A stretch of DNA of 64,000 nt from Vermamoeba vermiformis. Lineage: Eukaryota. Location: positions 248,001-312,000 of the forward strand of contig JBEWZL010000166.1 in the NCBI GenBank assembly GCA_045837725.1, written 5' to 3'. A model generated the notes under the pieces. That model did not search any database and was not told where the DNA came from. It worked only from the letters and a program-made list of their open reading frames with translations. Position 1 is the first letter of the stretch, and each line of letters begins with the position of its first letter. Of this stretch, positions 1 to 64,000 are shown in pieces. Made by a program: the position numbers and the translations under genes.

Positions 1-1903
1 CAATCATCGCGCGGCCGAGGTGCCAATAATACACAGAGTACTAATGCACCTGCTGCTGGCAAGAAATTGAAGAACATTTCAGATTTCAACAGTGCTCGAT
101 CAGACACCAAAGCAGCAGCGGAGAAGCAAGAAGAGCTCACGAGCACCACTGTCCCCAGCGAGGACGCAGCAGACGACAGCGATGCCGTGTACTGCTTGAC
201 GTGCTGCGAGCCCATTGCCTTCTTCGCACTCGGACCGTGCAATCACCGCGATCTGTGCGACAAGTGCTCGCTGCGCATGCGCGAGTGCTACAAGGACAAC
301 ACGTGTCCGCTGTGCAAGAACGCGATTGAACAGGTGCTGTACACGCGCGACACGAGCAAGAAGTACGAGGAGTACGATGTGAAGCAGATGTGGTACGACG
401 ACCTGTTGAAGGCGTACTTTGAAGACGAGGCACACTACACCAAGACACTGACGCTGTGGGACTTTGTGTGTCCCGTGTGTCGCGAGCACAAGAGCAAGTT
501 CAACGGCCTGTTCGCGCTGCAGAAGCACATCAAGAGCGCGCACGAGCTGTACTACTGCGAGGTGTGTTTGAAGTACCGCAAAGTGTTCCTGCACGAACAG
601 AAGCTCTATTCCAAGCAAGAGCTGCCCAAGCACAAGCGCGAGGGTGACAGCGAACTCAAGCTCAAGCCGCACTCGTGGTGCGAGTACTGCAAGCAATATC
701 TGTTCGGCGAGGACGAGCTGTTCTACCACTGTCACGACAAGCACGAGACGTGTTTCTTGTGCGAGGGCAAGGGCATTCGCTGGCAGTACTTCCGCAACTA
801 CGATCACCTCGAGCGACACTTTGACGCGCGGCACCACCTCTGTCACGATCAGGAGTGTCTCGCGCGCAAATTCGTGGTGTTCGACTCGCCGATTGAACTG
901 CAGGCCCATCGCATCAGCGTGCACGGCAAGCAGATGAGCAAGCAGGAGCTGTTGCAGGCCAAGACACTGCAGGTCAATTGGAATGCCGGCACGAACACCA
1001 ATCAGAGCTCCGGGGCCAGTGCCGACGAGGGCTACGTGATGCACTTGAAGTTCGATGTCGGGGATGGTGCGCCGTCACCGAATGCCATCAAGTCCGCACT
1101 CGCCAGCAACGAGGCACCCAACAACAACAACAACAATAACAATAATAATAGTGACGGCAATGTGGCTGCCAATCTGTCGCGTGATGAGATTGCCAAGTAA
1201 GTACATACGAGCCATATATCACTGACACTCGATTGACACGTGTCACAGACGCAACAAGGCCGTCATCTCCGCCATGAAAGCCTATTTAGGCAATGAGGCC
1301 AAATTCACGCAGTTCCGCAATGTTTCGGCGCAGTTCCGACAGCGTCAACTGAGCACCGATCAGTACTGGCAAGAATTCATTTCCATATTTGGCAAAGACC
1401 CAACCGGCCTCGATCTCTTTGAAGCCCTGACTGAACTGTTGCCCGACACTGACGCAGACCTCCGTGCGACACTTTTGACACTTGTCGCGACTGCTCGTCT
1501 CGACCAGGGCCCGTCACGTGTGGACTCGCGCCAATTTCCTTCTTTGGCAGGCAATGCACGTGACGCACAACAAGTCTCGCTGTCAGCTAATTATAGCACA
1601 CTGCTGCGTCCCTCGGCACCCCCCTCGCGCGAAGAATTCCCCGCCCTGGCCCCGTCCCGTGCAGCGAGTGCCAGCACACGTGGCAGTGCCCTGCACCAAC
1701 ACCAGTACTTCCAGCAACACCCCTCGCTGCTGCCCAACTTCTACGCGCCCAGGAGTGCTGGCAACGCACCGAACTCTGCCGCGCAGCAATCCAACAATAA
1801 TCCCGCTGGCACCAATGCCGCGGTGAATAATCCCGCTCCAGCCAATCAGCAGCAAGGTGGCAAGAAGAAGAAGAAACAAGTGCAAGTGCTCAGCTGGGGA
1901 TAG
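1..1903 (+). CDS. ZNF598: ZNF598/Hel2-like RING E3 ubiquitin ligase (ribosome quality control), 5'-truncated by the window edge
   Basis: Frame is open from base 1. RING (CLTC...CNHRDLCDKC...CPLC) is followed by C2H2 fingers (CPVC..H..H, CEVC, HSWCEYC, HHLCHDQEC). GT-AG intron 1197-1248 joins in frame to the 1274-1903 ORF, which has FPSL/FPAL motifs and a basic C-terminus. Confidence 0.92.
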
Positions 1904-2196
1904 GACTGCTGCACATGGCATTGTAATATAGTAAATCTCGTCCTATCGATCTGTAGTGCTGCTGTTCGATCACGTGATTGGCTTGAGAGTCCAAATATGG
2001 TCATGTCACGTGTCCGTGAGAAATCTATTTTCCGCCTGGCCAGTGACACGATTATCTGTTTGTTATTCCCTTGTACATAGTGAGAGCACCGTCCTTGCGA
2101 CTCAAGTAGTAGTCTTGCGTCAAGTGTAGTTCAGTGAATCAGATCTGTGACGTCATCACGCAATAATTGAAAGAGGCTGAGTGCAGATCGAGCAAA

Positions 2197-3935
2197 ATGA
2201 TTTGGGAGACAATACGAACCATATACCCCTTTGATTTATTTATGGTGCTGCTGATGGTGTGGGCTACGGTACGTCATTATTAATAATAAAATAATTCAAA
2301 TAATTGTCAAAAAATATCAAAATAAATGTTCGCTGAATGCACCGCACAGATACAACTCGCAGGGCTGTTCCCCTCGCTGCAGTACTGGCCTGCACTGCGC
2401 GTGACGTACATTCTGCCACCGCTGCCCGAAGACACGGCACATCTGACGGACAAGCCAGGCAAGAAGAGCGACACTAGCAAGTCGAAGGACTCGATGGTGG
2501 TGCGGTACGGCAAGGTGAGTGCCATTGCCTTATTTGGTCACTGCAGACCCGCTCACCGTTGACAGATCACAGCGTACGAATTGACACGCGTGGACAAGGG
2601 CGGACTGTTCGGACTGATCTTCACGGGCAAGTCACTTACCAAATATGGCAATGAACCGTACTGACCAGCTCTCTAGTCACGCAGGGTCTATTTTTAGGTT
2701 TGGCGTTTGTGTGGGCATTGCACCAACTGCCCGAGCCCTTCAGATTACTCCGCTCTGCTGTCACACCCGTGCTCGTGGTGGCAGCTGTCACGTGCTTGTA
2801 CGTGCTGGCATCCATTGCACTGCTCGGCGACTCCACCACCTCCTACAAGTGGCAGCTGAGTGCTATTTTTGGCATTGTGTTTGGCAGTCTAGCCTTTGCA
2901 TTTCTGCTCGAGAACACCGACGAGCTGTTAGATATTCCGCTCTACCAGGGCCTCGATGAGGAGTTCACGCGGAGATTCAATCTCCCACTGTTGCCGGGCG
3001 AAGATGACGATGACACCACCATGTTTGACAGACGTCAATCCTTGACACGTGTCATTCTCGCACTCGTGACAGGTCTGCTGGCATTTTGTCACTTCTTCAC
3101 CTCTGTGCGCCGTGCTGTGCATCACCATCGATTGGTGCACTCGGAATTTCACGGAAAGTTCTTCAAGTACGTTCTTGTCTTACCTTTCCAAGTGACACGC
3201 ACTGACAGGTGTCAAACAGAGGTCTCGAATATCTCTATCTCGCCCTGGTGCCACTGCTCATCGTGCTCTGGTTCCGTGCGCCGACTGAATTCATCACGGA
3301 GTCTTTGCACTTGTAAGTCACTTGCCTAATTTGGAAATACTCGTGCTCAATCCCTCTGCAGGGACAGGACAGTAGATGACACGTGTCATGCGTGGCTCAG
3401 CAGCAGCAAGCTCGGCATGGTGCTGTGTCGCACGATCACGTGGACAGGACTCGGCGCACGTGACTTGTACCACACGGTGCGGTGGTGGGTGCAGGGCAGT
3501 GTGGTGGCACTGGCGTGGCTGTTGTTCCGCCCCCTGCTCAGCGCGTACACTCATCGCGTGGCAGCCGTGATGCGCGGGCTGTTGCTGGTGCATCAGCTGT
3601 ACGGTGCTAAAAATAGCAGCTCGGTGCACACGCTGATGCAACAAGAGGCGCTGAGTGTGATGAAGGGTCTGGGCGTGGTGTGCGTGGAGCTCAGTGCGCT
3701 GCCACTGCTGCTGACGTGGCACTGGCACTATGCCGGACACTGGCTGGTCGACTATCTCGCCGTGATCTCGCTGCTGGCACACTGGGTGACACTGCTGCTG
3801 ACCTTCATCACGCTGGCACTCAGCGACACCGATGCCACCAGACCTGCCTTTTTTGACACGTTGCTCGCGTGGTGGGATCGGCGCAGTGCCACCACTCCGC
3901 GCAACAACAAGAAACTCCGCAGCAAAAAGAAGTAG
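2197..3935 (+). CDS. TMEM161-family multi-pass membrane protein
   Basis: Six exons splice in frame, including a probable GC-AG intron at 2627-2676. Many hydrophobic helices. Segments LTRVILALVTGLLAFCHFFTSVRRAVHH and VRWWVQGSVVALAWLLFRPLLSAY resemble TMEM161 (recognised from memory). Confidence 0.6.
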
Positions 3936-3996
3936 TGATGTTGTGCACTAAATTTAGTAAATAACGCAATCTTTGTACAAATAAGGCAAGAGCTAA

Positions 3997-5082
<1,086 letters not shown>

Positions 5083-5107
5083 TCACCATTTGTTGCAGCC
5101 CTGGCCA

Positions 5108-7701
5108 ATGAACAGCACAATTGCGTACCGCGACAGTACACAGCACAGCGAAGACGATGCAGCACATGTCTCGAAGAGGGCGCGACATCACTTTCACTAC
5201 GAGCCACTGACTGGCGAGCAGATCGAGCAGCTGAAACGTCGCTTGAATGCGCTGCTGTTCGTGCCGCACGGTGAGATCGATGACACGCGCTACGAGAAGC
5301 TGTATTCACTGCTATTGCGGTACATTCAGAGCGGCGAGGTCGTGTTGAAGCAGTTCATTCAAGTCGGTGGGATCGAGATTGTTTGTGTGAGTAATAATAA
5401 TATTGCAATAATTTATCGATTAAACACCGCAAATTAATATATTACTAAATGCGGCACTAATGTCTGAAATGATGTAACTAAATGTTCGAACCAGCAAGCA
5501 GCGCGTCATCAACACCTCGAGCTGCAAGCAGTGGCCATTCGACTCGTGGGGGCTGTGGGTGCCACCATGTTCATGAACGATTGGCCCACGTGTCTGCACG
5601 TCACACTCGCAGAATTGAGTGCCACCACACCGGGCGAACCACTCGTGCTCGATGCGGTGCTGCGCGCTTGGACTAGCTTGGCTGCAAATGATGCAATCAC
5701 GTGGTCTGAAGAGCGATCACGTGACTTGGTGGCACTCGTGTCACACGCTTGGCAACACGCGAGTCACTTTGTAAGTGTCACGTGTCACTCAGCACAGCTT
5801 TTGACACTCGATGTAGGTGGCCAGCAGCGCCGTCAAATTGTTGCACAGACTCATCGTTCATGAACGAGTTGTTCCGCAGCATGTCGTGGATGAAATCAAA
5901 ACTCAAGTCACGTGGCAGTGCCAACACACGAGCGGAGATTTCAAGTTGATTGGTGCAATCCTCGATCTGTTTGCAGCCCTGGTAGATCACGCGCAGGGCT
6001 GTGTGCTATTGTCACGTGATCGCTTGTTGTGTGACACAGTGACACGTGTCATCGCGTGTCAAGAACTGTTCAATGACACGCACATCAACACGCGGCTGTT
6101 AGAGCTGATCGATGCGGTGACACGTTTCAATCAGCATGCCTTATTTGGTAATGACAGCAGTGATGTCTCCAACACAGACCAATGTAAGTGTCAAACTGTC
6201 ACCTTGTCTGTCAACTCACGTGTCATACACAGTTGTAATGTGGCTGGAGCCAATTTTAGCACCACTTAACGACTCATCACGTGACATTCGCTCAAAAGAA
6301 TTCGAATTCGCCGTGCGATTGCTATCACACGTCAATTTCCCTGCAAACACTCGCGCTGGGCAGTGGCACGTGCAACAGTGTCGGCGGTGTTACAGTCACG
6401 TGACCACTGACCACCACTGGACCTTCCTAATTTGTAGTAATCTGCTTCATCACGTGCGCAAGGACCAGCTGCATTTGATCGAGGTACGCAAATGACACCT
6501 GTCACGCAGCGTTCACTAACCGTTCGCAGAGTACTGAACTCTGGGAACAACTCCACAGCTACCTCACTGATCACGTGATTGAAAGTCAGTCACGTGCACT
6601 GCGACTGATCGAGAAGAACAAGCGAATGATATTGCAACTAATCAGCTTGCTGGCACAGAAGCCAAATATAGACATGTCCACTCACGTCACCGCTGTGCTG
6701 ACGTATTTGACAGGCCAATCACGTGACAGTGTGACACTACCCACACAAGTGACACTGGTCTGCAATTCAGTGCAGTGTCTGACACAATTGATGTCTCGCA
6801 AAGTACTCGATGTGACAGGTGTCACTGTGAAGACGTTGACTGACACGTGTCAACTGGGATTGTTGCACCGAACGTGGGAAATTCGTGAAACATTTCTGCG
6901 ATTCATAGCGGCACTCCTGATGCAGAATCACGTGACTTGCCTTTCACTGAAACACGTGATTGTTGATAAGTTACACGATCCAGAGCCATTTGTAGGAGTG
7001 GCCGCACTGGAGGTATTTAAAGGTCTGACACGTGATCAGTGGCGTGAGTGGAGTGAGCACGTGATCACTGCACTGCCCGCATGTCTCAATCACGAGGACT
7101 CCGTGGTGCGAGTGTAAGTTTGACACGCCGTGACACTAGAACACAACTGACCAATCATTTAGCGCCACGTGGCACGTGATGACATCGTGGCACCAATCAG
7201 GAGCGAGTGCACTGCTCTTAGAGCGCTGTCGTGCGGATCACGTCTTGTCACTGCAACAGCACGTGACAGCAGCGTGTCAAGACGAGGACTGGGAGGTGCG
7301 TCAATCAGCCCTCGAATGGTGTCAGGCACTGGTCGCGCACGGTGAGTGGCAGGCAGTGTTTGACCTCGAGGCAGATGCAGTGCTGCAGCGCGCAGTAAGT
7401 CCCAATCACATCACTATGCTCGCAGCACCTATATACTCAGCACGCGCCTCTACAGACCAGCGATCCCATCAGACTAGTGCGCTTGAGTGCCTACAGAGCA
7501 CTGCACGTCTTGTTCAAACAGCTGCAGACCACACCTCTCGCACGAGCGCACATGTTGTTGCAAGAGCTGCGCGAGACAGACTGGGCCCGCGTCATGTCCG
7601 ATCAAGAGCCGCATGCAGTGTATCATGAGGACGACGATGTGTTCCCCCTCGAGCCAGATCTGACCACACACGACACGAATCCACTCGATTGTCCGTTCTA
7701 G
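5108..7701 (+). CDS. BRAT1-like ARM/HEAT-repeat protein
   Basis: Exons splice in frame. HEAT-type motifs (WEIRETFL, DPEPFV, HEDSVVRV, DEDWEVRQSALE). Acidic C-terminal tail ending LDCPF is reminiscent of the BRAT1 terminal DCY. Confidence 0.65.
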
Positions 7702-7839
7702 TGTCGCTGAGTGTAGCTGCTGAGTGTAAATAGTTCATGTACAAGCTGCAACTTTATTATATAATTTTTTACATTGTAGTCACGCGACTCACAAGCAGCT
7801 AATGACGGACAAGAGGTCCCTATTGATAGTAGTAGTGGT

Positions 7840-9240
7840 TTAATAGAAGCCTCTGCGACGGGTGTGACGGTCAAAAGTGATGTTGAACTTGTCAATCATT
7901 TCATTCATCGAGTTCGAGGTCTTGGTGATGCTCGCCAAGTACGTCACCAACAACGCGTCGTTGTATTCCTAGGGGCGGGGGGTGAGTTGAATAATCAACG
8001 ATAGCAATACAAGTTAATAGAGGACTTACCGACAAGAACTCGTTGTTGAAGTTGGCGGACTCAATGGCAGGCAAGAGATTGACCAGCGAGGAGAGACGGC
8101 GCAGCACTGACTGATCGGCGGGCAGTTTGCCAGCCTTGACGGCCTCGAGGTAGCTGACGATGCTCTTGATGCGAATGTTCAACATCTTGATCGCGTTGTG
8201 CATCGAGGACAAGTGACTGGTCACTGCGAGAATAGAAGAGTGACGGTGAGAATCATCGTGTGACACGTGTCAAACAGTGACTTACACATTGATTGACTGC
8301 CAGCACTGCCCACACGTGCCACGTGATCGACAGCAATGCGCTCAGCTTCACCAGTCTCGATCTTGTACTGCACTTTGGCGAATCTGCGGGGGGCAAGTGG
8401 TGAGTATAGTGCTCATATTAGTACTGATATTGAGTATTGTAAGCAATCATGGGTCAGATCTGGTACCTTAAAGTGGGTTCGTCCTTGATGACCTTCAATT
8501 CAGTTTCATAGACGACAATAGGGAGCTCTCGTCTGTCAGCAGAGGGCACTGGATCGAGCAACAAAAAGAGCGGGCTTTCGTTGTATTCCATCAACTACAA
8601 AGCAGATTGAACGTCAGATCAAGACTCAAACTGCAATGATAAATTGAAATTGTAGTAATTAGATATATATCACCAAATTTCGTTAATTGGTTTTGTTCGG
8701 CATGAAAAATAATTATGAATATTTTTCGGTATTTTTCTAAGGCTGTTAACAACGTACTTGTTTGTGGATGTCAAGGTCAGAGACTTGAGCCTCTTTGCCA
8801 GTTGAGTACCAACCCAAAAACTCCAAATCAGGGAAGACCTTTCGGACTGAGAAATAGGGGATGAGATTTAGAAAATTATTAAATTTAATAATCGCATTAT
8901 CCAAAGCGTTAATTTCAAGAAAAATTGCAGCAATAATACTAAGTAATTAATACTTACATTGTTCTTTCTTAGTCTTCAAATACTCAGTATCAATAATGAG
9001 TTGACCATTGACATCAGTGCAAATTAATTCAAACGAGTTGTATACGTGCACAATACGACCAGTCTGTTGTCCAAGCAATGCACCAAATATTCTGTGCTTA
9101 GCGGTCTTAGGATTGTTCACTCGTTCGCGAGTAAAGTGGTCTGAGATGTTGATGACCACCAAAGCGTGCAAGAAAACATCAACGGCTCCGCTGCCGCTTT
9201 CTTCAGTAATATTATTGTCTTTCTTGGCTGGTGTGCTCAT
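7840..9240 (-). CDS. COPS6: COP9 signalosome subunit 6 (MPN- domain)
   Basis: LHALVVINISDHFTR, GALLGQQTGR, FLGWYSTG, AIKMLNIRI, EYNDALLVTYLA. Five GT-AG introns. Confidence 0.95.
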
Positions 9241-9543
9241 TGTGCCTGTAATATTATTATTAATTTTAGTAATTCAAATATTTTTCTTGGTCTTGATGCA
9301 CAAAATTTCCAGTGGTGAGCTACAAGTTGCGCATTATTATTGGAATAGAATAATATAATACCTCTTGTTGTATTGATCGAATGCTGCGAATAAGAACTGT
9401 TCAAATTCAGCAGTTGCACTTTATCTCAACCAGGGCTCAGGACCTTACTAAGATCTGCTAATTTTTTTGTGGTGAAAAGAACGACTTTTACTATAATACA
9501 TATGTACATGAATGGCTGGATCAATATTATCAACTCTTTGTGC

Positions 9544-11145
9544 TCAACTACTTGCAGTGTAGATCTGGATTTGGCCTGAAATGTCCGCGACAGCAACGCT
9601 TGTGTCTAGAGCAGTTATCAGCACGACTACGCATTAATTCTATATTAATCAACACATACCATCGCGTGTGAGAGCCAGGGCAGTGATGGCGAACTCACTC
9701 GTCTTGTACTTGAGGGCTGGCAGTACACCACCTGACTGCGGATGCACATTCTCTTTGTCTTTGTACATGTCCCAAATGTGCTGTAGATAGTATGATTAGT
9801 GTTAATGCGATATGTTCGACAGCTATAACTCCTTACAATCTCTCCCGCAGCACTGCCAGCAAGCAGTTGGGTAGCCGCGTGATTGAAAGTGGGTGTGACG
9901 CGGTGGTGACTCTGTTCCAGGCCCGTGTAGCTCTTCACACCGCGCTGATCGTGCACATTCCACAGCTTGAAGGACTCGCGCGAGGACGTCACTACGAATA
10001 GCCCATCAGGGGTCACTTGTGCTGAGTAAGTGTTGTTCTGTTTCACGCATGGAGAGTTAGCCAAATAAGGCAATGTCACGTGACGCATACCGAGTGCAGA
10101 GTGAATGGCAGTTCGTACTGCTGCGTCTTCTTATTGTACACTTGACGCACGGCGCGCTGTTCAGTCGCTGCTGCACGCGTCTCCACACGCAGCAGGGGCG
10201 GATTGAGTTGTGGTGCTGAAATTTCATCGTCGCAACTCGTGTCCATTGCATCGAACTCGCTGAGCCAGCTCGAGGCCCAGCCAGTCGCGCGCGTGTCACG
10301 TGATGCAGCACGTGCTTGAACAGGCACATCGCCCCACACACGATCAGTCTCGTCCTCTGATGATAGATGTCAGTGATCAAGCACTTAAATTCAGTGAACG
10401 ACGTACCGGGCACGTGATTGTTGGCAGGGTCGAGTGCCATGAACTCTTGGTGACACTTGAGCATGCGCATGTCCCACAGACACATGTGCTCGTCGTGCGC
10501 AGTCAAGAAGTGGAACTGTTGTTCAGGCAAGAACTGCACACTGTGCGCGACACTAAGGGTCTCAAAGTGCCACAGCGCAGTGTTCTGTGCGTGGTGAAAC
10601 AGACGCAAAGTCTTGTCGAGACTGCACGACAGCGTCACGCCCCTCAGATTGGTGCTGCAGTGACTGACGTAGCTGTCGTGACCAACAAACTGTTGCAGTG
10701 TGGTGCCCTTGCATAGTGTCAATATTCGGACATTTGATGATTGCAACTTACGCGTTCAATGTCCCACATCCGCAAGCTCGTGTCATCGCTGCAAGACACC
10801 GCTTGGGTGTTCTTTGACACCAGTTCTAAACTGTTCATTTGGTTAAATAAGAGCTTGTATTACGTATATATCAACTGCTTACTAATTGATGCTCTTTTGA
10901 TGCCCTAACAATGATTTTGGAGCACGATCGGATCTGTTTTTTAAAGAATACACTAGTATTCTGCCCTTATCATCCGAAGCTATTATTGTGTTGTCGTTTA
11001 CGAATTTTACGTTCGTAATACCGCCTTTGTTTTGAAATACAATCGGTTCTTTGGAAAATATTCGATCCCAAGTTATCGTGCGCAGCGGCCAACTGCCCAA
11101 TTGATGGTTGTAATTGCTGAGTGCTCGCCTTGATAGTTTATTCAT
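9544..11145 (-). CDS. WD40-repeat protein
   Basis: Repeated GH...WD motifs (LLGHQKSIN, SCSDDTSLRMWD, FVGHDSYV, LWDMR, LWNV, IWD). Exons splice in frame to TGA at 9544. Confidence 0.85.
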
Positions 11146-11356
11146 CGCGACGAGTGGTCATTAATTTGTGTGCAGATATTTAAATCCCAATTGGTTTTTT
11201 TTGGCGCGATTATTTGGCGGGTCTCGATAAAGTGACACCCTGTTTATTTAGGGGGGAGATAACACTATAACAACAGATGGTTATAGACGCCACATTCATC
11301 CAAGCACTGCGCATCAACTCTCGAACTATACACAATTTATTCGCAAAGAATGTACA

Positions 11357-13096
11357 TTATTGTTGCTGTTGGTGCGGCGCAGGGTTCGTAAATACAAAGC
11401 TCTGATTGACATTGCCGCGCCCTCGTCCAGCAGGGGGCTGCATATTGGGCGGATAAGGTGCGTAGTAGTTGATGTGCGTCGGATACGGCACTGCATTGGG
11501 ACCATAGCCGGGCATTGGTGCGACGAACTGTGGTGCATAGGGTGCTGCAACATAGGACTGCGGCCAGGGTGCGGGGTAGGGCATGGGGTAGTAGGGCCCT
11601 GGCGGCTGTGGCACGTACGGAGGTGTCTGAGTGACAGGTGTCATAGGGGCACTCTCACCACTCATGTGTTTGGCTCGTTTGCGCGGTCGTTTCTTCTCGT
11701 CATTCGGCGCCGCGTGTTCGCCACTCTGTTGCGGCTTTTTCCGCTTGCTGAATAGTGAATGACGCGTGTCAAAACCGGGTCTGCACAGCCATTCAGTGAA
11801 TATACGTACCTCTTGGCCAATCGCTTGGCTTCAGCCTCTTTCTCGTCGTCCGAGAACTCGAGCTCGTCTTCAGGCACCTCCTCGTCGTGTTCATTCGAGG
11901 CGTCGTAGCCCTTGCTGTACACTTCGCGCCACGAGCTGAGCACTTTGCTGAACTTGCTCACGTAGTACACTTTGGTGCCCTTGGGTGGAGGTGGTCGTTT
12001 GACAGGTGCCACTTGACTGGGCTTTTTGAAGTTGTGTTCTTTTTTGACAGGCGTGTCATTTGCAGTACTTGGTGCGACTTCATTTGCAGGTGTCAAAGTG
12101 TCATCAGCAGTGACAGCACTCTCGTTGACAGCACTGGGAGTGACATGTTGCTCGGGCTGGTCACTGGTTGACATGTTGACAGTGCTGTCAGGCGCGGAAT
12201 TATTCTCGCCGTTCACTGAATCAAGTGTCTGAGGGGCCTCTGTTGCAGTCACGTGATTGCCAGCACTCTCGTTGGTAGGTGTCTCTTGTGCGGGTTCCTC
12301 TTTGACACGTGTCACGAGTGGTGTCATGCGCACAGAGTAGAGCGGATTGTCCACGCGTCCAAATGTCTCGTGCACCTGTCACGTGATCAGTGTCATCGTT
12401 CATGAACCAAGTCAGCGCGGTACTCACTCGACCCAGCACTGTGCGGTCCTCCAAACAGAGCACGGAGTCGATGTCGACAGTAGAGGTGTCCATAGTAGAG
12501 CGGATTACGATGAACTCGTCGACGTAGTGCGTCACTTCACCCAGCAGCGCGATCTGATCGTTGACATCGATTGACTCGTACACGGGCTCTTCTGGCGGTA
12601 GTTCCTGGCATCAACAACTTAATATTTATATAGATATAAATGCGCGTACCTTGAGCTCATTGGCGCTGCGAATAGGTTTGTTGTCAGCTGGATCTTCGTC
12701 CTCATCCAGATCGTGCATTTTTGATTTTTTATCTTCGAGACCCAAGTGCATTGAACTCGAGCTAGACTCGTCGTCACTATCATCTGATGTAGTACTGCTC
12801 GAGTCATCGTTTTTTTCTGAATTTTCTACAATTACTGCTGAATTTTTTTGTTCCTGATCACGATCCAACGTCTGATCCACCGATTCAATAGTGGTGTTTA
12901 CGATCGGATCGGCTACTTGTATATTGTTGGTGGGGTTTTGTTCGGTGGATTGAACAGGATCTGCGTCTAGCTTTACTTCCGCAGCATTCGTTGGCTCTGT
13001 TCTCGGCTGCGGATCCACTGCCTCAACAACAGTAGGCGGCACTATATTACTGCTGACACTACTAGAGTCAGTCGGTGCAGCACTCTGGTCCTCCAT
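11357..13096 (-). CDS. NAF1: H/ACA RNP assembly factor NAF1
   Basis: Gar1/Naf1 domain (DIDSVLCLEDRTVLGRVHETFGRVDNPLYSVR) and the NAF1 signature GYDASNEHDEEVPEDELEFSDDEKEAE. Ser/Asp-rich N-terminus and Pro/Tyr-rich C-terminus. Confidence 0.93.
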
Positions 13097-13165
13097 TCTC
13101 GCAGCTACTAATTGATTGATTTTTGTTTCGGAGAATTTCTGCGGCACCGAGCAACAGATGAACAC

Positions 13166-14450
13166 ATGGCTCGGCCAGATAGATTTACGAGCACTGGCGA
13201 GCTGATTAAATACACGTATAATGAAGAGATCGTGCCCGAGCATAATGTGCTGCAGTTAACGCCACCCGAGCACTACCAATCCGCAATTCCCAGCTTCAGC
13301 AATTTATTTTCAATCCCAATCGATTTTATTACTAAATATGTGCGAGATAAAAATGAAGCACGACTATTGTTACACATATCACGCCTTGGACAGCAACTGG
13401 ATGTGGTTGTTAAATTATACATCGTCGAATTACAACAAGCAGAGGTATCAACACGACAACAGCACCTTCAATAGTACTATACTAATATTTACTGCCACTA
13501 GCTGCTAGATCGTGCTACCACATCGATCAACTTCTCCTCGCAGCCACTCATCACATCCATCACGCCCACACTCGCACAAGCAGCAGCACAACACTTGCAC
13601 AACCTCACTGTACTCTCGCAGACACTCGCCGCAGTAGCGTACATCGCTCGCACGTGCAGCAGAGGCAGTCGATCAATATCGCGCGGCACATCAAACTGTC
13701 GCGAATGAACTGTGCGTGCTGGAGGAGATTGAGGGCTTGAAGGGCCTGGCGTCAGTGAAGAGTGCTGTGGCTAAGGCGGAGAGTCTGTTGGCGCAGCGAC
13801 TGGACCTCGCACTGCACAGCACTACACCGCACCGCAGCGTGTGGCCTGAGGGGACGAAGGACTGGTTTGATTTGACGCGCGGTGTGAGTCCCAGTGTCAC
13901 GCTGCAGAGTGTCAAACACGAACCTGCACATGGAAGTGAGCACATGGAAGACAATGAGGACAATATGGAGCACGATGACGACGAGTCCCAGGACCACGAT
14001 GTGAGTCAGAAGCGCAGTGCTGATGAGGGCAGTGAGGAGAGCAGCGCCGAGAATGGTGCCAGTCAGCATGACAGTGCCGAGGAGCACAGTGACAGTGACG
14101 AGCACATCGAGCCCAGCGTGCCGCAAGATGAGCACGAGGGCATGGGACTCTCCACGCAAATGCCAAGCAAGAAAAACAAAGCCTCCACACCCAATCAGCG
14201 CGCCCTCTCTTCGAGTGACGACAAAGCATCACCTGTGACACGTGTCATGTTAGAATCGACACAGCGACGGGTGCGGTGGTCCTCAGACGAGTCCAGTCCG
14301 TCCTCACTGCGCGTGGAGAAAGAAGAAAGTCCCTCGCCGTACAGTCCCATTCACGGCTCACCACGCAGTTCTCCGCACAGTCCTTCGCGTCTGACTCGGC
14401 CCTCGACTGGCAGCAAGCGCGACACATCACAAGACACGTCTGATCAATAA
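13166..14450 (+). CDS. Hypothetical protein (helical N-terminal part, acidic/Ser-rich tail); apparent +1 frameshift at about 13637
   Basis: ATG 13166, intron 13445-13501. The exon-2 frame continues into the 13716-14450 frame only if one base near 13637 is skipped. Confidence 0.6.
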
Positions 14451-14538
14451 CAGCACTCATTGTACATAGCTGTGAATAAATTGTAATTATAGCACATGTT
14501 TATATTTACAAGACCTAATCACACATAACGAGAACTGA

Positions 14539-17500
14539 TCACTCCTCTTCGTTGCTGACCTTCTGTTTCTTGCGCGTCTTGCTCTCTTTGTCCCCGCCCT
14601 TGCGCTTCTTAGTTTTCTTCTCGCCATCGTTCTCCTCTTCAACTGCCTCGAGCTTGTTCTCCATAATTCTGAAGTCTCTTGCTGTACTGCGACGGAACTT
14701 GTCGTAGATCTCCAGCTGATGACGATCGCACAATTTGATCAGCGCGCTTTCAAACTTTTCAATCCAGAAGATGACATTCGGGAAGTGTCTAATCTCGCGC
14801 TCAATTTTAGCTTCAGTTACCTTGCTGTCCGCATACGACGTGATGAAGCTGTGCAATGATTATTAGTGGTGGTACTAGGAGAGCATTAACAACGTACCAA
14901 ATGAGATTGTAGACGACTGGTGTGATAGTCTTGCCCACGAACTCAATCATCTTGCGGTAGTCCTCTGCAGGTTCTTCTTCGCTTTCATTGTACTGCACCA
15001 GAAATGTTAGTTAGCCGTACAGCTAGGGCTGATGTGTTTAGCGTACCCTAATCGTGAACAAGTGCAACAGCTTGTAGAACTGCATGATTAGCTTGCCCAC
15101 TGCTTCGTGATTGGGCGGTGACAGTCGAGCACGCAGCAGCGGTGAGAGCACATTGCACATTGCGCGCACTCGTTTGTAAATGACATTGCGTGCATCATCT
15201 TCTGTCTTTTGTTTGGGCAGATTGAGGAACAACACTTCAATCTGCTCTAGTTGTGCGGAGAGCTGTTGAATCAACAACGAAGTGATCTGTGGCTCACTCT
15301 TCGCATTGATCACGCGGTATTTGAGCACGACTTGCACAGGCTCTTCTTCTTTTGTGTCATCTTTGGGCAGTGTTTCATTGTCTTTGAGCAGTTTGAGAAT
15401 GTCTTTAGCGAATGCGATCATCTGTCTCGTGTTAGCGACGAGGCTAAGCAATACATTGAACTCACAGTATCGAGTCCACCATCAGTTTTGAATGCGAGAG
15501 TGAAGAAGCACAGCACGAGTGTCTTGGACACGTTGATTGACAGATCATTCTTGACGTTCAAGAGCGGATTGATCCACTCGATGTGCTGTTCAAGCAATTC
15601 TAATAGCACAGTTAATGGTTGATTCATAGCTCAAAACAAGTGACGTACTGTCTAAGCTGATCGCTCCTTTCTTCTTGGCACTGTAGTACTCGGCAATGAT
15701 CATCAAGCATTCGAGCAGCACTTCAGCCTCTTTGTAGCGCGAGGACTCGACGGCGTCGTTGATTAAATTCTAAAATGATTAGTGTGAATACAGTGGTGCA
15801 TAAGCGAACTCACTTGCAGCACTGTGATCTGCACATTGATGCGGGCATTGATGTCACCCTTGGGGAGTTCTTCGGTCGAGTGTTTCTAATACGACACATG
15901 TCAGAGAGTGAACACAATCTATCGGCTTAATACATACAGTAGCGCTCTCGAACAGTTTGACCATCTTCGATCCCTCACTAATGCGCGATGAGGCATATTT
16001 GACGCAAGCTTCAAAGCATTCAAGTGCCAATGTCTTGGCCTTTTCCTTGTCCTTGTCCTTCGCCTTGTCTCGGTTCATAATCAACTCTTTGAACACAAAA
16101 CCACTGACTTTGGTGCTGAAATTGATGTGCTGATTGAGCGTTGTCTCTTCTTCTTCGGTAGCATTCGTCATCTACAACAATAATAATTAGCACATTATGA
16201 CGTGAGACTGATGCATTTGCTTCTTTGATAAAGGCCAAACAAGACTGCAAGATGAACTCCTTGAATGCCAAGTTCTTGCGAATGTCTTTGTCTTGTCCGT
16301 TGGTGTTCTCATCAACCTCCATCTCATCTTCATTGGCCGTGTAAAAGATCTTCATGCACTCGAATATCGCACTGGCTCAATTAGTATTGATAGACGTACT
16401 AGTATATGAGCACCTACCCCATGCCCAGCAGCGAAGGTCGTGTGAGAACGCTTTTGACTTTCTTTTCAAACGGCTTGCCTTTTTTGCCTTTTTGTTTGTT
16501 CTCTTTCTGATTTTCGTTTGCATCAACGATACCCTTTTTAATCATTTGTATCAGACCAAATGATTGGGCAATCAGTCGATAATATTCTTCGTGCGATTCG
16601 CCTCTATTCATCAGTGCCAAGTACTCAATCATCGACTCGAGTGTTCCAATGAGCAAGACCGGCAAGTTCGTTATTGAACACACCGCTCGCTGTGTCGAGA
16701 TCATACGTGGCCGATTTGTCCTGTCAAGTTGTTAGCAGACTTAATCTGACGTAAGATGACATTTACCAGTTCGAATTCTTCCGGATCAGGATTGTTACTC
16801 AGCAGTCGCGAAATGATGTTCTCCATCAGTTGTTTTGCCATTTCTGCTGTCTCGCTGGGCTGTGCATCTGATTTACATCGGTAAGTCAATCGTACTTTGA
16901 AGCTGAACAACGGACTTACCCTCTTGCTTGAAATGATTGACGATACACTTCTGGAAGCAGTACAACAGTTTGTCGAGTGGTTCTTGCAATTGCACTGCTG
17001 AGGGTTCGTTCTTGTCCGCAGCTTTGAGAATACATTCGTCGAATTTGAGCGGCCTCACTGATGCTTCTTCATCAGCGTTGTAATAACGTTGCAATTGTGA
17101 CATCAATAACTCGAAGATCATATCGTGCAACGAGACATTGCTTCTAAATATCTCGAATAGACCCGTGTAGAGCTTGTCTCTGATCTCACTTTGTTGAGTC
17201 AAACAGCGTCGCAAGAAGCCTTAAAAGAACGTTTAACGGAGAATAATATACTCGCGGACGTACCTAATATTTCTCCACCAAGATCGTTATTCGATGCCAC
17301 TTGCGAAGAACCCTTTGATGTTTTCAACTTCTTCAACAGCTGCAAGAAGCCGGTGACAGCTGTGATACGCGAGTTGATTTCTCGGTTGAAGATAGCCTTT
17401 CTCAAGACCAAAATTAATCGGTCAAGGAACTGATTGTTCAGTGCGACCAAAGGCCAAATAGCGTTGATGTATGCCGAGGCCAACGAAGGAGACAATGAAT

Positions 17501-19595
17501 CAAAGTAGTCCAGAGTGTCTTTGATCTAAATGGTTGTCAGCTCATTCTTTGTGCAGTGACAGTCCCTACCTTGTTCGAGTGGTCCAGCAGATTGTGCGTA
17601 CATTCACTGACAACAGAGGCAAGCAACTTCAAGTACATCAGCGGATTGTGCTCGTTAGAAATCACCCGTGAAAATATTTGGTCCAATATCTCGGGTCTGA
17701 CGCCCTCGTGAATTTTGAAGCACGCCAAGAGCGCTTTGATGCCCAAATCAATTGCACTTTTGTGCGGCTTATCGTGATCTGTCGACACATTAGCGAGGAT
17801 ATCTAAACTCGATCATTGACATACCACCAGCCTTTGATAGAGGTAAGTCCATCAATGCGAGGCCCAATTGCAGTGCTCCCTTTGTTACAATTAGTACTTA
17901 GTGAAGATGTTATATAGGCAGGTACCTTGACAGTTGCATCCCAACCGTTTTCAGAATTCTTAATTGCACTCAACAGTGAGGGTGCGATGATAGCCTTTGA
18001 GGACTTTTGTTGCATGGCGTCGTTTTGTTCAAAATCTGGCAAGGCATTAACGCATACTCACGTACTGACAATAATTACCTTTAAACCAAGCAATTTCTTT
18101 CATTGCAGAATCGCCTTTGAAGGAGTTCACAATCGAAGCGCGCAACAAATCAAATATTTGCTGCTCGAATTTTGTGTTCGATTGACCTTTGCCAATGGCC
18201 AAGAGCAATGCGACAGCAAAAGGTGAGAACCGAGTTCGTTCATTTTTGAACAGCTTCAACATCTCCACACCCAACGTCTGGACTCGGGTCAGTAACACAG
18301 CTACAGCGATGTGTTTCACGTACCGAGTCTCTCTTGATGGCCAAGTCAATGTGAACCATAACAGTGCCTTCAACATGGCGCAGCTGCTCTGGTGAATAGT
18401 TTCGAATGCTGATTTTCTCTCTTTGACTAAACCAAGGGTCAATGTCTTATCATTGTGTCCGTATTGTTGACATACCTCTCTTGCAAGTCATCTTGACGAC
18501 ACTTCTCGTCCAAATTGTCAAACAATCTTACGATACCTTGAATAATTCGAGCACGCATGCCTTTAGACGACAGCATCAGTAGTTGATATACAATGGGCGG
18601 GATTTCGTTCAACTCTGTCTTTTTCAATTGCCTGGAAAGAAATTGTTAGCTAGCGCGGTGTGCCGAAGTCCGATCCGGTACGCACCTCAAAATCTTCTTA
18701 ATAACAGTTTTGAGCTGTTCACCCTCTTCTAACGGCATTTCTTTGATGCTGCCAATTAAATTTGACAAAATATTCTCGTGCCAGTCATATCGCCCGCACA
18801 TTTTGCTAATGGCATCTGTCACATATTCATTGCCAGATTTGCTGAAGTTATCTAAGGGCAAATTAGAACACAACGAGTAATGATTAGCGTCTCATTACCA
18901 TCGACGACCAAGTCAGCTTTGTTGATCAAATTGAACAGTTTAGGCAACAATCCAAACACAACTCCATCGTGTAGCTCGGGCTCATCAAAGGCCATGAATA
19001 CTTCTGAGACAAAGTACGGCAGCAATGGCTCGGGGAATGCATCGAACTGAGGCAACAGTTAGCACGCAATGACATTAGGTAACGTCACGTACTTCTCCTA
19101 ACAAGGCCGTTACACACGCCTGTCCGTCCTTGTCTTGTAACTTGCCGCTGTTTAACATATCGATCATCACTTTACATCGCGCGAGCTTTCGATACTCGTT
19201 GTTCTCTTCTGCGGCCAAAAACGCTAAAATTTGTTCCGGACCTGGATCCTACCGATCAGAAATACTGCAATATTCCTTCTTCTAGAATATTACTAACCTT
19301 TATTCTGTAGTCTTAAATATTCTTCTTTGCGCGCTTCATCTTGTAATTCAGAGATTTTCGAATTAACTTCGCTAACGAGCTCCTCCGCATTAATATTTTT
19401 TGTCTCTGTAAATATTATTAGCAATATGTCGTATTTAAATGTTTGATATAAATAGAATTTTTCGCGATTATTCTTTTCGAGTAAAGGATCGGATCCCGCC
19501 AAAATAATTGACCTGTCCTTTTAACTAATACACTTACGTGTCTTTCCTAATTTTCCGGATGTAATTTTTAATGCAGTGTCCTTAGTGCGCACCAT
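14539..19595 (-). CDS. FANCI: Fanconi anemia group I protein; apparent +1 frameshift at about 16657
   Basis: Motifs ELNEIPPIVYQLL, LRHVEGTV, FSPFAVALLLAI, LILVLRKAIFNREINSRITAVTGF, LRRCLTQQSEIR and PNVIFWIEKFE...STARDFRI. Many short introns. Confidence 0.93.
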
Positions 19596-19729
19596 CCTTG
19601 TGTTCTCGCTCGACGATCGTTTAAACAAAATGACACCCAAGAAATTCTGAGAATTGGGAGGTTTGTCTCCGTCGGATTACGGCGGTTTGGGAATAAATAT
19701 TGGTTTATATATTACAAAAATAACAAAAT

Positions 19730-21003
19730 TCAATCGCTAGGACTGATAATAGGGGAAGTAGGGTAAGGGGAGTGAGGTACGTCCACGGCACGTGCTTGCT
19801 GCTGTTGCTGAATAATGTAGTGGTCGTATTTAAGGAGTGGATGTCGTGCTTTGGATCTATGTTGTGGCAGCTTGGTAATCAGTGTGATAATAAAGAATAT
19901 CGGCGATATTTCAACGACGAAGTAGAACGGCGCTACAAACACCCATTCGTACGTCCAACCGCGGAGGTGACCGGGCCAGAATGGATTGACCACCGCACGA
20001 ATAACAAAACTCGTCACTACTATCACTGTAGTCCATAGAATTTGTTTAATGCGATGCAGTTTGATGCGTGCAGCTCCACCGATCGTGTTCTGTTGAAAAC
20101 TTCGGTACCAGAGGATACCATAGACAATGAAGAATATAATGGCACCCACGTACAAGCCACTCAAGAAGTTCGGTTGAATGAGCGAGTAGTACTGTTGTTG
20201 TTGTATTTCGTGTGAATAAGGCTGAATGTCTAAATAGATCCTCTTACCTTGTTCTCAACGGCGCACAATATCAATAGCCCGCCTTCGAGCAAGTACATCA
20301 CTAAATTGATGAAAATCACCGCCTGAATGCCAAGTTAATAATTGGGGCAATGAGATCTACCGACGATTTTACCCTGAAATGCGATCTGCGTGAGTCGAAA
20401 ACCTGAAGATCATTTACTTGGGAATGTGATTGCAATTTAGAGTATTGATCGGCCCACCACCATATTAAAGTGCTTTAGAATAGACTAATTAATAACCGAA
20501 TTGGAATTACAATGTTCGGGAGAGATATTTTACCTGTATGTGGACAATAATAAAAGTGCGGGCAGAGTCCATACTGCAATATTAATATTAGAAAAATACT
20601 AGTTCGGCATCGTTAGAATGGTAAATAATTAAAATTGAGATCACACGCGATCGAATCAAGTTGTAATGAATATTTACCGATATAAAATAGCACATTATTC
20701 AATGTTGTGCCTCCCGAGGACCATTCTGGTCGTAAGAACCAAAATACACAGCGTACTAAAGAAAAATAATTAATTTAATTCTATTCTTCTTTAACTCGTT
20801 GAATAAGCCGAGTTAAAGTACGTACCGCCCGTCAAAACAAATAATAGACAATAGAAAACTTTTTGGCGTTTTCGTAACGACATTGGTTCACGAAAACAGA
20901 TCAGAGTCACGGCGACGCCACAAGTCAAGCATAGCAAACCATAGAGTGACCCAAGAACGTAACAAGAGACGTACTTGCTGTAATTTACATCAAAGTCAGA
21001 CAT
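19730..21003 (-). CDS. TOM1/THH1 (DUF1084)/GPR137-like seven-transmembrane protein
   Basis: Multiple TM helices with RQKVFY after TM1, SFVIRA and YFVVEISP. Multi-exon. Confidence 0.7.
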
Positions 21004-21533
21004 GCTCGGTGTTCTCTCGATCTGTCAAGCTCGCGAATAAAATTGTTGGTCGCGCACGAGAGCGTGCACAGGACGCCATGCTCACTGCCCAGGCAAGTCT
21101 CAATTACAATTAACTTATCGCTACGCATCCTTTCTGTTCAGTGAAACAACAATATGGCACGCAGTACAGTAGCGATAATATTTCATCAATCCAATGAGTT
21201 ATCGGAGGCCTCCGCTGACGCGAGGACTACTACATCATGAAAGTACAATGACTTATCGATAGATAAATAAAAGAAAAGTCCAAGACAAAGTCAGTTTAAA
21301 AACTGGCGGCGTGCACAACCTGACTTTCCTTTTATAGATCCGAGGTGGGTTCACAAATTGTCAGGGCCCTGGACAAAACGGCTTGACGAAAAAGATGGCG
21401 AAGTTTTTATTTATAATTTCCTCTCAACAACAACACCACACCTCACCACCTTCCACCACGAGGAAAAACCGATCAGTTACCAAAATTGATCCCCCATCGG
21501 AGTTAATACGTTATCGAAAATAGAAATTTTACA

Positions 21534-23501
21534 ATGCAAGCTACAGAAACAATGCAACATGCAATACCCATCTTTCAAGGAAAGACTATTATAATTCCAG
21601 AGGTAATACGCACGGACCAGGCAGTTTTAAATTTAAACCCGATTTTATCGCATCTGCATAATTTTATTGAATAAAAGTCTAAATAAAATTTATCGCAGCA
21701 TGAAGAAGCTATTCCAACTGCATGGACTCAGGATCAAATCATTAAGCTCATAGAGTTTACCAAAACGAAGAGGCCGGACTGGAATTATGTTGCAAATGCT
21801 GTGGGAGGCAAATCCGCAGAGGTTCGTTAGAACGTAAATAGCCTCCAAATTGATTCTAATGGTATGATTTAGGATTGCAAGTCTTGGTACGAATTTGTCC
21901 GGGTGCTCCATAAGCACGATTGGGAGAAAGTTAAGTCCCCAGAAGAGAGCCTAGAGTCGTCTGGCAGCGAATCTCCGAAGCACCAGACTTCGGATAAGAG
22001 CCAGCCTCTTGGTAAGCACCAATTTATCAGGGATACATCATACAATCTTATTTTATCTTGATATATTTATTCATAAGTTTAAATTTTTAACCTGAACTCA
22101 GTGTTTTACTTGAATATCCCGCGGAACTAATCGCTTTATTACTGTCCTATTAATGCCCGCGTGTTGCATATAGCACATCGATACGTTTTACTAATCTTTA
22201 CGTTCTTTGGCATTGTTTCGGAGCGGCTAGCGATACACTCCATACTAACTTGCTTCTTAGACGACGACATGAGCTCCGACGATGAAGACGACGAGGAAAA
22301 GAAGAAGAGACGCTATAGGCGCAAGGCCACGCAGGTACGTGTTCGTTGTGTGCTAAATGCCAATCTTTGCAATCTTTCTTTCAAAATCTGATCGGAACTT
22401 CCTCCCGCAGATCGAGCGCTTGTACAAATGCCAAGAAAAGAACTGCAACCGCTCGTATGGTACTGAAGGTGCTTTGAAGATGCACTTGAAGCTTAAGCAC
22501 GCCGGAGTCCGTTACAAGTACGATCTTACGTAGTAATTAAATTTACCCGAGCGTTACTAATCCCTGAAAATACAGCTCGGCCTATCAAATGAAGGCTCGT
22601 CAGCATTCTTCCCTTCCTCAGGATGAACCTTCCATTGGTAAGCACTATTTTTAGCTAAATTACGTTGCATCCAACCGCTATCGCAGCTAAAAATTTAAAT
22701 TTATATCATTTAAATGCCATACACTAACCTAGTACTATAAAGCCCCCACTCCTACGGCTGCGCCAGTGCTCACTGTGCCAATCCCTCAACCAATCCCTCA
22801 GGCTGCATCCCAAGCCTCTTTGCCGACGTTTCAAAACTACATCTTCCCGCACAACTACGTCAAAGTCGGTCAACAAGGCATGCCTACGACTGCTGTGTAC
22901 GCCATTCCCGACGTCAAGTCTCAGGCGATGATGCAGATCCCAACCTACGCGCCCACGATGATCTCATTCCCTCCTACGCAAAGTAAGTGATATACGCTGT
23001 TGGTGTGTATTGTTTTGTGCACCGAATCCCGTGAGATTACGGTGTGATCGGAGACAGTTCCGAGGACAAGTCAGCGCGTGCACAACAAAAGTACTGACCG
23101 AGATCTAATTCGTTGTAGTGACTCGCCCTGCCTCCTTCGTGGAGTACTTGCCGCAACCACCTCCTGCTAAGCGCGCTAAGCTCGATGAAGGCGGCGACAA
23201 GACGAGTGAAGTCGCCAAAGCCTTGCTCGACATCACGCAACAGAACGCAGACCCCGCCAAGGCCACCGACGCCTCGCTGACGCTGCCAAAGATCCAAGAC
23301 TTGTTGTCTTCAGGACCGCAATCGCATCCACAACTGATAATGGCCGGGAACATGCCCGCCGCTTTGCACAAAGACGCTATGATGGACATGAGCAAGCTCT
23401 CGTCCCCTCAATCGTACTTACCGAGCTTTGGTGCTCATCCGTATCTCATGTATCAAGTGCCTAATATGGAAATTTATCGCCAAGTCGAGAACCAAAAGTA
23501 G
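21534..23501 (+). CDS. Putative transcription factor with a Myb/SANT repeat and a C2H2 zinc finger
   Basis: Spliced exons give AWTQDQIIKLIEFTKTKRPDWNYVANAVGGKSAEDCKSWY (Myb/SANT) and RRKATQIERLYKCQEKNCNRSYGTEGALKMHLKLKH (C2H2). Pro/Gln-rich C-terminus with PAKRAK NLS. Confidence 0.8.
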
Positions 23502-23950
23502 CTGGATTCTTGACCGCGTGTTGTGCTAATTATTTGTAAATAACTCGTTTAACTGTAAAATATAATAGGAAACTAATAAAGTGTTATATACTAGCGATTA
23601 TAAATTGCACATAACTGCATATTCCTTAAATTGGCGTAGAACATTCGAAGTAAAATGCCAGTGCACACTTAATTCATTAATGCTGTCGCACAATAAATTA
23701 ACACGTGCGCGGAGTATTGGAATTTGTAGGCGAAGGTTCTCACTTGCTCTAAAAGGCTAGACCATGTTAGGCTTACAATCAGTTTATTGGCAAGCGACAA
23801 GTATTAAATACAACAGCCCCATTCAACCTCTACTTCTCTTGAAAATAGTAGTAGTCAAATGGAACGATTAAGAGTGAAAATAATAATGAAAACAAGACAG
23901 TATTTATAAATAGTGTTGGGTGAGTGCAGCACTGATCGGACGACTAGTTC

Positions 23951-25150
23951 TTATTTAGTGCTGTCGTTAGCAGTCAAGTTTTGAATCAGTTCAGCTAAGG
24001 GCTCCAACTCCTTCTTGTCCACGAGGTTGAACTCGCAGATGAAGTAATAATAGTGCTTGAAACACGTGTTCAAGTGAGGCTCTTCACCGAGACTAACAAT
24101 TTTGTTGAAGTGGCTGTAATAAATGTGGGCGTAGATTCTGAATAATCGCTTGAAGATAGTCTTCACCACCATTTGGAAGTTCTTAGGGAATGGGACCTCT
24201 GTCATAATTAGGCGTAAGTAAGCTGTCGAGCGGACTAACGGTTGCTTGATCTGACATACCAACGCGTGAGGGGAAAACAGTTTCGTCATCGAGCTTGCTT
24301 TGTACCCACGTCATAAGATAGTCGACGTATTCAGGCGCTGAGCACTTAATTGGCTTCTTTATGCTTTCTCCATCTGCCCAAAGGTACTCGTACCTGAAAA
24401 CAGGATAAGAAACAACGAACGCATCAATGCATATAATGATTAGTGCCACAAAGTACAATTTTAGGTGCTCAAGTCACGTGTTAAACTCTGCCAAAAAGAA
24501 AACTTTGGCGCATCTCGGTTGGAAATTTCATGACTTTACGATTATCTTGATGGAGAACAGCGCCACCACCCGAATAAATTTAATTCGTTTTATCAGCGGC
24601 AGTATTTTGAATATTAAAGATATTTGACAAAAGAAGTTAAAAATTAAATAATAATTGAAGATTTTCGAATTACGGGCAGAGAAGCAATAATATTTTAAAG
24701 CACTTACTTAGGACCAGCACACATAACAGAGCACGATTGTGGGGTGCAGAACTCTGTAATGCTTCCATAAAGAAGGTTGATTTGGTTAAAAAAGTCAACA
24801 GCTACGAGCATTGAGTTAGAAAAATAATAAAATTGGTAGTATTATTTTTCTTACTATTAACAGCTAACCATTCATTCATATCTTCGCGCTCCGGCAATTT
24901 AACAGCCAATTTTAGATTTCCACTTCCCAACGTTGCCTTGGCGTATTTGTGCAGCTCATATCGCTTAGTGCCTTTGTTGATATTTTTCTTAGGCTTGAAT
25001 GTTTTGTTTTTGTCACCACTACGCTTCATTGTTAGTTCGTTTAAAATAGAATTAAAAATGGTTGGTTTGAATCCGATCAAAAAAAAGCTCTGGCAGATAT
25101 TAAATGAACTATATTAAAGAGACATCTACATACAAAAATTTGCCCAACAT
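23951..25150 (-). CDS. MOB1: MOB kinase activator 1
   Basis: [66 protein letters not shown]. Confidence 0.97.
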
Positions 25151-25325
25151 TGTTGCCTCTTATTGTCACCGGTGACTGCAATAATAAACGGAAATTGAGG
25201 TGATTTATTTGTCATATTATTTTCTGTCAGGGCAATAGACAGGTGGATAGCACGGGGCCGTTTTATTATTGTTTATCCACACGAGCACATAACAATATTG
25301 TATAACGGACGCTGTTGGAGCTTAA

Positions 25326-27618
<2,293 letters not shown>

Positions 27619-27932
27619 GAAATTTCAAAACACATGTACCAAAGAAAAATAAAAATCTGAACCGAATATCCCTGTTAATCGCCACTCACATGCCGTGCAC
27701 AACAAACCGCCCAACTGCGTGATAAATCTGATTCAGTATACATCTTTGGTGCGTAACCCGCCATTTTAGTAGAATTCTATTTAAAGATCTTGTTGCGGCA
27801 TCACAATTTATTTATCAATATTTTATTTGATGTCTTAAATATTTTATTTGAATTTTATATAAGACTTCGCTAATAGAGTTACGTTTAGATAATTATTTGG
27901 TAATTTATTTTAATTAATTACTATTTTTAGCG

Positions 27933-28403
27933 ATGGATGGAAGTGGAGAGTTGCTAGCGGCACTTGACAAGCTCAAAGAAGAGCTCACACAAACAGAAAA
28001 TATTCACAAAAATATGCGAGATTCACTTCAACAGCGCAAACAAGCGAATGACCGCGATCGAGAGTTTACAGCTAAATACGAAGAGATTATCAGTCAAATT
28101 GAGACTGCTAAGCGCGAGAGTGGCAAACGAATTGAAGAGGTGCGCATTCGATGTGCGAACAGACGCGTATTGTGTGCGAAGAAGAACGATGAGAAAGAGG
28201 AGTTAGAACGACAATTGCAAGCACTTCGACGGCGGCTATTAGAGCTGCAACAAACACGTACTGCCGATCAATTGTCGCAGCTGAAAAGAAAGCGCATCCA
28301 CGAGCTGAGTGAACAGAGCAAGTACGAGCAGTACAAACTCGTTGGCATGGCTTCTACTTGCGTGTTAATAGTCGTCTTATTGTACATAATCCTCTCTTTG
28401 TAA
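27933..28403 (+). CDS. Coiled-coil protein with a C-terminal transmembrane anchor (tail-anchored)
   Basis: Single 156-aa ORF, heptad-rich, ending in hydrophobic VLIVVLLYIILSL. Confidence 0.7.
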   Translation: MDGSGELLAALDKLKEELTQTENIHKNMRDSLQQRKQANDRDREFTAKYEEIISQIETAKRESGKRIEEVRIRCANRRVLCAKKNDEKEELERQLQALRRRLLELQQTRTADQLSQLKRKRIHELSEQSKYEQYKLVGMASTCVLIVVLLYIILSL

Positions 28404-28503
28404 ATACTTGATATTATACTCTCAAACTGCGGACAAAATTGTTCAGATCTGATCTGTTGTCAGTCCATTTATTTTTGAAAACCAACAGCACAAGCCGATC
28501 AAC

Positions 28504-30117
28504 ATGCTGCGAAGCGTAGTTAAATCTGTTCTTAATATCAGTCGATCGACTGCGACTAGAGGTAATTAGCAGTCAAACACTGAACTCATGCTGCAATTTA
28601 GTGGCATATTTATCTAAATACTATTATTTAACTTTATTACTCCCGCTACCACAACGCACTCACAGTATAAGTTATACTTTTGGGCCTAAAATATTTTTAA
28701 AATAATAGAGATTAATTAATTTTTATTTCGCGATCTGCCTGATCCACCTGATTAATCGAGCATTACAGGAAAGATATCGCTCTTCCGTTGTACAAAATCA
28801 GTGCCACACAAAAATACACTCGGAGCAATGGTCGCACGCAGCATGGCGAGTACTCGACACAGGGAGAAGCAGGAGCGCGAGGAAGAAGATGACGTCGGTC
28901 TCACCCCTGATGCATGGCGTGAACTGGCAGCTGAAGGCGAGAAGATCACATTCGACAATCCTTTGCAGAAGTTTATCGCTGAGTTCCGTCAAGGCAAAGT
29001 GTCGCCCTACAAACTGGCCCGCAAGCTGCTGTTGGCGAAGCTCGTTGCACCAACACACGTCGAGAGAGAAGGTGCGCTTATGCTCTTCCCTACTGAGTGA
29101 GTACTATACGCGTCACATTGCATTCATCGAGGAATTAACCATAGTTGTCAGGACTGTTATTCCAGAGTACAAATTACCGTAAGTACTGCGTACTGCATAC
29201 TTTACTGAGCCAAGGGCTGACGAGTCGTTCACAGCGAGCCAATAGTGAAAGCAATTGAAGCCAGCAGACCCAAAGACAACAGCGATCCCATTCAGTGCTT
29301 TGTGATGCCACTCTTCTCGCGCGAGGACGTGCTCGATCACTGGGCCAAACACTTCTTGCCCGCAGAAGTCAAGCACAGGTCACAGGTCATTCAACTGCCG
29401 CAGATGATGCTTACTTTCCACAAGATGCCGCTCATCACGCACATTTTATTCGACATGGGTACGTACTTGGGGTCACTAATATACCAGTACTCATATCACT
29501 TATAGGCACTGCGAATGCCCTCATGTTCCAACAAGATCAGATGCAGCTGTTGTTGGAGTACTCACACATTCTCGTGCTCGAGACAGCCATGCTCTACTTG
29601 CACAAGTACAGTCCACACGGTCTGCCGCAGCCTGAAGACGCGACCAGACCTCAAAAGTTCCTCGATCGAGGGTAGGCTCATTGTCATATGAATCACCCTT
29701 CTCACTCTCTAACCGACCAATCACAGCTACTTCATGACGAAGGTCGCTGACTACTACATTGTGTTGTGCAAGGACAAGCAGCCCTTCGACGAGGACTTGG
29801 AGGACACCTTCTACTTCCACACTGACGGCACTGTGCCGATCTTCACTTCGTACGACATGGTGGAAGAGTATCAACAGAAGTTCGGCCAATTCGACTTGGA
29901 ACGCTTTGAAGTTCGCAAAATGCGCGGAGGACGCATGTGGACCATGATGGCGAGGAACAAACGACTGTTGGCTGACAAAACAATCAAGTTCAATCCGACC
30001 CTCATGCCTGGTGGCTATGAACTGCACTTCAAATCGAGCTTTGTGACCTCAGTGGCCAATGCGGACATGACAATCGATGAGAATATTGATAAGGATGACG
30101 ATGACGAGGACGTGTAA
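28504..30117 (+). CDS. Hypothetical protein with a probable mitochondrial presequence and two SseB-N-like repeats
   Basis: Six exons splice in frame. Basic, hydroxylated N-terminus MLRSVVKSVLNISRSTATR. Repeats MPLFSREDVLDHW...ILFDMG and VPIFTSYDMVEEY...IKFNP. Confidence 0.6.
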
Positions 30118-30403
30118 CTCTTAGTGTAAATAAACGCGGCGACTAATATACATTTTTTGACGGTTGCCCTTCGGAGGTCCTTACGACATCCGCATAACTC
30201 CTCATGGATTGCGCAAAGATTACACACTTGTAGCCGTGGAACCTTCTATAGGTTCTATTTCGTTTCTATTTTCCCTAATTTGGAATAAAGAAATCACCGG
30301 TGTTTACTTCAAAAATTCTCCTGTCAGCATTTATCTTTTGCAACCTCGTTAGAAGACCACACGTGCAATATCACTAGGCCAGTCTTAGCTTCACTCGCAC
30401 GTC

Positions 30404-31753
30404 ATGGATCAGACCAATCTCATTTTCACTGCTGTTGTTGGTTTGATCTGCCTTGTCGTTGTTCTTCTCAAAGGACGCAGCAAGTCCAAATCACGTGTAG
30501 TGGTTTCGGGTAATTATTTTTGAATTAGACGTTAGCGAATCACTGTGGATCACGAGTATCAATTAAATTCTTTTGATCCCGTTTTATTTAATAATCAAGA
30601 AATTGCCAAGAAGATTATTAACAAATTATTCTAACAGGTCTATATATTTATCCAATTAAATCGTGTGGCGCTATTTCAGTCAAAAAACAAAAGATCGGCA
30701 AGTACGGCTTTGAAAATGATCGTAAATGGGTCGTGGCTCGTATTTCAGACATGAAATTTGTTACTCAGCGCGAACTACCCAAGGTTTGTATTATGAATTG
30801 CCGAAAATGACGTTTACTCATGTCATATCAGATGGCACTGATCCAACCAACAATTAAAGGCGAGGTGTTGGAAGTGACCGCACCTAACATGCCCAAGTTC
30901 ACTGTAAGTCTATTGCAAGATCGCAGTTCATCTTATTAACTGCGCTGTTCAGCTGCCTCTTGCTGGCATCAATCACGACGACAAATCCAACGTGACCGTG
31001 TGGAATGTTAAATATGACTGCTATGATGAGGTACATTGCATCAAACCGTCGTTCAATACAATATTAACCTCCATATCACGTATCAGGGTGATGAGGCTGC
31101 CAAGTGGTTCTCCGATTACCTGGGCCAGCCAGTGCGTCTCGTGCGTCAAACAGAACACCACACCCGCACCACGGGCGAGAAGTATCAACTGCCCGGTCAA
31201 GACAACCTCGTCTCGTAAGTGTTCTATTGTTCTGGCTTGTGAGCACGCGCTAACAGTGCCACAACAGCTTTGCAGATGGATTCCCGTTCTTGTTGGCCTC
31301 CGAGGACTCCACGGCTGCGTTGAATGATTTGGTGCGCGGCAACAACAAAGACGAGCCTGCCTTCACCTTCGCACGCTTCAGACCCAACATCGTCGTCAAG
31401 GGTAAGTCGTTCTGCTGCGCTCTCTGTTGTCTGCTCGTCTGACACGTGTCACAGGCACTGCGCCATTCGAGGAAGAGAGTTGGCTCGCAGTGCTGATTGG
31501 TGCACAACGCTTCTACCTGCCCAAGCTCTGCGTGCGCTGTCCCATGACCACTGTAGTGCCCGAGCGCGGTGAGTTTGGCACCAAAGAGCCGCTGCAGACC
31601 ATCAACAAGCAGCGCAACAAACGCTTCTGTCAGAACTTGACGCAAGATGTCGCGACATATGGCCAGTACATTAGTGTCGGCGACAGCGTGGAGATTGAGG
31701 AGCAGATCCAACCTAGTGCCGTTAACACGCGGTTCGATGATGACGATGAATAA
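30404..31753 (+). CDS. MOSC-domain protein, mARC (amidoxime-reducing component)-like
   Basis: N-terminal TM anchor, LYIYPIKSCG, DRKW, TQRELPKMALI, FADGFPFLL, RFRPNIVV, CVRCPMTT. Confidence 0.92.
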
Positions 31754-31916
31754 ATAAATCGTACTTGTTTATAGATGGTGGCATTATAATGTATTTAGAA
31801 TTACCTACGTAATGCGGCCACTTCAGCCTTCGTAGTCCGAAAACTCCAAAAAAGATAAAGGGTGTACGCTTGAAATTTATTTATCGAGATTACATTAAAC
31901 AAACACAGCAACAAGC

Positions 31917-34354
31917 ATGTCTGCACGCGCATCAGGACCAATCAAAATCGGATGCTGGTCTGGATTCTGGGGTGATAGTGCTACCGGTGCTCACCAGCTT
32001 GTCCAATACGGCCAAATGAATTATCTTGTTGGAGATTATTTGTCCGAGGTCACTATGGGCATTCTTGCTCGTGCTAAGGTGCGTTAATTAAATGCCCCTT
32101 CGAAGATCTATTCCGATATTTTTCGGATCTGAACAATTAAGCGGACGAAACATAGATTTTAGAGCCCAAACTATTTAATCTAATTTTTTAAAATTGTTTT
32201 TAGGCCAAACCATCAGCTGGAATGGGCGAGGGTGGTTACGTTCGTGAATTCGTTACAGATGTGTGCAAGCCGCTCTTGAAAGACTTAGTAGCTAAAAAGA
32301 TTCGCGTTGTTACTAATGCTGGTGGTAAGTGCCAATTGTGATTCAATTCTATTTGGAATACGCCAAGTTCCCATTGCGATCAGATCACATACTTAAGTTT
32401 ATCAGGCATGAACCCCAAGGCATGCAAAGAAGAGATTGAAAAATTAGCTGCATCATTGGGCTTGAATATTGTTGTAGCAGCAGTTGTTGGCGATGATTTG
32501 TTGGACCAATTTTCAGATCTGCAGCAACAAGGCAAGATCCACCCCTTCGGCATGGAGGGTGAGAACGATATACTTCCCCAAGACAAAGTTATGCTCAGCT
32601 GCAACGCTTATTTTGGTGCTTTGCCCATCAAGCAAGCCTTAGACCAAGGCGCACACATTGTAGTGACTGGCAGATGTGTCGACAGTGCTCTCGTGCTGGG
32701 CCCGTTGATGCACGAATATGGCTGGACTAGCGCTGATTATGACAAGCTCGCTGCTGGCTCAGTGGCCGGTCATATAATTGAGTGCGGCTGTCAGGTACTT
32801 AGTGTAACTGTTCGATCATCCTGGTCTAATTTCCTAATTAGGCAACTGGTGGTAACTTCACTGACTGGCGCGATTCATCTAAGAACGGGTATGTATTCTA
32901 TTTTAAGTAATACTACTCAGATCGGCAATGACTAACAAAGATCGACAGCTGGGACAATGTCGGTTTTCCCATCGCAGAAATAGACGCTGATGGCACTACT
33001 GTCATCTCCAAGCCTCCCAACACTGGCGGTCTCGTCTCTGTCGGCACCGTTGGAGAGCAGTTGGTGTATGAAATTCACGACGCTGCGAACTACATTCTGC
33101 CTGATGTCGTGGTGGACTTCACGCAACTCAAATTAGAACAAGTGGGCAAGTAAGTCACGCACAGTGTTGCTATGGAGTAGAGGACAGTAATGTTGACACT
33201 TTGTTAGGGATCGAGTCCGCGTGACAGGTGTCAAAGGGCGTGCTCCAACAACACTTTACAAAGTGAGCGCTATCATAATATTACATTCACTCGTAATAAT
33301 GACCTCTGCTAGGCCTCATTGACCTACTTCGAGCACTACAAGTTGGGCGGTGAGATTATGATCGGTGGTCACGAGGCCGCTTACAAAGCTGAAGCTGTCG
33401 CTAAGGCCATCTTCACCAAGACGAGCAGACTGTTGAAGCGCATGGGCTTCAAAGACTTTATTCAAACTCATTACGAAATGTTGGGCGCCGAGTCAAGTAA
33501 GTCACCCTGCATTAGCTGATCGATAGCTTAACTCACCGCGCATCGCTAGGCTACGGTCCTAACAGTCGTGCACGTGACACGCGTGAAGTTATTTTGCGTC
33601 TCGTTGCCACGCACAATGAACCCAAGGCACTCTTGTTGTTAGCACGTGAATTTGCACCTTCGGCCACTTCGATGGCTCCCGGCATCACTGGCTCTGTGAG
33701 TACTCACAAACAATTTTGAACAAGTCATAGCAGTGCTAACATTGGTGTCATTTGCAGGGCAGTGGTCGTCCTCGTCCCCTTCCTATCATGGCCTACAGAT
33801 CATGCTTGATTGATCGCGCTAGTGTGCCCATCACTGTCTTGGTAAGTCATGCTGCGGACTTCTGTTTAATTGAATGCAATCCTCATCGCGATACACTACA
33901 GGTTGGCCCCAAGTCCTCTGTGATGCGTGACGTTCCCAGCACTACCAGTACCATCGTATCACGTCCCACCACTGAGACCCCGCGTGTTAAGGTCGATGGC
34001 CCCACAGTTAAAGTACCTCTTCGCGCACTGTGCTGGGGTCGCAGTGGTGACAAGGGTGATGTCGCGAACATTGGTTTGATTTGCCGTGACAAGGCCTATT
34101 ATCCGTATGTTCAAGCTGCTGTCTCTGCTGACGCTGTCAAAAACTACTTGCCACACATTTTGAAGGGTAAAGTTGCCCGTTATGATTTGCCTGGATTCTA
34201 CGCACTCAATTTTGTGGCCACGCGATCACTGGGTGGTGGAGGACTGAGCTCGTTGAGCACTGATCGTCAGGGCAAGTGTTATGCGCAACAACTGTTGGAC
34301 TACGAGATTGAAGTGCCACGTACTTTGGTCCCTCACGCTGTTAGCAAGCTGTAA
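31917..34354 (+). CDS. Acyclic terpene utilization AtuA (DUF1446) family protein
   Basis: SGFWGDS, DYLSEVTM, NAGGMNP, VTGRCVDSAL, GHIIECGCQATGGNF, EQLVYEI, RSGDKGDVANIG, LGGGG...DRQGK. Confidence 0.92.
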
Positions 34355-34394
34355 TCTGCAATTAAAACACTTTTATTTACAATCGTTTCAGAAG

Positions 34395-36877
34395 TTATTT
34401 GTTTCCTAATTCAGCCAACAAATTGTCCAATCGAACACTCGCTAAAGATTTTAAAGTTAGCAACACATCGACAGTAGCAATATGACGAACATACCTCGTG
34501 AAGGTGTCTGTTGGTGATTGGTAGGCTCCATCATTCTCTTCGCACGTTGTTTGGCCAAGTCACTAGCAATGTTGGCGAGTGAAAATATCGTGCCGTCACT
34601 GCTGCCTTGTTTCTTGCGCTCTTCTTCACGGGCTTTGACCTTCTCATCGATCGATTGAGGCTGAACACGAGACAGTTAGTACTTTACAACCATCAAAAAA
34701 CACGTCACTTACACCGTCAGTCTTGCGCAGCGACACGCCGCGCTTGAGTTGGTCAACAATGTTCACTTGAGGGCTGGGTGGTGCGACCTTGACAGGGGCA
34801 GCTTTAGGAGCACCACCGCCAGTCTTGGGCTTGCGATTGATCTTCAAGCCACCTGCTGAGGCCTTGGCCATGGGTGGTGGAGGTGGTGGGGGTGGAGGAG
34901 GACCACCGCCAGTCATTGGTGGCGGAGGTGGCGTGTCTGGCACTTGACACGTGTCAGTAATGGCACTAAAAAATATCTCAAGTACTTACCGCTCACAGTG
35001 ACAGGAGCCTCGTACTGTGGCTCAGAGTCCTCTTGTTGGTTCTCGTACTTGGCCAGTTCAGCTTCGAGTTCACTGACCAGGGCCTCAGCATTGCTGGCAC
35101 GCTCTTCAGCCTCGCGCAATCGTTCTTCGAGTTCATTCAGCGCTGCTCTGTCACCGCGCGGTGTCTCTGTGTTCTTCTGCACGAGTTCACGCTCCAACTG
35201 CGTCACACGTCGCTGCAGTTCTTGTGATTTGTTCTGCTCGGCATTCAATCGACCCTCTTGCTCTTCAATCTTCACTTGTGCTAACTTGATCTTGCGCTCC
35301 CACTCACTCGAAGCACTCTCTTTTTCAGTGACACGTGCAGTCAGCGTCGAGACTTCTTTCTTGAACTGTTCGCGCTCGTTCTTCAAAGCCTCAGCCACTG
35401 TGCGCAGTTTGTGGGTCAAGTCAGTCACTGTGGCATCGGCTTGTGCAGCACGCGTGGTCTCTTTGGTGAGGGACATTTCTAGCTGTTGGATCCTGTGTTT
35501 GACACATCAGTTCAAGCACTACTTTGACACGTGTCACAGTACTCACTTGGTGTCCATGTCGCGGTGCTGTGCCACCACTGAAGGTGATCTCTCGCGTGCC
35601 TTGGCCTGCAGCTTCTCGAGCTGTTCTTGCAACGCTTTGTTCTCTTGCACCATCTTGGCATTCTCTTGCGTCAGTTGGGCCACTTTAGCCTCGAGTGCTC
35701 CGGTGTTTCTGATCGCTTGACTCGTGCTGCGAGTGCGTTGGTCGAGCTTTTCTTTGGCCTCGTCCAACTCTTTCTTCACATTGCGCGTCACAGCTGCGCA
35801 GATGATCGATTAGTTTCGTCCGTATTTCCTAATTTGGTAATATGTAGGTCACGTTACCAATCAATTGGTGCATCTTGTCCTGCAGGGTGGTAGTGAAGTT
35901 GGTCTGTTCAGTCAATTTGGCTTCAATGGACTCGGCTTTGGTTTGATACAATTGCGACTTTGAAAATCAGATCCGATTAGTCTTTTAAAGCCTAGTGCGC
36001 GAGTAGGTGTATTATAGGTACCTTAGTCTGCCACTCAACGAGTTGTTCTTCGCATTCTGCTACACGTGCCTCGCGTTGTTGAAGTTGCTGGCGCAGAGCT
36101 GTTACGACTGCTGGGTCGATGCCAGAAGCAGCTTTAGCGCTCTAATGGCAATTAATATGAATTAATATTATATGCTACGTATGAAATAGCTACGTTGGGA
36201 ATACGCAATATGGATCGCACTTAACAAATTTGTAGCGGAATCACAAAATCATGGGCTTGAATCAGCTTGAGAAAAAACTCCCAGAATAATATTAAATAAA
36301 TACTAGTCTATAATTATAAAGCAAAAAAAACATTAAGATGCAGAAAAATCTTCGAATTGCAAGGCACCAAGATACTCGCAGTATCAGTATCTTTTTGCTG
36401 CTATATAAGCAATAATAAGCTTACCTGTTCGATCTCTTTTGCTTTTTGAAGCTCGCGTTCCTTCTTTATGGCTTGGATCAGCTGCAGTAATTTATTTTCC
36501 AGCTGATCTGCTCGTTCTCGTTCTTCAAGGAACTTGCGTTGCAATTGTTCTTGCGTCTAATAATATATCCGTGTTATTACTGCGAGCTAATTCACCAATT
36601 TGAGCACACAAGGCGAATCTTACCTCCTTGGTCGCTTTGCGCTCTTCTTTAACTGCCTCTACTAATCTAATTAATTTCGCTTGTTGTTCAGTGACCTCGT
36701 GTTCTGCATTTCTTGCACGAGTTTCAGCGGCATTAAGCTTGCTGAGCAAGGCCGTGACTTCAAACTGCATCCAGAAGTTAGTCCACACATCTCGCGCGAC
36801 ATAGAAACCAATCGTTGCAGTGATGCGTATTAATATAGTATACATACAGATTCGTCAGCGTACGTGTCCGCTTCCAT
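34395..36877 (-). CDS. Coiled-coil + polyproline + WH2-like actin regulator (shootin-like architecture)
   Basis: Long coiled coil, then PPPPPMTGGGPPPPPPPPPPM, then IVDQLKRGVSLRKT (WH2-like). Exons splice in frame. Confidence 0.75.
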
Positions 36878-37287
36878 CCGTGCCTGACTCTTGTGGCGCA
36901 ATTCTTCGCTCAAAATTACAACTGAAACTGTTTCAATTTCGGTATTGGATTGGATGAGCCTTTATGACTTTGATATATTAATGGGTAATATATTGAAAGA
37001 TAATCATTTTATTAGTCAGCAAGTGGAAATTATCCGGCGAATTTATACTTGAGTCCAAAATTTACAAATCCGTTTCTCAAACTTGTCACGCTAAACTCCG
37101 AACCATCGGTCGGTTATATACGCATAATATTACTATCGAATCATCTAGTTTGTTGTCACAGAGCTCGTGACGCGGAGATAAAATAAAAGTTCCCGGCGTT
37201 GGTTTTTATTATTCACAGACTTCAAAAAGACACGAACACAAGACCAAATGGCTGTGTAATCACGCACAGACCTAGTAATAGTATCAT

Positions 37288-39628
37288 ATGCATCACGTTA
37301 ATGCCACACGCGAAGTAACGGCGCAAGACCAAGTCGATCTTTGTCATGTGCGAACCGATCAGATCTTGCAGCTGTTGGACCGCGTCAAATCAACTGAAAT
37401 TACCGACAAGCGATATGACGTATCAGCGGACACGAGTGAATTAAAGACCACTTTAGAACGCGTCAAAAAAGTGTTAGCATTCGGAGCAATTAAACTCATC
37501 GACGGCAGTTTAGATGTGTTTTGCATAGCGGCTATTCAAGCGACACTAGACCAATTAAAGAAGATATTATTGCAACAAGAAGCATGCGTGACATTCAGCT
37601 CATGGTGCGACACCAAAATTAAGCTTTACAACCTCGATCTGCAGCTTTATTTTCAACTCGATCAAGTCGTAGCTTTGTTCTCGAGCAATAATGCATTTGA
37701 TGCTACAGAATCATTTACTGATATTAAGAATACTAAAATGTGGCTAGAACTCTTTGGACGACAGGTAAAGGCGAATATTTGAAAATATTCATTTCTGTCG
37801 TCGATCTACCTCGTAAATTTCAATTAATTGATCGGGTTAATCGAATAATAATAGACATTAGTATTAATATATTCATCTAACAATTATTTTATGACAGGTT
37901 CGATTAGTTCCGTGTAACGAATTTTTAACTAAATTTGTTGCTTATTTGAATGCGGACGACAAGCTTTACAATTATTCATCCGAAGAGTTAGGCTTCATAG
38001 CGCACTTTTTAGGTATATTTAAAAATTATTTTATCAACCTGTCAACCGCATCTGACGGCCTAATACTGATTTTCGTTTCAGATTTCACGCGCGACGATTT
38101 GATTAGTCCGTATAAAGTCCATATATTCACCCGATGGTTTGGACCATTGCCCAACTGCTTTGATAGACTTTTAGAGTCACTACGTACAGGGTAAGCAATT
38201 TTCATGAACGTTTGTACTCGATCGACTCTAAGAATCTTTGCAACGACTTTTTTGCGGCTCTAACACGTAGTTTAATATAGATACTTGACGGGATTTATGT
38301 CTGCTCACGAGGCTAACTGGATGTTACGAAAGAAGCCCTCAGGCACCTTTTTAATCAGATTCAGCAAGTCTCAAGCCGGATGTTTCGCTGTAACATTTGT
38401 GGATTCGAAGTGTCAAGTCAAGCATTCGCTGTTATATTCACTCACCGATCAATGGGGACTCACGCTGAAAAACCCTCCAAAAGGTAAAAACTTTACAACT
38501 TTATTACCGGATGTTATTTTCAGATCTGTTTTGCGCGATTCATTGCTATCTAATTTTAAATGCCCGAAGACCGATTGCAACAACTTGCAATGTATTCGTG
38601 TTGAATTTACCCTTTTCTGGTAATTTGAATTTTTCGTTACACATCGGGCAATAATCGATTTTCCGTGCAATGACGTCAGATCTGCTTTCAATATACTCCT
38701 GAATGTTGCAATGATTGGTCATATTAATACTGACGCTTAATGTAGTGTACAAAACACTCTCCGAGTTCGTATTGGCCCACGCGAACAATTTGAGCAGTCC
38801 TCTCGGCAACAAGTGGATGTCGCAACTCGACAAGCCCAAGACCTCGCCAATATTAGCTGGCAGTCAGGGCCCTAGTCGGTCAACGGGCGAGGATCCCATG
38901 GAGAGTCCTGATTCGCCGCCTGAAAGTCACGTGACCTCACTCCGCACGAGCAATCCAAAAATCAAGCGTGACACTTCGCAGCATTATTTTCCGCTCGGTG
39001 CAGCGAACAACAACGGAGCAGTGGTGGACAACAATGGACCTGTGCCTGCCATGGGCGGCGAGAAGAACATGATCCACGCGATGCAGAACATGGCGCAGAA
39101 CAGCTCTTCAATGCCCATGCCGTACAAAGTGTCCAACAACATGGCGCAGAACATGTACACGCAGAGCAACTACTCGTCAGCTCAGAGCGATGACTTGCTT
39201 GCAGATCCAGCTTTGACACGTGTCATTCGTGACAGCACCTTCACACCGAGCAGCATCGCCAATTACCAACAGATCAATCAAGCGCTGCTCAACTATCAAG
39301 GCTCGCCTGACCAATATCAAATGTACCACGCGGACACTTCGCAACAAGCGCCAGCAGTTTTCCGCCGCACAACTCAGCGCGCAGAACTTGCTCATGCCGC
39401 ACCGACCAGTAGACAAGTCCCCGAGTCCGAACACGAGCACGAGCAATGGTCATCAAGTCCCCCAAGCCCATCGAGCCCTCGTGCACCGTGTGCATGGATC
39501 ACCCGCGCACCACGCTGTTCTTGGAGTGCGCGCATCGAGCGTGTTGCAAAGAGTGCAGCAGAAAAGTGACATTTTGTCCGGTGTGTCGACAGCCCATCAC
39601 GCGCGTGGTAGATATTTACACACCGTAA
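37288..39628 (+). CDS. SH2 + C-terminal RING protein (Dictyostelium CblA-like architecture); two apparent +1 frameshifts before the RING
   Basis: EF-hand-like DFTRDDLIS...FTRWFGP, then a STAT-type SH2 (GFMSAHEANWMLRKKPSGTFLIRFSKSQAGCFAVTFV), then RING CTVC...CAHRACCKEC...CPVCRQPI. Confidence 0.8.
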
Positions 39629-40425
39629 CAGGACATGCGGATAATAATACAACGAACATAATAATAATTTTGTGAATAGTAATCAAAGAATAATAACTAA
39701 TAGGGCCTTAATCCCTCGAAAAAATTAATAGCTGGTGTTCGAGCGGAGTTTGGCTTGGCGTGTAATATATACAAGTCAAATAGATCGGCGAGCATAGTCT
39801 TGAAAGGAGACTAGGACTCGCTTCAATGTAAATAAACAAAAGTTGCTAATCTGCCTTTGAAAGAAGATCCTTTACTAATTTCGCGATCTGGCGCACTACC
39901 AGCCTTCGCGGTGCACATCTTCCTCTTATTTAAGAAAGAATAGAACAATTAACCGAGGTACACGTGTCAATCCTATTTTTGGCGCCGTTGTGTTGTAATT
40001 TGCTTGGGCATGATTCTTAATTAAAGATTTCGAGTGAAAGACAAGGCAACTCGAATATTATATTACTACTTCCACAATTGGGGTAATAAATTCGAAGTTT
40101 CGTGAACTCAAGCACAGTTTGCTCGATCCATTTCTGACTCCGCATCTAGCTTCTAAGGTACTTTATATCGCTTCTAAAGCGACAATATTATTAAAGCACA
40201 TTTTTAAACCATTTTTATGTTGATAATGCCCGTTAATAACGCTTTTGGGCCTACATCCGCAAGCGAGTCTTGTAAAATAATTTTTGTTCTGTTTGCCCAA
40301 TACTTAATATCTTTTTGTTGGCATTAATGTATATACACATGTATATTATAGCCATTATAAATGATTTTAAAATTATTCTTACATATCCGACAGAATTATT
40401 GATTATTTTTAACATATCATCGCAG

Positions 40426-42352
40426 ATGACGGACAGTAATTTAAAGAGAAGTGCAGCAACACGCTGGGTGAATGGATGTATACTTAGGGTACGCATATTT
40501 AGCATTATTAAGTCTCCAGAATATCTAGTAACTCAAGTTTCTCGTGCAATCCGAGATCGCCTTGTTGTTCATGAATAAGAGCTCATCTCTGGCAAGTAAC
40601 TAACCTCTCTACCACTAGAATGGCTCTAGAATGTACTATCAAGCGTGTTCATTTGAAGGCACAGAATACCACGTCTTTGATCCTGTTTTGCTTAACGGAG
40701 AAGATGCGCTACTGCCTCTCGGACGAATAATCAGTACGTACTATAGCGAGGATGATAGTATGTTATATATATTAAACACAATGCAGGTATGTGGGAGTGT
40801 GGTAAGAAGAAGTTTGTGGACATTGAATGGTTTTACAGATCCAGCGATGTAATCAGTACGTGTCATTAATCTCGCTTAACCTCGCCAATATACTTACATA
40901 TACCATCCAGAGACCATACAATACTTCTACCCCGAGGAGCTTGAAGAGTTCTTGACAGCCAATCCTGGATTTGAAGAGCTGGTGTTGAAGCGCGAGGTGC
41001 AAGTCGACGAACTGACCCGCGCCAATGATCCGAGCAGCGACAGCGCTAGTCGCAACAACACAGTGCCTGGCAGTCCTGTTGAGGCCGCGTCTAGCGAATC
41101 AGATTTGATTGATCTCAATGCCAGCACGGAGCAGTTCAACATCGTCACGAACAGCGCGGTGGTGGATCTGACGAGTGAGGACGACGAACACAAGAAGAAG
41201 CGAGGACGAGGACGACCGCGCAGCATGTCTAACTCGCGAGCATCAAATGGCAGCACACCTGCAGCCACGTCAAGTGTCAATGGTCACGACAGTCCTCCGC
41301 GCAACAGAAAGAAGCGCGGACCAAACTCTAAGAACAAAACAGAGGAGTTGGCTAGTCGATTCAACGGCACGATTAGTGACCCCAAAATCATGCTCGAGTA
41401 CGTCAAACAAGCTGCAGCCAATGAGGTGTTTGCGTCTAGTCATGCGGACAGCAATTATCCCTCGACACTCGCGCGAAAATGTGTCGTGGAGCACGTGACA
41501 CGTGTCCCAGACAACAAAGTGTTCGAGAAGCAGCCCTCGCATTATTTCTATCGCAAGTTCTTCGATCAAACCACGTGTGAGCTGCGTGATGTGGAAGAAT
41601 ACAAAAAGTTAGCGCCGACTGAAGTGGCACGCAAAGCTTACAAGACTGCAAATATGGTTTACAACAGACCTGGAGCGAGCAATGGAGCTGAGGCACAGCC
41701 AGTGCCACGGTTCACTGCGACTGGCGAGACCGCGAGTGACATGGACAGCGATGAAATTATGAACACACCGCAGGACAATCACGCCAAGTCTGGTCCGCCA
41801 GTCAAGCGAAGGAAGTTGGACAACAATCGCGAGAGTGTGCAGCACGCGAAGGGCGGAAAGACTGGCGCGAATGGAGTGCACGAGCTGCAGCTCAACGACA
41901 ATCACAATGTAAATACCACAACACAAGCCGTTGCAGCTAATTCGAACACGAATCGTGCGCTGAAGAATTACTTGAGCTACGACAAGAGCGAGTCGAGTGA
42001 AGGCGAGTCAGTGAAGACAGCTGCTGGCCCGTCAAAGGGTCGCGGTCGCAAGCGCAAGGCCCCAGAGCTGACCAACCCCGAGTACATGGAGAGCTTGAGA
42101 ATTGAATACAACAACAGCACGACCGTCACTAATGCGAGCAACAACACGAACATCGCACCGCTGAAACAACCGACACACACGGCGACCATAGACTTGATAT
42201 TGGATGACGACTATCAGGGCTCAAGTGAGGTGCAGATGTTAGAACGGGCCGTGGAGAAAGTGCATGAGGCCGTGGATCTGAGTCGGCACGCGTTAGAAGC
42301 GTTCAAAAAGCAGATTGCAGTGCGCATTCGTGCTTTAGAAGAACTGAGTTAG
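40426..42352 (+). CDS. BAH-domain chromatin protein with an AT-hook-like motif and a C-terminal coiled coil
   Basis: Spliced YHVFDPVLL...GRIISMWE...VDIEWFYRSSD, and later NEVFAS...LARKCVV...YFYRKFFD. KKKRGRGRPR lies between the two parts. Confidence 0.75.
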
Positions 42353-42676
42353 CACGGCTGAAGTGACTCGTTGCTAATCAATAGATATAACTCTTCGCTA
42401 GTGCAGCTTGAAGAAAAACGCTAATTTTGGATAATTTTCGAACCCTTGTAATTGTAAAAAATGATTGTAAAAATAGATTTTTGGTACGATCTGCAGCGTC
42501 TAGTTTAAGAATTAGCCATTTCAATTCACATACTTAGCTCTTTAAATACAACAAGATAAGCGTATACTGTACACATCTGCCGCCTCGTGCAAGGTTCAAA
42601 TTAATAAAATTTCAAACTGCAAATTATTGTTTTAGGCAAGAGAACAAACACAACACCTCCAATTACAATAACACAA

Positions 42677-42907
42677 ATGGGCAGTAGGTTCACTTCAACT
42701 ACAGATGCTCAAGAATACGTCATAACTTGTTTTGCGGCTGACGCCCCCTACGTTCAAGATCTGTTGCGTAGTAAAGGGATCAAGCTTTGTAGTGAGGTGG
42801 AGCTAAACGGAAAAGTATCGATGGTAGTACTGTCTCCTTTTGATTTGCAAAGCCTGAATCTCCCTCCAGAGACAAATGTGCGTAGACCAGTCCTGTGCAG
42901 AGCGTGA
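42677..42907 (+). CDS. Small hypothetical protein (76 aa)
   Basis: Intronless ORF with A-rich ATG context (cacaaATG), AT-rich flanks and globular-like composition. No family recognised. Confidence 0.45.
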   Translation: MGSRFTSTTDAQEYVITCFAADAPYVQDLLRSKGIKLCSEVELNGKVSMVVLSPFDLQSLNLPPETNVRRPVLCRA

Positions 42908-43104
42908 CGTGATGTAAATTTTGCTTGGATCTATTGCTACTTGCAATATTGTAATATATTAGTAAATATAGAAATTACTCTTTTCCCAAGCAGCTGCAAT
43001 GTTACAAAAACTGAATTCGTAAAACTCGCCTACAAAAAATTTGCCTCTCTTTTCGTGCTAAACGACTAATTTATTTAAAAGAAAACAACCCAGATGAAGT
43101 GGGT

Positions 43105-43998
43105 TTACAAGTCCAATCCCATTTGAGCCTTGAGGGCCAAAGCCACCTCGCTCAAAGTGTCAAAATCAGTCGACACGCTGACTGGACGCCACTCCTCGAG
43201 CTCAGCCATCTGATCTCTCTTCTTCTTGATGATGCCAATGACTGAGTCCTCGCCCAGAGGAAGGCGAAGAGGAGGTTTGGCGGACTCGATGACCTTGTGA
43301 ATGGCTGCAGCGGCTTTCCAAGGGTTGCCAGGCTCGTGACCTTTGAGACTTTGACCGATCTGGGCCAGGAACCCAACACTAGGAGCGTACTCGGGATGTT
43401 TCACTGCAGGTACACCCTCTTCGAAGGCACGCTCAACGAAAGCAGACTTAAACGAGCCTGGCTCAACGATGGTGACGCGCACATTGAAGGCAGCGACTTC
43501 TTTGGACAATGCTTCCGAGAGTCCTTCAATGGCCCACTTGCTGGCATGATAGAGCGAGAATCCAGGGTGCGCTGTTTGACCACCGACGGAGCTGATTTGA
43601 ATGATGTGGCCGCTCTTCTGTTGTCGCATGATTGGCAGCACTTTTCTCGTCATGTTGATCACGCCGAAGAGATTGGTGTCCATCTGTTGGTGGATCTGCT
43701 GTTCAGTGACCTCTTCCAGGGCACCGAATTGACCGTAGCCAGCGTTGTTGATCAGCACGTCAATGCGACCAAACTTCTGCACCGTCTTCTCAACTGCAGC
43801 GCTCACTGATTTGAGGTCAGTGACATCGAGTGCCAACGCTAGAGCAGTGCTAGGGAAGTCCTTCTCGAAGTTTGCGACCTTGGATACATCTCGCGCAGTG
43901 ACGACGACTTTCTGATTGGCTTTGAGGAAATATTCCGCGAATGAACGACCCAAACCGGTGGAGCAGCCTGTGATGAGGTAGACCTTGGAAGCAGACAT
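43105..43998 (-). CDS. Short-chain dehydrogenase/reductase (classical SDR), intronless
   Basis: TGCSTGLG, LDVT, NNAGYG, ISS, YHASK, VEPG. Confidence 0.95.
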   Translation of the reverse strand: MSASKVYLITGCSTGLGRSFAEYFLKANQKVVVTARDVSKVANFEKDFPSTALALALDVTDLKSVSAAVEKTVQKFGRIDVLINNAGYGQFGALEEVTEQQIHQQMDTNLFGVINMTRKVLPIMRQQKSGHIIQISSVGGQTAHPGFSLYHASKWAIEGLSEALSKEVAAFNVRVTIVEPGSFKSAFVERAFEEGVPAVKHPEYAPSVGFLAQIGQSLKGHEPGNPWKAAAAIHKVIESAKPPLRLPLGEDSVIGIIKKKRDQMAELEEWRPVSVSTDFDTLSEVALALKAQMGLDL

Positions 43999-44587
43999 TT
44001 CGCAATGATTAGTAGTTGATGGTGTTATTTGTTGTTGTTTGTAGTGATATTGGTTAACAACGTCTTCGGCCAGGGCCTTAAATGTGTTAGGGGCGGAGAA
44101 ATGGCGAATTAATTTTAACTGCCGAACTTCCATTTGTCCGCATCACTTCGTAACTCGTAACGGTAGATTTCGCAGCAATTTTTTTGTACGACCGCCTATC
44201 CAAACAGGTTGCAACGGATGCAGGAGTCCAAGTCCGTGGCATCAACGAAACTGAGTAAGCTCGAAATTAGCTGTTAAGGCGTCAAATTAAATCTTTCGGG
44301 TACAACGAAATGAATAGCTTGAGTGGAGATGAATGACGCTCAATTGAGCTTCCAATCTGGGCCCAGATCCAAACAAGTAGATGGGTCAAGCCTTACCAGC
44401 AATTATTTAACGCTAGAACGCTGAAGCCGTAGGGACAAACGCTGCTTGGCAATACCTTGACGCACATTACTCTGCAAACCGGCTCAAAGAAAGAAATTTA
44501 AGTTGAATCATCGAGCGGATGTTAGTTCGGATGTATGGATCAATTGTAAGACGTAAAGTTCGTTTACTTACGATACTATAAGCAACA

Positions 44588-46558
44588 CTATTCGTTAATC
44601 AAAACGGGCTTGGGCTTGCGTTTTCGACTCTCAGTGACCGCGAGCACGAGATCAATGATGAGATTGAGGAACATGAGCGAGGCAGCAATGAGATACGTCT
44701 CTTGATAGCACGCAATGCCGTAGCACTGGTGACTCGGGTCATTGGGCTGCACGTGTGAGTCGTACAACTTGCCAGCCAAGATGCCTAGCCCAGCTGAACT
44801 GATGCCCTGCAAGATACATACCATTAGCACTGATCGATACATCCATAAAAGTAGTGCTTACAGAAGCAGTGATAGCACCGATGTTCGAGCCGTGATATTT
44901 GTCGCCAAAGTAATAGTTGAGCAACACGTTGTACGCGGGCCATGAACCTGTGCCACAAATGACACGTGTCAGAATACAGTACCTTTGAAGGGTTACATTA
45001 GTGTACCTCCGTAAGAGATGGCAATGGTAATAGTGCAGATCAGTAGTGTCAAAAAGTGATCGAAGAAAGCTAGCGCGATGAATGACAGCATGATGATGAT
45101 GTGCGGCACGAGAATGGACAAGGCTAGCGGCATTTTCTTTTGACTACTCACGACAGTTAAGTTCATTCTATGCAATAATATAGTGTACTAAATAGGACTT
45201 ACATGAGATCGATGATACCTCCCATAATAAGTCGTCCTAATAAATTAGCCAAGGAAAGAATGGTCACTAAAGTCGGTGCGGCCAATTCCGTGATTTTCCA
45301 AGCCTTATGCGCGGATCCAACAGTTGTAATGAAGAGATAACCAACCTAATATTATTGTAGGTTAATATTAAGCCATTTATGTAGATCTGGTACTTACGCC
45401 AACAGTGAATGAAAACGAGAAAAACATGCAGTAAAACTGCGGTGAAACTAACAATTTTAGACCTCCAACTACGCCATATAATCCTACGCGACCAGCACTA
45501 GGTACTTCAGTATTATTTGAAGCGTCTGTAGGGCTCGACAGTAACGGCTTGGATTCGCTGTCCTCAGTCCGTAACGAGACCTTAAAATGGTTAGGAGTGG
45601 TTAATATAATACAACTACATACTGGTTGCATAAAAACAGCGGCAAGTACTGCCAAGGAACTGAGAACAATTGCCATCGTCAAGAAAAACCCGATCAGATT
45701 CGCTCCGTCCTTGGTTTTAAAAAACAAATCGTAAATAATGCTTATTACGGCAGCACTTATTCCAAATCCACCGAATACAGCACCACTGACCTAAAGAAGG
45801 GTTAAGTACTTAATCGTTCGAATGCACAAGATCTTACTTTGCCTCGATGTTTTGTCGCCCAGTTCTTAGTATTTGTGACGACAGCACTAAATACGCAGCA
45901 GGATGTACCAAGAGCTAGTCATTAAATGAGCTTTAAATATTTTCGTAATGAGATCCATTTACGTACTGACTGTAGCATAAAACAAACCGACGATAATAGG
46001 TGATTGAGTAATAAGACCAAGAAGTGACGCGCGCAATAAGAAAAATCCACCTATTTGATTTGATTTGAGTTAGTTTGACGTAGGTCTTGTTGGTCGATCT
46101 GGATCTTACCGAACAAAAGCAATGCTCCAACACCTGTCGTTGGTCTTGGACCAAGCTTATCGTAAAAAAAACCAATCGGAACCGAGAAGATGAACCTACA
46201 ATCATTTTGAATTAGCTTCTCCAAGCGAGTTTACAACTAAAAGTTTACAACTACACGGATGCAGAGAAAATAATATTGTTACTTACGATCCCAAATTGCC
46301 AATAGAGCTAACAGTATTAATATTTGTTTCGGTGTAGTTTAACTGCTTTTTCAATTCGACCGAGTACGCACCAAAAGCATACGTTACGCCTAAACAAACC
46401 ATCATCATTATTCATTGTAATATTACAATATAATAAAATATAATATCATTATAGGATATTTATATACTATCATTAGTCTCGTATCACTTACCCATGCCGA
46501 GAGTGAGCAAAACACCCGTGAGTAGCGAGATCACTCGCCAAGCTGTACCAGTGGCCAT
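44588..46558 (-). CDS. MFS transporter, nodulin-like/Mch1 (NFD4) family
   Basis: YAFGAYSVELKKQLNY, NTKNWATKHRGK, GFGISAA, YFGDKYHGSN, CYGIACYQET. Many TM segments. Confidence 0.85.
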
Positions 46559-46760
46559 TAAATTAGACTTGGTAATACTCGTCGAGGCTAGGGACAAATA
46601 ACTATCATAATGATTACAAACTTATTTTTCGGTTTCGCGTAATAAAATTACTCCTGATTGCATACCTATAAAATACTTGCCAAATTTGGTAACTCGGGCA
46701 CACTGTAACACAGCAATGCTTCAACCGACGATGAATCTTGCCGCCTTAGCTTCATGTTGA

Positions 46761-49700
46761 TTAAGGGAAGGCAATATTAACGAGTTTTTCGGCCAGATCT
46801 CGACACTGAGCACTTTGATCCATGTTCGCTATGGTTTGCAACAGAGTACGGGTCTGAAGTATAGTAGCGTCATTGTCGAATAATGAAGACAGTCCTGCTT
46901 CGACTGTAAATAGTGCTCCCAACAACTTAAGACCTCCAAATCGGACCTAGATCAACATTAAGTACGAGGGACTATACTAGGGCCCTGTATTACCTCCGCA
47001 GCACTGTCCTTGCATGCAGCCACACTAATCGCTAGGAGATCTTTGAATGCAGGAACTAAACGATCTTTGGCTTGGTACACGAGTGTGAATAAAAACTACA
47101 ACCAGTTACTTAAAATCGTAAAAATGTTGTTTGAACGTACCTGCAAATAGGAGGACTTCAAAGGCACATTCGACGATGCATAAAAAGCCTTTTCAGCGGG
47201 CGCTAAGACAACATTGGTCAATTTGTCCACGGCACTCGGCGTCAACATCTTCAACGAGCTGATGAATGCGTTCACAACACAGATCTTGAACTGCGTGTCA
47301 ATTTGCACATTAAGCAGCGTCTGCTTGGTGTTCGTGAAGACATTGACAAGGGATGTTAACTTGTTGGTGAAGTGCACTTTGTTCTGTGACACCTGATCCG
47401 AGTCAGTTGTTGGAAGGTCCGTGATCTCTTCAATCTTCGGCTTCTGAGTGGCACTGACACCCGGCACAATGCTGCTCGGAATGGCGTCGAGGGCTGTTTT
47501 GATGAATATGCCCAAACAGTCTATGCAGCCCATTTGCAACTTCTGCACTTCCGCATCGGTGGCGGGTATTGTCAGTGGTCTCTGAATCAATTCGAACAAC
47601 GTGTCAAATGTCTGACTGGCCTCAATTGATGTGCCATGCAATAGCAATATGTGACACGTGCTGTAAATCAATGCCTTGGTCTGCTTCACATTGTCTAGCG
47701 TCATCATTCGAGACCTATGCATTGATCGTTAGGGTCGCTTCCAAAGTACATTTCCCACAACACTTACTGCAACTCTTGCACGATTAACGGCATCGTCAAA
47801 GTTGGTGGACATTTGCCAAGTGTTTCTGCAGACAACTTGCGCACGTCATCGAACTCGAGATCGGCAAGGATTCTAAGTTAGTAGTGTTAGTGCCTTGCAT
47901 AACTTGCGCGAGTGGTTACCTTTCAAGCAATGAATCAATCAGTTTTGGCTCGTCAACAGCAATATTCTCAAACGACTTGACAGACAACGTTCGCAACACT
48001 AACAACGGAGCCAATCGATCGAAGATCATGTTTTGCAGTACAAATGAGTCCGATTCGGTTAACATTTTTTCGTCAACTCTGAAATATTATCTTTAGCTCG
48101 TATTATGCAATCGGCTGTACCTACCTTTGCTGTATTTGCATTCGATTCTGCAACAGAGGGAATATTACTGTAGGATAGTTTGAGAAGTGCAGTGACAGAC
48201 TTGAGATGAATTTGACGGTCAAGTTGTCTGACGGCATGGCAAATAATCGTGCGAGTGTCTTGTCAATCAATTCGGGCCACACTGACTCGGGTGCTTTGTC
48301 AGCCCATTGTGACAGCAGTTGAAACAATCGCTCGGCAATGTCGTATTTGACTTCTACACGAACGTTAATATCTTCATAAAGAGCTATTGTTAGCACTTAC
48401 TTTGTTCAACAGGCTGTGCTGGACCACCAAACAAACTGTTCGGGTCCACCACACTCGATTTGGTTGGTTCACTGGCACGCCTGCAGTTTGAATGTGAGAC
48501 AACCGCGCGTCATCTAAACAATACGTACTTGGCGCAATCGAGCACGACGAGAATGTAATTGGCATTAGCGGTGCCTGTGAGGAGGTTCACAAGCGCTTTC
48601 TCGGCTGCAGAACGTGTTTTGACATTGGTGCTCGTGGTCATATCGATCAACTTCGGGATTATAAATTCAGGCTCTACGCATGGTTAGAACTAGCTACGTG
48701 TGTATTATCAAGCTGTACCTAATTGACTGAACAATGTCGCAGCGTGCACTCGCGAAGTCAATTCTTCGTCTGACAGCCTCGTCAATAATTCTTGCGCTAT
48801 GATTTCGCTTCAAATATGTTAGTTATGAGAAAACAGGTACCATCAACTCCTCTTACTTGACTTTTTTGTTCTCGAATGCGATTCTCTTCTGCAATCTGAA
48901 TACTTCGGACAACACATTCAGCACTTGATTTCTCTTTGCAGCGCTGTCTCCGTCCAGTACAGTGAACAGCGCATTCAATCGATTGGGCATACTGTGGAAT
49001 GTGAGAAATATCGTCACAATATATATATATTATATGTTGGTGCTTACTTGACTAGCAGTTGAGCGATCAATGCTACGACAGCCTTATTGATATCTCCAGC
49101 GTCCTCGAGCATCAACAGCAAATTGTCCAATAGACCAGCAGTCTGATGCGGTTAGATCCTATGAGTTAAAATAATAGCATTGTCTTACATCAATATTAGG
49201 ACAGCTCGGGATTAAGACCTGAATCAGATTGACGGCTAGCTCTTGAATGGGAGGGTACTTGCGATTGATCTTTAAACGGAAAATTAGAACGACTCGGTCA
49301 TATATCCGTGTACGTACCAATGGCAACAAGGTGTCTAAAAATGACTTCTCAAGCACAGACATGAGCTTGGCAATGTTATTTTGTTTGTACTTTCCAACAA
49401 TCAATCCAATACACACTAACACTCGCGTGTTGTGTTCATTTGCCGCTGCTTCTTGGTGCTTGCTACGTGCACCAGACTAAACTTCGTTAGATCATAATTG
49501 ACCACAATAATAGAGACATACCTGTAACGTTGACAACAACGAGTTCAACTCCTTGTAAATGTTCTTCTTGACGTACGCATTGTCTTCCATCAAGTACGGT
49601 GAGAACATGGCCCACGTGACGGTCAATACTCGTTCTAGGTCTTCTTTGTCTATGAGATACATTAGCATATTTAAGTAATGGAAGCACTCGTTTTGGTACC

Positions 49701-50955
49701 TTCAGGATCAGTCAGAGTTGCGTAAACTCGATTGATGTTGTTGAGAATATTTTTGATGTGCGTCAAACACACGGTAAACAACGGTCGATGTTCTTCGTAC
49801 CACTGCATAAATAACGTATTGATTAGTTATAGTGGACGCTATTGATAGCATGGACTAACCGCTATCAACTGTTGAATGAATTCAAGCAGCTTGGGAACAT
49901 TTGAAATGAACTGTGCTTGTTTCTTCAGCTCATCTAATCAACATATTAGCAACAATTGTTATTCTAAGCAATGCACGGCATACCTTTCGGCACATCGTTA
50001 TTATCGAGCAAGTCCTCATTCTCGTCCTGATCTTCGAGCAGAGTGTTGTACGAGGCTATCGCGAGTGCATAAGCCAGCGAGGAGAAACAATCAGCAGCCG
50101 TCACTGTCAACATGGTGGCTTGACTTTTGTTGTCTGATGTTTTGACACCGTCATTCACGACACACTGCAAGAGTGGCGCGAGGAACATCTTGAATGAAAT
50201 GAGCTGCGTGATCATCGAGCTGTGAATTCGTGGCAATTTGAATCCCATGGCAGGGGCCTCCTCTTCTACTTCGCTAATCAATTTGGATGTTTTTTCTTTC
50301 CTTTTCTTTTGTTTGTTTGACACGTTGAGCGAGGTGTCAATTAACGTGCGAAGAATTGAGACTGCTCCGAGCTTGGCTTTCTTGTCTGAACTCTTCATCT
50401 GTACTATGAATTCATTTGCTACTAATAGATCGTGCTTTTCATAGAGCCAATTGATTATTCTTGTAATTGGCGCAGTATTGTCAGCTTGAGTGGATTTTGA
50501 GGCCTGGATCTCGGTCAGAAGGACTGCTTTCTTTGGTTATTTACGTACCCTCTCAAATAAAGATGACATGATAGTATGCATAGAAGTCGGCTTCGCATTT
50601 ACACTCAAGTGAAGGGACCAAAGAGATTGAACGAGTGGATCTGAAAATTTTATCAGACAGAATATTTTTAAAAATTCATTCTTAGGCGCACGCTAAAAGA
50701 GTATTATGCTTGCAAATTATAAAACAATATTAAATAATTTGGCTTCCAGTATGAATTGAGATCCGTATATTTACTAAAATTACCTGAATACTCATGCTGC
50801 TTCGATAATGCTACGTTGAAATCACGTTCTTCGCAGGATAATAAAATTAATAGGGCCTTTCCAATAGACAACCGAGGCATGCTATCAAGAGAGTCTTGGA
50901 TCAAGTTGGTCGATCTGGAAGACACGTCCGACGGCTCCCTCCATTTGATATCCAT
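46761..50955 (-). CDS. Large uncharacterised HEAT/ARM-repeat protein
   Basis: Exons traced in frame from ATG 50955. Helical repeats such as IFDRLAPLLVLR, EFDDVRKLSAETLGK and VRFGGLKLLG. TAA at 46761. Confidence 0.75.
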
Positions 50956-51028
50956 CTTATGATCTAATAGTTGTCATATATGTTCACGAGGCGACACGTT
51001 ACAATCGACAATGAAATAATATATAGGA

Positions 51029-52838
51029 ATGAATTTGAGCGGGATCTCAAGTTTAATTGCGAGTCGTTCAAAAAAAGCACAGAAAGCCAATATTTTCAAT
51101 TTTGAATTAATGACAACAATGAAAGACAATTTTGGAATAGAAATATCTACTAATAACGCGGAATGTGTTGAATGGATTAGCAAATTCAATATAGATGTGA
51201 TCAGGTATTCAAAAGAGTTCATCGGACACCTTAAGAAGGCTCGCGAATGCGACCCATCGTGCATAACACCAAGAATATTCCTGGCGTCATTGTAAGTTAA
51301 CTGTTCACTGATAATTAATTAAAGTAACGCTTCACTGAAGCGGCGTACAGATTTACAAATTAATCAATAATTATCTAAAATTCCCTTTCAAATATTCGAA
51401 TAATTTTTAAATGTAATTATTTAGTCGTGAGACGAAAAGAAAAATGTCCGAGAAGGCAGAAAAACTGAAGAGAAAGATAGATCAAGGAATATACAGCGCC
51501 AACGAGCGTGAACGGCTAATATTGGATGGGTTATCTGCCTTTGGAATTGAAGATAATGAAAGAGCTGCACAGATCCACTTAGAGGTACGGAGAATTTCAA
51601 TTTGTGCTCAAAAATATCTAATCGATGCCAGATCGTATCAAAATATCCTACAGACCTGTACTCCGTTAAGCGCGGTCAAATCTGCGCTTTTTATGCCTGC
51701 AATCCTGACCTAATGTTTGCAATTGCGGAGAAAGCGTACAATTTCAATCCAGATCAGCCTTATCTCAAAGCAATGTATGCTTTTGCTCTCGGCGAGGTAT
51801 TTACCCAACTTCATGCAATTGCTCTTAATCTAACAATATTGATAGACCGGCAAAGTTGATGAAGCGGAAAAAATCGCACGACTAGCCTTGAAAGAAAATG
51901 AATCGGATCCGTGGGGTCATCACGCACTCGCACATTGTTTGCTCGGTCAGGGCAAAGCTAGGTATGGTACCAACACCATAATATTACTCTACCATGCATT
52001 GACACTCACAACAGGGAAGGTGCAGACCTACTGAAGAACATGAGTCATCACTGGGATGGCTTAACCTCGTTCATGTACACGCACAACTGGTGGCACTTGA
52101 CTCTCGTAAGTTTGATATTGAATGGCGTGATTGTAGACTAACTTTGACTTGTAGTTCTACAGCGACCTCTGCGAGCCCGTGGATAAAATATTGGAGATTT
52201 ACGACAAGCGACTGTGGACTTGCAACAAGAACTGCGAGCAAGATCAATTCAACGTGTCACTACTGCTCGTTGGACTCGATGTGCACGATGTGTGCTGTGA
52301 CGTTGAACGTATGAAAGAGCTCGCTGAGTACCTCACTGTTGAAGACACGTGGCACATTGAATTCGTGTTGGACTTGATGATCGTGTACATCTTCGCGAGA
52401 CTGAACATGACACAGAACGTGCAGATCATGGAAGAGAGCATGAAGAAGTTTATTCGAGACTTCGGCAAGTCAGAGCAGTTTTTGACACTTTGGTTGACGG
52501 CGTCAAAAGCTATTCAATTGTACGTCGCTGGAAAGTACGCTGAGAGCGCTGCTTCGTTCGAGAAAGTCGTCGATCATGCGATTCAATTTGGAGGGTCACA
52601 GGAACAGCGCGATATCATTCAAGAACTTTATATTGCTGCGCTATCAAAGAGCGAGCAGAGGAAGCACTGGGAGCTCGCACGACAGATCTTGAACCAAAGA
52701 CTGGAAGAACGACGCGTGCCTCTGCGGCTGAAACAACTTGCTATCGTAGAAGAGAAACTTGGCGAAAGTTCAAATGGACTACCTAAAGACCGAGGGTTAA
52801 AAACAGATCGCGATCAGATTCTGGATCGTGAACCGTAA
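51029..52838 (+). CDS. TTC38: Tetratricopeptide repeat protein 38-like
   Basis: YLKAMYAFAL, DPWGHHALAH, FMYTHNWWHLTL, GGSQEQRDII. Confidence 0.85.
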
Positions 52839-52971
52839 AACCACGCAATTGTAAATAAAATCAAGTATTTAATCGTAAACAGAAATTGCAATCACTTTTG
52901 TGCGTTTGTGTACGAATACCCGCAAGATTAAAGCGTTGCACAAGTTTTCATTTCATTTTTTGTTTGCAATC

Positions 52972-55330
52972 ATGGATTCACCCACAACCGTCCGAAGACC
53001 GAGCTTCACCACTGTCTACCCTAAGGGAGTGCAGTTGAGCGAGACCACCATCGCCGTGATGGAGAAGATGCGCAAAAAGCGCACTGCGATCACTTTCGAC
53101 GAGATTACACTTGAAGACAAGCCTTCAGATCTTCATCCCAATGATGTCTCGTTGAAATCCTTCGTCACTCGCAAGATTGCTTTGAAGGTACGGATTCAAC
53201 TGGAAGCTTTTCGGAATAATTTAAAAACTTTCAATCTGATCCAAATGTATTCTAACACTTTATTAAGGGAGCCGGTTTATTGAGCGCTGCTATGGATACC
53301 GTGACTGAAGGTACCTAACGTTGACCAATAATATAATTTTTGAGAAAGTCAGAAAAGTCTCAAAGTGTTGTTTGATGGATCGTCATTTTCATATTTATTA
53401 GATAAAACGAAAAATATAATAGAATTGTTAATTGTTGCTCTACTATTGAATTTTGGTATAATCAACTTTTACGCCGCATTTCTAATAGTATTTTAGGTCC
53501 TCTTGCCTTGGCGATCGCACGAGTTGGAGGTAACAAGTTTAAACGTGGGCTAAAGAATGTAAAAAATAATTTTATAAATAGGAATGGGTATCCTGCATCG
53601 AAATATGGACCCGAAAACTCAAGGTATTGCAGTAAACGTGTCACGATCTACTTTGTGTACTAATTTTATTGTTAAACTCAGCTTCGATGGTTAAATGGGT
53701 GCGCAGAAAGGTTCGTATTAATAACTTATGTTATTAATATATGCTAACGTCACAAATAGATCCACTACCGCGGCATGATTGACAATCCCATCACTTACAC
53801 GCCTGATTTTACCTTGTCTGCCTTCCAAAAAGACGTTACTTCAAGAGGCTTTACTTTCACCAGGTACTATTTCTAACTAATATTGCTCGCGAAACTCTCT
53901 GCTGACGTCGTTCTAGTTTTCCGATTGTCGATGACAACGGTCTTCTTTTGGGCCTGTTGACTCGTGATGAACTTGACTTTGTCGAAGAAGGTGACCCTAC
54001 TCTTAGAGTACGTATATCTTGCGTTATTTAATTGCGACTGGAATGCTGATCACTCGACAGGTCATTATGAAGCCCCGTGCCATTGTCATCACTGCCCCTG
54101 AAGGCACTACCACCGAACAAGCATACACCATCATGAAGCAACAGAAGGTCAAGAAGTTGCCTATTGTCAACAAGGAGGGTCATCTTGCTGGCATGTACGT
54201 GTGGAACGACGTGCGTGAAGATCAAGAGAAACACAATTCCTTCTCACTCGATGAGGAAGGTCACTTCTTGGTCGGTGCTGGTGCGTACCTTTATTTCAGT
54301 AATATGGTGCAATGTATTGACGTCCGATTAGCTGTTGGTCTTGGTGCTGCTGATCTCGAACGAGTTGACTTGCTCGTGGAAGTTGGCTGCAAAGTCATTG
54401 TCTTGGACAGCTCTCACGTACGTCCCACTTTATACTGCACAAGTAACGTGCTCACTTGTAATGACTAGGGTGCTTGCCAACCTGCTCGCGAACAAATCAA
54501 GCGCATTAAACAGAAGCACGGCGACAAGATTGAACTCATTGTCGGCAACATCGCATCGTACGACTCAGCCATGTACTTGCTCTCTGGCGAGTTCAAGCCC
54601 GACGCATTGAAGGTCGGCATTGGTCCAGGTTCAATTTGCACTACTCGCAGTGTTACGGGCACTGGTGTTCCTCAAGTCACAGCTGTCTATGAAGTGTGGC
54701 GTGCTATTCGTGACTACGGTGAGAAGACTGGCTACTACGTTCCTATTATTGCCGATGGTGGTATCAGAACCTCTGGTGATATTGTCAAGTGTTTCGCTGT
54801 TGGTGCTACTGGTATCATGCTTGGATCTGTCTTCGCTGGTACTGCTGAAGGTATGCTGATGAATAGTCCTACCTCTTTATATAATTCTAATCATATTATC
54901 AGCTCCTGGTCAAGTCATCGTCAAGGACGGAAAGAAATACAAGTTCATTCGTGGTATGGGATCTCGTAGTGCTATGGAAGAACGCAGTGGCTCTCGCATC
55001 AGATACGATAGACAAACTAACAAGGCTACTGGTGAGCTCTTAACAAGCAAAGAAAAAGAAAAGATTGTACCTGAAGGTGTTGAAGGCCTCGTTGAGTTCA
55101 AAGGCAGTACGTACCAATTACGTAACTCTCATTACATCAACTCACTCACCATTATTATTTTAGGCGTCGATAAGGTCATGACTACTTACTTGGGAGGCAT
55201 TCAAGCTGGTTTGTCTCATACTGGAGCTGTTGATGTTCCGACATTCTCAAATAAGGCTTCGTTCTGGTTCCAAAGTACCGCGGGTATTGTTGAAGGTCGA
55301 CCTCATGATATCCAAGATATTCGTAACTAA
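52972..55330 (+). CDS. IMPDH: Inosine-5'-monophosphate dehydrogenase with a CBS pair (bacterial-type signatures), 11 introns
   Basis: [58 protein letters not shown]. Confidence 0.95.
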
Positions 55331-55495
55331 GCTATGTAAATGAACATCAATAAAAATTAGCGCGCCTTTAGAAAATTTGACTGTCAAATTTTTCCATTTT
55401 TGCCACTCAAAACCGTCCATTTTAGGACTTCGGTACGTGTAACAAGTAGTAACTTAAATTATTGCTGAAGTCAACATAAGAACTCAATATTTATA

Positions 55496-55973
55496 ATGGC
55501 TGACGAAAAAGAAAAGAAAGTCGCACCGAACGATCCCAATGCCCCTATTATTACCGTCAGGCTGGTACCGCAAGATGGAACGGTGCGTAGTCAAGAGAAT
55601 ATTATTACTAAAAAATTATATTTCTTTATTATAATCATTCCTCGATAGCAACTCCTCTAAATAGCTAATTTATTAGGGCAACCTCGAAATCCGAGCAAAA
55701 ACCGCTACAAAAATTGAGCGTCTGATAAATGCTTTCGCAACGCAAAGAAAGATTGTCAATTCATCTGTCCGTTTTGTCTTTCAAGGCCAGAGACTAAGAG
55801 AAAATCAGACACTGGAAGAAGTACAAAACCGTTCCATCCGTTTCGCGAAAACCTATTTTCGATTGCGAATACCGCGCCCTTAGTATCTAATGGTGTCTTA
55901 TTTTTTCTAGATTGGATTAGTCGACGGAGATCAAATCGACGTTCTTTTGGAGCAAGTTGGAGGCGGATGGTAG
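55496..55973 (+). CDS. SUMO-like ubiquitin-fold modifier (divergent)
   Basis: Three exons encode ...VRFVFQGQRLRENQTLEEIGLVDGDQIDVLLEQVGGGW*. The di-glycine is followed by a short extension. Missed by the ORF track. Confidence 0.85.
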
Positions 55974-56178
55974 ATCTGCATCTCTGAACTCTCTTCTTTG
56001 TCCTATAAGAGCATCAACTGTATCATAGCCTGCATGACTTTCATTATCGAGCATAAATAGGTAGTCGATTAACTTAACTTTCAGCGCAATTTACTTCGAG
56101 CGAGTAACAAAAATTAACCTATCTTACAAATCGTATAATAACCTTCTAAACTATTATGGTACCTTTTCTTCAATTGAT

Positions 56179-57546
56179 TTAAATCGATGCGTTGGTGCTT
56201 AAGCCATCTGCAGCGACTTTAATTTCTTTCAAATCGTTCTTAGCGCTCGAACTTTTATGCTCTTTCTTCGAGACTAGCACAGGTTCATTGCTATTGGTGT
56301 TCTTATTGCTGGCTACTACTGCGCTAGTCTTGGCATCGAGTCCTTCTTCGAGCTCTTCTTCCTATGGCAAAAGGTGGATCAGTACTTTCTCGTTACTTAC
56401 AAAACAGATGCGTCGGAGCACTTGCTGCATCGACCGTCAATTCTTATTTAGGACTTAGATATATGGCACTTATGGACCTTCTTTCCTTATTCTAAACATT
56501 GGTACTTACTTGGCGCGCTTTTGACTTGGCCTGCTCTTCGCTCAATTTGGCCTCGTATTCTAACTTCATTGCCTTCAAACGAGCCTCGTACTCTTCAATA
56601 GTCTTGCTCAACGCATCTTCGAGCTCTTGTTTGGTCTGCACGAGCTCATTGCTCTTCTGCTGCACATCACGCTTCAGTCCTTCGACCACATCGTTCTTCA
56701 TGCGCAGCTCTCGCTCGTGCTGTGCTCGCAGCTCATCGGTCTCTTTCAGTTGTACCTGTATAGTACGCGCTTAGTACGCTCATAAACCAACTATATTTGC
56801 AGATTTCGAGCGGAGCGGTGTGTTAAATTGGATTCTTACTTTGCGAATAGCACTTAATGCTGCGACGAGGTCCATCTTGCCGAGGTTGCGCAATGCAGTC
56901 TTGTCCTCCTCCCAATGCTCGGCAATGACCACTTTGTCAATGCCGCTCCACACCTTGTTGTTGCCTTGCTCCCAGACCACTGCGCGTGTGTTGTTATTCA
57001 AGACGACGAATTTGTATTCGAAGGTGGTCACTGAGAATGGGATATCAACTTCAGCCTTCCATGTTCTGCCTGAGAGTCATAGATTAATTTTAATTATTAA
57101 TTGTGCCATTTTAAGCCGTTGTTTGACGAAAAGGCACGATCTGTCAAAAATTAATTTGATTGGAACTTTCTAGAATCGAATTATCTATAATGCCAACAAT
57201 ATTTAATCGCATATAAAGCAATGTCATGTTTAAATTCAACCATAAAATTGAGTTTCATGGCTACAAACCTTCCTGCCAGATCGCTTTGACACCTCGCTCG
57301 ACAATCCAGTTCCCCAATGGATTAATTGAACCTATTGATATTATTTTAGAAAATGCAATAATTATTTGGATCGCGTATTCGGCAATGAATTAAAAAAGCT
57401 GAATATTTACCAACTAAAATGACTGAATCGTTGTTAGAGGTCTGAGGTGGTCCATAAATTGATATCTCAAACTTGCGTGGCCTATTTCCTTGTCTAGCTT
57501 GCAATATTCCTCCAGAGGAACGGGATAAATATGAGTTGCGATCCAT
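56179..57546 (-). CDS. CBM20 (starch/glycogen-binding) domain protein with a coiled coil
   Basis: VILVGSINPLGNW...TWKAEV...FEYKFVV...WEQGNN, then a heptad-rich region. 3' exon structure is uncertain. Confidence 0.8.
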
Positions 57547-57736
57547 TGAATATTATAGTCAAGTTCTGCACAATCGTTTCGCTCTACAGCGCAGTGAATG
57601 TTTATAAACTAATAGAAGATACACTTCTTTATTGTGTTTTTTCAACCAGAAAGTCTCAAAAGAGCGAAACTTCACCAACTTATTCTCCGCCACGCAAAGC
57701 CAAGGCGAACACAACAGATACTGCCCCATATTATAA

Positions 57737-58767
57737 ATGGAAGAGAAGCCTTTTGAAGTCACTGACGACAATGTGGATTTATTCCGAAGATATCTAGGAC
57801 GAGACGACATAACCAAAGAAGATATTGTTAAACGAGCTACAGAAGCACGTGCTAAAGCCCTCCAAGTTTGCAATTATAGGTACGAATATTAGATATTATT
57901 CTATTACTATACCAACGAGAAAGCTTTCTTTGTCTCGGAAAATTTAATTACAATTAAATTAAAAATTCTTTTTTGCGCCTTCAATGGACTAACTTATTGA
58001 CCAATGATTACTATTAGATGCATTCGCGAGGGAAGATTTTTAGAGTCACGATTGTCAACACATCCGCTCTACAAGACAGAAATCAAACCAAAAATTTCAA
58101 AAACAACGAAAATCATTGACTTGGGCTGTTGTTTCGGAACAGACATTCGCTATTTAGTTGCAGACGGGGCTGATCCATCATTAATCACCGGCACTGATCA
58201 ATTCCCTGAGTACATTCAGCTTGGTTTTGATCTGTTTGGCGACAAAGACAAATTGACCACGAATTTTGTCTTTGAAGACTTCTTCTCCGAGCAATTCACT
58301 CAAAAAGTGCTTCCAAATGCAGCAGATGACAGCGCTAAATATGATATTGCCTACGCAGGCTCAGTCTACCACTTGTTCTCGCTCGAACAGACCGAAAAGT
58401 TTACTCAATTAGTCAACTCGTTGTTAAAACCAGGTAATTAGTCTCTATTATGCGCTATTATGCTCGTTAGACTCATTAATATGCCATATTAGGCGGCATA
58501 TTCTTTGGTCAAACAGTCGGTGCTGAAGAACCAATGTGGGCCTCGAAAGAAGACAGAAAAGGTGTGTCGTACAAGATATACATAACCTCATTCAGTGCCA
58601 CTAATACTCTTGCTACAGATATCCTTCGTTATTTGCACTCGCCCGAGTCATTCAAAGCACTCGTGGAATCGCACGGTTTTGAAAATGTACAAGTCAGATG
58701 GCGTCAAGGCAAAGAACCGATGGGTGAGAAATGGGGCTTATTTAGATTCTATATGACGAAGAAATAA
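57737..58767 (+). CDS. Class I SAM-dependent methyltransferase (AusD/Trt5-like family)
   Basis: YRCIREGRFL..RLSTHPLY, IIDLGCCFGTDIRYLVADG, GSVYHLF, YLHSPESF. Three introns. Confidence 0.8.
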
Positions 58768-58908
58768 TCTTACTATTATATTCTTTTGTACTGTACTTTA
58801 ATAACAAAGACTCTATTTTTGAGTTCGTATCTCAATTTGCTTTCTTTATTTATACATTAATAATTATATTATTGAGTCACTACAATTATTATATTATCAG
58901 TGTCTATC

Positions 58909-60678
58909 TTAGTAGCTGACAGCGGGCAATACAGCCAACAACAACTTGCGGTAGTTGCCAGAAGTGTCCCCTTCGACGTCCTTGACAATACTGCGTCCAT
59001 GTCTCTCACGATAAGTCTTGGCAATCAAAGCAAGTTGGCTCTTGTCGTTGATGCAGAACGAGTAGATCAAACCCTTGTCGTCAGTACCCGCGCCCTTGAT
59101 GGCGTAGCGAATGCGATCAGCGAAGTAAATGTGCCACGGTTGAGTGCACGCGGTCAAGGCCTTCATATAGTCACCACTGGTCTCCTTTTCAATGGCACGT
59201 GCAATACCGTGCTTGTGCTTGGCAATGTAGTATCTGTGACGATCATAGTATTAGTATTTTATTCAATACAAATGAAAATTGTCGATCGAAACCTCGTTGC
59301 CCACAAACTCCGACCGTTAACTTGATTATCAATTACGTAAGTTGTTGTGAATTAATTATAATCAAATTTGATTTCAACGAATGCGTAATTTGGAGGCGTA
59401 ACTAGTGTGAGTTGTAGGTTCAATTAGTGATTCGAATCTATGCGTACCTGTCCATAGCAGCCAAATGGGCCAATGAGCGCGAAGTGATGATTTCAATGAA
59501 CTTGCTATCATCAGTACCCAACTTCTTTTCACCAGCACGATAAAAGGCATCAGCATCTGCTTCAGCAGCACGTTCATTCACAACCAAGCTCTCGTCTCTC
59601 TTGCACTTCAACAACTCCATAAGAACCTTTCTGAAGTTGCCGCTGGTTTCTTTTTCAACTTCTTTCTCAAGGCCAGGGTACATGGCTTTGATTTGAGCCA
59701 ATTCGGCGTTGGTGCACATACAGATCACGTCAATAAGACCGTATTCGTAGGTACCAGCACCTGTCATAAATAATAGGGGTTATTTTAGAATTAAAATTCG
59801 TGCGTGAGTAGTCATTTTCAATTCGCAAGTAAATCCGAATTGTAACCTCATTTTTCCAACACTAACTTACCCTTCATAGAGTCTCGAAGGTAATTAATCT
59901 TCAATTGCAAAGGAGGCAATAACAAATAGGTCAACAATTTGCGGTAATTGAAAGAAGTGTCGCCGCGGATGTCGTGTTCCAAGGTCTTTTTGAACTGAGC
60001 CTCGTACATGCGTTGAACTTGTTGCAAGTGGTCCTTAGAGCGGTTACCCATAATATTAATAAGAATAGAGTCATCAGTTCCAAGACCCTTCATGGCGTGG
60101 TAGAGATCGCTAGCATCTACGTCACGAAATTAAAAAATAGGAAAATAAATTACAAAAATTCAAATTAATTACCTTTTGAGGCGTCTCCAGGAGTATAAGC
60201 TACTACTGGAAAAGCGGGCACTAAACCTTGAGCAGGAATCATACCAACTTGAGGGCTAATTAAGCCAGGACCAACGGATGTGGTAGTTTGCACGACAGTA
60301 GCTCCAGGCTGGGGAGGATAACCCGGTTGAGGAGGATAGCCAGGTTGAGGTGGGTAGCCGGGTTGAGGGGGATAACCAGGTTGAGGTTGGTGAGGCATTT
60401 GAGGAGAGCCGTAGCCGGGTGAAGTGTATCCAGGTTGAGGTGGATATCCGGGCTGAGGAGGGTAACCAGGCTGTGGGGGATAGCCAGGCTGGGGAGGATA
60501 ACCCGGTTGGGGTGGGTAGCCAGGTTGTGGTGGGTAACCGGGCTGAGGAGGGTAGCCAGGCTGAGGCGGATAGCCTGGTTGAGGTGGATATCCGGGTTGA
60601 GGTGGGTAACCTGGTTGTGGGGGATAACCTGGCTTGAGGTGGATAGCCAGGTTGAGGTGGGTAACCGGGATATGACAT
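58909..60678 (-). CDS. Annexin (A7/synexin-like) with a GYPPQP-repeat N-terminus; apparent +1 frameshift at about 60633
   Basis: Four annexin repeats ([37 protein letters not shown]). Three introns. Confidence 0.92.
60306..60669 (-). repeat. Coding tandem repeat of about 18 bp (PGYPPQ)n
   Basis: Degenerate CCNGGNTAYCCNCCNCAR units in the annexin N-terminus. Confidence 0.9.
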
Positions 60679-61035
60679 ATCGGGGATTTGTTGTTGCTTC
60701 TCGCGTGGAGATTAAAAAATTAAACTCCGAACTTTTTTGGACAACGACCTTGCGAGCAATTACTGTGCAGGGTTCACACGCGTCGAATTGCTGTTTTTCG
60801 TTTTTGCGTATTCCTTCATGGTCTACTCGCCAAGCTGGCATCTTTTGACGGCTTTGGAATACCGCTGAACGGTTTAGCGCAGATCGGAATTCGACAGTAC
60901 GCGTGCAAAGGGCTTGAAATATTTTTAAAAATTCGGCTTTATATGGTGTACAATACAACTACGATGATATCGATGAAATTGCTGTCGTAAAAATTAAATC
61001 GCAACCGAACATTTGATCTGGTTGGATTTAGTACT

Positions 61036-62656
61036 TTAGTAGCTGACAGCAGGCATGACGGCCAACAACAACTTGCGATAATCGCCAGAAGTGTCACCTT
61101 CGACGTCCTTGACAATACTACGACCGTGTCTCTCACGATAAGTCTTGGCAATCAAAGCCCAAGTTGGCTCTTATCGTTAACGCAGAACGAGTAGATCAAG
61201 CCCTTGTCGTCGGTACCTGCGCCCTTGATGGCATAGCGAATGCGATCAGCGAAGTAAATGTGCCACGGTTGAGTGCATGCTACCAAAGCGTTCATGTAAT
61301 CACCGCTGGTCTCCTTTTCGATGGCACGGCCAATACCGTGCTTGTGCTTGGCAGTGTAGTATCTAAATATGATTATTAATCGCCGGTCAATGTAGCCACA
61401 AAGGCTCAGTAATATAAAAAAGAATTGACTTTAAATTAGCGAATAATAAATTCGTTTGTAATAAGCGCGAGTCACTGCGTACCTGTCCATAGCAGCCAAG
61501 TGAGCAATAGAGCGCGAAGTAATGATTTCAATGAACTTGCTATCATCAGTACCCAACTTCTTCTCACCAGCACGATAAAAGGCATCAGCATCTGCTTCAG
61601 CAGCACGTTCATTCACAACCAAGCTCTCGTCTCTCTTGCACTTCAACAATTCCATAAGAACCTTTCTGAAGTTGCCGCTGGTCTCTTTTTCGACTTCTTT
61701 CTCGAGGCCAGGGTACATAGCCTTGATTTGAGCCAATTCGGCGTTAGTGCTCATGCAAATAACGTCAATAAGACCCTTCTCGTAAGTTCCAGCACCTTCT
61801 CAATTAAGCATTAGGAATTATGGTTATAACGAAAATGAGGGCAGTAAACATCGGAAAATAAAAAATTTTTGTGCCTTTGAATCCGCTCTTCACTAACCTT
61901 TCATGGAGTCTCTCAAGAAAGTGATCTTCAATTGCAAAGGAAGCAACAACAAATATCTAGCCAATTTGCCGTAGTTCAAGGAAGTATCGCCGCGGATGTC
62001 GTGCTCCAACGTCTTCTTGTGAACAGATTCGTACATGAGCTGAACTTGTTGCAAGTGCTCCTTAGAACGGTTACCGAGAATGTTGATCAAGACAGAGTCA
62101 TCGGTACCAACACCCTTCATAGCGTGGTAAAGGTCGTTCGCGTCTAAAATCATAATTTTAGACTTTCGAAGATCGTTGGAAATTTGAATTATGCAGTAAA
62201 TTCAAAAAAATTGATCTTACCCTTAGAAGGATCGCCAGGGGTGTAGGGAATAACAGGGAAGCCAGGAACTAAACCATTAGGAGGAACCATGCCGCCCATG
62301 GCACCAGGAGCACCCATAACTGGAACGGCGCCAGGAACAGTGCCGGGAGCGCCGGGTTGCATAGGGTAGGGCTGAGGAGGGTAACCAGGCTGTTGTGGGG
62401 GATAGCCTTGAGGAGGATAGCCTTGTTGAGGAGGGTATCCAGGTTGAGGCGGATAAGGTTGAGGAGGATAGCCGCCAGGCTGTTGTGGAGGATATCCTTG
62501 GGGAGGGTAGCCTTGAGGTGGAGGATAGCCTTGAGGAGGATAACCCTGTTGAGGAGGGTATCCGGGTTGTTGAGGCGGATATCCTTGTTGTGGAGGATAA
62601 CCTTGTGGGGGGTAGCCTTGAGGAGGGTATCCGGGTTGTTGGGGTGGTTGCGACAT
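61036..62656 (-). CDS. Annexin paralog (tandem duplicate) with a GYPPQQ-repeat N-terminus
   Basis: Same exon structure and near-identical core to the 58909-60678 copy. Ends PAVSY*. Confidence 0.93.
62365..62645 (-). repeat. Coding tandem repeat ([11 protein letters not shown])n
   Basis: 15-21 bp degenerate units in the N-terminus of the second annexin. Confidence 0.9.
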
Positions 62657-63529
62657 CGTAGCTCGTGTGGTATTGCAAATTGAATAAGGCGATAAACTAA
62701 AAAAAAACTTTCGTGAATTTATGACCGGTGATTTTTGCGAGGTTTTTCGTTGGCTCGCCAAAACGAAAATGGAATTGCACGGTTGACAAGGAGAGAATTC
62801 CACTAGCGTGCATTCTATCGTAAGGAGGTCAAGATCGCGCTAAAGATGAGTATTGGAGGTCACGTAAGTGAATTTTCTAAAATTATACTTTGTGCATCTG
62901 CCGTAAATTGTTAATTTTGGTATACATTATTTTTTGCTAAAGTACTCTAATTATGACTCTTATTGGGAATTAATTTTTCTAATTTTTCGTTAGTACGGCT
63001 AGATTTGAAATTTTAGTTGAACAAACCGACATTTTCTCAGCTAAAATGTGGCTGATATTTTTGAACTTGATTCTGTTTAACTTGAGCCGGCACTTTAGCA
63101 CTTGTGGCGTACAACGTATAAAAATTCGTAATACCCGTCGTCAATTCGCAACGTTAGAAAATTATTTGCGACTGTCGGATTTTGCTAACTCGACGCGTGA
63201 ATTAACCTTTTAACGTCTAATGAACCAAGCAGTTGTAGTGAGAGTTAGATTGGCTTGACTTCAACTGAAGTGGCAATGTCAAAGAATGAAACGACATTTA
63301 CAGAGTTATTTACAATTTATTCAAGCTAATAAATACAAGGGTTATTATTTACGTTATTGTAGAGCTCTTAAGACTCGACAACCGCATTATTTTTTTCGAT
63401 GGCAAACCATAAATTATTGATTATTGGTATTTGTGGCTTTTCCTTATTATTCGTCTTTGTTTTGTTTTTGAGTAATGATCCAAAATTGCTATAATACATC
63501 AAGTTGACTTCCGACAACTAGCTGAGGTC

Positions 63530-64000
63530 TTATTTAGCCTCAGTACTGAGACAATCGTACAACAATGCGTCCAATTGCTCAGTGTTCTCAATGCCGAATT
63601 CGCTTAAAGAAAACGGAAAACCATTAGCAGCTTGATCATGGAAAACGATCTCGCTACCGTTGGGGCGTTGAGGAGTCACTTGTGTATCTTCGCTGACGAT
63701 CATAGCGTTGTTGGGAAGATGTGCGGCTTGGATCTCGACTTGGAGGAGTTGTACCAAGTCGGAGAGCTGTCCCAAAGCTTGAGGAGCCATTGATCTGACA
63801 AAATTGCGAACAGATGAGATACGTTCGCTGCTGTTGAGCTTCTGTAGGCTCGAGACGGCACTGGCAAGCTTGTCTTCGACGGGTTCTTCCTTCATCTTCT
63901 TTGCAGGCTTTTCATCTTCGACGATGAGCTCCTCGCGCTTTCTTTTGCCGAGGACCTTCTTAGGCAGCGATGCACTATCGCCGTTAGAGGAGACGAGTTG
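63530..64000 (-). CDS. 3' end of a probable nuclear protein (5' part outside the window)
   Basis: Frame is open from 64000 to TAA at 63530. Bipartite-NLS-like KRKR...PAKKMK followed by a helical segment. Weak resemblance to the C-terminal parts of amoebozoan CudA-like factors. Confidence 0.65.
   Translation of the reverse strand, partial: QLVSSNGDSASLPKKVLGKRKREELIVEDEKPAKKMKEEPVEDKLASAVSSLQKLNSSERISSVRNFVRSMAPQALGQLSDLVQLLQVEIQAAHLPNNAMIVSEDTQVTPQRPNGSEIVFHDQAANGFPFSLSEFGIENTEQLDALLYDCLSTEAK

Follow-up and report, generated by a model that had tools for sequence, protein, structure and literature searches.

Bacterial Chi sites and DNA uptake sequences are functional DNA words that lie in many coding genes, where codon choice is sacrificed to them. 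The HIP1 element of cyanobacteria (GCGATCGC) is a short palindrome, the exact form of which is much commoner than its neighbors (PMC4390886, in excerpt). HIP1 and the alternate HIPs are, by the same excerpt, far above expectation in coding and non-coding DNA and share no flanks. A literature search for highly iterated palindromes in eukaryotes returned six papers, all of them cyanobacterial. Two kinds of dimer sites resemble the word described here. The TALE-homeodomain sites of MEIS, PKNOX, and TGIF have the 12-bp architecture TGACA-N2-TGTCA; TGACAGGTGTCA is printed as the SELEX motif of human MEIS3 (PMC5449588, in excerpt), and a solved complex shows two TGIF1 homeodomains paired on TGACAGCTGTCA (PMC6158717, in excerpt). 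The E-box and G-box, bound by bHLH-zipper and by bZIP factors (Myc/Max, USF, TFE, and Cbf1; plant G-box factors), have the core CACGTG. CACGTG has been described as the Myc:Max site, and Myc control of ribosome-biogenesis genes has been proposed in holozoans (PMC2570694, in excerpt).

The whole stretch of DNA analyzed here (64 kb, the window) contains 13 exact copies of the palindrome TGACACGTGTCA against the 0.01 expected from dinucleotide shuffles, and 22 sites with at most one mismatch against 0.32 expected; the one-mismatch copies number nine (∼0.3–0.7 expected). All 13 exact copies and all seven variants listed in a preliminary description of this DNA were recovered by motif search, which added the variants TGTCACGTGTCA at 5776 and TGACACGTTTCA at 6118 (Table 1). 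For Markov orders 0, 4, and 5, the maximal-order expectation came to 0.004, 0.07, and 0.52, orders of 6 and above being uninformative as their expectation is fed by sub-words of the motif itself. Hence, the many-fold excess of an exact palindrome that marks HIP-type elements is present here. Under a local null (order-3 Markov, 4-kb blocks), sites with zero, one, and two mismatches numbered 13, 9, and 8 against 0.08, 0.66, and 5.8. Synonymous-codon shuffling of 30 ORFs (18,501 nt), picked by the analyst from the 75 ORFs that reach 120 aa, gave 0.27 copies for the seven observed, with a maximum of 2 in 300 shuffles. The enrichment claimed in the preliminary description thus persists under the codon shuffle and under Markov models of orders 0 to 5. 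Unrelated metagenome loci used as control DNA (814,250 bases) contained no copy. The density of TGACACGTGTCA was one per 4.9 kb over the window and one per 1.8 kb in its first 14.5 kb.

It is hardly credible that this signal is an artifact, whether of composition or codon usage or of a dispersed repeat or protein motif. Amino-acid composition does contribute, as the mean CACGTG count after synonymous shuffling (15.9 in 18.5 kb) is above the base-composition expectation; however, the observed counts, 13 exact copies included, were reached by none of 100 dinucleotide and none of 300 codon shuffles. RNA contigs and codon readings confirmed that the copies lie in introns as well as in exons, where they are read in two frames. 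When the 13 copies were aligned with 40-nt flanks, the only invariant columns were the 12 of the motif, mean column identity being 39%, and no tandem array overlapped any copy of TGACACGTGTCA. The shuffles, the placement in introns and two frames, and the unrelated flanks refute an artifact. A dispersed repeat or MITE was rejected on the ground that nothing beyond the 12-bp core is shared. The preliminary description was therefore right in taking the signal for neither a protein motif nor a mobile element; it lies at the level of the nucleic acid.

Table 1. Palindromic sites in the window, with their gene context and the evidence for it.
Feature	Position	Strand	Context	Evidence or remark
TGACACGTGTCA	1234..1245		intron of ZNF598-like gene (+), ends 3 nt before 3' splice site	spliced RNA contigs skip 1197-1248, GT..AG
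TGACACGTGTCA	3043..3054		exon, read L-T-R-V-I	RNA contig pieces span 2676-3166
TGACACGTGTCA	3377..3388		exon, read D-D-T-C-H	RNA contig pieces span 3362-3899
TGACACGTGTCA	6040..6051		inferred exon, HEAT-repeat gene, read V-T-R-V-I	ORF 5817-6269
TGACACGTGTCA	6841..6852		exon, HEAT-repeat gene, read T-D-T-C-Q	stretch aligns to relative P0246
TGACACGTGTCA	8261..8272		intron of well-expressed small gene on minus strand, 13 nt past 5' splice site	spliced RNA contigs skip 8224-8285, CT..AC
TGACACGTGTCA	12303..12314		inferred exon, Naf1/Gar1-like gene (-), read V-T-R-V-K	ORF 11662-12378 (-), weak Gar1/Naf1 match
TGACACGTGTCA	14236..14247		inferred exon, read V-T-R-V-M	ORF 13638-14450 (+); RNA contig spans 13500-14200
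TGACACGTGTCA	31440..31451		predicted 53-nt intron 31402-31454 (+), ends 3 nt before CAG	GTAAGT...CAG; flanking frames open for 49 and 98 codons
TGACACGTGTCA	34945..34956		minus-strand coiled-coil-like gene, exon or possible 47-nt intron	ORF 34913-35506 (-); GTAAGT...TACTGAC...AG by eye
TGACACGTGTCA	35525..35536		predicted 54-nt intron 35493-35546 (-), or exon	
TGACACGTGTCA	39214..39225		inferred exon, read L-T-R-V-I	ORF 38715-39569 (+)
TGACACGTGTCA	44960..44971		inside minus-strand gene upstream of SDR gene, exon or intron	
TGACAGGTGTCA	3203..3214	+	intron 3167-3219	RNA-supported
TGTCACGTGTCA	5776..5787	+	directly after 5' splice site (GTAAG-TGTCACGTGTCA)	RNA joint 5769 to 5817
TGACACGTTTCA	6118..6129	+	inferred exon, read V-T-R-F	
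TGACACCTGTCA	6493..6504	+	predicted intron 6484-6529	
TGACAGGTGTCA	6813..6824	+	exon, read V-T-G-V-T	
TGACAGGTGTCA	11632..11643	+	candidate minus-strand intron 11606-11658	
TGACGCGTGTCA	11760..11771	+	candidate minus-strand intron 11748-11809	
TGACAGGTGTCA	33222..33233	+	between AtuA-like exons	
TGACACGTGTCC	41496..41507	+	BAH-domain ORF, read V-T-R-V-P	part of CACGTG doublet 41492..41504
RTCACGTGAY, 14 of 15 sites	1969..12387			starts 1969, 4229, 4466, 5716, 6011, 6276, 6395, 6570, 6718, 6927, 10075, 10295, 12248, 12378
RTCACGTGAY, sole site beyond first 12.4 kb	38926..38935			GTCACGTGAC
AGTCACGTGACT, full 12-bp form of RTCACGTGAY family	4228..4239		COQ5	encodes conserved S-H-V-T
AGTCACGTGACT, second COQ5 copy	4465..4476		COQ5	also encodes S-H-V-T
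CACGTG-N-CACGTG doublet	7166..7178			
CACGTG-N-CACGTG doublet	8313..8325			
CACGTG-N-CACGTG doublet	41492..41504			
Densest CACGTG stretch	5587..7265		23 of 27 HEAT-repeat-region cores	all three codon phases, many TGACAC/GTGACA half-words

The signal had been described as one 12-mer. Its copies stand, but the 12-mer proved to be one of two CACGTG-centered palindrome families, the second of which had been missed. CACGTG cores number 80 in the window against 22.5 expected, and the second palindrome, RTCACGTGAY, occurs 15 times against 0.27 expected, its best form AGTCACGTGACT spelling both conserved S-H-V-T stretches of COQ5. The three CACGTG-N-CACGTG doublets compare with an expectation of 0.00. 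TGA was found on both flanks of 13 CACGTG sites (3.6 expected from half-site frequencies), while mixed TGA/RT flanks occurred at only 2 (11.9 expected). The flank classes thus pair with themselves and seldom mix, which is what two different homodimers would give and points to two separate dimeric readers. Inverted TGACA half-sites, as in TALE-dimer sites, occur 18 times in the window at the 2-bp spacing of TGACA-N2-TGTCA, and spacers of 0, 1, and 3–8 give 0–2 sites each. The effect reaches the codon level, as CACGTG occurs 45 times in the 30 ORFs against 15.9 ± 3.1 after synonymous shuffling, and His-Val is spelled CAC-GTG in 16 of 25 cases (8.6 expected, P 0.0025).

It is proposed, with a probability of roughly 0.45, that both palindromes are selected sites for two homodimeric DNA-binding proteins in a subset of the genes. 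At the DNA level, TGACACGTGTCA and (A)RTCACGTGAY(T) would each be kept for a different homodimeric sequence-specific protein. The reader of TGACACGTGTCA could be a bHLH or bZIP protein or a TALE-homeodomain dimer, the last because TGACACGTGTCA reproduces exactly two TGACA half-sites two bases apart. The RTCACGTGAY family presumably carries the classic USF/TFE/Cbf1-type bHLH-zipper flank, with T at −4 and A at +4. As the intergenic spacers are short and AT-rich, the sites would lie inside the transcribed parts of the gene subset, and their selection would override the choice of synonymous codons and also, where a protein is weakly constrained, that of amino acids. Docking of paired DNA-binding proteins is the likeliest role of the iterated palindromes in exons and introns, which would be kept at a cost in codons and amino acids; as a guess, the binding may serve a transcriptional or chromatin program common to the site-rich genes.

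Protein binding is favored by the strict palindrome geometry, the co-occurring half-sites, the sharp consensus, the dominant variant and its two orientations, the effect on codons, and the gene specificity. Against it, a Pfam scan of 50 window ORFs gave no bHLH, bZIP, or homeobox gene, and transcription-factor sites seldom have so sharp a consensus over 12 bp. The commonest variant of the window (five copies) equals the printed MEIS3 motif (PMC5449588, in excerpt) letter for letter; in contrast to the TALE sites, the main form here is CG-centered and thereby a CACGTG E-box, and the GC center of the TGIF site never occurs (0/18). The TALE sites are, moreover, known as regulatory elements and not as words iterated through gene bodies. 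The symmetric flanks of the CACGTG core agree with the bHLH-zipper E-box, but the sites here run throughout exons and introns rather than near promoters or transcription starts, number up to 27 per gene, and extend sharply to 12 bp. Promoter siting would be expected of such proteins, yet no site was found in the AT-rich promoters of the 64-kb window, and the RNA-mapped copies lie ∼0.9–1.8 kb from the 5′ ends of RNA contigs by the analyst's arithmetic. The resemblance to Chi and DNA uptake sequences is one of functional words in coding sequence at a cost in codon choice only, as those are oriented or tied to RecBCD or transformation, with no known counterpart here.

The distribution of the sites is patchy from gene to gene and over whole domains, 1–14.5 kb and 31–45 kb being rich and 15–31 kb and 45–64 kb poor; the first 14.5 kb hold 50 of the 80 cores (P about 3e-14). 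The region of a single 2.6-kb HEAT-repeat gene (about 5.1–7.7 kb) contains 27 cores, which far exceeds normal regulatory need and counts against protein sites. CACGTG was absent from the FANCI region (about 14.6–19 kb) and from the examined ORF segments of IMPDH, SDR, AtuA, and annexin, although their GC3 values overlap. The patchiness within the window fits poorly with a uniform mutational drive.

Such a drive, by which biased repair or gene conversion, possibly methyltransferase-directed, would turn near-matches into the exact 12-mer where constraint permits and leave the sites functionless, is given as a model for HIP1 by Elhai (PMC4390886, in excerpt); as an account of this window it is rather unlikely. 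It agrees with an excess embedded in introns and in both usable exon frames, with the overridden codon choice, with the turnover of sites between relatives, and with a density that peaks where conservation is weak, as in the HEAT-repeat exon and in introns (5/11 copies in 13.8% of the DNA). It agrees also with the sharp peak, exact copies being commoner than decayed ones. Hardly any decayed copies surround the exact sequence, so that it is maintained, which is part of the case for protein binding as well. Against it, the patches do not follow GC3, and two palindromes that avoid mixing would need two such processes. The one-base deviations gather at the central C/G (5/9, with 1/9 at the outermost base), TGACAGGTGTCA/TGACACCTGTCA making up five of the nine variants, whereas those of HIP1 lie at the outer bases (PMC4390886, in excerpt). 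The host, unlike that of HIP1, is a eukaryote with spliceosomal introns, and the motif is longer (12 against 8 bp), less dense, and very patchy.

A methylation-directed origin, put forward in the preliminary description, found no support, as CpG is not depleted in the window (observed/expected ∼1, by arithmetic on counts) and none of the nine variants is a CpG-to-TpG/CpA product. The only methyltransferase-like ORFs among those scanned in the window were COQ5 and a weak Methyltransf_12/25 match, neither of a DNA methyltransferase family. No repair system of 12-bp specificity is known to us from eukaryotes. Among the DNA-level drivers suggested earlier, we favor the abundant DNA-binding protein, with selected binding sites in a gene subset, over a uniform HIP1-like mutational drive.

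As previously claimed, the signal lies in GC-richer transcribed DNA: local GC is at least 0.46 at all 13 exact copies, only 4 of the 80 cores lie where it is below 0.40, and CACGTG observed/expected climbs from 2.5 below 40% GC to 9.7 above 55%. This rise could also come from a regional DNA-level process, which weighs against protein sites. In fission yeast, factors bound to CRE-type sites open chromatin for meiotic breaks. The palindromes might similarly mark, or result from, regional recombination, a bound factor opening chromatin and GC-biased gene conversion lifting GC to give site-rich, GC-rich domains. Domain-scale patchiness and the dependence of density on local GC would suit this reading. 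It is nevertheless improbable, as the density of single genes cannot be told from their GC3 (0.77 with 1 core in the first ZNF598 ORF, about 0.5 with 8–12 cores per kb in the HEAT ORFs) and, by established theory, hotspot motifs should erode rather than accumulate.

The TGACACGTGTCA family is over-represented in introns, which make up 13.8% of the DNA but carry 5 of 11 copies (P 0.011). An RNA-level element would account for this, whether as branch-point or 3′ splice-site context in very short introns or through pairing of two self-complementary copies per transcript. YTGAC of 1234, 3203, and 31440 sits 13–15 nt before the 3′ splice site, the expected place of a branch point, and TTGAC of copy 1234 could serve as one; several genes have two or more copies, and every copy falls within the GC-richer, gene-bearing DNA. 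An RNA signal, however, has no need of palindromy, the intron position varies (5′ end in 5776, 8261, and 35525, 3′ end in others), 7 of the 13 exact copies are exonic, and CACGTG cores overall are not intron-enriched (4/41 in 1–9.3 kb). The asymmetric variant TGACAGGTGTCA/TGACACCTGTCA is found in either orientation with respect to transcription (3 vs 2, with two gene strands inferred), which fits a reader of DNA and not of RNA, and no Rfam match was found in the window. An RNA-level role is improbable.

For the HEAT-repeat exon, just two relatives were found among 1.84 billion representatives, P0246 (70% identical) being the only close one. Three of the seven window sites in the aligned exon cannot exist in P0246, and conservation is no better there than over the whole protein. 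At copy 6841, P0246 reads LVDVCQL and is hence unable to encode the 12-mer, and at variant 6813, it reads LTGVT, compatible with the same 12-mer. This absence of sites and the RNA contig depth of the site-rich HEAT-repeat gene, the lowest of its neighborhood, speak against protein-binding sites.

In a wider sense, the palindromes might be a eukaryotic counterpart of the cyanobacterial HIPs, in which exact 12-bp palindromes are actively made or kept in the transcribed DNA of particular domains, rewriting codons and amino acids, either by repair or conversion machinery specific to the sequence or by an abundant architectural protein that binds DNA and marks a gene class; this is regarded as doubtful. 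If true, the architectural protein could mark the class, for example, as "self" or as a chromatin domain.

Weak matches place several site-rich genes in ribosome biogenesis, namely, a Naf1-like protein, a WD40 protein of WDR3/Utp type, and a Nop14-like acidic protein. The end of ORF 38715–39569 (+) encodes a Cys-rich stretch that was read by the analyst as RING-like.

The excess of the 12-bp palindrome TGACACGTGTCA in the window is real and robust. The preliminary description had listed 13 exact copies, all of which were recovered at their positions (dinucleotide-shuffle expectation 0.01), and its seven one-mismatch variants were all present among the 22 sites that deviate by one base or none (0.32 expected), together with two copies that it had overlooked, TGTCACGTGTCA and TGACACGTTTCA. 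The excess also persisted under the higher-order Markov and codon-shuffle nulls suggested there as a check. Markov models built from the window's own words predicted 0.004 (order 0), 0.07 (order 4), and 0.52 (order 5) copies, orders above 5 being uninformative because the motif itself feeds them. Synonymous-codon shuffling of 30 ORFs (18.5 kb; picked from 75 of at least 120 aa by Pfam hits, RNA support or length, some extending slightly into introns) gave 0.27 12-mers against 7 observed and 15.9 ± 3.1 CACGTG cores against 45, and none of the 300 shuffles reached either observed number. As a negative control, 814,250 bases of unrelated metagenome DNA contained no copy of the 12-mer; this DNA comprised 80 loci obtained with the protein of the short-chain dehydrogenase (SDR) gene as query, which are distant (33–51% identity), mostly bacterial-type relatives and not the 78–98% relatives known as proteins. 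A scan of viral contigs for the 12-mer followed by CACGTG within 30 nt returned 22 single matches and no clusters, and was uninformative since the window itself matches that pattern only once. Among 40 listed of the 166 strain differences, none fell inside a motif, a number too small for power.

The 12-mer is part of a larger signal centered on CACGTG. No other hexamer in the window is as over-represented (80 copies, 22.5 expected), and extensions of CACGTG head the lists of over-represented 7-mers and 8-mers. A second palindromic family, RTCACGTGAY, was observed 15 times against 0.27 expected, and its fullest form, AGTCACGTGACT, occurred in two exact and five one-mismatch copies (0.11 expected). 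Among the 160 half-site flanks of the core, G was present at position −5 in 85, and the leading flank triplets were TGA (34), AGT (15), and TGT (12). At 13 sites the core is flanked by TGA on both sides (3.6 expected), and a TGA flank faces an RT flank at 2 sites (11.9 expected), showing that the flank types stay separate. The arrangement CACGTG-N-CACGTG, two cores offset by 7 bp, was detected three times and in none of 100 shuffles; slippage could have produced these doublets, or they could be paired sites.

Exact, one-mismatch and two-mismatch copies of the 12-mer numbered 13, 9, and 8, against 0.08, 0.66, and 5.8 expected from an order-3 Markov model fitted per 4-kb block, showing that a halo of decayed copies is essentially absent. 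The arrangement TGACA-N2-TGTCA was found at 18 sites, with the center CG in 13, GG in four and CC in one, and the same half-sites at other spacings occurred 0–2 times each. Five of the nine one-mismatch copies alter the central C/G, giving TGACAGGTGTCA or TGACACCTGTCA. Methylated CpGs usually leave CpG-to-TpG/CpA products; none was found among the nine copies, and CpG is undepleted in the window (3,391 CG dinucleotides against ∼3,260 expected from base composition). This lack of deamination products speaks against a drive that generates palindromes, like the one proposed for HIP1, the iterated palindrome of cyanobacteria, as do a deviation pattern opposite to that of HIP1 and the two non-mixing palindromes, which would require two systems. 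Such a drive is considered unlikely; for HIP1 itself, the model of Elhai invokes methyl-directed repair (PMC4390886).

The introns of the window are very short with GT..AG borders, and spliced RNA contigs from three public runs skip segments of 49–163 nt; a raw RNA run contributed no reads here. The exact copies were found in introns as well as exons (Table), and the seven exonic ones use both TGA-avoiding frames, as had been described, five reading (L/V)-T-R-V-x and two D-T-C-(H/Q). When the 13 copies were aligned together with flanks of 40 nt, conservation was confined to the 12 motif columns, bearing out the earlier statement that they share no flanks, and none of the tandem arrays in the window overlaps a 12-mer copy. 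Hence, the dispersed-repeat and tandem-repeat readings were rejected, and a protein motif was rejected by the codon shuffle and the use of two frames. No Rfam family was found in the window. All 13 exact copies lie at a local GC of at least 0.46, a level met by about half of the window, in agreement with the GC-richer placement noted earlier. The core proposal of a DNA-level signal thus holds, with copies in introns and two frames and an excess beyond the synonymous shuffle; its extension to a genome-wide mutational process fits the patchy distribution poorly.

Table. Positions of palindrome copies and other features in the window.
Feature	Position	Strand	Remark
Exact 12-mer copies	1234, 8261		intronic (RNA contig evidence)
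Exact 12-mer copies	3043, 3377		exonic (RNA contig evidence)
Exact 12-mer copies	6040, 6841, 12303, 14236, 39214		in long ORFs, probably exonic
Exact 12-mer copy	31440		within a well-formed predicted intron
Exact 12-mer copies	34945, 35525, 44960		counted as neither exon nor intron
One-mismatch copy TGTCACGTGTCA	5776		
One-mismatch copy TGACACGTTTCA	6118		
AGT-CAC-GTG-ACT, perfect 12-bp palindrome AGTCACGTGACT	4228-4239, 4465-4476	-	COQ5 S-H-V-T stretches
CACGTG-N-CACGTG doublets	7166-7178, 8313-8325, 41492-41504		
AtuA-like gene	32342-34354	+	intron-split
SDR gene	43105-44133	-	without introns, without CACGTG
XYPPX-type arrays	60304-60666, 62373-62629	-	15–18-nt units, 90-nt super-unit
Annexin-domain ORF	61431-61799		adjoined by the XYPPX arrays

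Intron and exon statistics were restricted to 1–9.3 kb. The 18 introns there, 12 backed by RNA and six taken from prediction or inspection by eye, make up 1,283 nt (13.8% of this region). They hold five of its 11 copies with one mismatch or none (P 0.011), and CACGTG cores showed no intron enrichment there (4 of 41). Automatic intron prediction was discarded as it gave too many introns (218) and recovered 8 of the 13 RNA-supported ones. The introns of this region are of two kinds, one of 46–62 nt, moderately GC-rich, with GTAAGT and branch-like words CTGAC/CTCAC, and the other of 81–163 nt and very AT-rich. The YTGAC of the motif lies at the expected branch-point place in at least three introns, which would suit a role in RNA or splicing; this looks like opportunistic use rather than cause, and such an origin of the signal is regarded as improbable.

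The HEAT-repeat gene (∼5.1–7.7 kb) has CACGTG in each of the three codon phases, giving H-V, (S/T)-R-x, and T-(W/C). Across 31 ORFs there are 25 His-Val pairs, 22 of them in ORFs within the first 14.5 kb; CAC-GTG encodes 16 of the 25, where codon usage predicts 8.6 (P 0.0025). COQ5, whose closest named relatives are from animals, a chytrid and an ichthyosporean (53–66% identity), carries three CACGTG cores, all on His-Val pairs, of which two are conserved from animals to fungi. The lineage may lie close to the opisthokonts. The two conserved S-H-V-T stretches of COQ5 (Table) are a clear instance of codons chosen to fit a DNA word. The COQ5 and His-Val codon patterns therefore indicate that the signal exploits suitable peptides via codon choice, and where proteins are weakly constrained, it also seems to give rise to such peptides.

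The distribution along the window is patchy. The first 14.5 kb harbor 50 of the 80 cores (P about 3e-14) and 8 of the 13 exact copies of the 12-mer (P 0.003), and the first 12.4 kb harbor 14 of the 15 RTCACGTGAY sites; the HEAT-repeat gene alone contains 27 cores. The FANCI region (∼14.6–19 kb) is free of cores, as are the ORF segments examined for IMPDH, the SDR gene, AtuA and annexin. The observed/expected ratio of CACGTG climbs with local GC, from 2.5 below 40% to 9.7 above 55%. GC3 does not explain the patchiness, since the first ZNF598 ORF has a GC3 of 0.77 and one core and the HEAT ORFs have a GC3 of ∼0.5 and 8–12 cores/kb.

A palindrome of fixed geometry, self-pairing flank types and a sharp exact consensus would be the signature of recognition by a symmetric dimer, to which the asymmetric one-mismatch variant, occurring in both orientations, would likewise point. 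The RTCACGTGAY family presumably resembles an E-box of the USF/TFE/Cbf1 type. The 12-mer could be a putative extended E-box or G-box or, in a second reading, a putative TALE-homeodomain dimer site; its commonest variant matches the MEIS3 SELEX motif as printed (PMC5449588), and a solved complex shows a pair of TGIF1 homeodomains on TGACAGCTGTCA (PMC6158717). The uneven occurrence from gene to gene argues for putative sites under selection in some of the genes. Judging from weak Pfam hits, several of the site-rich genes are of the ribosome-biogenesis/translation type (Naf1-like, WD40 of the Utp/WDR3 type, Nop14-like acidic, and ZNF598); sites are also present in COQ5, in a BAH protein and in others. 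A CACGTG/Myc regulon has been proposed for ribosome-biogenesis genes in holozoans (PMC2570694); the link would be only suggestive.

Four points stand against the palindromes being sites of two homodimeric DNA-binding proteins, the reading favored here with a probability of about 0.45: promoters are without sites, one poorly expressed gene has an extreme number of them, the consensus is unusually sharp, and a relative appears to show no extra conservation of sites. These same points keep the HIP-like drive alive. The relative is represented by P0246, a 162-aa protein fragment 70% identical to the HEAT-repeat exon and one of only two matches to it among 1.84 billion representative proteins. Seven window sites lie in the aligned part, and the P0246 peptide is compatible with those at 6813, 6953, 7029, and 7058 and incompatible with those at 6720, 6841, and 6929, suggesting that the turnover of sites roughly keeps pace with that of the protein, with little power from a single short fragment. 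The alignment is ungapped at 6841, so that copy arose by substitutions rather than insertion. P0246 has H-V-T opposite Q-V-T of the window, and its His-Val excess is not significant (3 against 1.1 expected). A connection of the sites with recombination is held to be hardly probable.

The literature searched, which left most subscription journals and supplements outside, contained no description of the phenomenon under the 12-mer, the core, the extended forms or eukaryotic "highly iterated palindromes." The 12-mer string appeared in an Ebola virus context alone, unrelated to the motif; the 10-mer core returned nothing on genome-wide iteration, the extended forms returned irrelevant matches only, and the matches listed for an excess of CACGTG within exons and introns included nothing relevant. 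If the pattern is genome-wide, this would be an unusual eukaryote in which a DNA word rather than protein function visibly shapes coding sequence, with His-Val, Ser-Arg-Asp, Thr-Arg-Val, and Asp-Thr-Cys placed in proteins to suit a palindrome. It would then be a ready system for measuring the sequence space conceded by proteins to DNA-level signals, would aid in finding the protein that reads so sharply defined a 12-bp site, and could test for a eukaryotic parallel to HIP-like iteration, which in cyanobacteria has lacked an explanation for decades. If the sites are ordinary E-box/TALE sites of one regulon, the result is a useful regulatory annotation and nothing beyond.

Other genes of the window were also noted. 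The AtuA-like gene belongs to the acyclic terpene utilization family, which is mostly bacterial, and its two large ORFs are without CACGTG. Besides a few close relatives at 64–98%, the best matches of the SDR gene are bacterial-type oxidoreductases (∼45–52%), making it a candidate horizontal acquisition. The XYPPX-type arrays encode Pro/Tyr/Gly repeats; together with the annexin-domain ORF beside them, they resemble annexins whose N-terminal tails are long and repetitive, and there may be two such genes in tandem. In public data, the locus was found at 30–76% of sampled words in runs under at least six organism labels and at a small share in root and biofilm metatranscriptomes. Contigs of three runs diverge 1–5% from the window; hence, the organism occurs in mislabeled samples and as several strains.
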